The notes under the pieces were generated by a model. The model did no database searches. It was not told the origin of the DNA and saw only the letters and a list, made by a program, of their open reading frames with translations. Source: Clostridia bacterium (GTDB lineage: Bacteria > Bacillota > Clostridia > Christensenellales > Borkfalkiaceae). From it: DNA of 64,000 nucleotides. Numbering within the stretch: the first letter of the stretch is position 1; every line of letters starts with the position of its first letter. Shown here piece by piece: positions 1 to 64,000 of the stretch. The translations under genes and the position numbers were made by a program. The DNA lies in the NCBI GenBank assembly GCA_021202395.1, contig JAJQDC010000044.1, positions 137 to 64,136 on the forward strand, written 5' to 3'.

Positions 1-2
1 AC

Positions 3-206
3 CTTGCAGGGGTATCCCCCACCTACATTTACCAGCTTGAACGCGGAGAAAAGTGCCCCACCGTAGAATATTTAAACCACATCTGCTGGGGGCTTGGCGT
101 TACGCTTGCAGAATTCTTTTCTGAAGAAGCCGAACCAAACGACAAACTTTCGTACCTTACCGCCGAACAGCGCAAAAAGCTCAACGACTTTTTAAACAGC
201 TTATAA
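3..206 (+). CDS. XRE-family helix-turn-helix regulator, 3' fragment (5' end lies outside the window)
   Basis: Frame 3 reads ...LAGVSPTYIYQLERGEKCPTVEYLNHICWGLGVTLAEFF...LNDFLNSL*. This is the classic Cro/C1 HTH pattern. Stop TAA at 204-206. Confidence 0.6.
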   Translation, partial: LAGVSPTYIYQLERGEKCPTVEYLNHICWGLGVTLAEFFSEEAEPNDKLSYLTAEQRKKLNDFLNSL

Positions 207-219
207 TTAAAGGAGTTTT

Positions 220-708
220 ATGGTAAAAGTATTCCCCCTGCGCGATACGTACGCAGAAAAATTCAAAGACATGTTTATGGTGTATTACCTTGAATTAGGC
301 TGTGAAGAAAACGGCGCCCACCTTGCAGAAGAGTATGTTATACCCGATATGCTTGCAGGGCTTTTAAGGGTAGACATTATTGAAGAAGACGGCAACATCT
401 GCGGCTTTTGCATTTACCAGACAGACAGTAAAGAAAACGAATGGAACTTTAAAGAAGGCTTTGGCGACATACGTGAAATTTATATAGAGAGCGACTGCCG
501 CAAAAAAGGTCTTGGCAAATTTATTTTATACACCGCAGAAATGAAGCTGAAAGAATCGGGCGTAAAAGAAATTTATACCCTTGCCGACGGCGACGCCGCA
601 GGCTTTTTTGCCGCATGCGGCTACGAGCTTACAAGCGAAGAATGCGAAGAGCTTGACTGCAACGTATATTTAAAAACTGCTTCTGCCTGCGGCTGCAGCT
701 GCAAATAA
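220..708 (+). CDS. GNAT-family N-acetyltransferase
   Basis: 162-aa ORF with RBS aaaggag upstream. Motif-A-like acetyl-CoA binding segment RKKGLGKFIL (R/Q-x-x-G-x-G/A). Confidence 0.7.
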   Translation: MVKVFPLRDTYAEKFKDMFMVYYLELGCEENGAHLAEEYVIPDMLAGLLRVDIIEEDGNICGFCIYQTDSKENEWNFKEGFGDIREIYIESDCRKKGLGKFILYTAEMKLKESGVKEIYTLADGDAAGFFAACGYELTSEECEELDCNVYLKTASACGCSCK

Positions 709-731
709 AAATTCAATACCCCCGCCACCCG

Positions 732-762
732 CACCGTGCCACAAAAAGCACGGTGTTTTTTT
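732..762 (+). terminator. Rho-independent terminator after the GNAT gene
   Basis: Stem caccgtgc (732-739) pairs with gcacggtg (748-755), followed by a run of seven T. Confidence 0.6.
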
Positions 763-885
763 AGTTTATTTACACAAAAATTTGCTTTTGCTATTGCAAT
801 TTTTGAAATATTATGTTATACTCAGCTTGATATTAAAATTAGAATATATTTTAGTTTATTTGGTAACTGAATTAAAGGTGAATCT

Positions 886-1578
886 ATGAAAGAAAATAAA
901 GCAACAATAAGGCACACCAGACTGGTAAACCGCATACTGTTTGCGTCTGCAAAATGCTTTCTGGCGCAAGGCTACACGGGAACAACCATAAAAGATATAT
1001 CCGCCGCTTCTCAGCTGAGCGTGGGTTCTGTAACCAACATTTACGGCTCTAAAGAAGGTATCTTATGCGGGCTGGTAAACTTTGTGTTAGAGAGCCAGAC
1101 TGCCGCCGCAGAACGGCTGTTAAACGGCATTACCGACGACTTTGTTATACAGTTTGCGGTAGAAACCACGCTGCAGCTGTATATAGTAGATTCTGACAGA
1201 CATCTATGCGAGCTGTACTCTTGTGCATACTCGCTGCCCGATACGTCAGAAATATTGAGAAGGAACATAGCCGATAAATTAGAAAAGTTTTTAAAGGACA
1301 GATTCCCAAATTACGAAAAGAAAGATTACTATAAACTGGCGATGGCGGTAAGCGGCATACGGCGCAGTTACATTACCGTACCCTGCGATATGTGGTTTAC
1401 TATAGAAGAAAAGGCTAAGTCTTATATAGAAAACTGCCTGCTTGTCTGCCGTATCCCGCAGGAAGAGATAGACAAGACCGTTGAATTTGTTAAGCAGTTT
1501 GACTTTGTAAAAACGGCTGAAGAGACGGTTGGATATATGCTTAAGTATCTGGAAGAAAAGCAAAAAGAACTGTTGTAA
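886..1578 (+). CDS. TetR/AcrR-family transcriptional regulator
   Basis: 230 aa. N-terminal HTH TGTTIKDISAASQLSVGSVTNIYGSKEGIL matches the TetR DNA-binding signature. RBS aaaggtg. Confidence 0.8.
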   Translation: MKENKATIRHTRLVNRILFASAKCFLAQGYTGTTIKDISAASQLSVGSVTNIYGSKEGILCGLVNFVLESQTAAAERLLNGITDDFVIQFAVETTLQLYIVDSDRHLCELYSCAYSLPDTSEILRRNIADKLEKFLKDRFPNYEKKDYYKLAMAVSGIRRSYITVPCDMWFTIEEKAKSYIENCLLVCRIPQEEIDKTVEFVKQFDFVKTAEETVGYMLKYLEEKQKELL

Positions 1579-1646
1579 ATGGGGCAGGTTTGTTTTAATA
1601 AGGCGAAAGGGATTGTAACTATTGTTTACACAGGTATAAAAGAAAT

Positions 1647-2025
1647 AAACCCTTCCCCCACTACGTGGTCCCCCTTCCCTAATAAGGACGGCAAGGGGTG
1701 GTATTGTACAAGTTGCTCTAACTATTAGGAGATCTCTCCACGCGTTCACTAACGCTCACTTGGTCGAGATGACAACTCTACGAGCTGTACAGCCCCGCGG
1801 GCTGTCATTTCGAGCAAGCGTAGCGCGTCGAGAAATCTCCTACCCTTCTGCGCTTTGTTTTCGTGCAACGCAGGTTGCAATGCTTATTACCGCACTATAA
1901 TAACATTATTATTTTTAAACAACTTGTGTGCCGACGTAGTTGGTCGTTCGCGAGCCGCGGCTCGATGCCGCTCCCGCGGGATCCTTCGACTACGCTCAGG
2001 ATGACGGCCATAATGCGGTCGGCTT
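1647..2025. repeat. Cluster of short hairpin-forming intergenic repeat modules (REP/MITE-like)
   Basis: Contains three modules that recur elsewhere in the window. (1) cccttcccccactacgtggtcccccttccctaataaggacggcaag. (2) tcgagatgaca...ctgtacagccccgcgggctgtcatttcgag...gagaaatct. (3) gatccttcgactacgctcaggatgac. Copies are seen near 6600, 17860, 29078, 61405 and 63661. Confidence 0.6.
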
Positions 2026-2031
2026 ACAATA

Positions 2032-2040
2032 TGGTATAAT
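2032..2040 (+). promoter_or_regulatory. Possible extended -10 promoter element for the repeat-protein gene
   Basis: TGgTATAAT lies 69 nt upstream of the GTG start at 2109. No good -35 was seen. Confidence 0.3.
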
Positions 2041-2108
2041 CTTATTAAACCCACTACACACAAAAAAATATTACAGCAACTGACGGCGGCAGCCGAAGGA
2101 GGTGAAAG

Positions 2109-5100
2109 GTGCATACAGGGCAAGACGAATACAACGATATTACCCTTACCAACGACAACCAGCCGACAAACGGCACCGCATACAGCTTTAATACCGCCGA
2201 AGTTGAACAGTCCGTTGCAGAAACAAGCCAGACCGAAGAAACTTCTGACAGCCGCACCCACACCAAAGGCAAAGTTGTAAGCAAAGCGGTAAGCAACATT
2301 ATAACGCTTACGGGCGTGATTGTGGTTGCCACCGCCACGGGCGTTGCCGTAGCCGCCGAACTCAGCGAAGATGAACCCGACCTGCCGGTGGAAATAACCG
2401 CTCCGCTTGCAGAAATTTCTCAGGTAGAAACACTGTACTACGGCTACAATACGGAAGTTACTATACAATACACCATTACCGATACCGACAGCGAAATTGC
2501 AGAATATTATCTTTGGATAGAAGATAGTAACGGGTTAACGGCTGACTGCACAGTAGACAGTACAAGCGGAACGGCGACCGCAACCGTTACAGATTTAGAC
2601 ATAGATAACGGTCTTACATTGGTAGTTTACGCTTACAGCAATCTCGGCTGGTATGGCGAAATTTACAGAAATGAAATCACATTGCCGACAGCTTCCACCG
2701 TTACATTATTGGATATTAGCACCGACGGAGCCTACTACGAAGGCGAAGACAGCTTATACTACATAACGTTTGGCTATGACGGCGATACCACCGACATTGC
2801 AAGCTACTCCTACTACTTTGAAGACGAAGACGGCAACATATACCCCTGCGAAGACGACGGCGAAGGCAGAGCGGTTATCACTTTTACCGCCGACACTACC
2901 CCCGCTTTTGACGCATACGGGCAGCTCTACTTTGTAGCCACCGCACTCACCAACGGCGGCTGGGAAGGCGAAATTTACAGAGATAAAATTGTTATCAACC
3001 CGCCCGCTCCTGCGGCTACGGTATCTGACGTGGCTGTAACGTACTACGGCTACGACACCGATTTGACGTTGAGCTACACCCTTACCGATTCTGACAGCGA
3101 AATTGCGGAATATTATCTTTGGATCGAAGATAGTACGGGGTTAACGGCTGACTGCACGGTAGACAGCGAAAACGGAACGGCTACCGCCACTGTTGCAGAT
3201 TTAGATACAGAAAACGGCTTAACTTTGGTAGTATATGCCTACAGCAATCTTGGCTGGTACGGCGAAATTTACAGAGACAGCATAACGCTGCCGACGGCTT
3301 CCACCGTTACCTTATTGGATATAAGCACGGACGGCGCCTACTACGAAGGCGAAGATAGCTTATATTACGTAACGTTTGCCTACGACGGCGATACGACGGA
3401 CATAACGTCGTACACCTACTACTTTGAAGACGAAGACGGCACTATATTCCCCTGCGAAGACGACGGCGAAGGCAGGGCGGTAATCACCTTTACTGCCGAC
3501 ACGGTACCAGCTTTTGACACATACGGGCAGCTCTACTTTGTTGCCACCGCGCTCACCACCGGCGGCTGGGAGGGTGAAATTTACAGAGATAAAATAGTTA
3601 TCAACCCGCCCGCTCCTGCGGCTACGGTATCTGACGTGGCTGTAACATACTACGGTTACGACACCGATTTGACGCTGAGCTTTACATTGACAGATACCGA
3701 CAGCGAAATTGCGGAATATTACCTTTGGATCGAAGATAATACGGGGTTAACGGCTGACTGCACGGTAGACAGCTCAAGCGGAACGGCTACCGCCACTGTT
3801 ACAGATTTAGACACCACAAACGGTTTAACTTTGGTAGTTTACGCTTACAGCAACCTTGGTTGGTACGGCGAAATTTACAGAGACAGCATAACGCTGCCGA
3901 CAGCTTCCACCGTTACCTTATTGGATGTTATGACCGATGGCGCTTACTACGAAGGCGAAGATAGTCTTTACTATATCACTTTCGACTATGACGGCGATAC
4001 GACGGACATAACGTCGTACACCTACTACTTTGAAGACGAAGACGGCACTATATTCCCCTGCGAAGACGACGGCGAAGGCAGGGCGGTAATCACCTTTACT
4101 GCCGACACGGTACCAGCTTTTGACACATACGGGCAGCTCTACTTTGTTGCCACCGCGCTCACCACCGGCGGCTGGGAGGGTGAAATTTACAGAGATAAAA
4201 TAGTTATCAACCCGCCCGCTCCTGCGGCTACGGTATCTGACGTGGCTGTAACATACTACGGTTACGACACCGATTTGACGCTGAGCTTTACATTGACAGA
4301 TACCGACAGCGAAATTGCGGAATATTACCTTTGGATCGAAGATAATACGGGGTTAACGGCTGACTGCACGGTAGACAGCTCAAGCGGAACGGCTACCGCC
4401 ACTGTTACAGATTTAGACACCACAAACGGTTTAACTTTGGTAGTTTACGCTTACAGCAACCTTGGTTGGTACGGCGAAATTTACAGAGACAGCATAACGC
4501 TGCCGACAGCTTCCACCGTTACCTTATTGGATGTTATGACCGATGGCGCTTACTACGAAGGCGAAGATAGTCTTTACTATATCACTTTCGACTATGACGG
4601 CGATACGACTGATATAGCGTCGTACAGCTACTACTTTGAAGACGAAGACGGCACTATATTCCCCTGCGAAGACGACGGCGACGGCAGGGCGGTAATAACT
4701 TTTACTGCCGACACCGTACCTGCTTTTGACACATACGGTCAGCTGTACTTTGTTGCCACAGCACTCACCACCAGCGGCTGGGAAGGTATTATTTATAAGG
4801 AAAAGATTGTGATTGCCACCGACGGCTACTCCGAAATGCCGTATGTAACGCTTGTGTATATGCCGTATATAGACGATAACGGCTTAATGTACATATACCC
4901 TGAAATTACCGTCTACGACCCCGACGGCATATGGACGGCTCTCACGTTGACCGTTACCGACGCAGGCGGGCAAGAATACACGGTTGACCTTATAAATAAC
5001 GAAGATGTCGGCTATGAAATGGACGATTATGACAACACCATCTATTACGTTACGATAGAGGGCGGCACAACATTTTCTATAGCCGAAGACGGCACGGTAA

Positions 5101-5210
5101 GCGTACAGATTACCGCAACATGGCATGAACCCGACGGCAACGGCGGCTACAACGATTATGTAACTATTGTTTACGAAGACGCTGTACTGCTTGAAGACAT
5201 TTCGGGATAA
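2109..5210 (+). CDS. Membrane-anchored acidic tandem-repeat surface protein, function unknown
   Basis: 1033-aa ORF with a GTG start 4 nt after a GGAGGTG RBS. It has a polar N-terminus and one hydrophobic helix (IITLTGVIVVATATGVAVAA). Four ~202-aa D/E/T/Y-rich repeats and a unique C-terminal domain follow. No family recognised. Confidence 0.75.
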   Translation: MHTGQDEYNDITLTNDNQPTNGTAYSFNTAEVEQSVAETSQTEETSDSRTHTKGKVVSKAVSNIITLTGVIVVATATGVAVAAELSEDEPDLPVEITAPLAEISQVETLYYGYNTEVTIQYTITDTDSEIAEYYLWIEDSNGLTADCTVDSTSGTATATVTDLDIDNGLTLVVYAYSNLGWYGEIYRNEITLPTASTVTLLDISTDGAYYEGEDSLYYITFGYDGDTTDIASYSYYFEDEDGNIYPCEDDGEGRAVITFTADTTPAFDAYGQLYFVATALTNGGWEGEIYRDKIVINPPAPAATVSDVAVTYYGYDTDLTLSYTLTDSDSEIAEYYLWIEDSTGLTADCTVDSENGTATATVADLDTENGLTLVVYAYSNLGWYGEIYRDSITLPTASTVTLLDISTDGAYYEGEDSLYYVTFAYDGDTTDITSYTYYFEDEDGTIFPCEDDGEGRAVITFTADTVPAFDTYGQLYFVATALTTGGWEGEIYRDKIVINPPAPAATVSDVAVTYYGYDTDLTLSFTLTDTDSEIAEYYLWIEDNTGLTADCTVDSSSGTATATVTDLDTTNGLTLVVYAYSNLGWYGEIYRDSITLPTASTVTLLDVMTDGAYYEGEDSLYYITFDYDGDTTDITSYTYYFEDEDGTIFPCEDDGEGRAVITFTADTVPAFDTYGQLYFVATALTTGGWEGEIYRDKIVINPPAPAATVSDVAVTYYGYDTDLTLSFTLTDTDSEIAEYYLWIEDNTGLTADCTVDSSSGTATATVTDLDTTNGLTLVVYAYSNLGWYGEIYRDSITLPTASTVTLLDVMTDGAYYEGEDSLYYITFDYDGDTTDIASYSYYFEDEDGTIFPCEDDGDGRAVITFTADTVPAFDTYGQLYFVATALTTSGWEGIIYKEKIVIATDGYSEMPYVTLVYMPYIDDNGLMYIYPEITVYDPDGIWTALTLTVTDAGGQEYTVDLINNEDVGYEMDDYDNTIYYVTIEGGTTFSIAEDGTVSVQITATWHEPDGNGGYNDYVTIVYEDAVLLEDISG
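2389..4812 (+). repeat. Four in-frame tandem repeats of 606 bp inside the 1033-aa gene
   Basis: The string tcaacccgcc recurs at 2995, 3601 and 4207, giving a 606-bp period. Units 3 and 4 are identical over roughly 400 bp. The second half of unit 2 is identical to that of unit 3. Unit 1 is diverged. Confidence 0.85.
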
Positions 5211-5240
5211 AATAAAACTCTGTTTAAAAGGAGAAGTAAA

Positions 5241-6287
5241 ATGACAAGCAAAACTAAAGCCCAATTAAATCTGGCAATAAAAATTATTGTATGCGTTTTG
5301 GTAATAGCGGCTGTGGTAACAATTTTTGTGTTTGCCGACAACCTGTACGGCACCGACAATCTGTTTGAACAATGGATAATAGACCACTCCATTACAAACT
5401 CTACCGCGCAGTGGTTTATAAGGGCGGTACCCAACCTTTTAAAATCTTTTCAGATTATAGCCATCTGCTTTTTGGGTTATAAAGCCATAGTGTATGTACT
5501 TACCAGATGCTTTTCTAAAAACAACCATATAATAACTATAATAAAGCTTTTGGCAAACTTTTTTAAATACCTTCTGGCGATAGTAGCTATACTTATGGTA
5601 TTGAGCGCATGGGGCGTTGATACAGCCGCACTGCTGGTAAGCGCCGGGATATTGGCTTTGGTAATAAGCCTTGGTGCACAGAGCCTTATTGCAGATATTA
5701 TTGCAGGTATGTTTATTGTGTTCGACGGTTCGTATAAAGTGGGCGATATAATCGTTATAGACGGCTGGCGCGGTACTGTTACAGAAATTGGTATACGCAC
5801 AACAAAGATTATAGACGCAGGCGGCAATATAAAGATTGTAAACAACAGCAGCATTGTTACCGTGATTAACCAGACAAAGGAACTGTCTTTGGCAAAGTGC
5901 ACCATGTGCATAGGGTACGGCGAATCGCTTGAACGTGTAGAAGTTATTATAAGCGAAAATCTAGCTAAGATAAAAGAAAACATACCCGCCATTACCGACG
6001 GACCGTTTTACAAGGGCGTAACTGCACTTTCAGCTTCTTCGGTAGACCTGCTGTTTGTTGCCAACTGCAAAGAAGACGACATTTATCAGGTACAGCGCGA
6101 TATGAACAGACAGTTTAAATTGCTGTTTGATAAAAACGGCATTACCATACCCTTCACGCAGATAGTCGTGAACCCGCCCGATGAATACCAGGCGGAACCC
6201 ACCGTACATACCGAAGAAAAGGCTTCTGCCTTTGTAGAAGAGCAAAAAGAAGCGTCTGCCGGTCTGGAAGAAAACAACAACGGATAA
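5241..6287 (+). CDS. Small-conductance mechanosensitive channel (MscS family)
   Basis: 348 aa. N-terminal TM helices are followed by the MscS pore/beta-domain signature LGAQSLIADIIAGMFIVFDGSYKVGDIIVIDGWRGTVTEIGIRTTKI. RBS aaaaggag. Confidence 0.85.
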   Translation: MTSKTKAQLNLAIKIIVCVLVIAAVVTIFVFADNLYGTDNLFEQWIIDHSITNSTAQWFIRAVPNLLKSFQIIAICFLGYKAIVYVLTRCFSKNNHIITIIKLLANFFKYLLAIVAILMVLSAWGVDTAALLVSAGILALVISLGAQSLIADIIAGMFIVFDGSYKVGDIIVIDGWRGTVTEIGIRTTKIIDAGGNIKIVNNSSIVTVINQTKELSLAKCTMCIGYGESLERVEVIISENLAKIKENIPAITDGPFYKGVTALSASSVDLLFVANCKEDDIYQVQRDMNRQFKLLFDKNGITIPFTQIVVNPPDEYQAEPTVHTEEKASAFVEEQKEASAGLEENNNG

Positions 6288-6430
6288 TGTTGTAATTATC
6301 ATTATAACAACAGCAATAAATATAAGACATTAAACGTAGTTAAAAGACGAAAATCGCTACGTCTGGCGATGTAAAATGGCAACTTTATAGCAATTATTGT
6401 TGTAACTATTATTACAACAACAAGCAATTA

Positions 6431-6462
6431 ACCCCTGCAAATCACACCCGCAGGGGTTTTGT
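6431..6462 (+). terminator. Rho-independent terminator after the MscS gene
   Basis: Stem cccctgc (6432-6438) pairs with gcagggg (6450-6456), followed by ttttgtatt. Confidence 0.6.
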
Positions 6463-6479
6463 ATTGGCTGTACCTTAGT

Positions 6480-6720
6480 AGTTGCGTAGTCCCGCTCTTG
6501 GCTCTTTACTTGTCATTGCGAGCGTAGCGTGGTAATCGTAGTATGGTTGTCGTACCACTTTTATACGATTCTTCGCTTTCGCTCCGAATGACAAGCGGCA
6601 TACCGCCTGTACAGCCCCACAGGGCTGTCATTTCGAGCGAAGCCTTAGGCGCAGTCGAGAAATCTCCTACCCTTCCACTCTTCGCTGCCGTGCAACGTAA
6701 GTTGCAGATGCTTACCACCG
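6480..6720. repeat. Intergenic hairpin repeat modules
   Basis: Contains gtcattgcgagcgtagcg... and cctgtacagccccacagggctgtcatttcgagcgaag...gtcgagaaatctcctaccc. These are the same families as at 1765 and 17860. Confidence 0.55.
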
Positions 6721-6789
6721 CTTTAATAAAAATTAAAAACCAACAATCATATTATAGACAAAACGGATATTTTGTGGTAAAATACGGAT

Positions 6790-7515
6790 ATGAACAATAT
6801 TGTGTACGCAGGTTGCGGAGAGAATAAAATAAAAGAACTGTCTGCCACGCGCAAGTATTGGCAGGTAACTGTCTGCCACGGCAGCGGTGAAATTACTTAC
6901 GCAAAAGGCAGCGTGCGCCACTGCAGCGGGGATATAGCCGTAATACCGCCCCTTACCGCTTACGAACATAAGGGCAACGGCAACGGTTTACACGCCTTTC
7001 TGGAGTGGACGGCTCTGCCCTTCAAAAACCCGTCTACGGTAAAAGACGATATAAACGGCGGCATTGCCCACGCCTTATCACAGGCTGAATACTACTTTAA
7101 ACAGGGCAACGATGCGGTGCTTGCCGCGCTGGGCGACCTTATAGTAAGCTACATAATTTCCGTGGCAAAAAGCGGCGGCTATTCGCCCGTAGTAGAGCTT
7201 GTTCGTGCCGACATCAATGCCAACCTGAGTAACGCATCTTATGCTCTTGACAGCTACATACGCACACTGCCGCTGAACTACGACTACGTGCGCAAGCTGT
7301 TCAAAAGTGAAGTGGGCGTAACCCCGCACGACTACCTTACGGCGACACGCATGCAGCAGGCAGCCCTTTTAATAACGGGCGGGCTGAGCAACACCTACAG
7401 CCGTTATAGCGTGGGGCAGATTGCAGAAATGTGCGGCTATGCCGAACCGCTCTACTTTTCAAGAGTATTTAAAAAGTACTACGGAGTTTCGCCGTCAGAA
7501 TACGCAAAAAAATAA
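6790..7515 (+). CDS. AraC/XylS-family transcriptional regulator
   Basis: 241 aa. C-terminal double HTH ...TPHDYLTATRMQQAALLI...SVGQIAEMCGYAEPLYFSRVFKKYYGVSPSEY, with an N-terminal cupin-like sensor region. Confidence 0.8.
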   Translation: MNNIVYAGCGENKIKELSATRKYWQVTVCHGSGEITYAKGSVRHCSGDIAVIPPLTAYEHKGNGNGLHAFLEWTALPFKNPSTVKDDINGGIAHALSQAEYYFKQGNDAVLAALGDLIVSYIISVAKSGGYSPVVELVRADINANLSNASYALDSYIRTLPLNYDYVRKLFKSEVGVTPHDYLTATRMQQAALLITGGLSNTYSRYSVGQIAEMCGYAEPLYFSRVFKKYYGVSPSEYAKK

Positions 7516-7563
7516 AATTACCCCCACACTATGCCGCAAATGACGGTATTAAGTTACTTAAAA

Positions 7564-7598
7564 AGCGGGTGCAAACACACCCGCCTTTTACTTTTTTT
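7564..7598. terminator. Bidirectional terminator between the convergent AraC and lipoprotein genes
   Basis: Stem agcgggtg pairs with cacccgc, with an A-run before it and a T-rich run (cttttactttttttaa) after it. Confidence 0.55.
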
Positions 7599-7600
7599 AA

Positions 7601-8335
7601 TTAACTTTGTTTGTACAGACCGTAAATACTGAACAAACCTATTATATACTCGCTCGCTTCTTCGTCTATCTTGTATGCCGAATAGGTATCGGAGCTGCCA
7701 TCGTAAACACCAAAAATATAAAAGCTGTTATCATAAATTATCCATTCGCTCTGCACGGTAGTGAACAAACCGTCCTTACTAACCCTGTACAGAACCGGCT
7801 GAATATCGGCGCGGTCGCCATAACTTATGGTAATTTTAATATCCTTGTATGGGTCAAAAATGCCGCCTACTCCCGTGGCATTATCAAGCTCGATATTTTT
7901 TGAAATTGCGCTTTCTAACAGTGCAGTGTTAACACCACTGTCAAGCAGAATCTGCGCAGTATCGTCGGCATATATGCCTATATAATAGTCATAGTTGGCG
8001 GTGTCGGCATAATACGCTGTTACCGCATCCAGCTCATTTTCTTTGCAGTAAGCAACGGGGTTCCACCATGACTTTTCCTTGTGCTGTGCACAGTACATTT
8101 CAAAGGGCGTCTCTTCTACCTTCCACCAATAATGGTTGTCCGTTTCAAAAGAAGCGGTATCATATTCACGATATGCAAAGCCGCTGAAATAAAGGTCATT
8201 GTAAAAGCCATTTACATACGTAGCGCCATCAATTTCAATGCTGTCGGGGTTACTATCTGAAGTGCAGCCAGGAAATATTACAGCCACGCCGACAATCATT
8301 GCCGCCACAACACAAAGTATATTTATCTTTTTCAT
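7601..8335 (-). CDS. Hypothetical lipoprotein
   Basis: Signal peptide MKKINILCVVAAMIVGVAVIFPGC with a lipobox Cys. I placed the start at ATG 8335 (aaggtg RBS 6 nt upstream) rather than the GTG at 8344. No family recognised. Confidence 0.6.
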   Translation of the reverse strand: MKKINILCVVAAMIVGVAVIFPGCTSDSNPDSIEIDGATYVNGFYNDLYFSGFAYREYDTASFETDNHYWWKVEETPFEMYCAQHKEKSWWNPVAYCKENELDAVTAYYADTANYDYYIGIYADDTAQILLDSGVNTALLESAISKNIELDNATGVGGIFDPYKDIKITISYGDRADIQPVLYRVSKDGLFTTVQSEWIIYDNSFYIFGVYDGSSDTYSAYKIDEEASEYIIGLFSIYGLYKQS

Positions 8336-8401
8336 ATATTTCACCTTGTATAAATTATACTATACAGTTAGCAATCTGTCAATCTTTAATTACAATATTA
8401 T

Positions 8402-8433
8402 AAAGTGCGGGTGCATTGCTGCACCCGCACTTT
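8402..8433 (-). terminator. Hairpin downstream of the GH105 gene (candidate terminator)
   Basis: 13-bp stem aaagtgcgggtgc pairs with gcacccgcacttt, loop attgct. The U-tract on the minus strand is weak. Confidence 0.4.
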
Positions 8434-8464
8434 ACAATGAAAAGAAAAATTTAGAATGGTCTTA

Positions 8465-9595
8465 TTAAAGCTGTTTGATTTCGGTATATGCCATAACGAA
8501 CGGACCGGTGCCCTTTGCATCGTTTTCTACCACGGGTTCAGAAATGTAGTATTCAAACGTGCCGTTGCGGCGGCGGTTGTTTTCGGGGCCGAGCCCTGCA
8601 ACAAGGCAGATACCGCCAAGGTTGAGCTTGCCGTCAGTTTCGGTTAAATACTCCATGCAGATGCCGTTGAACACACTTTCGCCAACGGCGGCGAAGTGCT
8701 TATCTACAAACCCCAGCCTTGCGCCCTTCATCATAGCGTAAGCTATCATCGCGCTGCCCGAAGTTTCTACATAGTTGCCTTCCCTTCCGCCCTGGTCTAC
8801 CACCTGGTAGAACATGTGCTTGTCTTTATCTATGTACTGTTCCAGCCCCTCTATCGTATCCTTAAAAATAGCGATAAGCTGAGCTTTAAGCCCGTCGGCG
8901 CCTTCAAAGTAAGATATAGCGTCTACCAAGCCGACGGTGTACCAGCCCACAGAGCGCAGCCAGAAGCTCTTAGAAAGGCCTGTCTCTTTATCTGCCCAGA
9001 AGGCAGTTTTGGAATAGTCCCAGCCGTGGTAGTAAAGCTTTTTCTCTTTGTCGTACATATGGTCGTAAACGCTCTTAAACTGCGCTACTATATCGGCGTA
9101 GTTCTTGCCGCCGTTAACTTCCGTTTCGTAGCGGGTGTAGAACACCTGTGCCATATAAAGCCCGTCAAGCCACACCTGGTTGGGGTAAATAAGTTTATGC
9201 CAGAAGTTACCCGTTCCCGTGCGGGGCTGCCCTTCTACCTGCTTATGAAGAAGCTCTATCGCCTTTTTATACTTTTCCTTGCCCGTCTCTTTGTAAAGGT
9301 CAAACAGCACCCTGCCTTCGTTAAGGTTATCAAGGTTGTAAGTTTCAAGGTCGTACCCGCGGATAGAACCGTCTTCAAACACGTAGTAGTCCACAAACTT
9401 GTCTATAAAGTCAAGATACTTTTTGTTGCCCGTCTGCTTGTAAATGGTATAAAGCGACGTCATCATGCAGCCGTCTATATAGTTCCAGCCGGGCTTCTTG
9501 CCCTGGCGGATATTCTCTATATTCCAGATAGGTGCTTCGGGCACGGTATCTTCTATTAGCCTGTCGATATATTTATCTATAATGCTGTAATCCAT
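8465..9595 (-). CDS. Unsaturated rhamnogalacturonyl/galacturonyl hydrolase (GH105, YteR/YesR-like)
   Basis: 376 aa with no signal peptide. GH105/GH88-type blocks are present, e.g. QVWLDGLYMAQVFY and FWLRSVGWY. It lies 21 nt downstream of GH28 in the pectin operon. RBS aaagggggga. Confidence 0.75.
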   Translation of the reverse strand: MDYSIIDKYIDRLIEDTVPEAPIWNIENIRQGKKPGWNYIDGCMMTSLYTIYKQTGNKKYLDFIDKFVDYYVFEDGSIRGYDLETYNLDNLNEGRVLFDLYKETGKEKYKKAIELLHKQVEGQPRTGTGNFWHKLIYPNQVWLDGLYMAQVFYTRYETEVNGGKNYADIVAQFKSVYDHMYDKEKKLYYHGWDYSKTAFWADKETGLSKSFWLRSVGWYTVGLVDAISYFEGADGLKAQLIAIFKDTIEGLEQYIDKDKHMFYQVVDQGGREGNYVETSGSAMIAYAMMKGARLGFVDKHFAAVGESVFNGICMEYLTETDGKLNLGGICLVAGLGPENNRRRNGTFEYYISEPVVENDAKGTGPFVMAYTEIKQL

Positions 9596-9616
9596 AAGTT
9601 TATCCCCCCTTTAAGA

Positions 9617-11155
9617 TTACCCGATTGAAATATTGCCGCAGTTCTTTTTAATTATTGTATCGCCTTCTACGCCTTCAAACGTAACGTTTTTAAGCGTAAC
9701 CGACTTTACGTTGTCTATATAAATGCCTTCTTTGCAGTAGTCGCGTACAAATTCAAGCATAGCGGGCTTTGCGGGCTTAGCGTCTGCCTTAAAGCCGAAA
9801 TGCACGTTTTCTAACGTAATGCTGCCTATGGGCTGTTCTACAAGCCCGTCAAAGTAAGCGCACATACACTCGCAGTCTTCGCAGTCTATATCCTTAAACA
9901 GGAACTCGCCTATGTAGGGCGTGGTGTCGTCTACAGGTTTGGCTTCACGCGACCATACCGCTTCGGTATGCCCGTCGGGGTCGCAGAAGTAGTACATGTT
10001 TACCACAAGGGGCGTTATTACGTTTTCCATCTTGATATTTTCAAACTTAACGCCGTCTATTATAGCTTCCTTGCCCCTGCCGCGGCGCGTTTTGATACGC
10101 AGCCCCCTGTCGGTATGGCGGAAAAGGCACTGGCTTACGGTAAGGTTTTTTATACCGCCGCTCATCTCGCTGCCCAATACTATCGCACCGTGCCCGTCCT
10201 GGAACAGGTTGTTGCGCAGCGTATGGTGGTTAGCCGGCGTGTGGTATGTCTTAGCCATATAAATTTTACCCGCTTTAATTGCAACGCAGTCGTCGCCCAC
10301 GCTGAACACGCAGCCGACTATATCTACCTTGTCGCAGCTTTCGGGGTCAAGCCCGTCGGTATTGGGGCCTGTATAAGGGTTCTGTACTTTTACGTCGTAG
10401 AACCCAAGGTTATCAGAAAAGAAGGGATGCAGGTTCCACGCACCTGAATTTTTGCAGGTTACGCCGTGGAATACTACGTTGTTGCACTGGTTTAAAAATA
10501 CCAGGCGGGGGCGGGCAACCTTCCTGCCCTTGGGCGTAGCCCACCACGTAGAGTTATCTGCATTGCCGTTTATCGTGCCTTCGCCGACAATTTTTATATT
10601 TTTCTGGCGGAAGGCAGAAACAAAAGACTGGTGGCAATCCCAGGGATCCCCCTCCCACGAAGCCATTACAACTTCTTTGCCGCCTTCGTATATACGTGCG
10701 GGGATGTAGGGGTAATCTTCTTCTTTAACGCTGCCAAGAAGGGTTGCACCCTTGGCAAGTTCAAGCGTTATATCGCTCTTTAAAACAATGGGGCGGGTAT
10801 AGTATGTACCTGCGGGGACATACACCCTGCCGCCTGCGGGGCAGCTGTCTATAGCCATCTGGATGTAGTAAGTATCGTCCGTTACGCCGTCTCCCTTTGC
10901 GCCCAATGCTTTTAAATCTACTACTGCAGATTCCTTTTCCGTATGGAAATAAAGCGAGCTGTCTTCGCAGGATACGGTAACTACATATTCCGTATCAGGC
11001 GTAAGGTTGAATAAAGAGAATACGTTTGCATCCGATTCAGCGGCTTTTTCGCCGTTTAAAAACACGGTGTATTTGCCGCAGGGGTTGTAATAGGGGTTGG
11101 TATTGTCAAATTCAAAGCACGCCGACGTGCCTGAAGCAAAAAGTTTTTTAAGCAT
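9617..11155 (-). CDS. Polygalacturonase (GH28), intact copy
   Basis: 512 aa. All four GH28 signature blocks are present: GPNTDGLDPE, GDDCVAIKAG, GHGAIVLGSE and RGLRIKTRRGRG. No signal peptide was seen. The ATG overlaps the stop of the upstream gene by 8 nt. Confidence 0.85.
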   Translation of the reverse strand: MLKKLFASGTSACFEFDNTNPYYNPCGKYTVFLNGEKAAESDANVFSLFNLTPDTEYVVTVSCEDSSLYFHTEKESAVVDLKALGAKGDGVTDDTYYIQMAIDSCPAGGRVYVPAGTYYTRPIVLKSDITLELAKGATLLGSVKEEDYPYIPARIYEGGKEVVMASWEGDPWDCHQSFVSAFRQKNIKIVGEGTINGNADNSTWWATPKGRKVARPRLVFLNQCNNVVFHGVTCKNSGAWNLHPFFSDNLGFYDVKVQNPYTGPNTDGLDPESCDKVDIVGCVFSVGDDCVAIKAGKIYMAKTYHTPANHHTLRNNLFQDGHGAIVLGSEMSGGIKNLTVSQCLFRHTDRGLRIKTRRGRGKEAIIDGVKFENIKMENVITPLVVNMYYFCDPDGHTEAVWSREAKPVDDTTPYIGEFLFKDIDCEDCECMCAYFDGLVEQPIGSITLENVHFGFKADAKPAKPAMLEFVRDYCKEGIYIDNVKSVTLKNVTFEGVEGDTIIKKNCGNISIG

Positions 11156-11909
11156 TTTCCACCTCGCTCACTTTCTTTTCCTTCACTTTTTTTATTAATT
11201 TTTTTATTAAAAAGACTATCAGGTCTTTTATGCCGATAAAAATCATATCTACTATCAGGCAGAACACGCCGAACAAAAGCGGCTCTACGCCTGCGTAAAT
11301 TCCGATTATGTCGAGCAAATAATACATTGCCCCGACAAAGAAAACAACTACCAGATAGTAAATTATATTGGTAAGGATAGTCCAGAACTGCTTGAACGGG
11401 AAGGGAAACATCATATAATTGTTAAATTCCTTCTTGTCCGATTCCATCATTCTGAAAATGGGGTTGACCATGCAGTCTACTATAATACCCATAACCACGC
11501 CGCAGATGAAGTACAAATCTAACGTAGCGGCATCAGACAGATCTCCGCTGTCGTCTACAAACAATGCACCGATTGCCATAAATACAAAGTAGCACACAAC
11601 GCCAAAGAACCAGAATTTTATAAATGAAGCGCTCAGCCACTTAGGTATGCGTGAAAGTTTATCGCGCTTGTACGGGTCAAATTCCTTCTTCTTTTTAGAT
11701 CTTTTTTTGTGTTTGCCGTCTTCGTCTACATCGTCTTCTTCGCCCGTTATTTCGGCGATGTTCATTGTAGGCACGGGTGTGGTTTCGTCTGCCTCCCCTT
11801 TTAAGGCGGCAACGAGCTCATCCATCTCTTTGGTTTTTAAGTCGTAAAAGTCTTCTATATTAGTTTCTTTGGGTTTGGGTTTGTAGTTACTCTTATTCTT
11901 TTTAGCCAT
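11148..11909 (-). CDS. Small 4-TM membrane protein (253 aa), uncharacterised
   Basis: Long charged N-terminus (K/E/D-rich), then four hydrophobic helices and the acidic C-terminal tail KKVSEVENA. Translationally coupled to GH28. Confidence 0.6.
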   Translation of the reverse strand: MAKKNKSNYKPKPKETNIEDFYDLKTKEMDELVAALKGEADETTPVPTMNIAEITGEEDDVDEDGKHKKRSKKKKEFDPYKRDKLSRIPKWLSASFIKFWFFGVVCYFVFMAIGALFVDDSGDLSDAATLDLYFICGVVMGIIVDCMVNPIFRMMESDKKEFNNYMMFPFPFKQFWTILTNIIYYLVVVFFVGAMYYLLDIIGIYAGVEPLLFGVFCLIVDMIFIGIKDLIVFLIKKLIKKVKEKKVSEVENA

Positions 11910-11927
11910 TTTGTTCCTTTTTTAAAA

Positions 11928-11957
11928 ATAACCGACAAAAATTAATTTGCCGGTTAT
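11928..11957 (-). terminator. Intra-operon hairpin (possible attenuator or partial terminator)
   Basis: On the minus strand: ataaccg-N16-cggttat followed by ttttaaaaaa. It lies in the 89-nt gap between the 209-aa and 253-aa genes. An identical copy is at 32110..32139. Confidence 0.35.
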
Positions 11958-11998
11958 TATCAAATGTAATTTACTATCGGCATTGAAAAACAATGCTA

Positions 11999-12628
11999 TT
12001 AATCTGCATCCTGCAAGTCGATTTCGCCAACGTTGCCGGCAGCAGATTCTACTTCTTTCCTTGTGTTGATCTTCATAAGAAGTTTTCTCCACAAAGGTAA
12101 TGTTGCAAGAAGAACTGCGCCAATAGCAAGCAATACTATATGTACTATAGCGATTGCAAGCGAAGCGGTATCTGCACTGGCATAAGGCAATTTAGAAACA
12201 TCGTTTATCGCTCTTAATCCTGTGATTTCGTTATAGAAAACTATATCAAAGAATATAAGCATTGCGGTAAATACGTATGTTACTACCATCATGGGTATAC
12301 TTGCTTTTTTGTGCTTGGGGAATATACGCATATAAGCTACTATTGCAAGTAACGAAAACAGCGTGCATCCGAATACGCAAAGAGCAGACCATGTCTGGTC
12401 GTTACCATAGTTCTGTGTAACGCATTTAGAAAAATTGGTAAGCGCTACAAGGTAAACTACGCAGGCAACTAAATAGAAAACAAACGGAATGTTCTGAGGT
12501 TTTCTTTTAAGGTTAACTGTTTGTTTGCGGAGCCACTCCTTAAAACCGCCTTTAGACTTCTTTACCTTTGCGGGCTTTGCTTCGGGCTGTTCAACTTCGG
12601 GCTGCAATACATTTTCATTTTCTGCCAT
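11999..12628 (-). CDS. Small 4-TM membrane protein (209 aa), uncharacterised
   Basis: Basic N-terminus, four hydrophobic helices and the acidic tail GEIDLQDAD. RBS ggtgaggtg. Starts 8 nt after the ATPase stop. Confidence 0.6.
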   Translation of the reverse strand: MAENENVLQPEVEQPEAKPAKVKKSKGGFKEWLRKQTVNLKRKPQNIPFVFYLVACVVYLVALTNFSKCVTQNYGNDQTWSALCVFGCTLFSLLAIVAYMRIFPKHKKASIPMMVVTYVFTAMLIFFDIVFYNEITGLRAINDVSKLPYASADTASLAIAIVHIVLLAIGAVLLATLPLWRKLLMKINTRKEVESAAGNVGEIDLQDAD

Positions 12629-12636
12629 AATTCACC

Positions 12637-13701
12637 TCACCTTATCGCCTGTGTAGTTTCTTTATCAAAGAAGTGCATTCTGTCAGATTCGAAACCGATT
12701 GTGATTTCGTCGCCGTACTTGTAATGGCACCACTCAGGGAACTTGCAGACAACTATTTTTCCGTTGATTTTGCCGTGAACCAGGGTATTCATACCAAGGT
12801 TTTCGTTGTTGTCAACTTTAAGGGGAACGTTACCTTCGCGCGTGATATTTTCGGGGCGGACGCCAAGAATTACTTCTTTGCCTTCGTATTCCTGTAAAAG
12901 GGTTTGCTGCTCTTCGGTTAAAGGATATTCAAACCATTCAGATACGAATTTGTCGCCTTCTACCTTGCCTTCTATCATGTTCATGGGGGGTAAGCCTATG
13001 AATGTAGCAACAAAGGTATTTGCGGGGTAATCGTACAGCTCTATGGGTTTACCAATCTGCTGAACATGCCCCATACTCATGCACACAATCCTGTCGGCAA
13101 GCGTTAAAGCTTCCGTCTGGTCGTGGGTAACGTACATTATCGTTGCGTTAAGCTTTTTGTGTAAAAGCATTATCTCCCTTCTCATAGAGCCGCGCAGCTG
13201 TGCGTCAAGGTTAGAAAGCGGTTCGTCAAACAGGAATACTTTGGGGTTACGTACTATTGCACGGCCCATAGCAACACGCTGGCGCTGGCCGCCTGAAAGC
13301 TGGCGGGGCTTTTTGTTGAGCTGGGGTTTAAGATCAAGGATTTCTGCAGCCGCCATAACTTTGCGGTGGATAACCTCTTTCTTTTCTTTACGAAGGGTAA
13401 GCGAAAATGCCATGTTTTCGTAAATGGTCATATGGCCGTACAGAGCGTAGTTCTGGAAAACCATGGCTATGTCTCTGTCTTTGGGGGGCAGACGGGTGCA
13501 ATCTTTGCCGTCTATTATAAGATTACCGTTAGATATATCTTCAAGCCCCGCTACCATACGGAGTGTAGTAGACTTGCCGCAGCCGGAAGGGCCTACAAGT
13601 ACTATAAGTTCACCGTCGTGAATGTCAAGGTTGAAATCGAATACAGCCTGGACATTGCCGTCGTAAATTTTATCTACGTGCTGGATATTAACTTCAGGCA
13701 T
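12637..13701 (-). CDS. ABC sugar-importer ATP-binding protein (MsmX/MalK-like), copy 1 of paralog A
   Basis: Walker A GPSGCGKST, signature LSGGQRQRVAMGRA, Walker B VFLFDEPLSNLD, H-loop YVTHD, and a C-terminal MalK-type regulatory domain. I moved the start to ATG 13701 (MPEVNIQ, AGGAGGTG RBS) instead of 13731. Confidence 0.85.
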   Translation of the reverse strand: MPEVNIQHVDKIYDGNVQAVFDFNLDIHDGELIVLVGPSGCGKSTTLRMVAGLEDISNGNLIIDGKDCTRLPPKDRDIAMVFQNYALYGHMTIYENMAFSLTLRKEKKEVIHRKVMAAAEILDLKPQLNKKPRQLSGGQRQRVAMGRAIVRNPKVFLFDEPLSNLDAQLRGSMRREIMLLHKKLNATIMYVTHDQTEALTLADRIVCMSMGHVQQIGKPIELYDYPANTFVATFIGLPPMNMIEGKVEGDKFVSEWFEYPLTEEQQTLLQEYEGKEVILGVRPENITREGNVPLKVDNNENLGMNTLVHGKINGKIVVCKFPEWCHYKYGDEITIGFESDRMHFFDKETTQAIR

Positions 13702-14290
13702 TTGCCACCTCCTGTGCGTCCTTTTCGTCAAGGTCCTTTAATGCAGCCTCTACCGAAACGGAACCTTCATCAATGGCTTTGTTGAATTTTTCAAGCTTTC
13801 TTGCGCGGGTGTAACCGAATATAGCAGAAGCTACAAGGCATGCAGCGCTGAGCACAAGGAATATAATCATCACAGCTGAAAATTCACCTTTCTGCATTGT
13901 GTGCCAGAAGAAATATGTATAAATATCGCCGTCTGTTGTTGTTGTGTTTAAAACTTTGATAGGATAATAGAATATCCTTATAATCTGAACTACTGCAAGA
14001 GCCAAAAGCGTAATGCTGTACTTCCAGTTATAAGCTCTAATTCCTTCTTCTGCAAGCATTGTAACAAGTAAGAAGCAAAGGTTTACCACAACGGATATAC
14101 CTATTGTAATTGTATTGAATGCCGTAACGTTTACGCTATAGAATACCATAAAGTATAAACATTCAAACACAAGGCTTAAAAGAGCAAAGTTTGCAGCAGT
14201 TTTGTTGCGCTTATAGCGCATAACGTCTGTCTGAATTATCTGCTCGCTTGTTTCGGGCATAGCAGACATCTGGGAGAGTTTATTTTCCAT
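13694..14290 (-). CDS. Small 4-TM membrane protein (198 aa), uncharacterised
   Basis: Four hydrophobic helices and the acidic tail DEKDAQEVANA. Its stop overlaps the ATPase start (ATGCCTGA). The AGGAGG RBS lies inside the end of the preceding gene. Confidence 0.6.
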   Translation of the reverse strand: MENKLSQMSAMPETSEQIIQTDVMRYKRNKTAANFALLSLVFECLYFMVFYSVNVTAFNTITIGISVVVNLCFLLVTMLAEEGIRAYNWKYSITLLALAVVQIIRIFYYPIKVLNTTTTDGDIYTYFFWHTMQKGEFSAVMIIFLVLSAACLVASAIFGYTRARKLEKFNKAIDEGSVSVEAALKDLDEKDAQEVANA

Positions 14291-14293
14291 AGT

Positions 14294-14893
14294 TTACGCT
14301 ACCTCCTGAACTTCGGATACGTTCTGTCCGTTAGCAAGAAGTTCTTTTTCGCCCTTCATAAGCTTAATTTTCCAGACAAGGTTGTAAGCAAGCGCAGCTG
14401 CGTCTAAAAGCACTATTACCGCAAGCACATAACCAAGATAATAAATTGTCTGGTTGTCGCCGTAAAGCCTTGCAGAACCGTCTGCCCAGTTTGCAAGCCC
14501 ATCCCAGTCAACTTCGGAAAGACCTACCTGAACAGAAGCGGTAAGCGCTATGCAAACAATAGCCCATACTACGCAGTAACCGATTGCTATACCTACCGTA
14601 ATGTAGTTGGATATGTAATAATTGCGCCTTTTGTTACTTGCAAATATGTAACATGCAACTATTACAAGTACAAATATTATTCCCAGCCATAAAAGTATGT
14701 CGTTATAATCTTGTGCCAGCCAATAAACATTTTCTGCACCGTAAGGGTCTTTCTTATTTGAATAAGCAGACGTTACGCGCGCAAGATATGTTATCGCACC
14801 CGTGCAAAAGCCGAAGGCGTATACAATGGTAAGCGCAGCTATAACAAGCGAAACCGTGAATAATATTTTTTGAAACCGCATTTGAGTTTTCAT
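14294..14893 (-). CDS. Small 4-TM membrane protein (199 aa), uncharacterised
   Basis: Four hydrophobic helices and the acidic tail QNVSEVQEVA. There is a 3-nt gap to the next gene. Confidence 0.6.
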   Translation of the reverse strand: MKTQMRFQKILFTVSLVIAALTIVYAFGFCTGAITYLARVTSAYSNKKDPYGAENVYWLAQDYNDILLWLGIIFVLVIVACYIFASNKRRNYYISNYITVGIAIGYCVVWAIVCIALTASVQVGLSEVDWDGLANWADGSARLYGDNQTIYYLGYVLAVIVLLDAAALAYNLVWKIKLMKGEKELLANGQNVSEVQEVA

Positions 14894-14924
14894 ATCATTT
14901 CCCCAAATCGTAATGTTTTACCGT

Positions 14925-14948
14925 GGCGCCCGCCCGCAAGCGGGCGCC
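14925..14948 (-). promoter_or_regulatory. GC-rich hairpin just downstream of the binding-protein gene
   Basis: Perfect 9-bp stem ggcgcccgc pairs with gcgggcgcc, with a 6-nt loop and no adjacent U-tract. Its position matches the mRNA-stabilising or partial-terminator hairpins often found after SBP genes. An identical copy is at 35107..35130. Confidence 0.4.
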
Positions 14949-14993
14949 GCGTAAACATATTTAATTTTTATTATTTTTTTGTAGTTTTAACGA

Positions 14994-17690
14994 TTAGAGC
15001 AAGAAGCTGATATAATCGTCATAGTATCCGCTGATGTCAGCCCATGCTTCCTGCATGTATGCTACATATGTGCTGAGATTGTAAGAGTTATTAAGAAGGT
15101 CTATACAAGCCTGAGCCGTTGCAGGGAGTGTAACTGATTCAAAGTACGTAGGCTGGTAACCATGACCAGATGTAAGGCCGTAGTATGTGATATCAATGTA
15201 GAAGTTGGTTGAGTTGCTTGAGCTTGATGCAAATACGGTGTTATCAAGGTCGTCTGCATTGTTGCTTATCCAGTTTGCAACGTCGTTTGCATAAGGAAGG
15301 GTTGAAGTAACTTCGGTGTACCAGTAGCCCTTGCCGTTATCGGAACCTACCTGCTGATATACGTGAGCGATAGTGCCGTTGGTAAGGCCTGCTGCTACGA
15401 TGCTTGCACCGTTGATACCCTGCTGTGATGTGCACTGATATTCAAATGCCTGCAGTTTGTTACCTATAGGAAGGCAAGCGCCTATCATGTAACGTGCATA
15501 GTTGGTGTAGCTTCTTACGGCTGATTTTGCAAGCTGGCTCTGAGCTGTGCCGTTTACGCTCTTGCCGTAGTAGAATGCAAGGTTAGAATTTGTAACGGTA
15601 GGATACTGTTTGCCCTTGTAGTATGTACCTGTGTAAAGCTTGTTGTTGTAGCAGAAGTACTGAGAAGCATAGTCGCTGTTGATATAGTACTGGCCGCCGA
15701 CCATTGTTGCAACGCTGCTGATGCTTACGTTTGTAACTTCGGTTGCGTACCACCAGCCGTCGTCAGACGTACCTGTGTAATCGGATGTAGCGTCTGTGCA
15801 GTTGTTGGTAGAAGACTGTGTACCAAAGCTCATAAGTATCTGGCCGTCGTTAGAATAGAAGTAATCTACAAATGCAAGAACTGCTGCAAGTTTTTCGGGA
15901 TCGTTTTCTACAGATGCTCTGGGAATAGCTGCTGCAGAAGACTTAACTGAACGCCAGCTTTCGGTGAAGCGCATGTACTTGTAGTCGCCGTCGTAGTCGT
16001 AAGATATACCGTCTACGTTAGCCTTTGTAGATGTGCTGCCGTCATCCCACTTAGAAACGGGTGTAACTATAGGTGCATAGTTGTAACCGTCTTCTATCTG
16101 GCCGGAAGCAAGACCCATATCGGTGAAGCCGCCGGTTGCGGTCTGTGTCTGAACATAGTCATACTGCATTAAAGCTTCGCATGTGCCGGATTTATAGTAA
16201 CTGTTACTATCAGATGCTTTTACGCCTGATGTATCATCTGCGTTGTATAAACCTTCCTGAGTCATCTTGTGCATCTTATCAAGAGCTTCGTAGCTGTCTA
16301 AGTCTGCACGTGCGTTCTGAAGGTCGCCGTTTTCATCTACATAAGTATATGTGTAACGTGATTCAAGGCCGCGCACGCCGTAAAGTTCGCCTGCAAGGTT
16401 GAACATGTTGTTCATACGCTGAGCTGTTGACTGCCTGCCGGTAAGGCCGTATACAAGGGTATTATCGGTATATGTGCCGCCGTTTGAATATGTGTTAAGG
16501 TTGGTTATGTTGTAGCAGCATACGCAGCGCATCATAGCAACCAACAGGTCTACGTCCCATGCAGCGTCATAGCCGTTGAATACGTCTGAACGTGTGCTGT
16601 AGTATGTATTGCCGTTAGAATCAAGATATGCAACGTCTACATAAGCCTGAAGTATGCTGGTGAGCTGTGCGCCCGTAGCTTCGCCGCTTGTAGCGTTGAT
16701 AGCTGCGTTCTGAAGGTCTACGATGTTGCCGCTTGTAAGGTTGCCAACAGTAACGCCTGCAGCGGTAAGGGCTTTGCCGAGTGCAGTTGTGCTGTCATTT
16801 GCAGCTTCAAGAGCTTTGTCGTAGCTAACAGTAATGGTAACTGTTTCGTCTTCATCATCGGGGTCGGTGCTTTCTATCCACCAGCTGCCCGTTGTACCCA
16901 TAAATGATTCGCAGGAAGCTTCGGTAGATGTATAACCGTAACCTGAGTTGTTAACTTTAGCAGCTTTAGCTTCTACCTGGTCTTTGAATGTAAGCGTGTC
17001 AGAAGGCTGTGTGGTGCTGTCAAGTATAACTGACATCCAGTTCTTTTTAGCAAGAACGTAGTCTTCTATATCGTCGTTACCATCAAAGTAAGGCATGTAG
17101 TAGATAGCACCTGTATCAGTATCTGATGTCAGGGACATGTATACGATGGGGTTATCTGTAAGGAACTTTTTAAAGTTGGGCATATAGTCAAGATAGAGCG
17201 AAAGGTCAAGGAACTGATCGCTGCTTGCCGATGCCTGTGTTGTAATGGTGCTTGTGCCGCCGGTTACAACATTGTAGTTGTTCAGCACGCCTGTAGATAA
17301 GTTGGTTGTTATCTGTTCTGTATCAGACATGTTGGTGTAGCTGTCGGTAAGCGTTACGTCAAGCACTTCCTGAAGACCCTGCCATGCGGGTTTGAGTGAG
17401 CCGTTGGAATATTCAACGCCGTCGGGCATTGCTACGGTACCTGTAAAGTTACCTGATGTATAGGCTATGTTTGCAGGCATATCCGTTGCTTTGTAACCTA
17501 CGTTCATGTTAAGTTCTATACCGGAAGTATAGGAAAGGTTGCCGTCATCATCAGTGCTGACTTCAAGTACTTCCTGGCTGGCGGAAAGCACCTTCAGCGT
17601 CCTGGTGTTACATGCTGTAACGCTAAGGCACATAGAGCTTGCCAGCACAAGACTTACTACGGCAATCGCAACTTTTTTTGTCTTGTTCAT
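14994..17690 (-). CDS. Very large extracellular solute-binding lipoprotein of the ABC importer
   Basis: 898 aa. Signal peptide plus lipobox (MCLSVTAC). It directly follows the two permease genes and contains an SBP-like segment, GAIYYMPYFDGNDD. It is far longer than the usual ~450-550-aa LplA-type binding proteins. RBS aaggag. Confidence 0.6.
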   Translation of the reverse strand: MNKTKKVAIAVVSLVLASSMCLSVTACNTRTLKVLSASQEVLEVSTDDDGNLSYTSGIELNMNVGYKATDMPANIAYTSGNFTGTVAMPDGVEYSNGSLKPAWQGLQEVLDVTLTDSYTNMSDTEQITTNLSTGVLNNYNVVTGGTSTITTQASASSDQFLDLSLYLDYMPNFKKFLTDNPIVYMSLTSDTDTGAIYYMPYFDGNDDIEDYVLAKKNWMSVILDSTTQPSDTLTFKDQVEAKAAKVNNSGYGYTSTEASCESFMGTTGSWWIESTDPDDEDETVTITVSYDKALEAANDSTTALGKALTAAGVTVGNLTSGNIVDLQNAAINATSGEATGAQLTSILQAYVDVAYLDSNGNTYYSTRSDVFNGYDAAWDVDLLVAMMRCVCCYNITNLNTYSNGGTYTDNTLVYGLTGRQSTAQRMNNMFNLAGELYGVRGLESRYTYTYVDENGDLQNARADLDSYEALDKMHKMTQEGLYNADDTSGVKASDSNSYYKSGTCEALMQYDYVQTQTATGGFTDMGLASGQIEDGYNYAPIVTPVSKWDDGSTSTKANVDGISYDYDGDYKYMRFTESWRSVKSSAAAIPRASVENDPEKLAAVLAFVDYFYSNDGQILMSFGTQSSTNNCTDATSDYTGTSDDGWWYATEVTNVSISSVATMVGGQYYINSDYASQYFCYNNKLYTGTYYKGKQYPTVTNSNLAFYYGKSVNGTAQSQLAKSAVRSYTNYARYMIGACLPIGNKLQAFEYQCTSQQGINGASIVAAGLTNGTIAHVYQQVGSDNGKGYWYTEVTSTLPYANDVANWISNNADDLDNTVFASSSSNSTNFYIDITYYGLTSGHGYQPTYFESVTLPATAQACIDLLNNSYNLSTYVAYMQEAWADISGYYDDYISFLL

Positions 17691-17774
17691 TTTATTCTCC
17701 TTATTTTTATAAAAATCTTTTTATAATATAAACCCCGAACTTAAGGCTTATATACTGATTGGGTTTTTGGGTGG

Positions 17775-17945
17775 ATAAGGGTTTGCCTTACCCTGTTTGG
17801 CTTCCCCTTGAGGGGAAAGCAAGATTTACTTTTTCGGGTTGGAGATCTCTCCGCTACGGTCGAGATGACAGGCGGGCGTTGCCGCCTGTACAGCCCCGCA
17901 GGGCTGTCATTTCGAGTGGAGCGTAGCGCAATCGAGAAATCTATT
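17775..17945. repeat. Hairpin repeat modules inserted between the permease and binding-protein genes
   Basis: Contains ttggcttccccttgaggggaaagcaag and ggtcgagatgacaggcgggcgttgccgcctgtacagccccgcagggctgtcatttcgag...gagaaatct. These are the same families as at 1765 and 6600. An identical copy is at 37957..38127. Confidence 0.6.
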
Positions 17946-17950
17946 CCTTA

Positions 17951-18958
17951 TTATTCTTTTACACCGCCCATATTTACGCCTTTGGCGAAATACTTCTGGA
18001 TGAAAGGATATACTATAAGTATAGGTACAACCGAGCAAACAACCATCGCATATACAACGCCGTAGGTAGATATTGTTACACCGCCGGCACCGTCGTCGTA
18101 CAGGTTGTTCCAGGATATCATAGCGTCTTCGTTAGCTTCGCCAACAAGGCTGGTATATGTGCTGATGAAGTCGCGGACGAATACCTGAACGGGCCATGAA
18201 TAGCTTTGGTTGTATGCGCCGGACATGATCTTCATCGCCCAGAAGTAGCCGTTCCAACGGGATATTGCAAAGAACAACGTTACGGTTGCTATTGTAGCTC
18301 TACTCATAGGAAGGTAAACTCTTGTAAGAACCTGCATTTCGGTAGCGCCGTCTATACGGGCTGCTTCTTCTATTTCAGAGGGAACTCCTTCAAATGCGTT
18401 TCTTAAAAGAATTATGTTGGTAGCGTTCATACCCATGGCAAGAACTACAACCCATTTAAGGTCTATGCTGTTGGGGTTGCCGCCCTGGCCTGCTATGGTA
18501 GCAAAAATTTCAGCTGTGTCTATATAGTTGTTATATGTAGCAACAACGCCTGCGCCGAACCACATGGTGAACACAAGGAAGAAGTTCCAGCCGTGCCTGC
18601 CAAGCAAGCGCTTTTTGCTGAGTGCATATGCGCCGAGCACCGAATATATAAGGCACCAAACGGTACCTATTACCGTCATGAATATGGTGTTGGAATAGCT
18701 TATCCAGAACTGTGCGCTGCCCCTGCCTGTAAACAGGTACTGGTATGCGGTTATCGTTCCGCCGATAGATAAACTGTTTTTATCCGAACCGATCATGGGT
18801 AAAAGTATTACCGAACCGGTGGTATTCGCTTCGTTAGAGCTGAAGGATGCACCTAATGCGTAAAGGAAGGGATATACGCAAATTACCGCAAATATTATAA
18901 GGAATACGTATGCAATAATTTTGAATATCAGTTCCGATGTCTCCATTTTACGTTTCAT
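17951..18958 (-). CDS. ABC sugar-importer permease (MalG/LplC-type)
   Basis: 335 aa, multi-TM. EAA loop EAARIDGATEMQVLTRVYLPMSRATI. Confidence 0.8.
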   Translation of the reverse strand: MKRKMETSELIFKIIAYVFLIIFAVICVYPFLYALGASFSSNEANTTGSVILLPMIGSDKNSLSIGGTITAYQYLFTGRGSAQFWISYSNTIFMTVIGTVWCLIYSVLGAYALSKKRLLGRHGWNFFLVFTMWFGAGVVATYNNYIDTAEIFATIAGQGGNPNSIDLKWVVVLAMGMNATNIILLRNAFEGVPSEIEEAARIDGATEMQVLTRVYLPMSRATIATVTLFFAISRWNGYFWAMKIMSGAYNQSYSWPVQVFVRDFISTYTSLVGEANEDAMISWNNLYDDGAGGVTISTYGVVYAMVVCSVVPILIVYPFIQKYFAKGVNMGGVKE

Positions 18959-18973
18959 ACATCAAATTCCCCC

Positions 18974-20053
18974 TTAATACAGCGATACATCGGTAGCCTT
19001 GCGGCTTACGGCATTTGAGCCTATAACCAGAATCATGCCGAGCAGGTTGGTAATCATTTCGCCCGCCATACCTATAGGCTGGTTGGTAGTCATGCCGTTT
19101 GCCCATACCGAAACGGTTGCGCCAATGTAGTAGTTGCCGTTCCTGTTGGTAACACCGGAACCCTGAACATACAGGTAAACCTTTTCGTAGCTAACAGAAA
19201 GCAGCGAGCCTATCTTCATTATAAGCATAATAACTACGGTAGACAATATGCTGGGTATAACAACATAGCGCATCTGCGCCATCTTGCCTGCGCCGTCTAT
19301 CTGCGCTGCTTCGTAAGAAGTAGGAGATACGGCAATTACCGCAGCAAAGAATACTATACTGTCGTAGCCTGCGTGCTCCCATAATTCAGAGATTATGAAT
19401 ATACCCCTGAAGTACCTGGTGCTGTAAACTATACCTGTCTGAGTTGCCTGCCCTATTACAGAGTCTGAACCGAAGATACCTACTATAGCTTTTGCAAGGA
19501 TACCGTTTGAGCCGGTGCCGCCGAAAAGCGATATAATAAGTGTGGTGATAACTACGACAGACATGAACTTAGGCAGATATACGCAAACCTGCATAATGCT
19601 GCGCGCGATGTTAGAGCGGACTTCGTTAAAGAACAACGCGAGAATAATGGGGAACGGGAAACCGAACAGTAAACCATAGAAGGCTATGATGAACGTGTTG
19701 CGGAAAGTACTCCAGAACGTGTTGTAGTATGTACCGTAGTAACCGCTGCCCGCTATAAGCGCGCCAAAGTTGTCGAAACCGGACCAGCTAAGGTCTTCAA
19801 GCATACCGCCGTTGGTTCCTACGTCTTTGAACACCGCAAGAAGCTCGGTTATGGGCAGGTATTTCCATAGGATGTATACCAGCAACATAGGTACGAGCAT
19901 CAGGTACAGGCGCCAGTCCTTAAGTACAGTCAAGCCGATGTCCTTCCACCGCTTTTTTTCGACTTCGTCCCTTACCTGCTGATCGGGTGCGATGGAATAT
20001 GTTCCAGTCGCCTCGTCATAAGTAAGGAAATCGTCGCACTTAAGTTTGAACAT
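18974..20053 (-). CDS. ABC sugar-importer permease (MalF/LplB-type)
   Basis: Multi-TM with EAA loop EAAQIDGAGKMAQMRYVVIPSI. I moved the start to ATG 20053 (MFKLK, GGAGGG RBS 5 nt upstream) instead of the GTG at 20071. Confidence 0.8.
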   Translation of the reverse strand: MFKLKCDDFLTYDEATGTYSIAPDQQVRDEVEKKRWKDIGLTVLKDWRLYLMLVPMLLVYILWKYLPITELLAVFKDVGTNGGMLEDLSWSGFDNFGALIAGSGYYGTYYNTFWSTFRNTFIIAFYGLLFGFPFPIILALFFNEVRSNIARSIMQVCVYLPKFMSVVVITTLIISLFGGTGSNGILAKAIVGIFGSDSVIGQATQTGIVYSTRYFRGIFIISELWEHAGYDSIVFFAAVIAVSPTSYEAAQIDGAGKMAQMRYVVIPSILSTVVIMLIMKIGSLLSVSYEKVYLYVQGSGVTNRNGNYYIGATVSVWANGMTTNQPIGMAGEMITNLLGMILVIGSNAVSRKATDVSLY

Positions 20054-20183
20054 AAGTTCCCTCCATATCACTTAAAAATATAAGTAATTATTTGTAAGAG
20101 CGGCTGTTCGGGCTTTCCTGCCCGCGTTACCGCGTTTTACCATAGTAAAAAATTTAATAAAAGCATAATGCGGGCAAACGAGC

Positions 20184-20882
20184 CTATTCAAACAGATCGT
20201 TACCCTTTTTATTTAAAGCTTCTATATCTTCAGGCGAAATTTCTATGGGGTCGTCCCCGTAGGTATCTATCCGCCATCTTTCTTCTTTTTCTTTCTGAAG
20301 GCGCAGAAGGTAATCTTTCTGCCGCTCCATCATACCGTCAGACCGCCGCATAATGAACATTATCACCAGAGCCATAGCCAGCGACAACAGATCCCAGATA
20401 AGAAATTCTGTTGTAAAGCCGAACCCTACGCAGGCGGCTACTGCCGTTCTGCCAAGGGCTACGCACAGCCAGCCTGCCAACGTAAATAAAAGCGTAAGCC
20501 ACCATCTTTTCTGGATGCGCTTGTAGCCGACAAAATGAACCATAAGGTAATCAAGCCCGATAAACGCATTGCCTATACCGTATATTAAAAGGTTATGCCA
20601 CACGTCTGTGCCCGTTACCCCGTCCATGTTCAGCAGGTAGAGCATGCAGTAGAACAGCCCGTCGAACACGGCATAAAACATACCGTACCAGCCCCACCTT
20701 AACATCATAAGCAGCGTTACAGGCACCACTATAGAAAATATAAAGTCGGCATAATCTGTGAACCAGGAAGCAAAGGCATAATAGCTGATAAGTTCAAATG
20801 CTACAAGAATTACTGCAAACAGAAACATATCTGTAAAACGGTATCTGCCGAAAGAAATAACTCTTGCGTTTAATTTACCCAT
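20184..20882 (-). CDS. Polytopic membrane protein (232 aa) with a charged cytoplasmic tail, uncharacterised
   Basis: About 5-6 hydrophobic helices, then ERQKDYLLRLQKEKEERWRIDTYGDDPIEISPEDIEALNKKGNDLFE. Transcribed divergently from the pectinesterase gene. Confidence 0.55.
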   Translation of the reverse strand: MGKLNARVISFGRYRFTDMFLFAVILVAFELISYYAFASWFTDYADFIFSIVVPVTLLMMLRWGWYGMFYAVFDGLFYCMLYLLNMDGVTGTDVWHNLLIYGIGNAFIGLDYLMVHFVGYKRIQKRWWLTLLFTLAGWLCVALGRTAVAACVGFGFTTEFLIWDLLSLAMALVIMFIMRRSDGMMERQKDYLLRLQKEKEERWRIDTYGDDPIEISPEDIEALNKKGNDLFE

Positions 20883-21007
20883 ACTTTATCGTAAGCAACA
20901 AAATAACATTGAAAATTTTGTAATTTACCGATGCCATTGTGTTACATTTTCACATTTAGCTTTCTTATTATAGCATACACTTTTTTAAAAATCAATACCT
21001 TTTTTAA

Positions 21008-21036
21008 TTGTTTCACAAAAAAATTTATGATAAAAT
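21008..21036 (+). promoter_or_regulatory. Candidate sigma-A promoter of the pectinesterase gene
   Basis: TTGTTT (21008-21013), a 17-nt spacer, then TAAAAT (21031-21036), 28 nt upstream of ATG 21065. An identical copy is at 41190..41218. Confidence 0.4.
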
Positions 21037-21064
21037 TAAAATACATTTAAATGAGGTACCCGTT

Positions 21065-22042
21065 ATGACAAAAATTTATGTAACTCCCGACGATGACCTG
21101 CAAAAGATATTGGACGGCATCACCGCCCCCTCCACAATATATCTGGCAAAGGGAGTTTATAATCAAAAAATAAAAATAAGTTGTTCCAACGTAAAAATTG
21201 TGGGTGAAGAACGTGAAACAACGGTGATATCGTACGGCGACTACGCCCGCAAGATACACGCCGACGGAAAAGAATATAACACTTTCCGCACCTACACGGT
21301 ATGCGTTACGGGCGAAAATGTAAAGCTTGAAAACTTTACCATAGAAAATTACAATACCAGCCCTTCGCAGGTGGGGCAGTGCGTAGCCCTTTCGGTAAAC
21401 GCAAAGCGCTTTCTTGCGTACAAAATGACGCTTAAATCTATGCAGGACACGCTTTTTGTGGCACCATTCCCCGACGACCTGGTGGTGCGCTACCGCGGTT
21501 TTATACCCGAAGACGAATTGTATATGGAAGGCGGCAGCCTGCACCTTTTTAAAAACTGCAGGATATGCGGCACGGTAGACTTTATTTTCGGCTGCGCAGA
21601 AGCGTACTTTACGGGCTGCGAAATCGTATCTTTAGACGACGTAAGGGATATAAGCTATATAGCCGCACCCGCGCACAGTTTAAAGCAGAAATACGGCTTT
21701 ACCTTTGCAAACTGCAACATAACAAGCGGCGGTGCGGTAGACGGCGGCACGTTCCTTGCGCGCCCGTGGAGAGACTTCGGCAAGTGCTGCTTTGTAAACT
21801 GCAAAGCCGGCACCCACCTTCACCCCGAAATGTTTGACAAGTGGAACGACACCGAGCGCAACAAAACGGCACGGTTCTATTACGGCGGGCTGAAGACGGC
21901 AGAGCCTGTAGCTCCCGTAGAATGGAGCCACGAGCTTTCTGCGGCAGAGATAAAAAAGCTGCTTGCAAGGTGTTCCGAAGTGGAAAAATCTTACGGCTTT
22001 GACGTGATACCCCGCGCCTTGCTGCGCACCGTAAAAAAATAA
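21065..22042 (+). CDS. Pectinesterase / pectin methylesterase (CE8)
   Basis: CE8 signatures SMQDTLFV (QDT), VDFIFGCAEA (DFIFG) and LARPWR. No signal peptide. I moved the start to ATG 21065 (gaggt RBS); the TTG at 21008 overlaps the promoter. Confidence 0.8.
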   Translation: MTKIYVTPDDDLQKILDGITAPSTIYLAKGVYNQKIKISCSNVKIVGEERETTVISYGDYARKIHADGKEYNTFRTYTVCVTGENVKLENFTIENYNTSPSQVGQCVALSVNAKRFLAYKMTLKSMQDTLFVAPFPDDLVVRYRGFIPEDELYMEGGSLHLFKNCRICGTVDFIFGCAEAYFTGCEIVSLDDVRDISYIAAPAHSLKQKYGFTFANCNITSGGAVDGGTFLARPWRDFGKCCFVNCKAGTHLHPEMFDKWNDTERNKTARFYYGGLKTAEPVAPVEWSHELSAAEIKKLLARCSEVEKSYGFDVIPRALLRTVKK

Positions 22043-22091
22043 AAGAGCAATAAATCGGGCATATGTGGGCATCAATCAAATAAAATACGGT

Positions 22092-22122
22092 AAACGGGTA
22101 CGTTATTTCGTGCCCGTTTTTT
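22092..22122 (+). terminator. Terminator of the pectinesterase gene
   Basis: Stem aaacggg pairs with cccgttt, followed by tttttatg. An identical copy is at 42274..42304. Confidence 0.5.
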
Positions 22123-22156
22123 ATGATTGGGCGGCATATATGCCCCGATTAATGCA

Positions 22157-22188
22157 AAAACGCCGCACGGCATGCCGTGCGGCGTTTT
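22157..22188 (-). terminator. Terminator of the uxaBAC unit (palindromic, usable in both directions)
   Basis: Perfect palindrome aaaacgccgcacggcatgccgtgcggcgtttt. On the minus strand it is followed by tttttgc. An identical copy is at 42339..42370. Confidence 0.65.
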
Positions 22189-22201
22189 ACGTTTAATTTA
22201 A

Positions 22202-23614
22202 TTAAAAGCCGAAGTATTCCTGGGCGTTGTTGTAGCAAACGTTTTCTACAATCTTGCCAAGAACGTCAAGCTGGCTTTCGGGGTACTGTCCGCTTTCTAC
22301 CAGGTTGCCGAGCATGTTGCAGAGTATTCTTCTGTAATACTCGTGGCGGGGATATGCAAGGAACGAGCGGCTGTCGGTAAGCATACCTACGGACTGAGCC
22401 ACAAGGCCTACCTGCATAAGCGTTTCAAGGTTCTGCTTCATGCCGTCCTGCTGGTCAAGGAACCACCAAGCCGTGCCTACCTGCACCCTGCCCTTTACGC
22501 CTTCTTTCTGGAAGCAGCCCGAAAGAACGGTAAGCGCATAGTTGTCGCGGGGGTTAAGACAATAGAGTATTGTCTTGGGCAGTGCGTCTGCCATGTCAAG
22601 CGCACCCAGAAGCGCCGAAAGTTTAGACATGTAAACCTGGTCTTCTATGGCGTCGAAACCGGTGTCGGGACCGATCTTTTCAAGCATGGTCTTGGAGTTG
22701 TTGCGCAGCGCGCCGATGTGGTACTGCTGTACCCATCCGTACTTTGCATACTCTTTGCCAAGGAACAAAAGAACGTAACCCTTGTACTTATCCTGCTCTT
22801 CGTCGCTTACGTGTTCGCCCTTCATGCCTTTAAGGAATATGGCGTTGGCTTCTTCGTACGTAGCGGGAGCATAGTGTACCACGTCAAGGGCGTGGTCAGA
22901 AACTTTTGAGCCCATTTTGTCGAAGAATGCAATCCTTTCTGCAAGAGCATTGCAAAGGTCTTCAAGCGAATTGATGGGTTTGCCCACCACGCCTGCCAGC
23001 TGGTTTACCCAGCTTGCAAACCACGAAAGCTCTACGTTTATAGCTTTGTCGGGGCGGAACGCGGGGCGTACCTTGACTTTTAAGGTGGGGTCCGCATTCA
23101 TTTTGGCGTGCCATTCAAGCGAGTCAACGGGGTCGTCGGTAGTGCATACCGTTTTAACGTTGAACTTGTACATCATTTCGCGCGCGGTCAAAGTTTTTAA
23201 CTTTTCGTTGGCTTTATCCCAGATCTTTTTAGCGTTTTCGGGGCATATTATGTCGTCTATATCAAAGTAACGCTGCATTTCAAGGTGAGACCAGTGATAG
23301 AGCGGGTTGCCTACGAAGTAGGGCATGGACTCTACAAACTGAAGATATTTTTTGTAATCGTCGTCGGGGCCGGATATTGAATCTTCTTCATATCCCCTTG
23401 CGCGCAGCGAACGCCACTTGTAGTGGTCGCCGTACCTGTCGCCTGCACCCAGCCATACTTCGGCAAGGTTTCTGAACTGCTTGTCCTCGTAAATTTCCTT
23501 GGGCTGAAGGTGGCAGTGATAGTCTATTATAGGCATCTTTTCTGCATGTTCATGATAGAGCTTTTTAGCCGTCTCTGTTTCAAGCAGAAAGTCTTTATCC
23601 ATAAATTTTTTCAT
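22202..23614 (-). CDS. uxaC: Glucuronate/galacturonate isomerase
   Basis: 470 aa. The N-terminal MPIIDYHCHL metal-binding motif and the length match UxaC. Its start overlaps the uxaA stop (TAATG). Confidence 0.9.
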   Translation of the reverse strand: MKKFMDKDFLLETETAKKLYHEHAEKMPIIDYHCHLQPKEIYEDKQFRNLAEVWLGAGDRYGDHYKWRSLRARGYEEDSISGPDDDYKKYLQFVESMPYFVGNPLYHWSHLEMQRYFDIDDIICPENAKKIWDKANEKLKTLTAREMMYKFNVKTVCTTDDPVDSLEWHAKMNADPTLKVKVRPAFRPDKAINVELSWFASWVNQLAGVVGKPINSLEDLCNALAERIAFFDKMGSKVSDHALDVVHYAPATYEEANAIFLKGMKGEHVSDEEQDKYKGYVLLFLGKEYAKYGWVQQYHIGALRNNSKTMLEKIGPDTGFDAIEDQVYMSKLSALLGALDMADALPKTILYCLNPRDNYALTVLSGCFQKEGVKGRVQVGTAWWFLDQQDGMKQNLETLMQVGLVAQSVGMLTDSRSFLAYPRHEYYRRILCNMLGNLVESGQYPESQLDVLGKIVENVCYNNAQEYFGF

Positions 23615-25086
23615 TATAAGGTTACTCCTGTTTTGAATATAGCTAATTCACGTGTATTGTTAATTTCGTTCTTGGTAGGCTGCCCGTTTACCGTTGCAAC
23701 CACAAGGTCTATTAATCTTTCAAGCTGGGTATCAAAGTCGGTATCAAGTATGGCACCTGCATTGAAGTCTATCCAGTTGCTCTTTTTTGCCGCAAGCTCT
23801 TTGTTTGTAGCAATCTTTATGGTGGGAACGAACCCGCCGAAAGGCGTACCCCTGCCCGTGGTGAACAGCACAAGGTGGCAGCCTGCAGCACCAAGATTGG
23901 TTACGGCGCACATATCGTTGCCCGGCCCGTTTAACAGGTTGAGCCCTTTGGCGGTAACATATCCGTCATCGAACACTACGTCCTGCACTGCGGAAGAACC
24001 TGATTTTTGCGTGCAGCCCAAAGACTTGTCTTCCAGCGTGGTTATGCCGCCCGCCTTGTTGCCGGGGGAAGGATTTTCGTAAACCACCTGCCCGTTGCGC
24101 CTGAAATAGTCTTTAAAGTCGTTTATAAGTTTAACGGTCTTGTTAAAGGTCTCTTCGTCTTTGGCCCTGTTCATCAAAAGCTGTTCTGCGCCGAACATTT
24201 CGGGTACTTCGGTGAGCACCGTAGTGCCGCCGCATGCCACTATATAGTCGCTGAAAAGCCCTACCAGGGGGTTAGCCGTAATGCCCGAAAGCCCGTCGGA
24301 ACCGCCGCATTTAAGCCCGACTTTAAGGCAGGACATATCCTTTTGCACCCGCTTGTCGTTCTTTATCACGTCGGCAATCTCTTTAACGAGCTTTACGCCC
24401 GTAGCGATTTCGTCGTCTTCTTCCTGGCATATCATAAATTTAACGCGGCTTTCGTCTACCTTGCCAAGCGTTTCGCGGAAGGCGGACATCTGGTTATTTT
24501 CGCATCCGAGACCTATTACCAGCACGCCGCCCGCATTGGGATGGCGCACCATCTTCTGCAATATAAGCTTAGTGCGCTCGTGGTCGTCGCCCAGCTGTGA
24601 GCAGCCGTAGGGATGTGTGTATACGTAAACGCCGTCAAACCCTTCTGTGCCGTACTGCGCCTTATATGTGTCTGCTATAACCTTAGCCTGGCCGTTTACG
24701 CAGCCTACGGTGGGTATTATCCACAATTCATTGCGGATACCTACGTTACCGTTTGCCCTTTCGTATACGTTTACTTTGCGGGGAGTTACCTTTTTTACGG
24801 GGCACTCTACCTTGTTATAGGTATATTCAAGATTTTCAGAAAGATTGGTATGCACGTTATGGGTGTGCACATGCGTTCCTTTGGGGATATCTGCCGTTGC
24901 ACACGCAATACTGTTGCCGTATTTTATAATGTTTTCGCCTTTGGCAATGTCGCGCAGGGCAAACTTGTGCCCCTTTGTAATATCCTGTGCAAGGGTAACC
25001 CCTTCGTGCGTTTCGCCGCACTTAAGGTCGCGCAGGGCAACGGCAACATTGTCAAGCGGATTTATTATTATCGTTGACTTAGCCAT
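23614..25086 (-). CDS. uxaA: Altronate dehydratase
   Basis: 490 aa. N-terminal SAF domain (IINPLDNVAVALRDL) followed by a UxaA/GarD-type C-terminal domain. An 8-nt overlap with uxaB (ATGGCTAA). Confidence 0.85.
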   Translation of the reverse strand: MAKSTIIINPLDNVAVALRDLKCGETHEGVTLAQDITKGHKFALRDIAKGENIIKYGNSIACATADIPKGTHVHTHNVHTNLSENLEYTYNKVECPVKKVTPRKVNVYERANGNVGIRNELWIIPTVGCVNGQAKVIADTYKAQYGTEGFDGVYVYTHPYGCSQLGDDHERTKLILQKMVRHPNAGGVLVIGLGCENNQMSAFRETLGKVDESRVKFMICQEEDDEIATGVKLVKEIADVIKNDKRVQKDMSCLKVGLKCGGSDGLSGITANPLVGLFSDYIVACGGTTVLTEVPEMFGAEQLLMNRAKDEETFNKTVKLINDFKDYFRRNGQVVYENPSPGNKAGGITTLEDKSLGCTQKSGSSAVQDVVFDDGYVTAKGLNLLNGPGNDMCAVTNLGAAGCHLVLFTTGRGTPFGGFVPTIKIATNKELAAKKSNWIDFNAGAILDTDFDTQLERLIDLVVATVNGQPTKNEINNTRELAIFKTGVTL

Positions 25087-26527
25087 TTACAAACCCTTCC
25101 ACTGCTTTATTCATACCGTTCTTGTCTATGTCTTCAAGATAAGCGGCTACCTTTGCGGTAATTTCGGGATGTATGGTATTCATATCCATATCCCACGCTT
25201 CTTCCCACGCAAGAACTTTTTTAGCCATTGCGGCATAGTCGCCGTTGAAGTCTGCCCACAGTCTGTGCCAGAATGCAAGGTAAGCAGGGTCGTCTTTAAG
25301 AGCTATTTCTTCGTTGCCTCTCTTGCCTTTGTGGAATTCTATCATTGCCGCCAAAGAGAACAGAACGTGTTCGGGAAGGGTGCCCTTTATGCGTACATAG
25401 TCTAAAAGGGTGGGCAGTATCCTTGTTTTAAACTTGGTTGTAGAGTTCAAAGCTATAGACATAAGCTCATGCCTGATGTAGGGGTTCTGGTACCTTTCAA
25501 GCACGCTGTTGGCAAAGTCTACCATTTCATTCTGGGGCAGGTCTATTGTGGGGTTAACTTCGTTGAATACAAAGTCGCGCACATACTTGCCGATTATGGG
25601 ATCGTTTACAGCTTCGCCTACCGTGTCTATACCGCAAAGGTAAGCAACGGGAACCATAGCCGTGTGAGAACCGTTGAGTATCTTTACTTTACGCTGTTTG
25701 TAAGGTTTGATGCTGTCGGCAAAAATTACGTTCAGCCCCGTTGAATCTGCGGGTAAAACCTTCTGTATATAGGGTTCCTTTTTAAGCACCCAAAGGTGGA
25801 AAATTTCGCCCTTTACAACGTTGTTGTCTATATAGCCCGTCTCTTCCCTTATGGCGTCTATTTCTGCCTTGGGGTAACCGGGAACTATCCTGTCTACAAG
25901 CGTGCTGGTAAAGTGGTTTGCCGTCTGCATCCATTTAATGAACTTTTCGTCCATGTTGTTTATTTTTGCAAGCTCGGTAAGCACTTTGTACAGCTCGTCG
26001 CCGTTGTTATCTATAAGTTCGCAGGGAACTATGGCAAGACCTTTGTCCATAGCGCCGCCGAATGCGTCGTACCTTCTTTTTAACAGGGCAAGGAGCTTGC
26101 CGGGGAAGGACTTGGGCGTAACCGTAAGGTCGGTGTCGGTGGGATCAAGCGCAATGCCTGCTTCGGTTGTGTTAGAAATTATTATCTGTAAATCTTCGCT
26201 TTCGCCGTATTTAAGATATTTTTCGTAATCGGTAAAGGGGTTAACGCAGTCGCCTATTACGTCTATAATGCGGCTTGACTTAACCTTTTTGCCCTTATCT
26301 ATGCCTTCAAGGCGCACGGTGTAAAGCCCGTCCTGCACTTCAAGTTCCTTTACCCTGCCCAAAGGCATGGGCTGTACAACTACTACTCCCGCGTCTATCG
26401 CGCCCTTATCGTTAAGATCCTGAAGTATCCATTCTATAAATGCACGCAGGAAGTTACCTTCGCCGAACTGCATTATCTTTATCTTTCTTTCAGGCTTATT
26501 GTAAATTTTTTTGCTAAGCTGTTCCAT
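25079..26527 (-). CDS. uxaB: Tagaturonate reductase (altronate oxidoreductase)
   Basis: 482 aa, long-chain mannitol-dehydrogenase family. N-terminal nucleotide-binding block KIMQFGEGNFLRAFIEW. Gene order is uxaB-uxaA-uxaC. Confidence 0.8.
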   Translation of the reverse strand: MEQLSKKIYNKPERKIKIMQFGEGNFLRAFIEWILQDLNDKGAIDAGVVVVQPMPLGRVKELEVQDGLYTVRLEGIDKGKKVKSSRIIDVIGDCVNPFTDYEKYLKYGESEDLQIIISNTTEAGIALDPTDTDLTVTPKSFPGKLLALLKRRYDAFGGAMDKGLAIVPCELIDNNGDELYKVLTELAKINNMDEKFIKWMQTANHFTSTLVDRIVPGYPKAEIDAIREETGYIDNNVVKGEIFHLWVLKKEPYIQKVLPADSTGLNVIFADSIKPYKQRKVKILNGSHTAMVPVAYLCGIDTVGEAVNDPIIGKYVRDFVFNEVNPTIDLPQNEMVDFANSVLERYQNPYIRHELMSIALNSTTKFKTRILPTLLDYVRIKGTLPEHVLFSLAAMIEFHKGKRGNEEIALKDDPAYLAFWHRLWADFNGDYAAMAKKVLAWEEAWDMDMNTIHPEITAKVAAYLEDIDKNGMNKAVEGFVNG

Positions 26528-26659
26528 ATATTAAAACTACCTCACGTTTATATTTATTTTGTTAAATTAAAAATTTTGCATAACAAACAGAGCTATGCGT
26601 AGTTACACATACCTTGCCTTATTGCATAAGGCGGTAATTTTTCAGTTTTAAGCAATGCG

Positions 26660-26683
26660 GGCGCAGCGCAACCGCGCTGCGCC
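26660..26683 (-). terminator. Hairpin after ATPase paralog B (candidate terminator upstream of uxaB)
   Basis: 10-bp GC stem ggcgcagcgc pairs with gcgctgcgcc, loop aacc. The U-tract is weak. An identical copy is at 46842..46865. Confidence 0.45.
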
Positions 26684-26695
26684 TTGCAGTGTATA

Positions 26696-27814
26696 TCAGT
26701 GTCTTTTTATATCGGTTTCTACGGCAAGCTCTGTCTCTTTGTCGTACAGGTATGCGCTCTTGTAAGGAATGTTGAACACACACTCGGTATCCCTTTCGGG
26801 GGTATCGTGAGGGTTAATTTTAAGTATAACGTTAACGCCGTCTACCGTTGCATATACGTTGGTGTTGTCGCCAAGGAGCTCGGTAAGTTCTACCTGAGAG
26901 CTGAACGTATAGCCGTCTTTAGGCGCTTTTTCGCCTTCTTTTACAAGGTTAACTGCTTCAGGCCTGAATGCAAATACAACTTCTTTGCCTTCAAGCGCTT
27001 CCACATCGTTAGCTATGGGCGAAATGTCAAGCGTGGTTTCTGATTCGCCGTCAAGCTTGAGCATGCCGCCTTCTACCTTGCCGTGAAGGAAGTTCATGGG
27101 AGGTTCGCCTATGAAGCCTGCAACGAACAGGTTGCGGGGATAGAAGTAAAGTTCAAAAGGTGTACCTACCTGCTGGACAACGCCCAGTTTCATAACTACT
27201 ATCCTGTCTGACATCGTCATAGCTTCGGTCTGGTCGTGGGTAACGTAAATGGTTGTTGCGCCTACGCCGCGGTGAATCTGCTTGATTTCGGAACGCATCG
27301 TAACCCTTTGCTTTGCGTCAAGGTTAGACAAAGGTTCGTCCATAAGGAAGATGTTAACCTTTCTTATAAGAACACGGCCTACGGCTACCCTTTGGCACTG
27401 GCCGCCGGAAAGCTGGCGGGGGAATCTTTCAAGGTAGTCTGTAAGCCCGAGTATTTTAGCAGTAGCCTGTACCTTTTCTTCGATTATGTCCGCATCGATG
27501 CCTTCGAGCATAAGGCCGAAAGCAAGATTTTCGTAAACGGTAAGGTGAGGGTAAAGAGCGTACGACTGGAATACCATCGCAATGCCCCTGTCCCTTGAAG
27601 ACATCTGGTTTGCAAGCACGCCGTCGATATAGAATTCGCCGGAAGTGATTTCTTCAAGGCCGGCTATCATACGAAGAGTCGTAGATTTGCCGCAGCCGGA
27701 AGAGCCTACAAGGCAGATGAATTCGCCGTCCATTATTTCAAGATTGAAGTCGTGTACGGCATGGAATCCGTTAGGATACACTTTGTTAACGTCTTTTAAT
27801 ATAAGATGTGCCAT
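26696..27814 (-). CDS. ABC sugar-importer ATP-binding protein (MsmX/MalK-like), paralog B
   Basis: 372 aa. Walker A GSSGCGKST, signature LSGGQCQRVAVGRV, Walker B IFLMDEPLSNLD, H-loop YVTHD. Confidence 0.85.
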   Translation of the reverse strand: MAHLILKDVNKVYPNGFHAVHDFNLEIMDGEFICLVGSSGCGKSTTLRMIAGLEEITSGEFYIDGVLANQMSSRDRGIAMVFQSYALYPHLTVYENLAFGLMLEGIDADIIEEKVQATAKILGLTDYLERFPRQLSGGQCQRVAVGRVLIRKVNIFLMDEPLSNLDAKQRVTMRSEIKQIHRGVGATTIYVTHDQTEAMTMSDRIVVMKLGVVQQVGTPFELYFYPRNLFVAGFIGEPPMNFLHGKVEGGMLKLDGESETTLDISPIANDVEALEGKEVVFAFRPEAVNLVKEGEKAPKDGYTFSSQVELTELLGDNTNVYATVDGVNVILKINPHDTPERDTECVFNIPYKSAYLYDKETELAVETDIKRH

Positions 27815-27881
27815 TTTTATTTTCCCCTAAATTTAATTATCTTTATTTTTATATATAAGCCGCTTTATGCGGACATATTTT

Positions 27882-28751
27882 TTACCTTAAGTCTTGCGTA
27901 CGTATGTTATCCATATCGTCGTACGCCTGGTTTTCGCCGCACATGCCCCAGATAAACGTGTAGTTCATGGTACCTACGCCGGTGTGGATAGACCAGCTGG
28001 GCGATATTACAGCCTGTTCGTTATGAAGGATGATGTGCCTTGTTTCCTGGGGGGTACCCATAAGGTGTATTACAGCCTGGTCTTCGGGTACTTCAAAGTA
28101 CATGTATACTTCCATCCTTCTTTCGTGCGTGTGGCTGGGAAGGGTATTCCAAGAGCTGCCGGGGGCAAGTTCCGTCATGCCCATCGCAAGCTGGCAGCTT
28201 TCGCAAACGTCGCCGATGATAAACTGGTTGATGGTGCGTTTGTTGATGCCTTCCATAGTGCCAAGGTGCCTTTGTACGCAGTAGCGTGTGCCTTCTTCGG
28301 GCTGTTTGCCTTCTACGGGTTTGGTGATTTTAACCGTAGGGTAAGACTTGTGGGCAGGGCTGGAATTTATATAGAACTTAGCGGGGTTCTTAGCGTCGTC
28401 AGAAGCAAAAACAATTTCTTTTGTTCCCATACCGATGTATATACCCTCTTTAAACCCTATGTGGTAAACCTTGCCGTCAAGAGTAATGGTGCCTGCCCCG
28501 CCGATGTTTATAACGCCCATTTCTCTTCTTTCAAGAAAGTAGTCGGTTGCAAGCTCTTTAAACGTGCCAAGCGAAAGCGTGCCTTTAACGGGCATTGCGC
28601 CGCCCGCAATAATTCTGTCCTGGTGGGAATATGTTAGAAGTATGTCGTCTGCTTCAAACAGTTTTTCTACCAGATATTTTTCTCTTAATTCCGCAGTGTC
28701 GTAGTGCTTGGAATCGTCGGGATGGTTTGCGTATCTAACGTCAAATTTCAT
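27882..28751 (-). CDS. kduI: 5-dehydro-4-deoxy-D-glucuronate isomerase
   Basis: 289 aa. The N-terminus [10 protein letters not shown]...[11 protein letters not shown]...[16 protein letters not shown] parallels enterobacterial KduI. A cupin core is present. Confidence 0.85.
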
Positions 28752-28796
28752 AAAAAAAGCTCCTTTATCATTACACGTGCAAATTCTTTTTTGAAT

Positions 28797-29026
28797 TGCT
28801 GTTCAAAAATCTTTGCTGCGATTTTTAAAGACAAACCATTCTCTGCTTTGCTTCGAATGTTTTTTCTTTCTTTTGCGCATTTGCCAGGGGCATAGATATT
28901 ATATAATGCGCAAAATTCAATCTTTTACCTGAATATCAAGGGGTTTTGGGCATAACAAGTGAAGCCCAAAACTCATTATTATTTTTAATAAGCCGCAAAT
29001 TGCTACGCAATTATGCGAATTTTTAC
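28797..29026 (-). promoter_or_regulatory. Conserved ~230-bp upstream block (candidate promoter plus structured leader/operator) of kduI
   Basis: Nearly identical to the block upstream of kdgK (51456..51694). It holds palindromes at 28797-28819 and at 28871-28880 with 28906-28915, and a hairpin at 28944-28973. A candidate minus-strand promoter is TTGTTA (28953-28958), N17, TATTCA (28930-28935). Confidence 0.5.
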
Positions 29027-29035
29027 TTATGTGCC

Positions 29036-29260
29036 GCCTCACTTGGCTGTCCGCGCGTTCGCGCGAGATCTTTCGACTACGCTCAAGATGACGAGTTTGG
29101 TCTGACGCTATAATACGGTTGAATTCTTTCAAATAAATCTACCTTATAGCGGCACAAAAGTCTATGTCATTGCGAGCGGTCTCTACCGCGTGGCAATCTC
29201 GCGAGTACTCGCGGATGGCGGAGCAACAACGCCACACAAGTTATTTAAAAATAATACGTC
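29036..29260. repeat. Intergenic hairpin repeat modules
   Basis: Contains gatctttcgactacgctcaagatgac and gtcattgcgagcggtctctaccgcgtggcaatctcgcgagtactcgcgg. The latter recurs inverted at 62390-62425 and partially at 63885. An identical copy is at 49218..49442. Confidence 0.55.
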
Positions 29261-29312
29261 TATTCTTAAATAATTCTCCGCCTTTTCATTTAACAAAAAC
29301 TCAAACGGCTAC

Positions 29313-29340
29313 CCGTATGTGCGGTAAGCCGCACATACGG
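29313..29340 (-). terminator. Terminator after the TIM-barrel isomerase gene
   Basis: 12-bp stem ccgtatgtgcgg pairs with ccgcacatacgg, loop taag. On the minus strand it is followed by ...gtttgagtttttgtt. An identical copy is at 49495..49522. Confidence 0.55.
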
Positions 29341-29355
29341 ACCGTTGGATTCAGT

Positions 29356-30201
29356 TTATACTTCGTTCCACTTTTCTCGCAGGAATGCGGAACAAGGTAC
29401 TATATTTTCGCCCGTGGTGCCTTCAAGCACGAGCTTTGCGTTTTTGTCGTATGCCTTGATGCGCTTTAATATCGCATCAAAGTCAAAAACGCCCTTCCCC
29501 GGGGGAACCTGCTTTACCTTGTTTTCAGCTTCGTCAAACACGTAGTCCTTTATGTGGAACACGCATATTTTGCCTGCAAAGGTTTCAAGCCCCTCGTCTA
29601 AAATTTTAAGATAGTCTGCGTGGTTAGACGCGTCAAGATAATTGTAAATATCAAATATAACCTTTATATTTGGCAGGTTAATGCCGTCTATAGCGCGCTT
29701 AAGCGTCTGTACGTTGTAACATACATGCCCTGCTGCGCCTTCCATACCGATATTTACACCCCTTTCCCCTGCAAATTCGGCAAGCTCCTTAAAGGTAGCC
29801 GTAACCCTTGAAAGCGCTTCTTCGGTGCGGTTTAAGGGGTTGTACGTCCACTTATCGTCGTTGAACGAACCCGTCTCCGAGCCGACTATATTGCAGCCAA
29901 GGTTTTTGCAGTATGTAAGGTATTCTTTAAAGACGGCAATGCCGTTTGCAACCTTTTCGGGGTTGGAGTGTACGGGGTTAAAGTAAGCGCCTATTAAGCC
30001 TACGTCTATGCCGTTTGCCCTTAAAGTATCCCCGATCCAACGGGAATTTTCTTCGTTGAGCTGGCCGGGCTGGTACTTCAGCTCGTCCATAAATTTATAT
30101 GCAACAAGCTGTACCCCGTCTATGCCGCATCCCTTTACTCTGGCTACGGCGGGCTCTAACCCCCTTACGCCCAGGTCGTGCGTGCGGAACTCTATTTTCA
30201 T
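29356..30201 (-). CDS. Sugar-phosphate isomerase/epimerase (xylose-isomerase-like TIM barrel), copy 1
   Basis: 281 aa starting MKIEFRTHDLG. Conserved VFHIKD block typical of the AP_endonuc_2/xylose isomerase-like fold. The start overlaps the stop of the preceding reading frame (TAATG). The 318-aa ORF in the track is an upstream extension and is not believed. Confidence 0.6.
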   Translation of the reverse strand: MKIEFRTHDLGVRGLEPAVARVKGCGIDGVQLVAYKFMDELKYQPGQLNEENSRWIGDTLRANGIDVGLIGAYFNPVHSNPEKVANGIAVFKEYLTYCKNLGCNIVGSETGSFNDDKWTYNPLNRTEEALSRVTATFKELAEFAGERGVNIGMEGAAGHVCYNVQTLKRAIDGINLPNIKVIFDIYNYLDASNHADYLKILDEGLETFAGKICVFHIKDYVFDEAENKVKQVPPGKGVFDFDAILKRIKAYDKNAKLVLEGTTGENIVPCSAFLREKWNEV

Positions 30202-31337
30202 TATCTCTGAACGCGGCCGCTGCCGTCGCCGCCGGCAAGAGCTTCTACTTCCTTGCCCCTGCCGCGGCGCGTTTTGATACGCAGCCCCCTGTCGGTATGG
30301 CGGAAAAGGCACTGGCTTACGGTAAGGTTTTTTATACCGCCGCTCATCTCGCTGCCCAATACTATCGCACCGTGCCCGTCCTGGAACAGGTTGTTGCGCA
30401 GCGTATGGTGGTTAGCCGGCGTGTGGTATGTCTTAGCCATATAAATTTTACCCGCTTTAATTGCAACGCAGTCGTCGCCCACGCTGAACACGCAGCCGAC
30501 TATATCTACCTTGTCGCAGCTTTCGGGGTCAAGCCCGTCGGTATTGGGGCCTGTATAAGGGTTCTGTACTTTTACGTCGTAGAACCCAAGGTTATCAGAA
30601 AAGAAGGGATGCAGGTTCCACGCACCTGAATTTTTGCAGGTTACGCCGTGGAATACTACGTTGTTGCACTGGTTTAAAAATACCAGGCGGGGGCGGGCAA
30701 CCTTCCTGCCCTTGGGCGTAGCCCACCACGTAGAGTTATCTGCATTGCCGTTTATCGTGCCTTCGCCGACAATTTTTATATTTTTCTGGCGGAAGGCAGA
30801 AACAAAAGACTGGTGGCAATCCCAGGGATCCCCCTCCCACGAAGCCATTACAACTTCTTTGCCGCCTTCGTATATACGTGCGGGGATGTAGGGGTAATCT
30901 TCTTCTTTAACGCTGCCAAGAAGGGTTGCACCCTTGGCAAGTTCAAGCGTTATATCGCTCTTTAAAACAATGGGGCGGGTATAGTATGTACCTGCGGGGA
31001 CATACACCCTGCCGCCTGCGGGGCAGCTGTCTATAGCCATCTGGATGTAGTAAGTATCGTCCGTTACGCCGTCTCCCTTTGCGCCCAATGCTTTTAAATC
31101 TACTACTGCAGATTCCTTTTCCGTATGGAAATAAAGCGAGCTGTCTTCGCAGGATACGGTAACTACATATTCCGTATCAGGCGTAAGGTTGAATAAAGAG
31201 AATACGTTTGCATCCGATTCAGCGGCTTTTTCGCCGTTTAAAAACACGGTGTATTTGCCGCAGGGGTTGTAATAGGGGTTGGTATTGTCAAATTCAAAGC
31301 ACGCCGACGTGCCTGAAGCAAAAAGTTTTTTAAGCAT
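30201..31337 (-). pseudogene. Chimeric truncated GH28 (about residues 1-363 of 512) fused in frame to the last 15 codons of kdgK
   Basis: The translation is identical to the intact GH28 up to ...RIKTRRGRGKE. It then continues VEALAGGDGSGRVQR*, which is the C-terminus of KdgK (50383..51411). The junction lies at the 9-bp microhomology 30248-30256. Confidence 0.85.
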
Positions 31338-32091
31338 TTTCCACCTCGCTCACTTTCTTTTCCTTCACTTTTTTTATTAATTTTTTTATTAAAAAGACTA
31401 TCAGGTCTTTTATGCCGATAAAAATCATATCTACTATCAGGCAGAACACGCCGAACAAAAGCGGCTCTACGCCTGCGTAAATTCCGATTATGTCGAGCAA
31501 ATAATACATTGCCCCGACAAAGAAAACAACTACCAGATAGTAAATTATATTGGTAAGGATAGTCCAGAACTGCTTGAACGGGAAGGGAAACATCATATAA
31601 TTGTTAAATTCCTTCTTGTCCGATTCCATCATTCTGAAAATGGGGTTGACCATGCAGTCTACTATAATACCCATAACCACGCCGCAGATGAAGTACAAAT
31701 CTAACGTAGCGGCATCAGACAGATCTCCGCTGTCGTCTACAAACAATGCACCGATTGCCATAAATACAAAGTAGCACACAACGCCAAAGAACCAGAATTT
31801 TATAAATGAAGCGCTCAGCCACTTAGGTATGCGTGAAAGTTTATCGCGCTTGTACGGGTCAAATTCCTTCTTCTTTTTAGATCTTTTTTTGTGTTTGCCG
31901 TCTTCGTCTACATCGTCTTCTTCGCCCGTTATTTCGGCGATGTTCATTGTAGGCACGGGTGTGGTTTCGTCTGCCTCCCCTTTTAAGGCGGCAACGAGCT
32001 CATCCATCTCTTTGGTTTTTAAGTCGTAAAAGTCTTCTATATTAGTTTCTTTGGGTTTGGGTTTGTAGTTACTCTTATTCTTTTTAGCCAT
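31330..32091 (-). CDS. Small 4-TM membrane protein (253 aa), copy 2
   Basis: Translation identical to 11148..11909 (offset +20182). Confidence 0.6.
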   Translation of the reverse strand: MAKKNKSNYKPKPKETNIEDFYDLKTKEMDELVAALKGEADETTPVPTMNIAEITGEEDDVDEDGKHKKRSKKKKEFDPYKRDKLSRIPKWLSASFIKFWFFGVVCYFVFMAIGALFVDDSGDLSDAATLDLYFICGVVMGIIVDCMVNPIFRMMESDKKEFNNYMMFPFPFKQFWTILTNIIYYLVVVFFVGAMYYLLDIIGIYAGVEPLLFGVFCLIVDMIFIGIKDLIVFLIKKLIKKVKEKKVSEVENA

Positions 32092-32180
32092 TTTGTTCCT
32101 TTTTTAAAAATAACCGACAAAAATTAATTTGCCGGTTATTATCAAATGTAATTTACTATCGGCATTGAAAAACAATGCTA

Positions 32181-32810
32181 TTAATCTGCATCCTGCAAGT
32201 CGATTTCGCCAACGTTGCCGGCAGCAGATTCTACTTCTTTCCTTGTGTTGATCTTCATAAGAAGTTTTCTCCACAAAGGTAATGTTGCAAGAAGAACTGC
32301 GCCAATAGCAAGCAATACTATATGTACTATAGCGATTGCAAGCGAAGCGGTATCTGCACTGGCATAAGGCAATTTAGAAACATCGTTTATCGCTCTTAAT
32401 CCTGTGATTTCGTTATAGAAAACTATATCAAAGAATATAAGCATTGCGGTAAATACGTATGTTACTACCATCATGGGTATACTTGCTTTTTTGTGCTTGG
32501 GGAATATACGCATATAAGCTACTATTGCAAGTAACGAAAACAGCGTGCATCCGAATACGCAAAGAGCAGACCATGTCTGGTCGTTACCATAGTTCTGTGT
32601 AACGCATTTAGAAAAATTGGTAAGCGCTACAAGGTAAACTACGCAGGCAACTAAATAGAAAACAAACGGAATGTTCTGAGGTTTTCTTTTAAGGTTAACT
32701 GTTTGTTTGCGGAGCCACTCCTTAAAACCGCCTTTAGACTTCTTTACCTTTGCGGGCTTTGCTTCGGGCTGTTCAACTTCGGGCTGCAATACATTTTCAT
32801 TTTCTGCCAT
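32181..32810 (-). CDS. Small 4-TM membrane protein (209 aa), copy 2
   Basis: Translation identical to 11999..12628. Confidence 0.6.
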   Translation of the reverse strand: MAENENVLQPEVEQPEAKPAKVKKSKGGFKEWLRKQTVNLKRKPQNIPFVFYLVACVVYLVALTNFSKCVTQNYGNDQTWSALCVFGCTLFSLLAIVAYMRIFPKHKKASIPMMVVTYVFTAMLIFFDIVFYNEITGLRAINDVSKLPYASADTASLAIAIVHIVLLAIGAVLLATLPLWRKLLMKINTRKEVESAAGNVGEIDLQDAD

Positions 32811-32818
32811 AATTCACC

Positions 32819-33883
32819 TCACCTTATCGCCTGTGTAGTTTCTTTATCAAAGAAGTGCATTCTGTCAGATTCGAAACCGATTGTGATTTCGTCGCCGTAC
32901 TTGTAATGGCACCACTCAGGGAACTTGCAGACAACTATTTTTCCGTTGATTTTGCCGTGAACCAGGGTATTCATACCAAGGTTTTCGTTGTTGTCAACTT
33001 TAAGGGGAACGTTACCTTCGCGCGTGATATTTTCGGGGCGGACGCCAAGAATTACTTCTTTGCCTTCGTATTCCTGTAAAAGGGTTTGCTGCTCTTCGGT
33101 TAAAGGATATTCAAACCATTCAGATACGAATTTGTCGCCTTCTACCTTGCCTTCTATCATGTTCATGGGGGGTAAGCCTATGAATGTAGCAACAAAGGTA
33201 TTTGCGGGGTAATCGTACAGCTCTATGGGTTTACCAATCTGCTGAACATGCCCCATACTCATGCACACAATCCTGTCGGCAAGCGTTAAAGCTTCCGTCT
33301 GGTCGTGGGTAACGTACATTATCGTTGCGTTAAGCTTTTTGTGTAAAAGCATTATCTCCCTTCTCATAGAGCCGCGCAGCTGTGCGTCAAGGTTAGAAAG
33401 CGGTTCGTCAAACAGGAATACTTTGGGGTTACGTACTATTGCACGGCCCATAGCAACACGCTGGCGCTGGCCGCCTGAAAGCTGGCGGGGCTTTTTGTTG
33501 AGCTGGGGTTTAAGATCAAGGATTTCTGCAGCCGCCATAACTTTGCGGTGGATAACCTCTTTCTTTTCTTTACGAAGGGTAAGCGAAAATGCCATGTTTT
33601 CGTAAATGGTCATATGGCCGTACAGAGCGTAGTTCTGGAAAACCATGGCTATGTCTCTGTCTTTGGGGGGCAGACGGGTGCAATCTTTGCCGTCTATTAT
33701 AAGATTACCGTTAGATATATCTTCAAGCCCCGCTACCATACGGAGTGTAGTAGACTTGCCGCAGCCGGAAGGGCCTACAAGTACTATAAGTTCACCGTCG
33801 TGAATGTCAAGGTTGAAATCGAATACAGCCTGGACATTGCCGTCGTAAATTTTATCTACGTGCTGGATATTAACTTCAGGCAT
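32819..33883 (-). CDS. ABC ATP-binding protein paralog A, copy 2
   Basis: Translation identical to 12637..13701. Confidence 0.85.
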   Translation of the reverse strand: MPEVNIQHVDKIYDGNVQAVFDFNLDIHDGELIVLVGPSGCGKSTTLRMVAGLEDISNGNLIIDGKDCTRLPPKDRDIAMVFQNYALYGHMTIYENMAFSLTLRKEKKEVIHRKVMAAAEILDLKPQLNKKPRQLSGGQRQRVAMGRAIVRNPKVFLFDEPLSNLDAQLRGSMRREIMLLHKKLNATIMYVTHDQTEALTLADRIVCMSMGHVQQIGKPIELYDYPANTFVATFIGLPPMNMIEGKVEGDKFVSEWFEYPLTEEQQTLLQEYEGKEVILGVRPENITREGNVPLKVDNNENLGMNTLVHGKINGKIVVCKFPEWCHYKYGDEITIGFESDRMHFFDKETTQAIR

Positions 33884-34472
33884 TTGCCACCTCCTGTGCG
33901 TCCTTTTCGTCAAGGTCCTTTAATGCAGCCTCTACCGAAACGGAACCTTCATCAATGGCTTTGTTGAATTTTTCAAGCTTTCTTGCGCGGGTGTAACCGA
34001 ATATAGCAGAAGCTACAAGGCATGCAGCGCTGAGCACAAGGAATATAATCATCACAGCTGAAAATTCACCTTTCTGCATTGTGTGCCAGAAGAAATATGT
34101 ATAAATATCGCCGTCTGTTGTTGTTGTGTTTAAAACTTTGATAGGATAATAGAATATCCTTATAATCTGAACTACTGCAAGAGCCAAAAGCGTAATGCTG
34201 TACTTCCAGTTATAAGCTCTAATTCCTTCTTCTGCAAGCATTGTAACAAGTAAGAAGCAAAGGTTTACCACAACGGATATACCTATTGTAATTGTATTGA
34301 ATGCCGTAACGTTTACGCTATAGAATACCATAAAGTATAAACATTCAAACACAAGGCTTAAAAGAGCAAAGTTTGCAGCAGTTTTGTTGCGCTTATAGCG
34401 CATAACGTCTGTCTGAATTATCTGCTCGCTTGTTTCGGGCATAGCAGACATCTGGGAGAGTTTATTTTCCAT
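33876..34472 (-). CDS. Small 4-TM membrane protein (198 aa), copy 2
   Basis: Translation identical to 13694..14290. Confidence 0.6.
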   Translation of the reverse strand: MENKLSQMSAMPETSEQIIQTDVMRYKRNKTAANFALLSLVFECLYFMVFYSVNVTAFNTITIGISVVVNLCFLLVTMLAEEGIRAYNWKYSITLLALAVVQIIRIFYYPIKVLNTTTTDGDIYTYFFWHTMQKGEFSAVMIIFLVLSAACLVASAIFGYTRARKLEKFNKAIDEGSVSVEAALKDLDEKDAQEVANA

Positions 34473-34475
34473 AGT

Positions 34476-35075
34476 TTACGCTACCTCCTGAACTTCGGAT
34501 ACGTTCTGTCCGTTAGCAAGAAGTTCTTTTTCGCCCTTCATAAGCTTAATTTTCCAGACAAGGTTGTAAGCAAGCGCAGCTGCGTCTAAAAGCACTATTA
34601 CCGCAAGCACATAACCAAGATAATAAATTGTCTGGTTGTCGCCGTAAAGCCTTGCAGAACCGTCTGCCCAGTTTGCAAGCCCATCCCAGTCAACTTCGGA
34701 AAGACCTACCTGAACAGAAGCGGTAAGCGCTATGCAAACAATAGCCCATACTACGCAGTAACCGATTGCTATACCTACCGTAATGTAGTTGGATATGTAA
34801 TAATTGCGCCTTTTGTTACTTGCAAATATGTAACATGCAACTATTACAAGTACAAATATTATTCCCAGCCATAAAAGTATGTCGTTATAATCTTGTGCCA
34901 GCCAATAAACATTTTCTGCACCGTAAGGGTCTTTCTTATTTGAATAAGCAGACGTTACGCGCGCAAGATATGTTATCGCACCCGTGCAAAAGCCGAAGGC
35001 GTATACAATGGTAAGCGCAGCTATAACAAGCGAAACCGTGAATAATATTTTTTGAAACCGCATTTGAGTTTTCAT
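34476..35075 (-). CDS. Small 4-TM membrane protein (199 aa), copy 2
   Basis: Translation identical to 14294..14893. Confidence 0.6.
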   Translation of the reverse strand: MKTQMRFQKILFTVSLVIAALTIVYAFGFCTGAITYLARVTSAYSNKKDPYGAENVYWLAQDYNDILLWLGIIFVLVIVACYIFASNKRRNYYISNYITVGIAIGYCVVWAIVCIALTASVQVGLSEVDWDGLANWADGSARLYGDNQTIYYLGYVLAVIVLLDAAALAYNLVWKIKLMKGEKELLANGQNVSEVQEVA

Positions 35076-35175
35076 ATCATTTCCCCAAATCGTAATGTTT
35101 TACCGTGGCGCCCGCCCGCAAGCGGGCGCCGCGTAAACATATTTAATTTTTATTATTTTTTTGTAGTTTTAACGA

Positions 35176-37872
35176 TTAGAGCAAGAAGCTGATATAATCG
35201 TCATAGTATCCGCTGATGTCAGCCCATGCTTCCTGCATGTATGCTACATATGTGCTGAGATTGTAAGAGTTATTAAGAAGGTCTATACAAGCCTGAGCCG
35301 TTGCAGGGAGTGTAACTGATTCAAAGTACGTAGGCTGGTAACCATGACCAGATGTAAGGCCGTAGTATGTGATATCAATGTAGAAGTTGGTTGAGTTGCT
35401 TGAGCTTGATGCAAATACGGTGTTATCAAGGTCGTCTGCATTGTTGCTTATCCAGTTTGCAACGTCGTTTGCATAAGGAAGGGTTGAAGTAACTTCGGTG
35501 TACCAGTAGCCCTTGCCGTTATCGGAACCTACCTGCTGATATACGTGAGCGATAGTGCCGTTGGTAAGGCCTGCTGCTACGATGCTTGCACCGTTGATAC
35601 CCTGCTGTGATGTGCACTGATATTCAAATGCCTGCAGTTTGTTACCTATAGGAAGGCAAGCGCCTATCATGTAACGTGCATAGTTGGTGTAGCTTCTTAC
35701 GGCTGATTTTGCAAGCTGGCTCTGAGCTGTGCCGTTTACGCTCTTGCCGTAGTAGAATGCAAGGTTAGAATTTGTAACGGTAGGATACTGTTTGCCCTTG
35801 TAGTATGTACCTGTGTAAAGCTTGTTGTTGTAGCAGAAGTACTGAGAAGCATAGTCGCTGTTGATATAGTACTGGCCGCCGACCATTGTTGCAACGCTGC
35901 TGATGCTTACGTTTGTAACTTCGGTTGCGTACCACCAGCCGTCGTCAGACGTACCTGTGTAATCGGATGTAGCGTCTGTGCAGTTGTTGGTAGAAGACTG
36001 TGTACCAAAGCTCATAAGTATCTGGCCGTCGTTAGAATAGAAGTAATCTACAAATGCAAGAACTGCTGCAAGTTTTTCGGGATCGTTTTCTACAGATGCT
36101 CTGGGAATAGCTGCTGCAGAAGACTTAACTGAACGCCAGCTTTCGGTGAAGCGCATGTACTTGTAGTCGCCGTCGTAGTCGTAAGATATACCGTCTACGT
36201 TAGCCTTTGTAGATGTGCTGCCGTCATCCCACTTAGAAACGGGTGTAACTATAGGTGCATAGTTGTAACCGTCTTCTATCTGGCCGGAAGCAAGACCCAT
36301 ATCGGTGAAGCCGCCGGTTGCGGTCTGTGTCTGAACATAGTCATACTGCATTAAAGCTTCGCATGTGCCGGATTTATAGTAACTGTTACTATCAGATGCT
36401 TTTACGCCTGATGTATCATCTGCGTTGTATAAACCTTCCTGAGTCATCTTGTGCATCTTATCAAGAGCTTCGTAGCTGTCTAAGTCTGCACGTGCGTTCT
36501 GAAGGTCGCCGTTTTCATCTACATAAGTATATGTGTAACGTGATTCAAGGCCGCGCACGCCGTAAAGTTCGCCTGCAAGGTTGAACATGTTGTTCATACG
36601 CTGAGCTGTTGACTGCCTGCCGGTAAGGCCGTATACAAGGGTATTATCGGTATATGTGCCGCCGTTTGAATATGTGTTAAGGTTGGTTATGTTGTAGCAG
36701 CATACGCAGCGCATCATAGCAACCAACAGGTCTACGTCCCATGCAGCGTCATAGCCGTTGAATACGTCTGAACGTGTGCTGTAGTATGTATTGCCGTTAG
36801 AATCAAGATATGCAACGTCTACATAAGCCTGAAGTATGCTGGTGAGCTGTGCGCCCGTAGCTTCGCCGCTTGTAGCGTTGATAGCTGCGTTCTGAAGGTC
36901 TACGATGTTGCCGCTTGTAAGGTTGCCAACAGTAACGCCTGCAGCGGTAAGGGCTTTGCCGAGTGCAGTTGTGCTGTCATTTGCAGCTTCAAGAGCTTTG
37001 TCGTAGCTAACAGTAATGGTAACTGTTTCGTCTTCATCATCGGGGTCGGTGCTTTCTATCCACCAGCTGCCCGTTGTACCCATAAATGATTCGCAGGAAG
37101 CTTCGGTAGATGTATAACCGTAACCTGAGTTGTTAACTTTAGCAGCTTTAGCTTCTACCTGGTCTTTGAATGTAAGCGTGTCAGAAGGCTGTGTGGTGCT
37201 GTCAAGTATAACTGACATCCAGTTCTTTTTAGCAAGAACGTAGTCTTCTATATCGTCGTTACCATCAAAGTAAGGCATGTAGTAGATAGCACCTGTATCA
37301 GTATCTGATGTCAGGGACATGTATACGATGGGGTTATCTGTAAGGAACTTTTTAAAGTTGGGCATATAGTCAAGATAGAGCGAAAGGTCAAGGAACTGAT
37401 CGCTGCTTGCCGATGCCTGTGTTGTAATGGTGCTTGTGCCGCCGGTTACAACATTGTAGTTGTTCAGCACGCCTGTAGATAAGTTGGTTGTTATCTGTTC
37501 TGTATCAGACATGTTGGTGTAGCTGTCGGTAAGCGTTACGTCAAGCACTTCCTGAAGACCCTGCCATGCGGGTTTGAGTGAGCCGTTGGAATATTCAACG
37601 CCGTCGGGCATTGCTACGGTACCTGTAAAGTTACCTGATGTATAGGCTATGTTTGCAGGCATATCCGTTGCTTTGTAACCTACGTTCATGTTAAGTTCTA
37701 TACCGGAAGTATAGGAAAGGTTGCCGTCATCATCAGTGCTGACTTCAAGTACTTCCTGGCTGGCGGAAAGCACCTTCAGCGTCCTGGTGTTACATGCTGT
37801 AACGCTAAGGCACATAGAGCTTGCCAGCACAAGACTTACTACGGCAATCGCAACTTTTTTTGTCTTGTTCAT
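35176..37872 (-). CDS. Large solute-binding lipoprotein, copy 2
   Basis: Translation identical to 14994..17690. Confidence 0.6.
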   Translation of the reverse strand: MNKTKKVAIAVVSLVLASSMCLSVTACNTRTLKVLSASQEVLEVSTDDDGNLSYTSGIELNMNVGYKATDMPANIAYTSGNFTGTVAMPDGVEYSNGSLKPAWQGLQEVLDVTLTDSYTNMSDTEQITTNLSTGVLNNYNVVTGGTSTITTQASASSDQFLDLSLYLDYMPNFKKFLTDNPIVYMSLTSDTDTGAIYYMPYFDGNDDIEDYVLAKKNWMSVILDSTTQPSDTLTFKDQVEAKAAKVNNSGYGYTSTEASCESFMGTTGSWWIESTDPDDEDETVTITVSYDKALEAANDSTTALGKALTAAGVTVGNLTSGNIVDLQNAAINATSGEATGAQLTSILQAYVDVAYLDSNGNTYYSTRSDVFNGYDAAWDVDLLVAMMRCVCCYNITNLNTYSNGGTYTDNTLVYGLTGRQSTAQRMNNMFNLAGELYGVRGLESRYTYTYVDENGDLQNARADLDSYEALDKMHKMTQEGLYNADDTSGVKASDSNSYYKSGTCEALMQYDYVQTQTATGGFTDMGLASGQIEDGYNYAPIVTPVSKWDDGSTSTKANVDGISYDYDGDYKYMRFTESWRSVKSSAAAIPRASVENDPEKLAAVLAFVDYFYSNDGQILMSFGTQSSTNNCTDATSDYTGTSDDGWWYATEVTNVSISSVATMVGGQYYINSDYASQYFCYNNKLYTGTYYKGKQYPTVTNSNLAFYYGKSVNGTAQSQLAKSAVRSYTNYARYMIGACLPIGNKLQAFEYQCTSQQGINGASIVAAGLTNGTIAHVYQQVGSDNGKGYWYTEVTSTLPYANDVANWISNNADDLDNTVFASSSSNSTNFYIDITYYGLTSGHGYQPTYFESVTLPATAQACIDLLNNSYNLSTYVAYMQEAWADISGYYDDYISFLL

Positions 37873-38132
37873 TTTATTCTCCTTATTTTTATAAAAATCT
37901 TTTTATAATATAAACCCCGAACTTAAGGCTTATATACTGATTGGGTTTTTGGGTGGATAAGGGTTTGCCTTACCCTGTTTGGCTTCCCCTTGAGGGGAAA
38001 GCAAGATTTACTTTTTCGGGTTGGAGATCTCTCCGCTACGGTCGAGATGACAGGCGGGCGTTGCCGCCTGTACAGCCCCGCAGGGCTGTCATTTCGAGTG
38101 GAGCGTAGCGCAATCGAGAAATCTATTCCTTA

Positions 38133-39140
38133 TTATTCTTTTACACCGCCCATATTTACGCCTTTGGCGAAATACTTCTGGATGAAAGGATATACTATAA
38201 GTATAGGTACAACCGAGCAAACAACCATCGCATATACAACGCCGTAGGTAGATATTGTTACACCGCCGGCACCGTCGTCGTACAGGTTGTTCCAGGATAT
38301 CATAGCGTCTTCGTTAGCTTCGCCAACAAGGCTGGTATATGTGCTGATGAAGTCGCGGACGAATACCTGAACGGGCCATGAATAGCTTTGGTTGTATGCG
38401 CCGGACATGATCTTCATCGCCCAGAAGTAGCCGTTCCAACGGGATATTGCAAAGAACAACGTTACGGTTGCTATTGTAGCTCTACTCATAGGAAGGTAAA
38501 CTCTTGTAAGAACCTGCATTTCGGTAGCGCCGTCTATACGGGCTGCTTCTTCTATTTCAGAGGGAACTCCTTCAAATGCGTTTCTTAAAAGAATTATGTT
38601 GGTAGCGTTCATACCCATGGCAAGAACTACAACCCATTTAAGGTCTATGCTGTTGGGGTTGCCGCCCTGGCCTGCTATGGTAGCAAAAATTTCAGCTGTG
38701 TCTATATAGTTGTTATATGTAGCAACAACGCCTGCGCCGAACCACATGGTGAACACAAGGAAGAAGTTCCAGCCGTGCCTGCCAAGCAAGCGCTTTTTGC
38801 TGAGTGCATATGCGCCGAGCACCGAATATATAAGGCACCAAACGGTACCTATTACCGTCATGAATATGGTGTTGGAATAGCTTATCCAGAACTGTGCGCT
38901 GCCCCTGCCTGTAAACAGGTACTGGTATGCGGTTATCGTTCCGCCGATAGATAAACTGTTTTTATCCGAACCGATCATGGGTAAAAGTATTACCGAACCG
39001 GTGGTATTCGCTTCGTTAGAGCTGAAGGATGCACCTAATGCGTAAAGGAAGGGATATACGCAAATTACCGCAAATATTATAAGGAATACGTATGCAATAA
39101 TTTTGAATATCAGTTCCGATGTCTCCATTTTACGTTTCAT
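38133..39140 (-). CDS. ABC permease (MalG/LplC-type), copy 2
   Basis: Translation identical to 17951..18958. Confidence 0.8.
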   Translation of the reverse strand: MKRKMETSELIFKIIAYVFLIIFAVICVYPFLYALGASFSSNEANTTGSVILLPMIGSDKNSLSIGGTITAYQYLFTGRGSAQFWISYSNTIFMTVIGTVWCLIYSVLGAYALSKKRLLGRHGWNFFLVFTMWFGAGVVATYNNYIDTAEIFATIAGQGGNPNSIDLKWVVVLAMGMNATNIILLRNAFEGVPSEIEEAARIDGATEMQVLTRVYLPMSRATIATVTLFFAISRWNGYFWAMKIMSGAYNQSYSWPVQVFVRDFISTYTSLVGEANEDAMISWNNLYDDGAGGVTISTYGVVYAMVVCSVVPILIVYPFIQKYFAKGVNMGGVKE

Positions 39141-39155
39141 ACATCAAATTCCCCC

Positions 39156-40235
39156 TTAATACAGCGATACATCGGTAGCCTTGCGGCTTACGGCATTTGA
39201 GCCTATAACCAGAATCATGCCGAGCAGGTTGGTAATCATTTCGCCCGCCATACCTATAGGCTGGTTGGTAGTCATGCCGTTTGCCCATACCGAAACGGTT
39301 GCGCCAATGTAGTAGTTGCCGTTCCTGTTGGTAACACCGGAACCCTGAACATACAGGTAAACCTTTTCGTAGCTAACAGAAAGCAGCGAGCCTATCTTCA
39401 TTATAAGCATAATAACTACGGTAGACAATATGCTGGGTATAACAACATAGCGCATCTGCGCCATCTTGCCTGCGCCGTCTATCTGCGCTGCTTCGTAAGA
39501 AGTAGGAGATACGGCAATTACCGCAGCAAAGAATACTATACTGTCGTAGCCTGCGTGCTCCCATAATTCAGAGATTATGAATATACCCCTGAAGTACCTG
39601 GTGCTGTAAACTATACCTGTCTGAGTTGCCTGCCCTATTACAGAGTCTGAACCGAAGATACCTACTATAGCTTTTGCAAGGATACCGTTTGAGCCGGTGC
39701 CGCCGAAAAGCGATATAATAAGTGTGGTGATAACTACGACAGACATGAACTTAGGCAGATATACGCAAACCTGCATAATGCTGCGCGCGATGTTAGAGCG
39801 GACTTCGTTAAAGAACAACGCGAGAATAATGGGGAACGGGAAACCGAACAGTAAACCATAGAAGGCTATGATGAACGTGTTGCGGAAAGTACTCCAGAAC
39901 GTGTTGTAGTATGTACCGTAGTAACCGCTGCCCGCTATAAGCGCGCCAAAGTTGTCGAAACCGGACCAGCTAAGGTCTTCAAGCATACCGCCGTTGGTTC
40001 CTACGTCTTTGAACACCGCAAGAAGCTCGGTTATGGGCAGGTATTTCCATAGGATGTATACCAGCAACATAGGTACGAGCATCAGGTACAGGCGCCAGTC
40101 CTTAAGTACAGTCAAGCCGATGTCCTTCCACCGCTTTTTTTCGACTTCGTCCCTTACCTGCTGATCGGGTGCGATGGAATATGTTCCAGTCGCCTCGTCA
40201 TAAGTAAGGAAATCGTCGCACTTAAGTTTGAACAT
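39156..40235 (-). CDS. ABC permease (MalF/LplB-type), copy 2
   Basis: Translation identical to 18974..20053. Confidence 0.8.
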   Translation of the reverse strand: MFKLKCDDFLTYDEATGTYSIAPDQQVRDEVEKKRWKDIGLTVLKDWRLYLMLVPMLLVYILWKYLPITELLAVFKDVGTNGGMLEDLSWSGFDNFGALIAGSGYYGTYYNTFWSTFRNTFIIAFYGLLFGFPFPIILALFFNEVRSNIARSIMQVCVYLPKFMSVVVITTLIISLFGGTGSNGILAKAIVGIFGSDSVIGQATQTGIVYSTRYFRGIFIISELWEHAGYDSIVFFAAVIAVSPTSYEAAQIDGAGKMAQMRYVVIPSILSTVVIMLIMKIGSLLSVSYEKVYLYVQGSGVTNRNGNYYIGATVSVWANGMTTNQPIGMAGEMITNLLGMILVIGSNAVSRKATDVSLY

Positions 40236-40365
40236 AAGTTCCCTCCATATCACTTAAAAATATAAGTAATTATTTGTAAGAGCGGCTGTTCGGGCTTTCC
40301 TGCCCGCGTTACCGCGTTTTACCATAGTAAAAAATTTAATAAAAGCATAATGCGGGCAAACGAGC

Positions 40366-41064
40366 CTATTCAAACAGATCGTTACCCTTTTTATTTAAAG
40401 CTTCTATATCTTCAGGCGAAATTTCTATGGGGTCGTCCCCGTAGGTATCTATCCGCCATCTTTCTTCTTTTTCTTTCTGAAGGCGCAGAAGGTAATCTTT
40501 CTGCCGCTCCATCATACCGTCAGACCGCCGCATAATGAACATTATCACCAGAGCCATAGCCAGCGACAACAGATCCCAGATAAGAAATTCTGTTGTAAAG
40601 CCGAACCCTACGCAGGCGGCTACTGCCGTTCTGCCAAGGGCTACGCACAGCCAGCCTGCCAACGTAAATAAAAGCGTAAGCCACCATCTTTTCTGGATGC
40701 GCTTGTAGCCGACAAAATGAACCATAAGGTAATCAAGCCCGATAAACGCATTGCCTATACCGTATATTAAAAGGTTATGCCACACGTCTGTGCCCGTTAC
40801 CCCGTCCATGTTCAGCAGGTAGAGCATGCAGTAGAACAGCCCGTCGAACACGGCATAAAACATACCGTACCAGCCCCACCTTAACATCATAAGCAGCGTT
40901 ACAGGCACCACTATAGAAAATATAAAGTCGGCATAATCTGTGAACCAGGAAGCAAAGGCATAATAGCTGATAAGTTCAAATGCTACAAGAATTACTGCAA
41001 ACAGAAACATATCTGTAAAACGGTATCTGCCGAAAGAAATAACTCTTGCGTTTAATTTACCCAT
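40366..41064 (-). CDS. Polytopic membrane protein (232 aa), copy 2
   Basis: Translation identical to 20184..20882. Confidence 0.55.
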   Translation of the reverse strand: MGKLNARVISFGRYRFTDMFLFAVILVAFELISYYAFASWFTDYADFIFSIVVPVTLLMMLRWGWYGMFYAVFDGLFYCMLYLLNMDGVTGTDVWHNLLIYGIGNAFIGLDYLMVHFVGYKRIQKRWWLTLLFTLAGWLCVALGRTAVAACVGFGFTTEFLIWDLLSLAMALVIMFIMRRSDGMMERQKDYLLRLQKEKEERWRIDTYGDDPIEISPEDIEALNKKGNDLFE

Positions 41065-41246
41065 ACTTTATCGTAAGCAACAAAATAACATTGAAAATTT
41101 TGTAATTTACCGATGCCATTGTGTTACATTTTCACATTTAGCTTTCTTATTATAGCATACACTTTTTTAAAAATCAATACCTTTTTTAATTGTTTCACAA
41201 AAAAATTTATGATAAAATTAAAATACATTTAAATGAGGTACCCGTT

Positions 41247-42224
41247 ATGACAAAAATTTATGTAACTCCCGACGATGACCTGCAAAAGATATTGGACGGC
41301 ATCACCGCCCCCTCCACAATATATCTGGCAAAGGGAGTTTATAATCAAAAAATAAAAATAAGTTGTTCCAACGTAAAAATTGTGGGTGAAGAACGTGAAA
41401 CAACGGTGATATCGTACGGCGACTACGCCCGCAAGATACACGCCGACGGAAAAGAATATAACACTTTCCGCACCTACACGGTATGCGTTACGGGCGAAAA
41501 TGTAAAGCTTGAAAACTTTACCATAGAAAATTACAATACCAGCCCTTCGCAGGTGGGGCAGTGCGTAGCCCTTTCGGTAAACGCAAAGCGCTTTCTTGCG
41601 TACAAAATGACGCTTAAATCTATGCAGGACACGCTTTTTGTGGCACCATTCCCCGACGACCTGGTGGTGCGCTACCGCGGTTTTATACCCGAAGACGAAT
41701 TGTATATGGAAGGCGGCAGCCTGCACCTTTTTAAAAACTGCAGGATATGCGGCACGGTAGACTTTATTTTCGGCTGCGCAGAAGCGTACTTTACGGGCTG
41801 CGAAATCGTATCTTTAGACGACGTAAGGGATATAAGCTATATAGCCGCACCCGCGCACAGTTTAAAGCAGAAATACGGCTTTACCTTTGCAAACTGCAAC
41901 ATAACAAGCGGCGGTGCGGTAGACGGCGGCACGTTCCTTGCGCGCCCGTGGAGAGACTTCGGCAAGTGCTGCTTTGTAAACTGCAAAGCCGGCACCCACC
42001 TTCACCCCGAAATGTTTGACAAGTGGAACGACACCGAGCGCAACAAAACGGCACGGTTCTATTACGGCGGGCTGAAGACGGCAGAGCCTGTAGCTCCCGT
42101 AGAATGGAGCCACGAGCTTTCTGCGGCAGAGATAAAAAAGCTGCTTGCAAGGTGTTCCGAAGTGGAAAAATCTTACGGCTTTGACGTGATACCCCGCGCC
42201 TTGCTGCGCACCGTAAAAAAATAA
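41247..42224 (+). CDS. Pectinesterase (CE8), copy 2
   Basis: Translation identical to 21065..22042. Confidence 0.8.
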   Translation: MTKIYVTPDDDLQKILDGITAPSTIYLAKGVYNQKIKISCSNVKIVGEERETTVISYGDYARKIHADGKEYNTFRTYTVCVTGENVKLENFTIENYNTSPSQVGQCVALSVNAKRFLAYKMTLKSMQDTLFVAPFPDDLVVRYRGFIPEDELYMEGGSLHLFKNCRICGTVDFIFGCAEAYFTGCEIVSLDDVRDISYIAAPAHSLKQKYGFTFANCNITSGGAVDGGTFLARPWRDFGKCCFVNCKAGTHLHPEMFDKWNDTERNKTARFYYGGLKTAEPVAPVEWSHELSAAEIKKLLARCSEVEKSYGFDVIPRALLRTVKK

Positions 42225-42383
42225 AAGAGCAATAAATCGGGCATATGTGGGCATCAATCAAATAAAATACGGTAAACGGGTACGTTATTTCGTGCCCGTT
42301 TTTTATGATTGGGCGGCATATATGCCCCGATTAATGCAAAAACGCCGCACGGCATGCCGTGCGGCGTTTTACGTTTAATTTAA

Positions 42384-43796
42384 TTAAAAGCCGAAGTATT
42401 CCTGGGCGTTGTTGTAGCAAACGTTTTCTACAATCTTGCCAAGAACGTCAAGCTGGCTTTCGGGGTACTGTCCGCTTTCTACCAGGTTGCCGAGCATGTT
42501 GCAGAGTATTCTTCTGTAATACTCGTGGCGGGGATATGCAAGGAACGAGCGGCTGTCGGTAAGCATACCTACGGACTGAGCCACAAGGCCTACCTGCATA
42601 AGCGTTTCAAGGTTCTGCTTCATGCCGTCCTGCTGGTCAAGGAACCACCAAGCCGTGCCTACCTGCACCCTGCCCTTTACGCCTTCTTTCTGGAAGCAGC
42701 CCGAAAGAACGGTAAGCGCATAGTTGTCGCGGGGGTTAAGACAATAGAGTATTGTCTTGGGCAGTGCGTCTGCCATGTCAAGCGCACCCAGAAGCGCCGA
42801 AAGTTTAGACATGTAAACCTGGTCTTCTATGGCGTCGAAACCGGTGTCGGGACCGATCTTTTCAAGCATGGTCTTGGAGTTGTTGCGCAGCGCGCCGATG
42901 TGGTACTGCTGTACCCATCCGTACTTTGCATACTCTTTGCCAAGGAACAAAAGAACGTAACCCTTGTACTTATCCTGCTCTTCGTCGCTTACGTGTTCGC
43001 CCTTCATGCCTTTAAGGAATATGGCGTTGGCTTCTTCGTACGTAGCGGGAGCATAGTGTACCACGTCAAGGGCGTGGTCAGAAACTTTTGAGCCCATTTT
43101 GTCGAAGAATGCAATCCTTTCTGCAAGAGCATTGCAAAGGTCTTCAAGCGAATTGATGGGTTTGCCCACCACGCCTGCCAGCTGGTTTACCCAGCTTGCA
43201 AACCACGAAAGCTCTACGTTTATAGCTTTGTCGGGGCGGAACGCGGGGCGTACCTTGACTTTTAAGGTGGGGTCCGCATTCATTTTGGCGTGCCATTCAA
43301 GCGAGTCAACGGGGTCGTCGGTAGTGCATACCGTTTTAACGTTGAACTTGTACATCATTTCGCGCGCGGTCAAAGTTTTTAACTTTTCGTTGGCTTTATC
43401 CCAGATCTTTTTAGCGTTTTCGGGGCATATTATGTCGTCTATATCAAAGTAACGCTGCATTTCAAGGTGAGACCAGTGATAGAGCGGGTTGCCTACGAAG
43501 TAGGGCATGGACTCTACAAACTGAAGATATTTTTTGTAATCGTCGTCGGGGCCGGATATTGAATCTTCTTCATATCCCCTTGCGCGCAGCGAACGCCACT
43601 TGTAGTGGTCGCCGTACCTGTCGCCTGCACCCAGCCATACTTCGGCAAGGTTTCTGAACTGCTTGTCCTCGTAAATTTCCTTGGGCTGAAGGTGGCAGTG
43701 ATAGTCTATTATAGGCATCTTTTCTGCATGTTCATGATAGAGCTTTTTAGCCGTCTCTGTTTCAAGCAGAAAGTCTTTATCCATAAATTTTTTCAT
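42384..43796 (-). CDS. uxaC: Glucuronate/galacturonate isomerase, copy 2
   Basis: Translation identical to 22202..23614. Confidence 0.9.
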   Translation of the reverse strand: MKKFMDKDFLLETETAKKLYHEHAEKMPIIDYHCHLQPKEIYEDKQFRNLAEVWLGAGDRYGDHYKWRSLRARGYEEDSISGPDDDYKKYLQFVESMPYFVGNPLYHWSHLEMQRYFDIDDIICPENAKKIWDKANEKLKTLTAREMMYKFNVKTVCTTDDPVDSLEWHAKMNADPTLKVKVRPAFRPDKAINVELSWFASWVNQLAGVVGKPINSLEDLCNALAERIAFFDKMGSKVSDHALDVVHYAPATYEEANAIFLKGMKGEHVSDEEQDKYKGYVLLFLGKEYAKYGWVQQYHIGALRNNSKTMLEKIGPDTGFDAIEDQVYMSKLSALLGALDMADALPKTILYCLNPRDNYALTVLSGCFQKEGVKGRVQVGTAWWFLDQQDGMKQNLETLMQVGLVAQSVGMLTDSRSFLAYPRHEYYRRILCNMLGNLVESGQYPESQLDVLGKIVENVCYNNAQEYFGF

Positions 43797-45268
43797 TATA
43801 AGGTTACTCCTGTTTTGAATATAGCTAATTCACGTGTATTGTTAATTTCGTTCTTGGTAGGCTGCCCGTTTACCGTTGCAACCACAAGGTCTATTAATCT
43901 TTCAAGCTGGGTATCAAAGTCGGTATCAAGTATGGCACCTGCATTGAAGTCTATCCAGTTGCTCTTTTTTGCCGCAAGCTCTTTGTTTGTAGCAATCTTT
44001 ATGGTGGGAACGAACCCGCCGAAAGGCGTACCCCTGCCCGTGGTGAACAGCACAAGGTGGCAGCCTGCAGCACCAAGATTGGTTACGGCGCACATATCGT
44101 TGCCCGGCCCGTTTAACAGGTTGAGCCCTTTGGCGGTAACATATCCGTCATCGAACACTACGTCCTGCACTGCGGAAGAACCTGATTTTTGCGTGCAGCC
44201 CAAAGACTTGTCTTCCAGCGTGGTTATGCCGCCCGCCTTGTTGCCGGGGGAAGGATTTTCGTAAACCACCTGCCCGTTGCGCCTGAAATAGTCTTTAAAG
44301 TCGTTTATAAGTTTAACGGTCTTGTTAAAGGTCTCTTCGTCTTTGGCCCTGTTCATCAAAAGCTGTTCTGCGCCGAACATTTCGGGTACTTCGGTGAGCA
44401 CCGTAGTGCCGCCGCATGCCACTATATAGTCGCTGAAAAGCCCTACCAGGGGGTTAGCCGTAATGCCCGAAAGCCCGTCGGAACCGCCGCATTTAAGCCC
44501 GACTTTAAGGCAGGACATATCCTTTTGCACCCGCTTGTCGTTCTTTATCACGTCGGCAATCTCTTTAACGAGCTTTACGCCCGTAGCGATTTCGTCGTCT
44601 TCTTCCTGGCATATCATAAATTTAACGCGGCTTTCGTCTACCTTGCCAAGCGTTTCGCGGAAGGCGGACATCTGGTTATTTTCGCATCCGAGACCTATTA
44701 CCAGCACGCCGCCCGCATTGGGATGGCGCACCATCTTCTGCAATATAAGCTTAGTGCGCTCGTGGTCGTCGCCCAGCTGTGAGCAGCCGTAGGGATGTGT
44801 GTATACGTAAACGCCGTCAAACCCTTCTGTGCCGTACTGCGCCTTATATGTGTCTGCTATAACCTTAGCCTGGCCGTTTACGCAGCCTACGGTGGGTATT
44901 ATCCACAATTCATTGCGGATACCTACGTTACCGTTTGCCCTTTCGTATACGTTTACTTTGCGGGGAGTTACCTTTTTTACGGGGCACTCTACCTTGTTAT
45001 AGGTATATTCAAGATTTTCAGAAAGATTGGTATGCACGTTATGGGTGTGCACATGCGTTCCTTTGGGGATATCTGCCGTTGCACACGCAATACTGTTGCC
45101 GTATTTTATAATGTTTTCGCCTTTGGCAATGTCGCGCAGGGCAAACTTGTGCCCCTTTGTAATATCCTGTGCAAGGGTAACCCCTTCGTGCGTTTCGCCG
45201 CACTTAAGGTCGCGCAGGGCAACGGCAACATTGTCAAGCGGATTTATTATTATCGTTGACTTAGCCAT
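43796..45268 (-). CDS. uxaA: Altronate dehydratase, copy 2
   Basis: Translation identical to 23614..25086. Confidence 0.85.
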   Translation of the reverse strand: MAKSTIIINPLDNVAVALRDLKCGETHEGVTLAQDITKGHKFALRDIAKGENIIKYGNSIACATADIPKGTHVHTHNVHTNLSENLEYTYNKVECPVKKVTPRKVNVYERANGNVGIRNELWIIPTVGCVNGQAKVIADTYKAQYGTEGFDGVYVYTHPYGCSQLGDDHERTKLILQKMVRHPNAGGVLVIGLGCENNQMSAFRETLGKVDESRVKFMICQEEDDEIATGVKLVKEIADVIKNDKRVQKDMSCLKVGLKCGGSDGLSGITANPLVGLFSDYIVACGGTTVLTEVPEMFGAEQLLMNRAKDEETFNKTVKLINDFKDYFRRNGQVVYENPSPGNKAGGITTLEDKSLGCTQKSGSSAVQDVVFDDGYVTAKGLNLLNGPGNDMCAVTNLGAAGCHLVLFTTGRGTPFGGFVPTIKIATNKELAAKKSNWIDFNAGAILDTDFDTQLERLIDLVVATVNGQPTKNEINNTRELAIFKTGVTL

Positions 45269-46709
45269 TTACAAACCCTTCCACTGCTTTATTCATACCG
45301 TTCTTGTCTATGTCTTCAAGATAAGCGGCTACCTTTGCGGTAATTTCGGGATGTATGGTATTCATATCCATATCCCACGCTTCTTCCCACGCAAGAACTT
45401 TTTTAGCCATTGCGGCATAGTCGCCGTTGAAGTCTGCCCACAGTCTGTGCCAGAATGCAAGGTAAGCAGGGTCGTCTTTAAGAGCTATTTCTTCGTTGCC
45501 TCTCTTGCCTTTGTGGAATTCTATCATTGCCGCCAAAGAGAACAGAACGTGTTCGGGAAGGGTGCCCTTTATGCGTACATAGTCTAAAAGGGTGGGCAGT
45601 ATCCTTGTTTTAAACTTGGTTGTAGAGTTCAAAGCTATAGACATAAGCTCATGCCTGATGTAGGGGTTCTGGTACCTTTCAAGCACGCTGTTGGCAAAGT
45701 CTACCATTTCATTCTGGGGCAGGTCTATTGTGGGGTTAACTTCGTTGAATACAAAGTCGCGCACATACTTGCCGATTATGGGATCGTTTACAGCTTCGCC
45801 TACCGTGTCTATACCGCAAAGGTAAGCAACGGGAACCATAGCCGTGTGAGAACCGTTGAGTATCTTTACTTTACGCTGTTTGTAAGGTTTGATGCTGTCG
45901 GCAAAAATTACGTTCAGCCCCGTTGAATCTGCGGGTAAAACCTTCTGTATATAGGGTTCCTTTTTAAGCACCCAAAGGTGGAAAATTTCGCCCTTTACAA
46001 CGTTGTTGTCTATATAGCCCGTCTCTTCCCTTATGGCGTCTATTTCTGCCTTGGGGTAACCGGGAACTATCCTGTCTACAAGCGTGCTGGTAAAGTGGTT
46101 TGCCGTCTGCATCCATTTAATGAACTTTTCGTCCATGTTGTTTATTTTTGCAAGCTCGGTAAGCACTTTGTACAGCTCGTCGCCGTTGTTATCTATAAGT
46201 TCGCAGGGAACTATGGCAAGACCTTTGTCCATAGCGCCGCCGAATGCGTCGTACCTTCTTTTTAACAGGGCAAGGAGCTTGCCGGGGAAGGACTTGGGCG
46301 TAACCGTAAGGTCGGTGTCGGTGGGATCAAGCGCAATGCCTGCTTCGGTTGTGTTAGAAATTATTATCTGTAAATCTTCGCTTTCGCCGTATTTAAGATA
46401 TTTTTCGTAATCGGTAAAGGGGTTAACGCAGTCGCCTATTACGTCTATAATGCGGCTTGACTTAACCTTTTTGCCCTTATCTATGCCTTCAAGGCGCACG
46501 GTGTAAAGCCCGTCCTGCACTTCAAGTTCCTTTACCCTGCCCAAAGGCATGGGCTGTACAACTACTACTCCCGCGTCTATCGCGCCCTTATCGTTAAGAT
46601 CCTGAAGTATCCATTCTATAAATGCACGCAGGAAGTTACCTTCGCCGAACTGCATTATCTTTATCTTTCTTTCAGGCTTATTGTAAATTTTTTTGCTAAG
46701 CTGTTCCAT
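45261..46709 (-). CDS. uxaB: Tagaturonate reductase, copy 2
   Basis: Translation identical to 25079..26527. Confidence 0.8.
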   Translation of the reverse strand: MEQLSKKIYNKPERKIKIMQFGEGNFLRAFIEWILQDLNDKGAIDAGVVVVQPMPLGRVKELEVQDGLYTVRLEGIDKGKKVKSSRIIDVIGDCVNPFTDYEKYLKYGESEDLQIIISNTTEAGIALDPTDTDLTVTPKSFPGKLLALLKRRYDAFGGAMDKGLAIVPCELIDNNGDELYKVLTELAKINNMDEKFIKWMQTANHFTSTLVDRIVPGYPKAEIDAIREETGYIDNNVVKGEIFHLWVLKKEPYIQKVLPADSTGLNVIFADSIKPYKQRKVKILNGSHTAMVPVAYLCGIDTVGEAVNDPIIGKYVRDFVFNEVNPTIDLPQNEMVDFANSVLERYQNPYIRHELMSIALNSTTKFKTRILPTLLDYVRIKGTLPEHVLFSLAAMIEFHKGKRGNEEIALKDDPAYLAFWHRLWADFNGDYAAMAKKVLAWEEAWDMDMNTIHPEITAKVAAYLEDIDKNGMNKAVEGFVNG

Positions 46710-46877
46710 ATATTAAAACTACCTCACGTTTATATTTATTTTGTTAAATTAAAAATTTTGCATAACAAACAGAGCTATGCGTAGTTACACATACCTTGCC
46801 TTATTGCATAAGGCGGTAATTTTTCAGTTTTAAGCAATGCGGGCGCAGCGCAACCGCGCTGCGCCTTGCAGTGTATA

Positions 46878-47996
46878 TCAGTGTCTTTTTATATCGGTTT
46901 CTACGGCAAGCTCTGTCTCTTTGTCGTACAGGTATGCGCTCTTGTAAGGAATGTTGAACACACACTCGGTATCCCTTTCGGGGGTATCGTGAGGGTTAAT
47001 TTTAAGTATAACGTTAACGCCGTCTACCGTTGCATATACGTTGGTGTTGTCGCCAAGGAGCTCGGTAAGTTCTACCTGAGAGCTGAACGTATAGCCGTCT
47101 TTAGGCGCTTTTTCGCCTTCTTTTACAAGGTTAACTGCTTCAGGCCTGAATGCAAATACAACTTCTTTGCCTTCAAGCGCTTCCACATCGTTAGCTATGG
47201 GCGAAATGTCAAGCGTGGTTTCTGATTCGCCGTCAAGCTTGAGCATGCCGCCTTCTACCTTGCCGTGAAGGAAGTTCATGGGAGGTTCGCCTATGAAGCC
47301 TGCAACGAACAGGTTGCGGGGATAGAAGTAAAGTTCAAAAGGTGTACCTACCTGCTGGACAACGCCCAGTTTCATAACTACTATCCTGTCTGACATCGTC
47401 ATAGCTTCGGTCTGGTCGTGGGTAACGTAAATGGTTGTTGCGCCTACGCCGCGGTGAATCTGCTTGATTTCGGAACGCATCGTAACCCTTTGCTTTGCGT
47501 CAAGGTTAGACAAAGGTTCGTCCATAAGGAAGATGTTAACCTTTCTTATAAGAACACGGCCTACGGCTACCCTTTGGCACTGGCCGCCGGAAAGCTGGCG
47601 GGGGAATCTTTCAAGGTAGTCTGTAAGCCCGAGTATTTTAGCAGTAGCCTGTACCTTTTCTTCGATTATGTCCGCATCGATGCCTTCGAGCATAAGGCCG
47701 AAAGCAAGATTTTCGTAAACGGTAAGGTGAGGGTAAAGAGCGTACGACTGGAATACCATCGCAATGCCCCTGTCCCTTGAAGACATCTGGTTTGCAAGCA
47801 CGCCGTCGATATAGAATTCGCCGGAAGTGATTTCTTCAAGGCCGGCTATCATACGAAGAGTCGTAGATTTGCCGCAGCCGGAAGAGCCTACAAGGCAGAT
47901 GAATTCGCCGTCCATTATTTCAAGATTGAAGTCGTGTACGGCATGGAATCCGTTAGGATACACTTTGTTAACGTCTTTTAATATAAGATGTGCCAT
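46878..47996 (-). CDS. ABC ATP-binding protein paralog B, copy 2
   Basis: Translation identical to 26696..27814. Confidence 0.85.
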   Translation of the reverse strand: MAHLILKDVNKVYPNGFHAVHDFNLEIMDGEFICLVGSSGCGKSTTLRMIAGLEEITSGEFYIDGVLANQMSSRDRGIAMVFQSYALYPHLTVYENLAFGLMLEGIDADIIEEKVQATAKILGLTDYLERFPRQLSGGQCQRVAVGRVLIRKVNIFLMDEPLSNLDAKQRVTMRSEIKQIHRGVGATTIYVTHDQTEAMTMSDRIVVMKLGVVQQVGTPFELYFYPRNLFVAGFIGEPPMNFLHGKVEGGMLKLDGESETTLDISPIANDVEALEGKEVVFAFRPEAVNLVKEGEKAPKDGYTFSSQVELTELLGDNTNVYATVDGVNVILKINPHDTPERDTECVFNIPYKSAYLYDKETELAVETDIKRH

Positions 47997-48063
47997 TTTT
48001 ATTTTCCCCTAAATTTAATTATCTTTATTTTTATATATAAGCCGCTTTATGCGGACATATTTT

Positions 48064-48933
48064 TTACCTTAAGTCTTGCGTACGTATGTTATCCATATCG
48101 TCGTACGCCTGGTTTTCGCCGCACATGCCCCAGATAAACGTGTAGTTCATGGTACCTACGCCGGTGTGGATAGACCAGCTGGGCGATATTACAGCCTGTT
48201 CGTTATGAAGGATGATGTGCCTTGTTTCCTGGGGGGTACCCATAAGGTGTATTACAGCCTGGTCTTCGGGTACTTCAAAGTACATGTATACTTCCATCCT
48301 TCTTTCGTGCGTGTGGCTGGGAAGGGTATTCCAAGAGCTGCCGGGGGCAAGTTCCGTCATGCCCATCGCAAGCTGGCAGCTTTCGCAAACGTCGCCGATG
48401 ATAAACTGGTTGATGGTGCGTTTGTTGATGCCTTCCATAGTGCCAAGGTGCCTTTGTACGCAGTAGCGTGTGCCTTCTTCGGGCTGTTTGCCTTCTACGG
48501 GTTTGGTGATTTTAACCGTAGGGTAAGACTTGTGGGCAGGGCTGGAATTTATATAGAACTTAGCGGGGTTCTTAGCGTCGTCAGAAGCAAAAACAATTTC
48601 TTTTGTTCCCATACCGATGTATATACCCTCTTTAAACCCTATGTGGTAAACCTTGCCGTCAAGAGTAATGGTGCCTGCCCCGCCGATGTTTATAACGCCC
48701 ATTTCTCTTCTTTCAAGAAAGTAGTCGGTTGCAAGCTCTTTAAACGTGCCAAGCGAAAGCGTGCCTTTAACGGGCATTGCGCCGCCCGCAATAATTCTGT
48801 CCTGGTGGGAATATGTTAGAAGTATGTCGTCTGCTTCAAACAGTTTTTCTACCAGATATTTTTCTCTTAATTCCGCAGTGTCGTAGTGCTTGGAATCGTC
48901 GGGATGGTTTGCGTATCTAACGTCAAATTTCAT
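48064..48933 (-). CDS. kduI: 5-dehydro-4-deoxy-D-glucuronate isomerase, copy 2
   Basis: Translation identical to 27882..28751. Confidence 0.85.
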
Positions 48934-48978
48934 AAAAAAAGCTCCTTTATCATTACACGTGCAAATTCTTTTTTGAAT

Positions 48979-49208
48979 TGCTGTTCAAAAATCTTTGCTG
49001 CGATTTTTAAAGACAAACCATTCTCTGCTTTGCTTCGAATGTTTTTTCTTTCTTTTGCGCATTTGCCAGGGGCATAGATATTATATAATGCGCAAAATTC
49101 AATCTTTTACCTGAATATCAAGGGGTTTTGGGCATAACAAGTGAAGCCCAAAACTCATTATTATTTTTAATAAGCCGCAAATTGCTACGCAATTATGCGA
49201 ATTTTTAC
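48979..49208 (-). promoter_or_regulatory. Conserved upstream block of kduI, copy 2
   Basis: Duplicate of 28797..29026 (offset +20182). Confidence 0.5.
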
Positions 49209-49537
49209 TTATGTGCCGCCTCACTTGGCTGTCCGCGCGTTCGCGCGAGATCTTTCGACTACGCTCAAGATGACGAGTTTGGTCTGACGCTATAATACGG
49301 TTGAATTCTTTCAAATAAATCTACCTTATAGCGGCACAAAAGTCTATGTCATTGCGAGCGGTCTCTACCGCGTGGCAATCTCGCGAGTACTCGCGGATGG
49401 CGGAGCAACAACGCCACACAAGTTATTTAAAAATAATACGTCTATTCTTAAATAATTCTCCGCCTTTTCATTTAACAAAAACTCAAACGGCTACCCGTAT
49501 GTGCGGTAAGCCGCACATACGGACCGTTGGATTCAGT

Positions 49538-50383
49538 TTATACTTCGTTCCACTTTTCTCGCAGGAATGCGGAACAAGGTACTATATTTTCGCCCGTGGT
49601 GCCTTCAAGCACGAGCTTTGCGTTTTTGTCGTATGCCTTGATGCGCTTTAATATCGCATCAAAGTCAAAAACGCCCTTCCCCGGGGGAACCTGCTTTACC
49701 TTGTTTTCAGCTTCGTCAAACACGTAGTCCTTTATGTGGAACACGCATATTTTGCCTGCAAAGGTTTCAAGCCCCTCGTCTAAAATTTTAAGATAGTCTG
49801 CGTGGTTAGACGCGTCAAGATAATTGTAAATATCAAATATAACCTTTATATTTGGCAGGTTAATGCCGTCTATAGCGCGCTTAAGCGTCTGTACGTTGTA
49901 ACATACATGCCCTGCTGCGCCTTCCATACCGATATTTACACCCCTTTCCCCTGCAAATTCGGCAAGCTCCTTAAAGGTAGCCGTAACCCTTGAAAGCGCT
50001 TCTTCGGTGCGGTTTAAGGGGTTGTACGTCCACTTATCGTCGTTGAACGAACCCGTCTCCGAGCCGACTATATTGCAGCCAAGGTTTTTGCAGTATGTAA
50101 GGTATTCTTTAAAGACGGCAATGCCGTTTGCAACCTTTTCGGGGTTGGAGTGTACGGGGTTAAAGTAAGCGCCTATTAAGCCTACGTCTATGCCGTTTGC
50201 CCTTAAAGTATCCCCGATCCAACGGGAATTTTCTTCGTTGAGCTGGCCGGGCTGGTACTTCAGCTCGTCCATAAATTTATATGCAACAAGCTGTACCCCG
50301 TCTATGCCGCATCCCTTTACTCTGGCTACGGCGGGCTCTAACCCCCTTACGCCCAGGTCGTGCGTGCGGAACTCTATTTTCAT
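49538..50383 (-). CDS. Sugar-phosphate isomerase/epimerase (xylose-isomerase-like TIM barrel), copy 2
   Basis: Translation identical to 29356..30201. Here it is translationally coupled to the intact kdgK (TAATG overlap). Confidence 0.6.
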   Translation of the reverse strand: MKIEFRTHDLGVRGLEPAVARVKGCGIDGVQLVAYKFMDELKYQPGQLNEENSRWIGDTLRANGIDVGLIGAYFNPVHSNPEKVANGIAVFKEYLTYCKNLGCNIVGSETGSFNDDKWTYNPLNRTEEALSRVTATFKELAEFAGERGVNIGMEGAAGHVCYNVQTLKRAIDGINLPNIKVIFDIYNYLDASNHADYLKILDEGLETFAGKICVFHIKDYVFDEAENKVKQVPPGKGVFDFDAILKRIKAYDKNAKLVLEGTTGENIVPCSAFLREKWNEV

Positions 50384-51411
50384 TATCTCTGAACGCGGCC
50401 GCTGCCGTCGCCGCCGGCAAGAGCTTCTACTTCCTTGCGGGATACAAGGTTGAAGTCGCCGGGTATGGTGTGCTTAAGTGCAGATGCTGCAACGCCGTAT
50501 TCAAGTGCAGACTTAAAGTCTTTACCGTCAAGGAAGCCTGTTATAACGCCTCCGGCAAAGCTGTCGCCGCCGCCTACACGGTCTACGATGGGGCTGATCC
50601 TGTATGTCTTTGAATGATAGAATTCTTTGGTAGCTGCGCTGTAGATGCAAGCCGACCAGCCGTTGTCTGATGCGGAGTGGCTTACGCGGAGCGAGCTTAT
50701 AGCATACTTGAAGGGGAACTTAGCGCACATCTGCTCAAATATTGATTTGTAGCCCGCAAGTTCAAGTTCGCCTGAAGTTACGTCTGTATTGCCGGGTTTG
50801 AAACCTAATACAAGGTTAGCGTCTTCTTCGTTGCCGATGCAGACGTCTACATACTGCATTAAAGGAGTCATTATCTTCTGAGCCTTTTCAGAAGACCATA
50901 ATTTTTTACGGAAGTTAAGGTCAACCGAAACGATTACGTTGTGCTTTTTAGCAGCCTTTAAAGCGGCTTCGGTAAGTTTAGCGGCTGCGTCTGATACAGC
51001 GGGTGTAATGCCTGTGAAGTGGAACCAGTCAGCGCCTTCAAATATAGCGTCAAAATCGAAGTCTGCGGGTGTAGCTGTGGTTATAGAAGAGTGAGCCCTG
51101 TCGTAAACGACTTTAGAAGGACGCATAGAAGCGCCTGTTTCAAGGTAGTAGATACCAAGCCTTTCGCCGCATTTAGCGATGTGCTTTGTTTCTACGCCGT
51201 ATTTTCTTAAAGCGGCAATAGCACATTCGCCGAGTTCGTTGTCGGGAACTGCGGTTACAAATTCTGCTTCGTGGCCGTAGTTAGCGCACGAAACGGCTAC
51301 GTTGGCTTCGCCGCCGCCGTAGTTGATGTCGAACTCGTCGGCCTGGATGAACTTTTCATTGTTCGGGGTTGAAAGACGAAGCATTATTTCGCCCATAGTT
51401 ACGATTTTCAT
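50383..51411 (-). CDS. kdgK: 2-dehydro-3-deoxygluconokinase (PfkB family), single intact copy
   Basis: 342 aa. N-terminal GGGEANVAV block and the DRVGGGDSFAGG anion-hole/ATP motif. It is adjacent to the KDPG aldolase gene. Only its last 56 nt fall inside the duplicated unit. Confidence 0.85.
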   Translation of the reverse strand: MKIVTMGEIMLRLSTPNNEKFIQADEFDINYGGGEANVAVSCANYGHEAEFVTAVPDNELGECAIAALRKYGVETKHIAKCGERLGIYYLETGASMRPSKVVYDRAHSSITTATPADFDFDAIFEGADWFHFTGITPAVSDAAAKLTEAALKAAKKHNVIVSVDLNFRKKLWSSEKAQKIMTPLMQYVDVCIGNEEDANLVLGFKPGNTDVTSGELELAGYKSIFEQMCAKFPFKYAISSLRVSHSASDNGWSACIYSAATKEFYHSKTYRISPIVDRVGGGDSFAGGVITGFLDGKDFKSALEYGVAASALKHTIPGDFNLVSRKEVEALAGGDGSGRVQR

Positions 51412-51455
51412 AAGATAATTTCTCCTGTTATGAATAATTTATGTTCACAAATTTA

Positions 51456-51694
51456 TTTTTGCATTGCTGTGCAAAAATAAATTTCGTGATTTTTAAAGAC
51501 AAACCAATCTTGCTTACGCTACGATTGTTTTTTCTTTCTTTTGCGCATTTGCTCGGGGCATAGATTTTATATAATGCGCAAAATTCAATCTTTTACCTTA
51601 ATACTGCAGGGTTTTGGGCATAACAAGTGAAGCCCAAAACTCATTATTATTTTTTAAATCAGCCGCAAATTGCCTGCGCAATTATGCGTTTTAC
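51456..51694 (-). promoter_or_regulatory. Conserved ~230-bp upstream block of kdgK (paralog of the kduI block)
   Basis: Near-identical to 28797..29026. Palindrome TTTTTGCA-cagcaa-TGCAAAAA at 51456-51477. Candidate promoter TTGTTA (51621-51626), N17, TATTAA (51598-51603) on the minus strand. The block fills the whole kdgA-kdgK intergenic gap. Confidence 0.5.
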
Positions 51695-51697
51695 TCT

Positions 51698-52687
51698 TTA
51701 CTTCCTTTTTACAAGGTGAACGGCAAAGCCGCCGAACTGGTCTTTAAGGTAAGCAACGTTCATTTCGCCCGTAGCTTTGTCGTACTTGAAAGACGTTTCG
51801 TCTGCTTCAAAACCGCGGAGTTTAAGCTGGTATACTGCACGCTTTACCGAATTGGTAGCTATTGCTATATGACCGTGGTCGCCCCTGAAAGGCGTCTTCA
51901 TCATCTCCATATACGTAGAAGCGAATACCGAGCTGTTGCCCACCTTTTTTGTAAAGCCGAAGGCTGCGTCAAATTTATCGGCAACTGCTTCCGCCTCTTC
52001 GGGGTTGGCGCAGTTAAGACCGACGTGTACCATTTCAAAGCCGAGCATCTTTGCGATAGCTTCTTTGCAGAGCCTGGTTATTTCTGCCCAGTTTTCTTCG
52101 GCAAGGGCCTTGGCGGGAACTATCCAGCTGCCGCCGCAGCAAACGATTTTGTTGTAAGCAAGGTAACTGTTAAGGTTATCTGCCGTTACGCCGCCCGTGG
52201 GCATAAAGCGCATTGTTGTGTAGGGGCCGCATACAGATTTTATGTAGGCAAGCCCGCCTGCCTGTTCTGCGGGGAAGAACTTAACAAAGTCAAGACCGAG
52301 TTCAAGAGCCTGCTCTATTTCGCTTGCAGACGAAAGACCGGGGGCAAAAGGTATGCCGCTTTCCAGGCAGTGTTTTACTACCTTGGGGTTAAGACCGGGG
52401 GCTACGCAGAACTTTGCGCCTGCAGCATATGCCGCATCCGCCTGCTCGCAGGTAAGAACGGTGCCTGCACCCACCATCATATCGGGATATGCCGCAACCA
52501 TCCTGCGGATAACTTCGTCTGCGCCCTTGGCGCGGAATGTAACTTCGGCACAGTTGATGCCGCCGTCGCGCAGTGCTTTAGCAAGCTTTTCTGCGTTTTC
52601 TACTTTGTCTAATTTGATTACGGGTACAATACCGATGTTAGAAAATTCTTCTACAACGGCATCTATTTTAGCTTTTACGTCTGCCAT
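51698..52687 (-). CDS. kdgA: KDPG/KHG aldolase fused to a C-terminal VOC (glyoxalase-like) domain
   Basis: 329 aa. Residues ~1-210 are a typical Eda TIM barrel (IVPVIKL..., EVTFR, GAGTVL, KFFPAE, MPTGGV). Residues ~215-329 (MLGFEMVHVGLNCANPEEAE...GHIAIATNSV...FAVHLVKRK) look like a VOC/glyoxalase-fold domain. Confidence 0.75.
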   Translation of the reverse strand: MADVKAKIDAVVEEFSNIGIVPVIKLDKVENAEKLAKALRDGGINCAEVTFRAKGADEVIRRMVAAYPDMMVGAGTVLTCEQADAAYAAGAKFCVAPGLNPKVVKHCLESGIPFAPGLSSASEIEQALELGLDFVKFFPAEQAGGLAYIKSVCGPYTTMRFMPTGGVTADNLNSYLAYNKIVCCGGSWIVPAKALAEENWAEITRLCKEAIAKMLGFEMVHVGLNCANPEEAEAVADKFDAAFGFTKKVGNSSVFASTYMEMMKTPFRGDHGHIAIATNSVKRAVYQLKLRGFEADETSFKYDKATGEMNVAYLKDQFGGFAVHLVKRK

Positions 52688-52839
52688 AATTTCACACTCC
52701 CAGCCGCCATATTTCTGCGGCGCAGTATATTATTTCACACATAACTATTATACCTTTGCGCGCGGTATAATTCCATACATAAAACGGATATCTATATTCA
52801 AAATTTGGATATAATAATATTACTGTAAACAACAGTAGT

Positions 52840-52985
52840 CTTAACGTCATCGCGAGCGGGCGTTAGCGACACCCTGCTCACTGTATTAAAGGCTCCTCTG
52901 TAAGGACGGCTACAATGCGGTAATAAGCATTGCAACATACGTTACACTACGATTGCAATGACATATAGTGTGCTGTCATCTTTAC
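52840..52985. repeat. Intergenic hairpin repeat modules
   Basis: Contains gtcatcgcgagcgggcgttagcgac... and ...attgcaatgacatatagtgtgctgtc. These are variants of the gtcattgcgagc/gcaatgac family. Confidence 0.5.
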
Positions 52986-53008
52986 CACCCTTCCCAAACA
53001 ACAAACTT

Positions 53009-53032
53009 AGCGGCGGGGAGAACCCCGCCGCT
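53009..53032 (-). terminator. Terminator after the PL9-like gene
   Basis: 10-bp stem agcggcgggg pairs with ccccgccgct, loop agaa. On the minus strand it is followed by aagtttgttgttt. Confidence 0.55.
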
Positions 53033-53074
53033 TTGCTTACTGAAAATTCAGTTTTGCGATTTTTTGCCTAAAGC

Positions 53075-56000
53075 TCAGCCGTTTGCGATTTTAAGCGTAA
53101 GCCCGCCGTTTGTGGTATCCACTACCCAGATCGTAAGATCAAAGCCGAGAGCCGTCCACGTTGCTTCAAGTTTAACGCTGTCTGCGGTAAGCGTTGTCTG
53201 AGCCGAAGGATAGTTCCTGTCGGTCATGTAACCAGCCGTATTTGTAACGGTTGCGCCTGAGTAGCTGCCTATTATTGTAGAAAGCCCTGCGCTGGTGCTT
53301 GAAGTAATGGCTGTGCCGCTTCCGTCAAGTATGGTGCCTACAAATACGCATCCGTCTACGGTAAGGCTGCCGCTGCCCGTGCCGCCGCCCAATATACCTG
53401 CTGTACGCTTAGCGCCCATAAGAACACTGTCGCTGTAGCAGTTGGTTATAACAAGATTGTCAAGACCGTCGCCGTTCCTGTCGTCGTACCTGCCGACTAT
53501 GCCGCCTACGTAGTCGCCTGCGGAGTTGCCGCCGACTATAGCCTTAACATAGCAGTTGGTAATGGTTATATCCATATACAGCTGTGCAGATGAAGTCTGG
53601 GCAAAGCCTACAAGGGCTGCAACCCTGGCTGTAGCGTTTGCGCCGCCTATCTGGTAGGTATATGTGCCGTCTTCATTGGCAGACGTATCGTTGATAACTG
53701 CAACGTTAGATACAAGCACTGCGTTGTTGTTGCTGAATATCTGGCCTGCAAGTGCGCCCACACGCTGAGCGGAAGAGCCTGCGATTACGGTTACATTGGT
53801 TATAACTATATCGCTTACGGTACCATAGATAATGGAGCCGAATACACCGCCGATCTTATCGGTATAGCCCGTTACAGTGATATTATCAAAGTTAATATTT
53901 GTTACGGTGCCGCCGTACAGAGACCTGAAGATACCTACATAAGTAGGAACAGTTTTATCAACTTCAACTGCATCTATAGTGATGTTGCTTATGGTATATC
54001 CGTTGCCGTTAAGAAGGCCTTTGAAGCCATCGGTATCGGCAGAGAACGAACCCGTTACACTATATGTATAATCAGTAAAGTCAAGGTCTTTGGTAAGTAC
54101 GTATATAACGGTGGAAGTCGTTTCGGTTACGTGCTGTGCAAGGTTGTAGAAGTCGTCAAGGGTAGAAATTTCTACCTGCTGTACCTGCGTTTCGTAAATC
54201 TGCGACGTTACTTCGCCGTTGCCGTTGGTGAATACCGTATAGATGTAGTAAGCACCCGTGTTGGCATTTGTGAAGTCAAGGTCAAGCGTAGTCGTCCTGA
54301 AGGTATACGATTCGCCGTTAGCCATTATATAATCTGCAGTCTTGTTTTCGTCTGCAAGCGCTTCGGTTGTTGAGTAAGAATATATGGTACCTATCGCGCT
54401 GGAAAGGCTGCCGGATATATTGTAACCGGTAGAGATAACCGTTACGTCATACTCATCGTTAAGGAAGGTAATTGTAGCCGTGTTGGACGCAACAAGCACG
54501 TAGTATGTAAAGCTTACGCTGTCGCCCTTGTTTTCGCCTACCGTTAAGGTAACGGTCATCGTTATTTTGAATGCGCCGTCCTGTGCGGTGGTGAAGTTAG
54601 CTACTTCTACGCCTTCGCCTGATGTAAGCGCAGCTATGTCTTCGCCGAATTCATACGTTGTTACAAACGTAGCCTGTTCTTCGGTTATAACTTTGTCGCT
54701 GTAGTCTGCGCTGTTGTAAATTATAATTTCGGGGTCAGAGAGCACTTCGTACTTATCTACTATTATAGACTGCCCGTTGGTAAGTTCGCTGCCGTCGGGA
54801 CCTATTACTATAACGTCGCCGATAACAGGGCTGTCGCCTATTACGTTAAGGGTAAACGTCTTTGTGATAGATTCGCCGTAATAGTAAATTGTTGCGGTAA
54901 GCGTAACTTCGGTATCGCTATCGGGGCGGTTTACTATAATGGGCACATATTCCGCCTTAGAAAGGTCGCTGCCCGTGTAAGTTTTGCTTACTTCAAGTAT
55001 GCTGCTGTCGCTTGATTCCCACATAACCACGCAGCCGTAGATCTTTGATACCGCGTCAAAATCCTGGTAAACTGCAGTTTCGTCTGTCTGGATATAGAGC
55101 ATATCCTTTGCAGCCTGCAATGTAACCTGAACGGAATCTTCGTAGGTTGTGAAGTCGGTCATGTTGTAGTGGGTGTACGCATCGTAACTTGTTAAATTGA
55201 GCGTTGCGCCTATGGGTGTGCTGTCGCCAAGAAGTTTGGTCTGATCTTTGATTGCGAACAGGTCGCCCATGTTTATGGAGCCGTCTTCATTACGGTACGT
55301 TGCGTGTATAGAAGAATATTCCGCCGTAGTTTCGGTTGCTGCTACCACCGTCTCTTTGCCGCTTATGTTATAAACATATTTGGCGGCTACTGCTTCGGCA
55401 GTTTCGGTTGCTGCCGTGCCTGCGGTATATTCTATGTTGAGCTTTGTAAATACGTCTTCCGCATTTATAAGGCTGCCTACGTCTTCGCCTATTATGCCGT
55501 TTTTGCTGTCTGCGTCAAGAGTGCCTTCTACCTTGGCAGAAGTTTCTTTTGCAAGAGAGCTTGCGTCAGTCATATAGAATATGCTGTCCTGAACGGAACC
55601 GCGGTACTTGTCGTATACAAGCCCTGTAGCCATATCCGTCTTTAACGACAAGCAGTGGTCAAGGTGGTTATAGCTGTAGTCCTGGCGGGATACGTCGTAG
55701 TTGGCGTGTGTGCCCGAACCGCCGCATATAATCTGGCCGAATGTATCTGATGTGGAATCGTCGTCTATAGCGGCGCCGTTGTCTACTGCCGTGCAGTACT
55801 TAAGCGAAAGGTAACCAGGGTTAGAGTTATCGGTAAAGCCGTGCATACGGTTTGCGAACGAAAGGCAGTTATAAACGAATACGTCGCCTTCCATTGCTTC
55901 GCCGCCGAGCTTAAAGCCGTTGCCGTCGCCGTCTGCCGTGGTATAGGTGTTGGTGTTTGCCTCGTTATAAGTAGCTGCGTCATATGTGCTGCCGTAACGG

Positions 56001-56911
56001 GCATTGCTCTCTTCCTGGGTGTATTCAAGGTAGCCGTTTTCAAATGCTACGCAGTTGTAGATGTAAACAGCGCCAAGGTTACCCGAAGTATTCTTTGCAT
56101 ACAGATCCCAGCCGTCGTCAGAGTTGCGGTAAGCTATACATCCGTCAAACACGTTGCCGTAGCCAAGGGTAAGTTTAGCCGCAAAGCCGTCGGCATTTTC
56201 GCCGTACGTCTGGTTGTCGTAGTTGTTATGCGAAGTGCAGTTTTTAACAAGGTTGTAGCTCGGCCATAAATCTACCGTGCTGCCGCTGTTCCTGCCTATC
56301 TGAAGGCCGGTGTCGCGGTTATCGTAAAATTCGCAGTTTTCTACTAAGTTGTAGTTCCCTGCAAGGTACATGCCGTTGTCGCCCGCGCCGCATACGTTAA
56401 TGCCTATAAAGTTTATAAAGTCGCCGCCAAGGTTAACGCCGCGTGAACCCCAGCCCTGGCCGTAGCAGGAAAGTATTGCCTGGCCTGCATTTTCTGCCGT
56501 AATTGTAATGGGCTGGTCGTACGTGCCGTCTACATAGATGTAAAGCGTGCTCGTAAGGGTATATGTGCCGTCCTTTAATATAACGGTGTCGCCCGGTTCA
56601 AGCGCACTGTCGTTGCCGTTTACCAACGTCATAAGGTCTGCGGGGTCTTCTGAAGTACCGGTGCCCGTTCCCGTAGGGGATACATAGTATGTGGTGCCCG
56701 ACGTGGTAACCGTTCTTGAGCCGAATACCGAGCTTATGGTATAAGAAGTACTTTCGGCTGTGCTGCCTGTTATTGATAATTCGGTAGAACCGGTGTCTGA
56801 ACCAAAGGTCTCTTCGGAAGTGCTGCAAGCTGACAGAACACCGCTCAGCGAAGAGCCTGCAATGGCAAGAACTACTAACGCTGATAATAATTTTGTCTTA
56901 TTCTTTTTCAT
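53075..56911 (-). CDS. Large secreted lipoprotein with a PL9-like pectate lyase beta-helix and a C-terminal GLUG-type repeat region
   Basis: 1278 aa. Signal peptide plus lipobox (LSGVLSAC). N-terminal YYVSPTGTGTGTSEDPADL...PGDTVILKDGTY entry motif, then YGENADGFAAKLTLGYGNVFDGCIAYRNSDDGWDLY, which I recognise as the PL9 right-handed beta-helix core. C-terminal repeats are of the form GIFRSLYGGTVTNINFDNITV / IGGVFGSIIYGTVSDIVITNVTV (GLUG-like). Translationally coupled to the upstream gene. Confidence 0.6.
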   Translation of the reverse strand: MKKNKTKLLSALVVLAIAGSSLSGVLSACSTSEETFGSDTGSTELSITGSTAESTSYTISSVFGSRTVTTSGTTYYVSPTGTGTGTSEDPADLMTLVNGNDSALEPGDTVILKDGTYTLTSTLYIYVDGTYDQPITITAENAGQAILSCYGQGWGSRGVNLGGDFINFIGINVCGAGDNGMYLAGNYNLVENCEFYDNRDTGLQIGRNSGSTVDLWPSYNLVKNCTSHNNYDNQTYGENADGFAAKLTLGYGNVFDGCIAYRNSDDGWDLYAKNTSGNLGAVYIYNCVAFENGYLEYTQEESNARYGSTYDAATYNEANTNTYTTADGDGNGFKLGGEAMEGDVFVYNCLSFANRMHGFTDNSNPGYLSLKYCTAVDNGAAIDDDSTSDTFGQIICGGSGTHANYDVSRQDYSYNHLDHCLSLKTDMATGLVYDKYRGSVQDSIFYMTDASSLAKETSAKVEGTLDADSKNGIIGEDVGSLINAEDVFTKLNIEYTAGTAATETAEAVAAKYVYNISGKETVVAATETTAEYSSIHATYRNEDGSINMGDLFAIKDQTKLLGDSTPIGATLNLTSYDAYTHYNMTDFTTYEDSVQVTLQAAKDMLYIQTDETAVYQDFDAVSKIYGCVVMWESSDSSILEVSKTYTGSDLSKAEYVPIIVNRPDSDTEVTLTATIYYYGESITKTFTLNVIGDSPVIGDVIVIGPDGSELTNGQSIIVDKYEVLSDPEIIIYNSADYSDKVITEEQATFVTTYEFGEDIAALTSGEGVEVANFTTAQDGAFKITMTVTLTVGENKGDSVSFTYYVLVASNTATITFLNDEYDVTVISTGYNISGSLSSAIGTIYSYSTTEALADENKTADYIMANGESYTFRTTTLDLDFTNANTGAYYIYTVFTNGNGEVTSQIYETQVQQVEISTLDDFYNLAQHVTETTSTVIYVLTKDLDFTDYTYSVTGSFSADTDGFKGLLNGNGYTISNITIDAVEVDKTVPTYVGIFRSLYGGTVTNINFDNITVTGYTDKIGGVFGSIIYGTVSDIVITNVTVIAGSSAQRVGALAGQIFSNNNAVLVSNVAVINDTSANEDGTYTYQIGGANATARVAALVGFAQTSSAQLYMDITITNCYVKAIVGGNSAGDYVGGIVGRYDDRNGDGLDNLVITNCYSDSVLMGAKRTAGILGGGTGSGSLTVDGCVFVGTILDGSGTAITSSTSAGLSTIIGSYSGATVTNTAGYMTDRNYPSAQTTLTADSVKLEATWTALGFDLTIWVVDTTNGGLTLKIANG

Positions 56912-56912
56912 T

Positions 56913-59900
56913 TTAAGCCACCTCCGTTAAATATGAAAGTGCAATGCTGTAGATATTGATGCCGCTGCTCTGTGAACCCATGTAATAGGTGCCCGCTGCA
57001 TCTATCTCTATTTCTACAACTGAGCCGCTGCCCAATACTGTGCCGCTGTATGTGTAGTTTGAACCCGTCTTGCCTGTTGCATATAAGCCAAGCGTTCTTT
57101 CTGCTGTTGCATCGCCGCCGTGGTTTGCGTATACTACAAGCGTTGCGCTGCCGCAAGCTACCATCTCTTCCGTTACAGTAAAGCTTATGCAGCGTACGTC
57201 TACATTGCTGCTCGTCTTCTTTGAACCTTTAAGGTTTATCTGATAGTTAAACGTTACGCCTTCTATTGTTACAGCTGACGTCTCGTCAAGTGCGTTTATA
57301 TCTACTACGTTAGATGAATCTGCGCAAAGGGTAAACGTATCGTCAAGCTTTACGCTCTCTGCAATACTGCTCTTTACGTCATCAGCGGTAAGTGAATTTG
57401 CGCTGTAAGATAAGGTGTTATTTTTAACTTCTATGGCGTAAGAAAGTTCAATGCTGTAGATATTGATACCGCTGCTCTGTGAACCCATATAATAGGTGCC
57501 TGCTGCGTCTATCTCTATTTCTACAACTGAGCCGCTGCCCAATACTGTGCCGCTGTATGTGTAGTTTGAACCCGTCTTGCCTGTTGCATATAAGCCAAGC
57601 GTTCTTTCTGCTGTTGCATCGCCGCCGTGGTTTGCGTATACTACAAGCGTTACGCTGCCGTTTGCTACCATTGCTTCGGTTACAGTGAAGCTTATGCAGC
57701 GTACATCTACATTGCTGCTCGTCTTCTTTGAACCTTTAAGGTTTATCTGATAGTTGAACGTTACGCCTTCTATTGTAACTACTGATGTTTCGTCAAGCGC
57801 GTTTATATCTACTACGTTAGAAGAATCTGCGCAAAGGGTAAACGTATCGTCAAGCTTTACGCTCTCTGCTATGCTGCTCTTTACATCGTCTGCCGTAAGT
57901 GAATTTGCACTGTATGCAAGAGCTACTTCCTGGGTAAGTATTTCATATTTAAGTTCAATGCTGTAGATATTTATGCCGCTGCTCTGTGAACCCATGTAAT
58001 AGGTGCCCGCTGCGTCTATCTCTATTTCTACAACTGAGCCGCTGCCCAACACTGTGCCGCTGTATGTGTAGTTTGAACCCGTCTTGCCTGTTGCATATAA
58101 GCCAAGCGTTCTTTCTGCTGTTGCATCGCCGCCGTGGTTTGCGTATACTACAAGCGTTGCGCTGCCGCAAGCTACCATCTCTTCCGTTACAGTAAAGCTT
58201 ATGCAGCGTACGTCTACATTGCTGCTCGTCTTCTTTGAACCTTTAAGGTTTATCTGATAGTTAAACGTTACGCCTTCTATTGTTACAGCTGACGTCTCGT
58301 CAAGTGCGTTTATATCTACTACGTTAGATGAATCTGCGCAAAGGGTAAACGTATCGTCAAGCTTTACGCTTTCTGCTATGCTGCTCTTTACGTCATCAGC
58401 GGTAAGAGAATTTGCGCTGTAAGAAATTGTCTTATATACAGCTGTTTCTGCCGTGCCGACAGTACCGGATATTGCTATCCTGAACGTGTTGAGCAAACCC
58501 GTGCTGGCTACTATGGTATATATACCTGCAGATTCAATTGTAAGGGTTACAGTTTCGTAAGCGCTCTTGTTAGAAACAAGATCAGAAGTTACAACCGTGT
58601 TGCCTTCGGAATCTTTAACAACAAATGACGCACCGTCGCCGCTGGAAGAACCGTAGCGTGCATATAACGTAACTGTTGCCGCACCGCCAAGATATACGGT
58701 TATACCCTTTGCCGTGCTGAACTGTACCCTGCCGTAAAGCTTATCTTCGCCGTTTGCACCGGCTTTGTTTTCTGTGTTGGTAGAAAGTGAACCGTATGTA
58801 TAAACAAGGTTTTCTACAATAACGTCGCCGTCTGACAAGCCTGCAGATATAACGTCTGTTACGCCTGTGGAATCAGCAACATCGTCTGTACCAACGTTAA
58901 CGTCTATAAGTACGCTGTAAGATTCTACTACTGTGCTTTCTGTAATCTTATATTCTACTTCGCAGGTTGCAGGAATTACGTCGTTGCCAAGCTGGTAGTA
59001 GTATGTAACAACTGCGGTGTAAGAACCTGTAACGGTAGTTTTGATATCTACTGTATACTGGCCTGCATCCGTGCCGACTGTGCACTTGCTTAAATCAATT
59101 ACCGTGTCGCCTGTAAGCGAATATGTTGCGTTAAGAGTCCATGTAGCAGACATGCTGTCTGTAAGGCTCTGTGCCTGGCTGTTGGTGCCGTCTGCCCATT
59201 CAAGAGCGGTAATTTCATCGCCTATGATGGTTATAAGCACAAAGTCAGACATTACGTATGTTTCGTTGCCTACGGTGTAGTCTACATATGCCCAAACCTG
59301 GTAATTTGTAACCTTGCCGTTGGTTATGTCGGCAGCCGTAATTTCTGTAGCGCCTTCATAATATTTGTAAGAAATACCTTCGGTAATAGCTGTACCTAAA
59401 GTGCCGTCATCGTTTACAGAATAAACGGTAATGTCGGTAAGGTCTATAACAGAAGCTTCTTTGCCGGTTTCTACCAATGTATATTCGGTAGTTGTTTTTT
59501 CAAGCTCTATGCCGTGCGTACCGCTTATTACAGAAGTAACGGTTACGTCATAGCTTGCCCAGCGGGTGATTCCGTTAAGCGTATAGCCAACGTAAATTGT
59601 ATATGTGCCTGCTGCGGTGTTGTCGTATTCGCTGCTGTCTATGATTACCGTACCGGAAACACTAAGACTGCTTAAATTAAATTCTGAGTTATCTTCTGCA
59701 TCACGCAAAGTAAGCGTAAGAACAACGCCAGAGCTGTCAAGTTTGTCCCCTATTAAATATTCTGTTTCTGTAATGGTTGTATCTACAGACATATCAACAA
59801 GCATTACTGTCTTTACAGAACTAGCGTCCCAATAAGCGTAAAGCGTAATATCAGAAGTTACTGCTGTGTCAAAGTCGTACAATTCGCCGTCAGCGTCATA

Positions 59901-60506
59901 CCAACCTAAAAATTTGTATAAAGATACAGTTGTGGGTTCGGTAGCCGTTCCGCCGTAACTTACCGTCTGGCTTGCAACAGTGCTTCCGCCGTTGCTTTCA
60001 AACGTTACGGTGTAAGAATTTGCCGACCACTGCGCCGTTAATGTAACATTAGATGTTACAGCGGTACTAAAGTCGTATTCGGCTGAGCCGTTATACCACC
60101 CTGCAAAGGTGTAACCCGTTTTTGTGGGCGATGCGGGCTGTGTTGCAGTATAGCCGTAGTTTATTGTCTGGCTTGCTACAGAACTGCCGCCGTCGCTGTC
60201 AAACGATACGGTGTAACTGTTAATAGACCATTGCGCTACAAGCGTTACGTTTGAATTTACTGCTGTAGAAAAGTCATACTTTTCTCCCTGAGAGTACCAG
60301 CCTTCAAAGGTATAGCCCGTGTATGTGGGAGCCGTAGGCTCTGTGGCTGTTTTACCTTCTTCAACAGACTGGCTGGCAACGGTTGTACCGCCGTTGCTTT
60401 CAAACGAAACCGTGTAGGTTGCTTTGCTGCACGCAACTGCAAACATAGCGGCAAATGCCACTATTGCAAGCAAGAGTGCGGGCAACAATCGTTTTAGTTT
60501 GTTCAT
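56913..60506 (-). CDS. Multidomain surface lipoprotein: Listeria-Bacteroides repeats, Ig-like domains and 3-4 CBM-like modules
   Basis: 1197 aa. Signal peptide plus lipobox (MFAVACSK). Four Flg_new/InlB-B-type repeats (YTVxFxSNGGxxVASQxV..GxTAxxPxxPTKTGYTFxGWY...YDFSTAVTSNVTLxAQW). Ig-like segments follow, then three ~169-aa near-identical C-terminal modules plus one diverged upstream module. Confidence 0.7.
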   Translation of the reverse strand: MNKLKRLLPALLLAIVAFAAMFAVACSKATYTVSFESNGGTTVASQSVEEGKTATEPTAPTYTGYTFEGWYSQGEKYDFSTAVNSNVTLVAQWSINSYTVSFDSDGGSSVASQTINYGYTATQPASPTKTGYTFAGWYNGSAEYDFSTAVTSNVTLTAQWSANSYTVTFESNGGSTVASQTVSYGGTATEPTTVSLYKFLGWYDADGELYDFDTAVTSDITLYAYWDASSVKTVMLVDMSVDTTITETEYLIGDKLDSSGVVLTLTLRDAEDNSEFNLSSLSVSGTVIIDSSEYDNTAAGTYTIYVGYTLNGITRWASYDVTVTSVISGTHGIELEKTTTEYTLVETGKEASVIDLTDITVYSVNDDGTLGTAITEGISYKYYEGATEITAADITNGKVTNYQVWAYVDYTVGNETYVMSDFVLITIIGDEITALEWADGTNSQAQSLTDSMSATWTLNATYSLTGDTVIDLSKCTVGTDAGQYTVDIKTTVTGSYTAVVTYYYQLGNDVIPATCEVEYKITESTVVESYSVLIDVNVGTDDVADSTGVTDVISAGLSDGDVIVENLVYTYGSLSTNTENKAGANGEDKLYGRVQFSTAKGITVYLGGAATVTLYARYGSSSGDGASFVVKDSEGNTVVTSDLVSNKSAYETVTLTIESAGIYTIVASTGLLNTFRIAISGTVGTAETAVYKTISYSANSLTADDVKSSIAESVKLDDTFTLCADSSNVVDINALDETSAVTIEGVTFNYQINLKGSKKTSSNVDVRCISFTVTEEMVACGSATLVVYANHGGDATAERTLGLYATGKTGSNYTYSGTVLGSGSVVEIEIDAAGTYYMGSQSSGINIYSIELKYEILTQEVALAYSANSLTADDVKSSIAESVKLDDTFTLCADSSNVVDINALDETSVVTIEGVTFNYQINLKGSKKTSSNVDVRCISFTVTEAMVANGSVTLVVYANHGGDATAERTLGLYATGKTGSNYTYSGTVLGSGSVVEIEIDAAGTYYMGSQSSGINIYSIELSYAIEVKNNTLSYSANSLTADDVKSSIAESVKLDDTFTLCADSSNVVDINALDETSAVTIEGVTFNYQINLKGSKKTSSNVDVRCISFTVTEEMVACGSATLVVYANHGGDATAERTLGLYATGKTGSNYTYSGTVLGSGSVVEIEIDAAGTYYMGSQSSGINIYSIALSYLTEVA
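56940..58430 (-). repeat. Three in-frame tandem repeats of 507 bp inside the 1197-aa gene
   Basis: caatgctgtagat recurs at 56942, 57449 and 57956, giving a 507-bp period. The outer two units are the most similar (both encode EEMVACGSATL). The middle unit encodes EAMVANGSVTL. Confidence 0.85.
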
Positions 60507-60854
60507 TGTTCCCTCCTTAGGAATTTATTGTTCGTGGTTAATCAAAACAGGTTATCTGCGCTTACCATATAATAAAAATATTAAGAAAGCATTTTAGTAA
60601 CCCCGTTTAATGCGGGGTTACTTCTTTTTATCATGGCGGCTTGCTGCCGATAAAAAATTCTGACTACCAGAATTGCATAATTATTCTATCACGTGGCTTT
60701 CACATTGTCAATACAAAACCCGAAAATAACAAACAGATTTTGTTAAGGTAAAACAATATTTATTTTTATTACAGATGAAAAACAAACACAATCTGAAATT
60801 AATTTTTAAAACTGTAATTTATTTATTGTAAAATTGCATAAATTGGGGGGAACG

Positions 60855-62570
60855 CTTACCAAGCTGGTCATTGCGAGCGTAGCGCGGCAATGACGTATAG
60901 TGTTCGGTCGTTTTTTCTCTTGGCTTCCCCTTCTATGGGGGAAGCTGTCCCGTAGGGACTGATGAGGGGATATTCCTGCCTTTCCTTATTCTTCTGCCAT
61001 TCGGCTTACCAAGCTGGTCATTGCGAGCGTCGTGTGGCAATGACGTGTAGTGTGCTGTCGTATAATAAGGTTAACGTTATTATCCCCTCATCCGTCGGCT
61101 ACGCCGCTCTCAAAGGCGGCAAGGTAAAACCGCCGTTTCGGTCATCGCAAACGCTTTGCATTATGCGTTTGCTCTGTTCGTCAACCAAAACAGTGTACTA
61201 CACTGTTTTGAGAAATGTTGACTCACCCTTCCCCCATAAAAGGGGAAGGCAAGGTGTAGTGCGTTGCTCCCCTACCCGCACAAGGGAAAGCAAGTTACGG
61301 TCGTTTATAATAAGATACGTCAATACATTGTCCCACTCTTGGCTCCCTTATTAGGGGAGCTGCCCAACGGGCTGAGGGGTTCACATTATTTTTACGGTAC
61401 AAAACCCTTCCCCCACTTCGTGGTCCCCCTTCCCTAATAAGGACGGCAAGATGTGGTAATCTACACTTCACCATCGGCTTATCAAGCTGGTCATTGCGAG
61501 CGTAGCGCGGCAATGACGTATAGTGTTCGGTCGTATAATAAGGTTAACGTATTATCCCCTCATCCGTCGGCTACGCCGACACCTTCCCCCATAAAAGGGG
61601 AAGGCAAGGTGTGATTGTCATTGCGAGCCGCTATTGCGGCGTAGCAATATCTGCGCCTTATAATCTGAAACCTTTTATAGTAAGGTGCGCAAAGTAGAGC
61701 TATCGCTCACGCGCAATGACTAATACGTTCGGTCGTTTTTTCTCTTGGCTTCCCCTTCTATGGGACGAGCCGCCATTTCTTTAAACAGCACATATGTGCT
61801 GTTTATGGCGGCGAGATGAGCAAACGCATAGTGTAAAGCGTTTGCGGTGCCCGAAACAGCGGTTGCCCTTACCGCTGTTGAGACAGCTGTCCCGTAGGGA
61901 CTGATGAGGGGATATTCCTGCCTTTCCTTATTCTTATGCTATTCGGCTTACCAAGCTGGTCATTGCGAGCGTAGCGGCTGGCAATATCTGCGCCTTATAA
62001 TCTGAAACCTTTTACAATAAGGTGCGCAGAGTGTCGCTCCGCTCGCGCGCAATGACTAATACTGTTCGGTCGTTTTTTTCTCTTGGCTTCCCCTTCTATG
62101 GGGGAAGCTGTCCCGTAGGGACTGATGAGGGGATATTCCTGCCTTTCCTTATTCTTATGCTATTCGGCTTACCAAGCTGGTCATTGCGAGCGTAGCGGCT
62201 GGCAATATCTGCGCCTTATAATCTGAAACCTTTTACAATAAGGTGCGCAGAGTGTCGCTCCGCTCGCGCGCGAGTACTCGCGGACGATAGAGCTCTTCCG
62301 CCCATTCAATGCTTTTTTACCGCATTATAAAAGAACGTATTATTTTTAAACATCGCTTCTGCCGTCCTGCCTGCTGGTCGCCAGTTCTGGCGGGATTGCC
62401 ACGCGGTAGAGACCGCTCGCAATGACGTGTAGTGTGCTGTCGTATAATAAGGTTAACGTTATTATCCCCTCATCCGTCGGCTACGCCGACACCTTCCCCC
62501 ATAAAAGGGGAAGGCAAGGTGTAGTGCGTTGCTCCCCCTACCAGCACAAGGGAAAGCAAGTTACGGTCGT
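60855..62570. repeat. 1.7-kb gene-free mosaic of hairpin repeat modules (BOX/BIME-like), including a 221-bp tandem unit
   Basis: The tract has at least 7 copies of gtcattgcgagc...gcaatgac and 4 copies of cttggcttccccttctatggg..ctgtcccgtagggactgatgaggggatattcctgcctttcc. It also has 3 copies of ccttcccccataaaaggggaaggcaaggtg and 1 copy of cccttcccccacttcgtggtcccccttccctaataaggacggcaag. The segment starting ctgtcccgtaggg at 61887 recurs at 62108. Confidence 0.8.
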
Positions 62571-62629
62571 TTAAAATATTGTACCCACACTCCGCATTAT
62601 TATTTTTATATTAAAAATAACGGCGGTAC

Positions 62630-62658
62630 TTGATTTTTAAACAAATAGATGATATAAT
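62630..62658 (+). promoter_or_regulatory. Candidate sigma-A promoter of kduD
   Basis: TTGATT (62630-62635), a 17-nt spacer, then consensus TATAAT (62653-62658), 31 nt upstream of ATG 62690. Confidence 0.55.
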
Positions 62659-62689
62659 TACCGTAAACTAAATGTAAGGAGATTTGTTT

Positions 62690-63490
62690 ATGGAAATTCT
62701 TGATAAATTTTCATTAAAAGGCAAGATTGCGCTTGTTACAGGTGCATCTTACGGCATCGGCTTTGCCATTGCTACCGCTTATGCACAGGCTGGCGCTACT
62801 ATCGTTTTTAACGATATCAAACAGGAACTTGTAGACAAGGGCTTAAAGTCTTACGAAGAACTTGGCATTAAAGCCCACGGCTACGTTTGCAACGTCTGCG
62901 ACGAACAGGCTGTAAACGAAATGGTTGCCGACATAGAAAAGAATATCGGCGTTATAGATATTCTTGTAAACAACGCAGGTATCATTAAAAGAATACCCAT
63001 GTGCGAAATGAGTGCAGACCAGTTCCGCCAGGTTGTGGACGTAGACCTTAACGCACCCTTTATAGTAGCCAAAGCCGTTATACCTTCTATGATTAAAAAG
63101 GGACACGGCAAGATCATCAACATCTGCTCTATGATGAGCGAACTCGGCAGAGAAACAGTTTCTGCCTATGCTGCAGCAAAGGGCGGCCTTAAAATGCTTA
63201 CAAGGAACATTGCATCTGAATACGGCGAATACAACATCCAGTGCAACGGCATAGGTCCCGGTTACATTGCTACTCCCCAGACCGCTCCCCTTCGCGAAAA
63301 GCAGCCCGACGGCAGCCGCCATCCCTTTGACCAGTTTATTATAGCTAAAACACCCGCTGCACGCTGGGGCGAAACAAGCGACCTTCAGGGCCCCGCTGTG
63401 TTCCTTGCGTCAGACGCGTCTGACTTTGTAAACGGACACGTTTTATACGTAGACGGCGGTATACTTGCATACATCGGCAAGCAGCCGTAA
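62690..63490 (+). CDS. kduD: 2-dehydro-3-deoxy-D-gluconate 5-dehydrogenase / gluconate 5-dehydrogenase-type SDR
   Basis: SDR with TGASYGIG cofactor motif and YAAAK catalytic motif. The N-terminus FSLKGKIALVTGASYGIGFAIA..AGA.IVFNDI is typical of the KduD/Gno clade. I set the start at ATG 62690 (aaggag RBS) rather than the TTG at 62684. Confidence 0.75.
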   Translation: MEILDKFSLKGKIALVTGASYGIGFAIATAYAQAGATIVFNDIKQELVDKGLKSYEELGIKAHGYVCNVCDEQAVNEMVADIEKNIGVIDILVNNAGIIKRIPMCEMSADQFRQVVDVDLNAPFIVAKAVIPSMIKKGHGKIINICSMMSELGRETVSAYAAAKGGLKMLTRNIASEYGEYNIQCNGIGPGYIATPQTAPLREKQPDGSRHPFDQFIIAKTPAARWGETSDLQGPAVFLASDASDFVNGHVLYVDGGILAYIGKQP

Positions 63491-63557
63491 CCTTTAATTT
63501 TACGGCAACGGCATTGCCCGCAACATATGCGGCAAACAATTAAATCAAAGCAAAAAA

Positions 63558-63585
63558 ATACGACGCCCTTTGCGTCGTATTTTTA
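63558..63585 (+). terminator. Rho-independent terminator of kduD
   Basis: Stem atacgacgc pairs with gcgtcgtat, loop ccttt, followed by ttttt. Confidence 0.65.
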
Positions 63586-63649
63586 TACAATTAAATTTTT
63601 GTTTCATGTGAAACCCGTATGGGATAGACTAATGCGGTGGCATTATTTA

Positions 63650-64000
63650 TTTGGAATAAACCCTTCCCCCACTTCGTGGTCCCCCGTCTCAGCGGCTGTA
63701 AGGACATCAGCCGCTTCGGGCACCGCAAGCACTTGCATATGTGCTTGCGGTGCCCGAAACAGCGGTTGCCCTTACCGCTGTTGAGACAGGTGTCCCGTAG
63801 CGACTGATGAGGGGATATTCCTGCCTTTCCTTATTCTTATGCAATTCGGGTTACCAAGCACGTCATTGCGAGCGTAGTCGAAGGATCTCGCGAGTACTCG
63901 CGGACGATAGAGCTCTTCCGACAGTTGCAAATGCTTTTTTACCGCATTATAGCAAACGTATTATTTTTAAACATCGCTTCTGCCGCCCAACCTGCTGGTC
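63650..64000. repeat. Further hairpin repeat modules running to the window edge
   Basis: A partial cccttcccccacttcgtggtccccc module, gtcccgtagcgactgatgaggggatattcctgcctttcc and cgtcattgcgagcgtag. There is also a ~100-bp stretch (cgcgagtactcgcggacgatagagctcttccg...ttatttttaaacatcgcttctgccg) that also occurs at 62270-62370. Confidence 0.6.

Follow-up and report, generated by a model that had tools for sequence, protein, structure and literature searches.

A probable microhomology-joined tandem duplication of a pectin/hexuronate locus in an uncultured gut Clostridia bacterium

Tandem amplification in described systems

Tandem amplifications are regarded as common but short-lived first steps in bacterial adaptation, and arrays that are not selected should disappear through homologous recombination. 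To our knowledge, they have almost never been documented in uncultured gut organisms, a scarcity that is accounted for by the collapse of such arrays in short-read MAGs.

The adaptive amplification of lac in E. coli (Slack et al. 2006, PMC1428787) gives rise to repeats that are direct, head-to-tail and some 10-30 kb long, as found here. Its junctions carry identities of 4-15 bp (PMC1428787), and as at the present locus there is one novel junction, the identity occurs once per parental site and no IS or REP element is needed. The lac case differs by its laboratory selection, its F' plasmid, its many copies and its tested genetic requirements, whereas the present repeat, seen in metagenomes only, is chromosomal and belongs to a gut anaerobe that has not been cultured. 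In the BT1871 case, too, a gut commensal acquired, within a host-associated population, a tandem duplication that spans a gene for carbohydrate use. That duplication is, however, IS3-linked, was confirmed by long reads and has been shown to affect fitness on melibiose/raffinose-type sugars, while the junction described here is a 9-bp microhomology without a mobile element. The unstable amplifications behind antibiotic heteroresistance (reviewed in PMC11721125) are also tandem arrays that raise dosage and are polymorphic within populations. They concern resistance genes, often flanked by IS or rrn repeats, in contrast to the catabolic and transporter locus without flanking repeats analyzed here.

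The DNA under study (the window, a stretch of 64,000 nucleotides) belongs to an NCBI MAG contig of 64,227 bp named "Clostridia bacterium" and bearing LUF82 tags. It comes from a gut member of the Clostridia that has not been cultured and is a relative of Candidatus Coproplasma. We propose, with a probability of roughly 0.85, that the window holds a genuine, recent and segregating chromosomal tandem duplication (at least two copies) of a 20,182-bp pectin/hexuronate segment, joined at a microhomology. The phenomenon itself is already well known, and the present case is one more instance of it.

The repeat, its genes and its junction

Direct comparison of 10066..30247 with 30248..50429 gave 0 mismatches in 20,182 bp, so that the perfect tandem duplication announced in an earlier note on this DNA was recovered over its full length. 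At an offset of 20,182 the run of identity extends to 20,191 bp (10066..30256 = 30248..50438), and the difference from the unit length defines the junction as a 9-bp overlap between the interior of GH28 and the tail of kdgK. The two copies are direct and head-to-tail in the record; since nearly all genes lie on the minus strand, copy 1 is the downstream copy in terms of transcription. The features are as follows.

10066..30247, no strand: unit copy 1, identical to 30248-50429
30248..50429, no strand: unit copy 2, identical to copy 1
9617..11155, minus: GH28 polygalacturonase-like gene, intact, 512 aa (Pfam PF00295; MCD8040857.1), spanning the left breakpoint
11148..20882, repeated at 31330-41064, minus: transporter cluster (Pfam, NCBIfam)
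21008..22042, repeated at 41190-42224, plus: pectinesterase (Pfam)
22202..26527, repeated at 42384-46709, minus: uxaC, uxaA, uxaB (Pfam, NCBIfam)
26696..28751, repeated at 46878-48933, minus: MalK-type ATPase B and kduI (Pfam, NCBIfam)
29356..30201 (copy 1) and 49538-50383 (copy 2), minus: xylose-isomerase-like TIM-barrel gene (Pfam)
30201..31337, minus: chimeric ORF, 378 aa, GH28 residues 1-363 in frame with the last 15 KdgK residues
50383..51411, minus: kdgK-like PfkB sugar kinase, intact, 342 aa, single copy (Pfam, NCBIfam)
10066..10074, no strand: left parental 9-mer CTTCCTTGC, inside GH28
30248..30256, no strand: novel junction, microhomology CTTCCTTGC, kdgK tail on its left and GH28 interior on its right
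50430..50438, no strand: right parental 9-mer CTTCCTTGC, inside the last kdgK codons
Sequence across the junction (31-mer set): ...GGCAAGAGCTTCTACTTCCTTGCCCCTGCCGCGGCG...

The left end of the unit falls within GH28 and the right end within the last 18 codons of kdgK, and the repeat is bordered by unique sequence at 1-10065 and 50439-64000 (10 kb and 13.5 kb). Both endpoints are intragenic and have unique DNA beyond them, as described previously. A circular-contig concatenation, already dismissed in the earlier note, or an assembler over-run is ruled out by these unique flanks, the repeat stopping short of the contig ends.

The unit contains 16 intact ORFs, and ORF and Pfam scans reproduced the list of 16 genes drawn up before. 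The transporter cluster comprises the small multi-TM proteins p253, p209, p198, p199 and p232, the MalK-type ATPase A, two BPD_transp_1 permeases and an 898-aa lipoprotein without a family match, for which a PDB sequence search gave no match either; its synteny is kept in 12 sister species. Pfam recognized both the isomerase pathway and the KduI branch expected of a pectin/hexuronate locus (UxaC, UxaB, UxaA, KduI, KdgK, KdgA), together with the pectin-active enzymes GH28, GH105/GH88-like and pectinesterase. KduI and the tagaturonate reductase exceed the NCBIfam cut-offs; KdgK scores below the equivalog cut-offs, and GH28 is PglA-like at a score below the cut-off of that NCBIfam model. The single-copy kduD claimed earlier calls for a small correction: the SDR at 62684-63490 passes the gluconate 5-dehydrogenase equivalog, which is its best-scoring model, and does not reach the equivalog cut-offs for KduD. 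No RNA family was found in the window with Rfam.

The 9-mer CTTCCTTGC occurs three times in the window, at the two parental sites and at the junction only, in line with a microhomology present once per parental site. With breakpoints placed at random, a junction identity of at least 9 bp has a probability of 3e-5 in the analytical and 7e-5 in the empirical estimate. By self-BLAST, the unit ends and their surroundings are free of any other long repeat, and no IS, transposase or integrase gene was recognized when every flanking and internal gene was scanned with Pfam; taken together, self-BLAST and the Pfam assignments of the neighbouring genes place no rrn operon, site-specific recombinase, IS or long repeat at the ends. 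The borders free of IS, integrase and long repeat reported from the sequence alone are thus borne out. Among metagenome contigs, the sole match to the 24-mer common to the junction and the left parental site (LSQX01088180.1) was discarded as an unrelated chance match.

A single illegitimate event would account for this arrangement, the 3' end of kdgK being joined to the GH28 interior via the 9 bp of identity. The likely route would be template switching in replication or some other exchange between sister chromosomes that uses short homology, so that RecA was probably not needed. Such an event would leave GH28 and kdgK both intact at the outer borders and would create at the junction the in-frame chimera GH28(1-363)-KdgK(last 15 aa). 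This chimeric ORF has the NCBI accession MCD8040874.1, under the name 'glycoside hydrolase family 28 protein'. Its stop overlaps the ATG of the TIM-barrel gene, the same arrangement as in the parental kdgK-TIM pair, and copy 1 of the TIM-barrel gene lies downstream of the chimera in place of kdgK. The event would also provide second copies of the 16 intact genes, of which 15 retain their native upstream DNA, while the downstream copy of the TIM-barrel gene would instead be translationally coupled to the chimera. Consequences for expression may be expected. A promoter and terminator scan around the junction did not rise above shuffled expectation, and therefore neither supports nor opposes read-through at this point.

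The junction in sequencing runs and the locus in relatives

An assembly artefact would mean that the assembler, or chimeric library molecules, made the junction and that the true locus is single copy everywhere. The record is, after all, only a MAG contig of 64,227 bp with suspiciously perfect copies. In related MAGs with accessions of this series, the contigs have SPAdes NODE names that give 8-11x coverage; judging by this naming, the record was very probably assembled from short reads through a graph, and a 20-kb repeat is then unspannable by its reads. We predicted the contig ends of a k=31 de Bruijn graph holding the junction, namely 10066, 10095, 30256/50438 and a right flank from 50409, and the first three were checked in Logan assemblies. 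The k=31 Logan assemblies of SRR15221334 and SRR15221329 break exactly at 10066, 10095 and 30256/50438, contig L022 ending at 10066/30248 and contig L023 at 30256/50438. As predicted, the unit contig of SRR15221334 that ends at 10066 cuts GH28 to 363 aa; the left-flank contigs L024 and L025 (SRR15221334, SRR15221329) end at 10095 (10065+30) with a 158-aa fragment; and the unit contig ending at 30256/50438, common to the 2 samples, has an open-ended TIM product of 299 aa.

These base-exact contig ends place the junction, by an indirect route, in the reads independently of the assembler of the record. The junction is a real one on this evidence, in agreement with the earlier note, and an artefact is very improbable: in two runs another assembler forks at 10066, 10095 and 30256/50438, whereas four further runs show no such fork, random chimeras are rare, are lost in graph cleaning and would not recur in two libraries, and no assembler joins contigs via a 9-bp overlap. 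It is possible that the two runs with the fork are not biologically independent of each other; a literature search for these SRA runs, the WGS prefixes and the assembly accession gave no useful match, SRR15221364, cited once, being a neighbouring but unrelated accession. Shared contig breaks at 22159/22186 were rejected as a sign of rearrangement because they coincide with a perfect 32-bp palindrome.

In the same contigs a tandem array looks no different from a single-copy chromosome accompanied by a separate 20,182-bp circle, a graph cycle that the assembler would have threaded into an array, for the two share one de Bruijn graph and one set of contig breaks. The circle would nevertheless end inside GH28 and kdgK and would encode no replication, partition, integrase or transposase function, so that it could not persist at a depth surviving graph cleaning in two runs. 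Moreover, such a circle normally pops out of an existing tandem duplication, which itself implies the chromosomal event proposed here. We consider the circle decidedly improbable.

Contigs from SRR15221326, 27, 35 and 36 run uninterrupted across both breakpoints at 99.9-100% identity. The duplication is therefore segregating, present in two runs and absent from four runs of the same strain. In the contig JAJPYM010000215.1 of a conspecific MAG (~97% nt identity) the locus is collinear and present once, and GH28 is separated from the 1278-aa gene by 17 fewer proteins. The MAGs of 12 sister species have an intact GH28 adjoining GH105 in a single-copy layout, and a GH28 scan of genome contigs returned relatives at 44-91% aa identity. 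The comparison with relatives that the earlier note had suggested thus gives single-copy architecture in one conspecific MAG and 12 sister species, showing that the ancestral state of the locus is single-copy.

Age, copy number and significance

If the record is a short-read assembly, its zero divergence and its copy number of exactly two may be products of the assembly graph and not biological measurements, because both copies would be one edge walked twice. By the same reasoning, an old duplication fixed in the lineage could have been printed as two identical copies by a collapsing assembler, small differences being lost when two copies form a single edge. This is highly improbable, given that the fork is missing in four runs in which this strain is found at 99.9-100% identity and that the conspecific MAG is single copy; divergence would in addition interrupt the unit with bubbles or breaks, whereas L022 spans 12.1 kb of it with 1 mismatch. 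The absence of the fork in four near-identical runs, together with the single-copy conspecific MAG, indicates that the segregating duplication is younger than a very small inter-strain divergence. Recency, which had been deduced from the lack of divergence between the copies, thus stands by virtue of the polymorphism among near-identical strains, while the original argument is weak for a graph assembly, in which identity of copies carries no age information. The polymorphism would also be compatible with RecA-independent formation and with loss by recombination when selection is absent, though it is no test of either. The claim that gene dosage is doubled is retained in so far as the 16 genes have a second copy; doubling is the minimum only.

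The case offers a 20-kb amplification that survived assembly and was corroborated to the base by independent public assemblies, together with a presence/absence polymorphism of the duplication within a single strain. Breakpoint-exact contig ends in Logan-type assemblies provide a structural-variant test across samples that does not require reads. The unit is a coherent module (transporter, pectinesterase and hexuronate pathway), which makes a dosage benefit on pectin a concrete, testable hypothesis, and a selective benefit on this substrate may be envisaged. More tentatively, the duplication might be an adaptive amplification in nature, a possible though rather unlikely reading in which the module for pectin-oligomer import and hexuronate use would be doubled or more under dietary pectin, and selection would keep the array frequent in some hosts or samples in spite of its intrinsic instability. 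If this were true, the locus would represent a tractable natural case in which a non-model anaerobe adapts through amplification, one that breakpoint-exact contig ends reveal in public short-read data.

Repeat, junction and gene content

Direct comparison of positions 10066-30247 with 30248-50429 within the window gave 0 mismatches over 20,182 bp and bore out the perfect tandem repeat that an earlier note had described. The run of identity at an offset of 20,182 measures 20,191 bp, i.e. 9 bp beyond the unit, so that CTTCCTTGC occurs at both parental sites, left (10066-10074) and right (50430-50438), as well as at the novel junction (30248-30256). No further copy of this 9-mer was found in the window, in agreement with the microhomology proposed earlier. 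The probability that random breakpoints would yield a junction identity of at least 9 bp is 3×10⁻⁵ analytically and 7×10⁻⁵ by simulation on the window sequence. Self-BLAST of the window revealed no other repeats at or near the unit ends, and the annotated gene content includes no transposase, integrase or replication genes; the note had likewise seen no mobile element or long repeat at the borders. The outer copies of both interrupted genes are intact.

9617-11155: GH28, polygalacturonase-like gene containing the left breakpoint
11148-20882: ABC-type transporter cluster
30201-31337: ORF at the junction
50383-51411, minus strand: kdgK, PfkB-type sugar kinase gene, right breakpoint within its last 18 codons
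62684-63490, plus strand: SDR gene

Annotation recovered the same 16 intact unit genes as the note had listed, nearly all on the minus strand.

Gene content of the 20,182-bp unit and its surroundings
In unit: small multi-TM proteins p253, p209, p198 and p199
In unit: first MalK-type ATPase
In unit, in the transporter cluster: 898-aa lipoprotein (lipobox ...VTAC)
In unit: two BPD_transp_1 permeases
In unit: 232-aa membrane protein
In unit, plus strand: pectinesterase
In unit: uxaC, uxaA, uxaB
In unit: second MalK-type ATPase
In unit: kduI
In unit: xylose-isomerase-like TIM-barrel gene
Outside, single copy: GH105/GH88-like, kdgA, two large secreted proteins, AraC regulator, SDR

The SDR is indeed single copy, as stated for a kduD. 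Its product may be a gluconate 5-dehydrogenase or a KduD: with 518 bits it passes the cut-off of 369 for the NCBIfam 'gluconate 5-dehydrogenase' equivalog, and it falls under the KduD equivalog cut-offs. The transporter cluster is unusual in that the lipoprotein and five small multi-TM proteins (198-253 aa) without a family are interleaved with a MalK-type ATPase and the two permeases. Its gene order is kept in 12 sister species, with the lipoprotein and small proteins only 35-66% identical. The lipoprotein gave no match in Pfam, NCBIfam or PDB sequences, and its gene context makes it a putative binding protein.

In the ORF at the junction, GH28 residues 1-363 continue in frame into the final 15 residues of KdgK; the 9-mer codes for Lys-Glu in both genes. 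The stop of this ORF overlaps the TIM-barrel ATG exactly as in the parental kdgK-TIM pair. The final 149 residues of the GH28 beta-helix are missing from this chimera, which probably has no activity. It is recorded in NCBI as MCD8040874.1, and each unit protein has two accessions, 17 apart.

Junction in public assemblies and ancestral layout

The window proteins are MCD8040852-MCD8040893 (locus tags LUF82_). The closest genomes are MAGs of uncultured Clostridia, Candidatus Coproplasma from bird faeces among them, with GH28 proteins 73-91% identical. We infer that the source record is a short-read graph assembly from the SPAdes-style names (NODE_x_length_y_cov_8-11) of two related MAGs (WGS JAJPXK and JAJQII, whose accessions bracket the conspecific MAG JAJPYM), from the short contig (64,227 bp) and from its end within a repeat-dense region. 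If so, the two copies are one graph edge walked twice; zero divergence is then automatic and a copy number of two is the assembler's choice. The absence of mismatches, from which the note had deduced a recent event, is thus insufficient alone. The copy number of the unit is 2 or more.

The junction was sought in Logan assemblies (k=31) of public runs, queried by exact protein. Reads containing it would force a fork into the sample's de Bruijn graph at each end of the unit. Four base-exact predictions follow: a unit contig start at 10066, a unit contig end at 50438 (= 30256), a left-flank contig ending at 10065+30 = 10095 and a right-flank contig starting at 50409. The gene products expected from these cuts are a GH28 of 363 aa, a C-terminal GH28 fragment of 158 aa and an open-ended TIM-barrel product of 299 aa. 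The three predictions tested out of the four (10066, 10095 and 30256/50438) were all borne out. In SRR15221334, position 10066 is the exact end of the 12,121-bp contig L022, whose GH28 call is 363 aa. L025 (SRR15221334) and L024 (SRR15221329) both stop exactly at 10095 and carry the 158-aa fragment; L023, in two samples, stops exactly at 30256/50438 and carries the 299-aa product. As a control, the contig ends that all samples share (22159/22186) fall on a perfect 32-bp palindrome, showing that the ends of these contigs mark graph features. In four other runs, contigs 99.9-100% identical to the window cross the breakpoints unbroken.

Contigs unbroken across the breakpoints
SRR15221327: left site L001 (14817..8492); right site L003 (51519..49358)
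SRR15221326: left site L029 (11112..8393); right site L002
SRR15221335: left site L030; right site L004
SRR15221336: left site L031 (10194..8430); right site not recovered

These data indicate that the junction is present in the reads of two runs (SRR15221334 and SRR15221329). In four same-strain runs it is either absent or so rare that graph cleaning would remove it. These base-exact forks, obtained with a second assembler and confined to two libraries, contradict an assembler or library artefact as the source of the junction. A separate 20,182-bp circle would produce the same graph as a tandem array; however, the unit carries no replicon functions and ends inside genes, and a transient circle would itself come from a tandem array, so that a circle is implausible as a persistent molecule. 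Nor does an old, diverged duplication collapsed by the assembler fit the single copy of near-identical strains, or contig L022, unbroken over 12 kb with 1 mismatch.

An unrelated metagenome contig (LSQX01088180.1, 27588-33673) matched breakpoint-adjacent sequence exactly over 24 nt; the rest of it is unrelated, and the match was set aside as chance or very local.

The palindrome, AAAAACGCCGCACGGCATGCCGTGCGGCGTTTT, lies at 22157-22188 (= 42339-42370) between the convergent pectinesterase and uxaC genes and is likely a bidirectional terminator.

The relatives, which the note had proposed to check for a single-copy layout, display it. The conspecific MAG GCA_021204945.1 (contig JAJPYM010000215.1, 38,729 bp; 37.4 kb rebuilt from two loci) is about 97% identical to the window and fully collinear, with one unit copy and intact GH28 and kdgK; by its protein numbering, GH28 and the 1278-aa gene are separated by 17 fewer genes. 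In 12 of 12 sister-species MAGs, the same transporter cluster is followed by intact GH28 and GH105. Single copy is therefore the ancestral state, and the duplication postdates the very small divergence of the SRR152213xx strains from one another.

Other repeats in the window

A direct repeat of about 250 bp (51448-51695 versus 28780-29027 = 48962-49209; 86.5% identity) directly precedes the minus-strand genes kdgK and kduI and also occurs in the conspecific MAG. Within it, several TGCGCA-type motifs come after a hairpin, TTTTGGGC...GCCCAAAA; a search of Rfam gave no match. The repeat looks like a common terminator-plus-promoter/operator cassette of two pectin-pathway operons.

Short repeated modules of 30-170 bp (77-100% identity) form a mosaic at 60850-62680 and 63640-64000, including some 2 kb of non-coding DNA that separates the 1197-aa gene from the SDR gene. 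Related pieces, at 1644-1903, 6588-6729, 17865-17942 and 29049-29259, are spread over further intergenic gaps of the pectin locus. Several modules are hairpins, e.g. GTCATTGCGAGCG...CGGCAATGAC and CCTTCCCCCATAAAAGGGGAAGG; they could be a REP/MITE-like family or regulon-specific upstream elements.

The 1033-aa fn3-containing protein (2109-5210, plus strand) holds tandem repeats of about 606 bp (202 aa; 83-91% identity) at 2435-4813. Its conspecific homolog, at 831 aa, is shorter by exactly one repeat, which suggests that repeat number varies within the species. Similar internal repeats, of about 507 bp, occur in the 1197-aa Flg_new-repeat protein (56913-60506).

Mechanism, expression and significance

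The established features are a direct head-to-tail repeat, one novel junction with 9-bp identity and within-strain polymorphism, the unit ending without long homology or a mobile element. A short-homology, RecA-independent event, for instance replication template switching or illegitimate exchange between sister chromatids, would have formed the duplication. The same mechanism was proposed for E. coli lac amplifications, where 31 sequenced junctions carry 4-15 bp of identity, against 9 bp here (PMC1428787).

The copy at 30248-50429, upstream in transcription, retains its native context, with the truncated GH28 chimera at its end. The TIM-barrel gene of the downstream copy lacks its kdgK-proximal leader and is coupled to the chimera instead; a scan around the junction, not above shuffled expectation, found no convincing terminator between the two. 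For the other 15 unit genes the native upstream DNA is retained, the conserved leader 5′ of kduI included. A 20-kb perfect repeat should be readily lost through homologous recombination. Its assembly-level abundance in two runs may reflect either a very recent origin with drift or hitch-hiking or selection for dosage, e.g. on pectin.

The case is another instance of a well-known class of event, microhomology-joined tandem duplication or gene amplification. The BT1871 tandem duplication of a gut commensal is IS3-linked and confirmed by long reads (PMC10528517), whereas here the ends show microhomology without a mobile element. The setting is unusual: the organism is uncultured, a complete transport-plus-catabolism module is duplicated, public runs reveal the presence/absence polymorphism, and the array chanced to be written out by a graph assembly. 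The mechanism will not surprise a specialist; the case is clean and offers a directly testable hypothesis of adaptive amplification.

What the first reader, a model, noticed from the sequence alone, without database searches (positions are those of the whole stretch)
11148..14893. Four uncharacterised small 4-TM proteins with similar acidic C-terminal tails, translationally interleaved with the ABC ATPase
**Gene arrangement.** Downstream of permease-permease-SBP, the operon continues with five tightly packed genes: a 199-aa gene, a 198-aa gene, the MsmX-like ATPase, a 209-aa gene and a 253-aa gene. GH28 and GH105 follow. The gaps are 3 nt, an 8-nt overlap, 8 nt, 89 nt and an 8-nt overlap.

**Shared architecture.** By eye, all four small proteins have a cytoplasmic basic N-terminus, four hydrophobic helices and a short acidic C-terminal tail. 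The tails look similar: ...SEVQEVA, ...AQEVANA, ...SEVENA and ...IDLQDAD.

**Why it is unusual.** A CUT1-type sugar importer normally needs only two permeases, an SBP and an ATPase. Having the ATPase gene sandwiched between, and translationally coupled to, extra small membrane proteins is not the standard layout. B. subtilis rhamnogalacturonan loci carry small DUF624 membrane proteins (YesL/YesV) of unknown role, which may be an analogy. I cannot establish homology by eye.

**Possible roles.** They could be accessory or regulatory subunits of the importer, a second unrecognised transport or sensing module, or membrane anchors for the cytoplasmic GH28/GH105. The whole set is duplicated at 31330..35075.
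Basis: partly seen in the sequence, partly recalled or inferred. Interest (0 to 1): 0.65.

Follow-up and report, generated by a model that had tools for sequence, protein, structure and literature searches.

The report
Four extra membrane proteins in pectin importer
Four small, unnamed membrane proteins are always encoded around the ATPase gene of a pectin-fragment ABC importer in many uncultured gut Clostridia, so they are probably unrecognised extra subunits of it, while their look-alike tails are only the next gene's ribosome-binding site read as protein.

Summary
Gene order, spacing (3, -8, 8, 89, -8 nt), four-helix topology and the second copy are all as described.

The four proteins (A 199, B 198, C 209, D 253 aa) are real genes under purifying selection. 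In all 64 complete loci found, the order is E-permease-permease-binding protein-A-B-ATPase-C-D-GH28-GH105. More distant low-GC metagenome contigs keep the ATPase-C-D-GH28 core, and the longer ones the full A-B-ATPase-C-D block.

They are four separate families, not detectable paralogues. None matches Pfam (including DUF624), NCBIfam or any solved structure.

Conservation sits on the cytoplasmic loops. The outer loops vary freely.

The similar tails (..EVA, ..EVxNA) are the Shine-Dalgarno site and overlapping ATG of the downstream gene read in frame. They are not a shared protein motif.

A-B-ATPase-C is a translationally coupled cassette flanked by conserved hairpins. D is coupled to GH28.

My best reading, inferred rather than shown, is that A-D are auxiliary membrane subunits of an AlgQ/Tog-like oligogalacturonide importer. 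They would dock on the ATPase and permeases from the cytoplasmic side.

The "duplicate set" belongs to a perfect 20,182-bp tandem duplication that may be an assembly artefact.

The parts
20967..20995 (-). Promoter-like site upstream of gene E; candidate operon promoter
   Evidence: TTGATT-17-TATAAT with a TG extension. This is a consensus match only.
20184..20882 (-). E: a fifth unannotated membrane protein (232 aa, 6 predicted TM, charged C-terminal tail) at the head of the operon
   Evidence: ORF. No Pfam or NCBIfam hit. Present at this position in every locus long enough. Topology.
18974..20071 (-). Permease 1 (365 aa), MalF/UgpA-like, with a canonical EAA loop (EAAQIDGAGKMAQMRYVVIP)
   Evidence: PF00528. 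UgpA-like by NCBIfam. The EAA motif was read from the translation.
17951..18958 (-). Permease 2 (335 aa), MalG/UgpE-like, with a canonical EAA loop (EAARIDGATEMQVLTRVYLP)
   Evidence: PF00528. MalG/UgpE-like. The motif was read.
14994..17690 (-). Solute-binding lipoprotein (898 aa, lipobox ..LSVTAC), a distant relative of the uronate-oligosaccharide binders AlgQ1/AlgQ2
   Evidence: No Pfam or NCBIfam hit as a single sequence. A profile of 34 orthologues hits AlgQ1/AlgQ2 at E 2e-9 and family-1 binding proteins at 1e-5.
14913..14958 (-). GC-rich RNA hairpin between the binding-protein gene and A
   Evidence: -29.9 kcal/mol, z -3.0. A hairpin of <= -12 kcal/mol sits in this spacer in 64/64 loci.
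14294..14893 (-). A (199 aa): tetraspan, N-in/C-in. Conserved cytoplasmic motifs are MKTQMRFQK, NKRRNYYxTNY and NLVWKIKLMKGEK. The tail codons CAGGAGGTAGCG carry the SD of gene B.
13694..14290 (-). B (198 aa): tetraspan. Conserved cytoplasmic motifs are DxxRYKxNK and SEGxKGYNKK. The tail carries the ATPase SD and overlaps its ATG by 8 nt.
12637..13701 (-). Dedicated MalK/UgpC/MsmX-type ATPase (354 aa) with OB/TOBE regulatory domain
   Evidence: PF00005, PF17912, PF08402. NCBIfam UgpC subfamily, 472 bits against a cutoff of 432. 77-87% identical across loci.
11999..12628 (-). C (209 aa): tetraspan. Conserved N-terminal KEWxRKxxVxLKR and loop FPKxKK. Its acidic tail is not explained by an SD.
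11921..11964 (-). RNA hairpin (13-bp stem followed by UUUUU) between C and D; a possible attenuator or processing site
   Evidence: -25.2 kcal/mol for the whole 89-nt C|D spacer (which also holds a second, smaller hairpin), z -5.0. A hairpin of <= -12 kcal/mol sits in this spacer in 64/64 loci.
11148..11909 (-). D (253 aa): cytoplasmic N-terminal extension plus tetraspan core. It is the most conserved of the four. Its stop overlaps the GH28 start by 8 nt.
9617..11155 (-). GH28 polygalacturonase-type enzyme (512 aa). It has no N-terminal hydrophobic signal by reading, so it is presumably cytoplasmic.
   Evidence: PF00295. Sequence.
8465..9595 (-). GH105-type unsaturated uronyl hydrolase (376 aa; Pfam Glyco_hydro_88 model)
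   Evidence: PF07470, E 1.5e-90.
8397..8438 (-). Terminator-like hairpin (19-bp stem) closing the operon
31330..35075 (-). Identical second copy of D, C, ATPase, B and A (first-copy coordinates + 20182)
10066..50438 (.). Perfect tandem duplication of a 20,182-bp unit. The junction at 30248-30256 has a 9-nt overlap. It truncates the second GH28 copy (30201-31337) and extends the N-terminus of the AP_endonuc_2 ORF (29356-30312).
   Evidence: Contigs of a related strain show the unduplicated arrangement.

Best explanation
A, B, C and D are four distinct, previously unnamed families of tetraspan inner-membrane proteins (N-in, four helices, C-in). They are fixed parts of an 11-gene operon for uptake and intracellular breakdown of pectin oligosaccharides in uncultured gut Clostridia (Candidatus Coproplasma and Christensenella-like MAGs, and further low-GC lineages).

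The most likely mechanism is that they are auxiliary membrane subunits of the CUT1-type ABC importer. That importer consists of two EAA-loop permeases, an AlgQ-like binding lipoprotein and a dedicated MalK/UgpC-type ATPase.

A, B and C are made from one translationally coupled cassette together with the ATPase. D is made from the next cassette together with GH28. All four present conserved basic juxtamembrane motifs to the cytoplasm. There they would contact the ATPase dimer and the cytoplasmic face of the permeases, for example to hold the dedicated ATPase on this transporter or to stabilise or enlarge the complex.

Shown: the genes are real, selected, of conserved order and spacing, with cytoplasm-side conservation and no known family.

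Inferred: physical association with the transporter, and its purpose.

The look-alike C-terminal tails are not a protein motif. They are the next gene's Shine-Dalgarno site and start codon read in frame.
For: 1. Conserved linkage. The A family occurs in 147 species-level genomes. All 64 loci that carry all 11 genes have E-P1-P2-SBP-A-B-ATPase-C-D-GH28-GH105 in that order, and no other locus fetched except L045 breaks the order (also 11-13).

2. Deep conservation. The D profile finds 340 clusters at 50% identity. Every distant contig that reaches both flanks of D has D between an ATPase and GH28 (L097 is the exception, see below). L087 and L090 have orthologues of A, B, C and D in the same order. 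The GC content of these loci ranges from 26 to 52%.

3. Purifying selection. dN/dS is 0.17 (A), 0.18 (B), 0.31 (C) and 0.18 (D), against 0.17-0.18 for the permeases.

4. Coupled expression. A|B is <= 3 nt in 64/64 loci. B|ATPase is -8 to +2 in 64/64. ATPase|C is <= 16 nt in 98%. D|GH28 is -8 in 51/64. The Shine-Dalgarno site lies inside the upstream coding sequence. Hairpins bracket the A-B-ATPase-C cassette in 64/64 loci.

5. Cytoplasm-side conservation. Mean column conservation is 0.78-0.92 in the TM2-TM3 loops and 0.47-0.88 in the N-terminal segments. It is 0.11-0.38 in the outer loops. The A-loop motif KR(R/K)xYYxxN is kept even at 20-26% identity.

6. The importer itself is otherwise canonical. 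It has EAA loops, a UgpC/MalK-type ATPase and an AlgQ-like binding protein. So A-D are additions, not replacements.

7. Exploratory distance-matrix correlation places A-D with transporter parts. Partial correlations are P1-D 0.41, SBP-A 0.40, SBP-B 0.33 and ATPase-D 0.26. Values against GH28 and GH105 run from -0.11 to 0.18, all below those four (highest A-GH105 0.18, then D-GH28 0.13). The known partners P1-P2 give 0.44.
Against: - There is no direct evidence of physical association. No multimer prediction could be run and no experiment exists.
- Canonical CUT1 importers (MalFGK2, TogMNAB, AlgM1M2SS) work without such subunits.
- The correlation analysis is confounded by shared phylogeny and by rate class.
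- L087 carries A-B-ATPase-C-D-GH28-GH105 with no permease or binding-protein gene in the 3.4 kb upstream. The small proteins may therefore track the ATPase and enzymes rather than the permeases.
- D is coupled to GH28, not to the ATPase cassette.
- Foldseek finds only generic four-helix bundles, so the fold gives no functional clue.
Confidence: 0.5

Rival explanations
1. Enzyme tether or metabolon. D (and perhaps the others) anchors the cytoplasmic GH28 and GH105 at the inner face of the importer, so that imported oligogalacturonides are cleaved as they emerge.
For: The D stop overlaps the GH28 start by 8 nt in 51/64 loci. In every distant contig that extends past D, except L097, D is immediately followed by GH28. 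D has a conserved cytoplasmic N-terminal helix motif, YYDLKxDxVDxLVxA, that could bind a soluble partner. GH28 and GH105 have no signal peptide by reading.
Against: The partial distance correlation D-GH28 is only 0.13, against 0.41 for D-P1 and 0.26 for D-ATPase (weak evidence). A, B and C are coupled to the ATPase, not to the enzymes. In L097, D sits directly before the ATPase. The shortest D homologues lack the N-terminal extension.
Confidence: 0.15
2. Separate translocator. The four tetraspans (16 helices) together with the ATPase form a second, novel membrane unit that does not use P1 and P2. It could, for example, move another pectin product or act as an exporter.
For: The ATPase gene is sandwiched between them and translationally coupled to them. 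L087 has the A-B-ATPase-C-D block without adjacent permease or binding-protein genes.
Against: P1 and P2 carry canonical EAA coupling loops and need an ATPase, and the operon has only this one. None of A-D has an EAA-like loop. Profile searches of solved structures find no ABC membrane-domain relative. Weak FecCD hits are below threshold and inconsistent. Apart from L087, every locus that reaches far enough upstream of A has P1, P2 and the binding protein, or at least the binding protein on shorter contigs.
Confidence: 0.12
3. Regulatory module. The tetraspans gate or sense, for example by modulating ATPase activity through its C-terminal OB/TOBE regulatory domain, or by reporting transport status to the neighbouring AraC-type regulator.
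For: MalK-type regulatory domains are known docking sites for regulators (established for MalK with MalT and EIIAGlc; my own knowledge). The conserved motifs of A-D all face the cytoplasm. An AraC-family gene flanks the operon in the window (6790-7515) and in relatives.
Against: Four separate, constantly co-inherited membrane proteins are more than a simple regulator needs. The outer loops are poorly conserved, which argues against ligand sensing outside the cell. No sensor or signalling domain was detected.
Confidence: 0.1
4. Hitch-hiking function. These are membrane proteins with a role unrelated to the transporter complex, such as coping with uronic-acid load or envelope maintenance, and they merely share the operon.
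For: No family or fold assignment constrains their function.
Against: The position-by-position interleaving with the ATPase is maintained across lineages of 26-52% GC. That is hard to explain without a shared assembly or stoichiometry requirement.
Confidence: 0.08

Closest known systems
TogMNAB oligogalacturonide ABC importer of Dickeya dadantii (CUT1 family; my own knowledge)
   Same: Same substrate class is inferred. The core is the same: two MalF/MalG-type permeases, a binding protein and a MalK-type ATPase. It is linked to pectin catabolism genes.
   Different: Tog has only the four canonical parts. Here four or five extra conserved membrane proteins are interleaved. The binding protein is 700-900 aa and invisible to Pfam. 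The ATPase gene sits inside the tetraspan cassette.
AlgM1M2SS-AlgQ1/AlgQ2 alginate importer of Sphingomonas sp. A1 (PDB 4tqu, 1y3n, 1j1n)
   Same: The binding-protein profile matches AlgQ1/AlgQ2 at E about 2e-9. Both are type I importers for acidic uronate oligosaccharides.
   Different: The solved AlgM1M2SS complex has no additional membrane subunits. Similarity covers only parts of the 898-aa protein (profile positions 108-233 and 415-614).
Bacillus subtilis pectin/rhamnogalacturonan loci with shared MsmX ATPase and DUF624 proteins YesL/YesV (my own knowledge)
   Same: These are Firmicute CUT1 importers for pectin fragments, accompanied by small membrane proteins of unknown role, with cytoplasmic GH28/GH105-type enzymes nearby.
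   Different: None of A-E gives any DUF624 hit at the thresholds used. The ATPase here is dedicated and in-operon rather than shared and unlinked. There are four separate families, not one.
Small or tetraspan auxiliary subunits of membrane machines (KdpF of KdpFABC, AcrZ of AcrAB-TolC; eukaryotic TARP, claudin-like, MS4A and MARVEL tetraspans)
   Same: This is a functional analogy. Small membrane proteins are encoded or assembled with a transporter or channel and modulate or stabilise it. The A model's nearest folds include synaptogyrin, claudin-3, TARP gamma-2 and the Fc-epsilon-RI receptor (entries 8yvu, 8y81; I take the matched chain to be the MS4A-type beta subunit, my own knowledge).
   Different: Foldseek E is 0.05-1 and TM-score is below 0.5, so there is no homology. 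Those are single subunits. Here four different tetraspans of about 200 aa occur per system.

Membership tests
DUF624 (PF04854; YesL/YesV-type membrane proteins) | Significant match to the Pfam DUF624 model | tested here: not met
   hmmscan of A-D at E <= 1 and of E at E <= 0.1 lists no DUF624. None of the 72 D-family members hits it.
CUT1-type ABC importer (the system as a whole) | Two BPD_transp_1 permeases, each with an EAA coupling loop | tested here: met
   PF00528 for both. The motifs EAAQIDG..IP and EAARIDG..LP were read.
CUT1-type ABC importer (the system as a whole) | MalK/UgpC/MsmX-type ATPase with a C-terminal regulatory domain | tested here: met
   PF00005 + OB_MalK + TOBE_2. NCBIfam UgpC subfamily above its cutoff.
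CUT1-type ABC importer (the system as a whole) | Extracytoplasmic solute-binding (lipo)protein of cluster family 1 | tested here: met
   An orthologue profile hits AlgQ1/AlgQ2 (E 2e-9) and family-1 binding proteins. The lipobox was read. The single sequence has no Pfam or NCBIfam hit.
CUT1-type ABC importer (the system as a whole) | A-D are recognised components of the family | tested here: not met
   A-D have no match to any ABC permease, ECF S/T component or other transporter model above threshold. No ABC membrane-domain chain appears in PDB profile searches.
Mutual paralogy of A, B, C and D (one family) | Significant sequence or profile-profile similarity | tested here: not met
   BLASTP best E is 0.07. 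hhalign best is B-C, probability 31%, over 49 columns; all others are <= 8%. The same 4-TM topology is shared.
DUF1097 (a name NCBI gave to one D homologue, P0165) | Match to the Pfam DUF1097 model | tested here: not met
   The Pfam scan of P0165 shows only a sub-threshold FecCD hit. No D member hits DUF1097.
Eukaryotic-type tetraspans (claudin/TARP, MARVEL, MS4A) | Significant structural match | tested here: inconclusive
   A model: synaptogyrin E 0.049, TM 0.40; claudin-3 E 0.37, TM 0.45. D model: nothing below E 2.7. This is generic four-helix bundle similarity only.

The most novel reading that the evidence does not exclude
A, B, C and D (and possibly E) are obligate stoichiometric subunits. 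That would make a type I ABC importer of nine or more chains and about 30 or more transmembrane helices. It would be a new architectural class of binding-protein-dependent importer, built for large polyanionic pectin fragments, and it would define four or five new protein families.
Probability: 0.3. Interest if true: 0.8.

Novelty: new variant of a known kind. Interest (0 to 1): 0.6.

Why it matters
Type I ABC importers are textbook four-part machines. A widespread variant with four or five extra conserved membrane subunits would change that picture.

The system sits in abundant but uncultured gut Clostridia that respond to dietary pectin, so it bears on how fibre is captured in the gut.

It also defines several protein families with no Pfam or NCBIfam model. 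These are ready targets for multimer prediction and cryo-EM.

There is a methodological lesson too. Look-alike C-terminal peptides in tightly packed operons can simply be embedded ribosome-binding sites.

Tried and rejected
- **DUF624 (YesL/YesV) homology.** No hit.
- **Paralogy of the four.** BLASTP and hhalign find nothing significant.
- **Shared acidic tail as a docking or degradation motif.** Rejected for A, B and D. The tails are the SD and ATG of the next gene. They are absent in distant orthologues, and so is C's acidic tail.
- **Type II (FecCD/BtuC-like) permease fragments.** Sub-threshold FecCD hits appear for A, for two D members and for P0165. No BtuC-like chain appears in PDB profile searches. 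I treat the hits as hydrophobic bias.
- **DUF4199 for A.** 21.9 bits against a cutoff of 32.3.
- **DUF1097 label on P0165.** Not reproduced.
- **Metagenome scan with the broad D alignment.** It failed for lack of a conserved stretch. The narrower alignment gave only 6 loci.
- **Literature searches.** Nothing on these proteins.
- **Cluster look-up of distant D homologues.** Only unnamed metagenome proteins, no cultured organism.
- **Read support for the duplication junction.** Only a related strain was available, and it shows the unduplicated layout.
- **Third large protein search.** Left unused, because top-120 lists would be filled by the same orthologues.

Full report
**1. What is in the window**

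All genes of the finding lie on the - strand.
- Permease 1: 18974-20071.
- Permease 2: 17951-18958.
- An 898-aa lipoprotein: 14994-17690.
- A: 14294-14893, 199 aa.
- B: 13694-14290, 198 aa.
- A MalK-type ATPase: 12637-13701, counted from the ATG that gives the 8-nt overlap.
- C: 11999-12628, 209 aa.
- D: 11148-11909, 253 aa.
- GH28: 9617-11155.
- GH105: 8465-9595.

Pfam confirms ABC_tran + OB_MalK + TOBE_2 for the ATPase, GH28, and Glyco_hydro_88 for the GH105-type enzyme. It confirms BPD_transp_1 for both permeases. Both permeases carry canonical EAA loops, read.

A fifth unannotated membrane protein, E (20184-20882, six predicted helices), heads the operon.

A promoter-like site lies at 20967-20995, and a strong terminator-like hairpin lies at 8397-8438. 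Together they bracket an 11-gene unit.

A divergent pectinesterase gene sits next to the operon. The hexuronate pathway genes lie beyond it: UxaC, UxaA, a UxaB-like gene, KduI and a second MsmX-like ATPase that is 47% identical to the operon ATPase.

**2. The duplicate**

The second set at 31330-35075 is not an independent copy. The window holds a perfect tandem duplication of 20,182 bp. Positions 10066-30256 equal 30248-50438 with no mismatch, joined through a 9-nt overlap.

The junction cuts the second GH28 copy, leaving a 378-aa ORF with a foreign tail.

Contigs of a related strain (95-99% alike) continue across both sides in the unduplicated arrangement. The duplication is therefore either strain-specific or an assembly artefact. 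I could not decide which.

**3. The four proteins are real, conserved and unnamed**

- Pfam and NCBIfam give nothing above threshold for A-D, and no DUF624 hit at all.
- A has 261 relatives (90%-identity clusters) among 5.8 billion non-redundant sequences. Every listed hit that carries a real description is called hypothetical and comes from Clostridia MAGs; three JGI hits carry unrelated automatic labels.
- A scan of one genome per species found A in 147 genomes. These are Candidatus Coproplasma, "Borkfalkiaceae" and Christensenella-like gut MAGs.
- Every fetched locus shows the same genes in the same order as far as its contig reaches, except L045. The 64 loci with all 11 genes read E-P1-P2-SBP-A-B-ATPase-C-D-GH28-GH105 (gene calls in 11-13).
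- Identity to the window is 31-51% for A, 33-52% for B, 31-46% for C and 44-65% for D. It is 77-87% for the ATPase.
- Rough Nei-Gojobori dN/dS is 0.17, 0.18, 0.31 and 0.18 for A-D. That is the same range as the permeases, at 0.17-0.18.
- An RNA library from a bat gut holds contigs 90-99% alike over the ATPase, the permeases and parts of A and B. This is weak evidence of transcription.

**4. They are four families, not one**

Pairwise BLASTP finds nothing (best E 0.07). Profile-profile comparison of alignments with 70-83 sequences each is also negative. The best pair is B-C at probability 31% over 49 columns, and every other pair is <= 8%.

Profile searches against all PDB sequences find nothing for A-E.

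AlphaFold2 gives a confident four-helix membrane bundle with two short outer helices for A (pLDDT 90.6, pTM 0.86). For D it gives a four-helix core (pLDDT about 90) behind a poorly predicted N-terminal extension.

Foldseek against the PDB returns only generic helical bundles. For A these are de novo maquettes, synaptogyrin, claudin-3, TARP and the Fc-epsilon-RI receptor, with E >= 0.047 and all but one TM-score at or below 0.5. For D nothing falls below E 2.7.

**5. Where the conservation lies**

Averaged hydropathy and the positive-inside rule give N-in, four helices, C-in for all four.

Mean column conservation is 0.78-0.92 in the TM2-TM3 cytoplasmic loops and 0.47-0.88 in the N-terminal cytoplasmic segments. 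It is 0.11-0.38 in the outer loops.

The conserved motifs are:
- A: MKTQMRFQK, NKRRNYYxTNY, NLVWKIKLMKGEK.
- B: DxxRYKxNK, SEGxKGYNKK.
- C: KEWxRKxxVxLKR, FPKxKK.
- D: FDPYK..IPxWxKAxFIKWWFAG, NPxFRYMESDxKEYNxYMMFPFPFK, GVEPLLFG..DMxFIGIKD.

The A loop motif KR(R/K)xYYxxN and the N-terminal QK survive at 20-26% identity. This pattern is what one expects of proteins that dock on a cytoplasmic or juxtamembrane partner. It is not what one expects of outward-facing sensors.

**6. The similar tails explained**

The window's A tail is ..CAG GAG GTA GCG TAA, followed 3 nt later by the ATG of B.

The B tail is ..CAG GAG GTG GCA AAT GCC TGA, with the ATPase ATG inside it.

The D tail is ..AGC GAG GTG GAA AAT GCT TAA, with the GH28 ATG inside it.

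So "EV" is GAGGT(G/A), the Shine-Dalgarno site of the next gene. "NA-stop" is A-ATG-Cxx-TxA, the overlapping start.

Across 64 loci an SD-like site lies inside the upstream coding sequence in 48 (A to B), 56 (B to ATPase) and 41 (D to GH28). It is read as KEV, EEV, GEV or KE.

Distant orthologues with other spacing lack these tails. C's acidic tail has no such cause, because the C-D spacer is 51-373 nt. It too is absent from distant orthologues. The tail resemblance is therefore a nucleic-acid constraint, not a shared protein feature.

**7. Operon micro-architecture**

The spacing is conserved:
- A|B is <= 3 nt in 64/64 loci.
- B|ATPase is -8 to +2 in 64/64.
- ATPase|C is <= 16 nt in 98%.
- C|D has a median of 73 nt and is never tight.
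- D|GH28 is -8 in 51/64.
- SBP|A is about 94 nt.

The SBP|A and C|D spacers each hold a strong hairpin in the window (z -3.0 and -5.0) and in all 64 loci.

The unit thus reads: SBP - hairpin - [A B ATPase C] - hairpin - [D GH28 GH105] - terminator. The middle cassette is built for coupled translation of three tetraspans with the ATPase.

**8. How far the module reaches**

A D-family profile run against 1.84 billion cluster representatives finds 340 clusters at E <= 1e-3 and 216 at E <= 1e-10. Many are 170-220 aa and lack the N-terminal extension.

Every distant context I could fetch that reaches both flanks of D shows ATPase - small protein - D - GH28; L097 is the exception. Their GC content is 26-52%. 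The long contigs show the following:
- L090 and L099 hold E'-P1-P2-SBP(700 aa)-A'-B'-ATPase-C'-D'-GH28.
- L093 and the JGI contig hold the block from the binding-protein gene onwards.

HMMs of A, B and C recognise the corresponding proteins of L087 and L090 in the same order.

There are two variants. L087 has the A-B-ATPase-C-D-GH28-GH105 block without permease or binding-protein genes in the 3.4 kb upstream. In L097, D lies directly before the ATPase.

No member comes from a cultured organism or carries a name. Literature searches found nothing on these proteins.

**9. What the transporter is**

The 898-aa lipoprotein has no Pfam or NCBIfam hit on its own. A profile of 34 orthologues matches the alginate-oligosaccharide binders AlgQ1/AlgQ2 (E about 2e-9) and family-1 binding proteins.

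The operon also encodes GH28, GH105 and a pectinesterase that lack signal peptides by reading, and the uronate pathway lies nearby. So the system is an importer for pectin oligosaccharides that are degraded inside the cell. It is functionally akin to TogMNAB and to the B. subtilis MsmX-dependent systems (my own knowledge).

**10. Mechanism**

The canonical parts are complete, so A-D are additions. Four observations point the same way:
- strict co-inheritance;
- coupled translation with the ATPase;
- conservation on the cytoplasmic side;
- an exploratory distance-matrix analysis.

In that analysis the partial correlations were P1-D 0.41, SBP-A 0.40, SBP-B 0.33 and ATPase-D 0.26. Values against GH28 and GH105 ran from -0.11 to 0.18, below those four. 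The positive control P1-P2 gave 0.44.

From these I judge it most likely (about 0.5) that A-D are auxiliary membrane subunits of the importer complex. The correlation analysis is confounded by phylogeny and rate class, and I count it as weak.

The rivals are:
- D as a tether for GH28/GH105, supported by the conserved D-GH28 overlap;
- a separate translocator made of the tetraspans and the ATPase, supported by L087 but opposed by the EAA loops of P1 and P2;
- a regulatory module acting on the MalK-type regulatory domain;
- an unrelated co-operonic function.

These are not mutually exclusive, and none is excluded.

**11. Novelty**

The kind of system, a CUT1 ABC importer for uronate oligosaccharides, is known. 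The four or five extra families and their fixed interleaving with the ATPase are not described in Pfam, NCBIfam, the PDB or the searched literature. I rate it a new variant of a known kind. Its interest rests on genomic evidence only.

Noticed in passing
window 10066-50438 (junction 30248-30256): A perfect 20,182-bp tandem duplication with a 9-nt overlap at the junction. It truncates the second GH28 copy (30201-31337) and extends the N-terminus of the AP_endonuc_2 ORF at 29356-30312. Contigs of a related strain show the unduplicated layout. It may be an assembly artefact.
   Followed up: partly
window 14994-17690 (-): The binding lipoprotein is 898 aa (700-900 aa in relatives). It is invisible to Pfam and NCBIfam. 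Only an orthologue profile reaches AlgQ1/AlgQ2 and family-1 binding proteins, and only over parts of the protein. It is an unusually large and divergent binding protein.
   Followed up: partly
window 20184-20882 (-): E is a 232-aa, six-helix membrane protein with a long charged C-terminal tail and a conserved RWGW motif. It has no family match. It heads the operon in every complete locus, and L090 and L099 carry it too. Its distance matrix correlates best with B.
   Followed up: partly
window 14913-14958 and 11921-11964 (-): Strong RNA hairpins lie in the SBP|A and C|D spacers, and they are present in all 64 related loci. They probably set different expression levels for the operon segments.
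   Followed up: partly
window 2109-5210 (+): A 1033-aa protein built of four 606-nt (202-aa) repeats about 81% alike, with fibronectin type III hits and an N-terminal hydrophobic segment. It is probably a surface protein.
   Followed up: no
window 56931-58244: Three tandem 507-nt repeats, 95-98% identical. Not examined.
   Followed up: no
window 28780-28986, 48962-49168, 51448-51654: A 207-nt element that is part of the duplicated unit has a third copy, 86% identical, at 51448, outside the duplication.
   Followed up: no
window 26696-27814 (-): A second MalK/MsmX-type ATPase, 47% identical to the operon one, stands alone inside the hexuronate catabolism cluster (UxaC, UxaA, UxaB-like, KduI). 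The genome therefore has both a free ATPase and the dedicated, tetraspan-flanked one.
   Followed up: partly
L045:521-4214: In MAG UBA11940, A and B are followed by an ATPase. Its first 100 or so residues match the operon type, but the rest diverges (54% overall). Unrelated genes follow. The contig has masked stretches. It is either a chimeric assembly or a recombinant.
   Followed up: no
L087:3451-9316 and L097:79-1137: Two variants of the layout. L087 has A-B-ATPase-C-D-GH28-GH105 with no permease or binding-protein genes upstream. In L097 a D homologue lies directly before the ATPase.
   Followed up: partly
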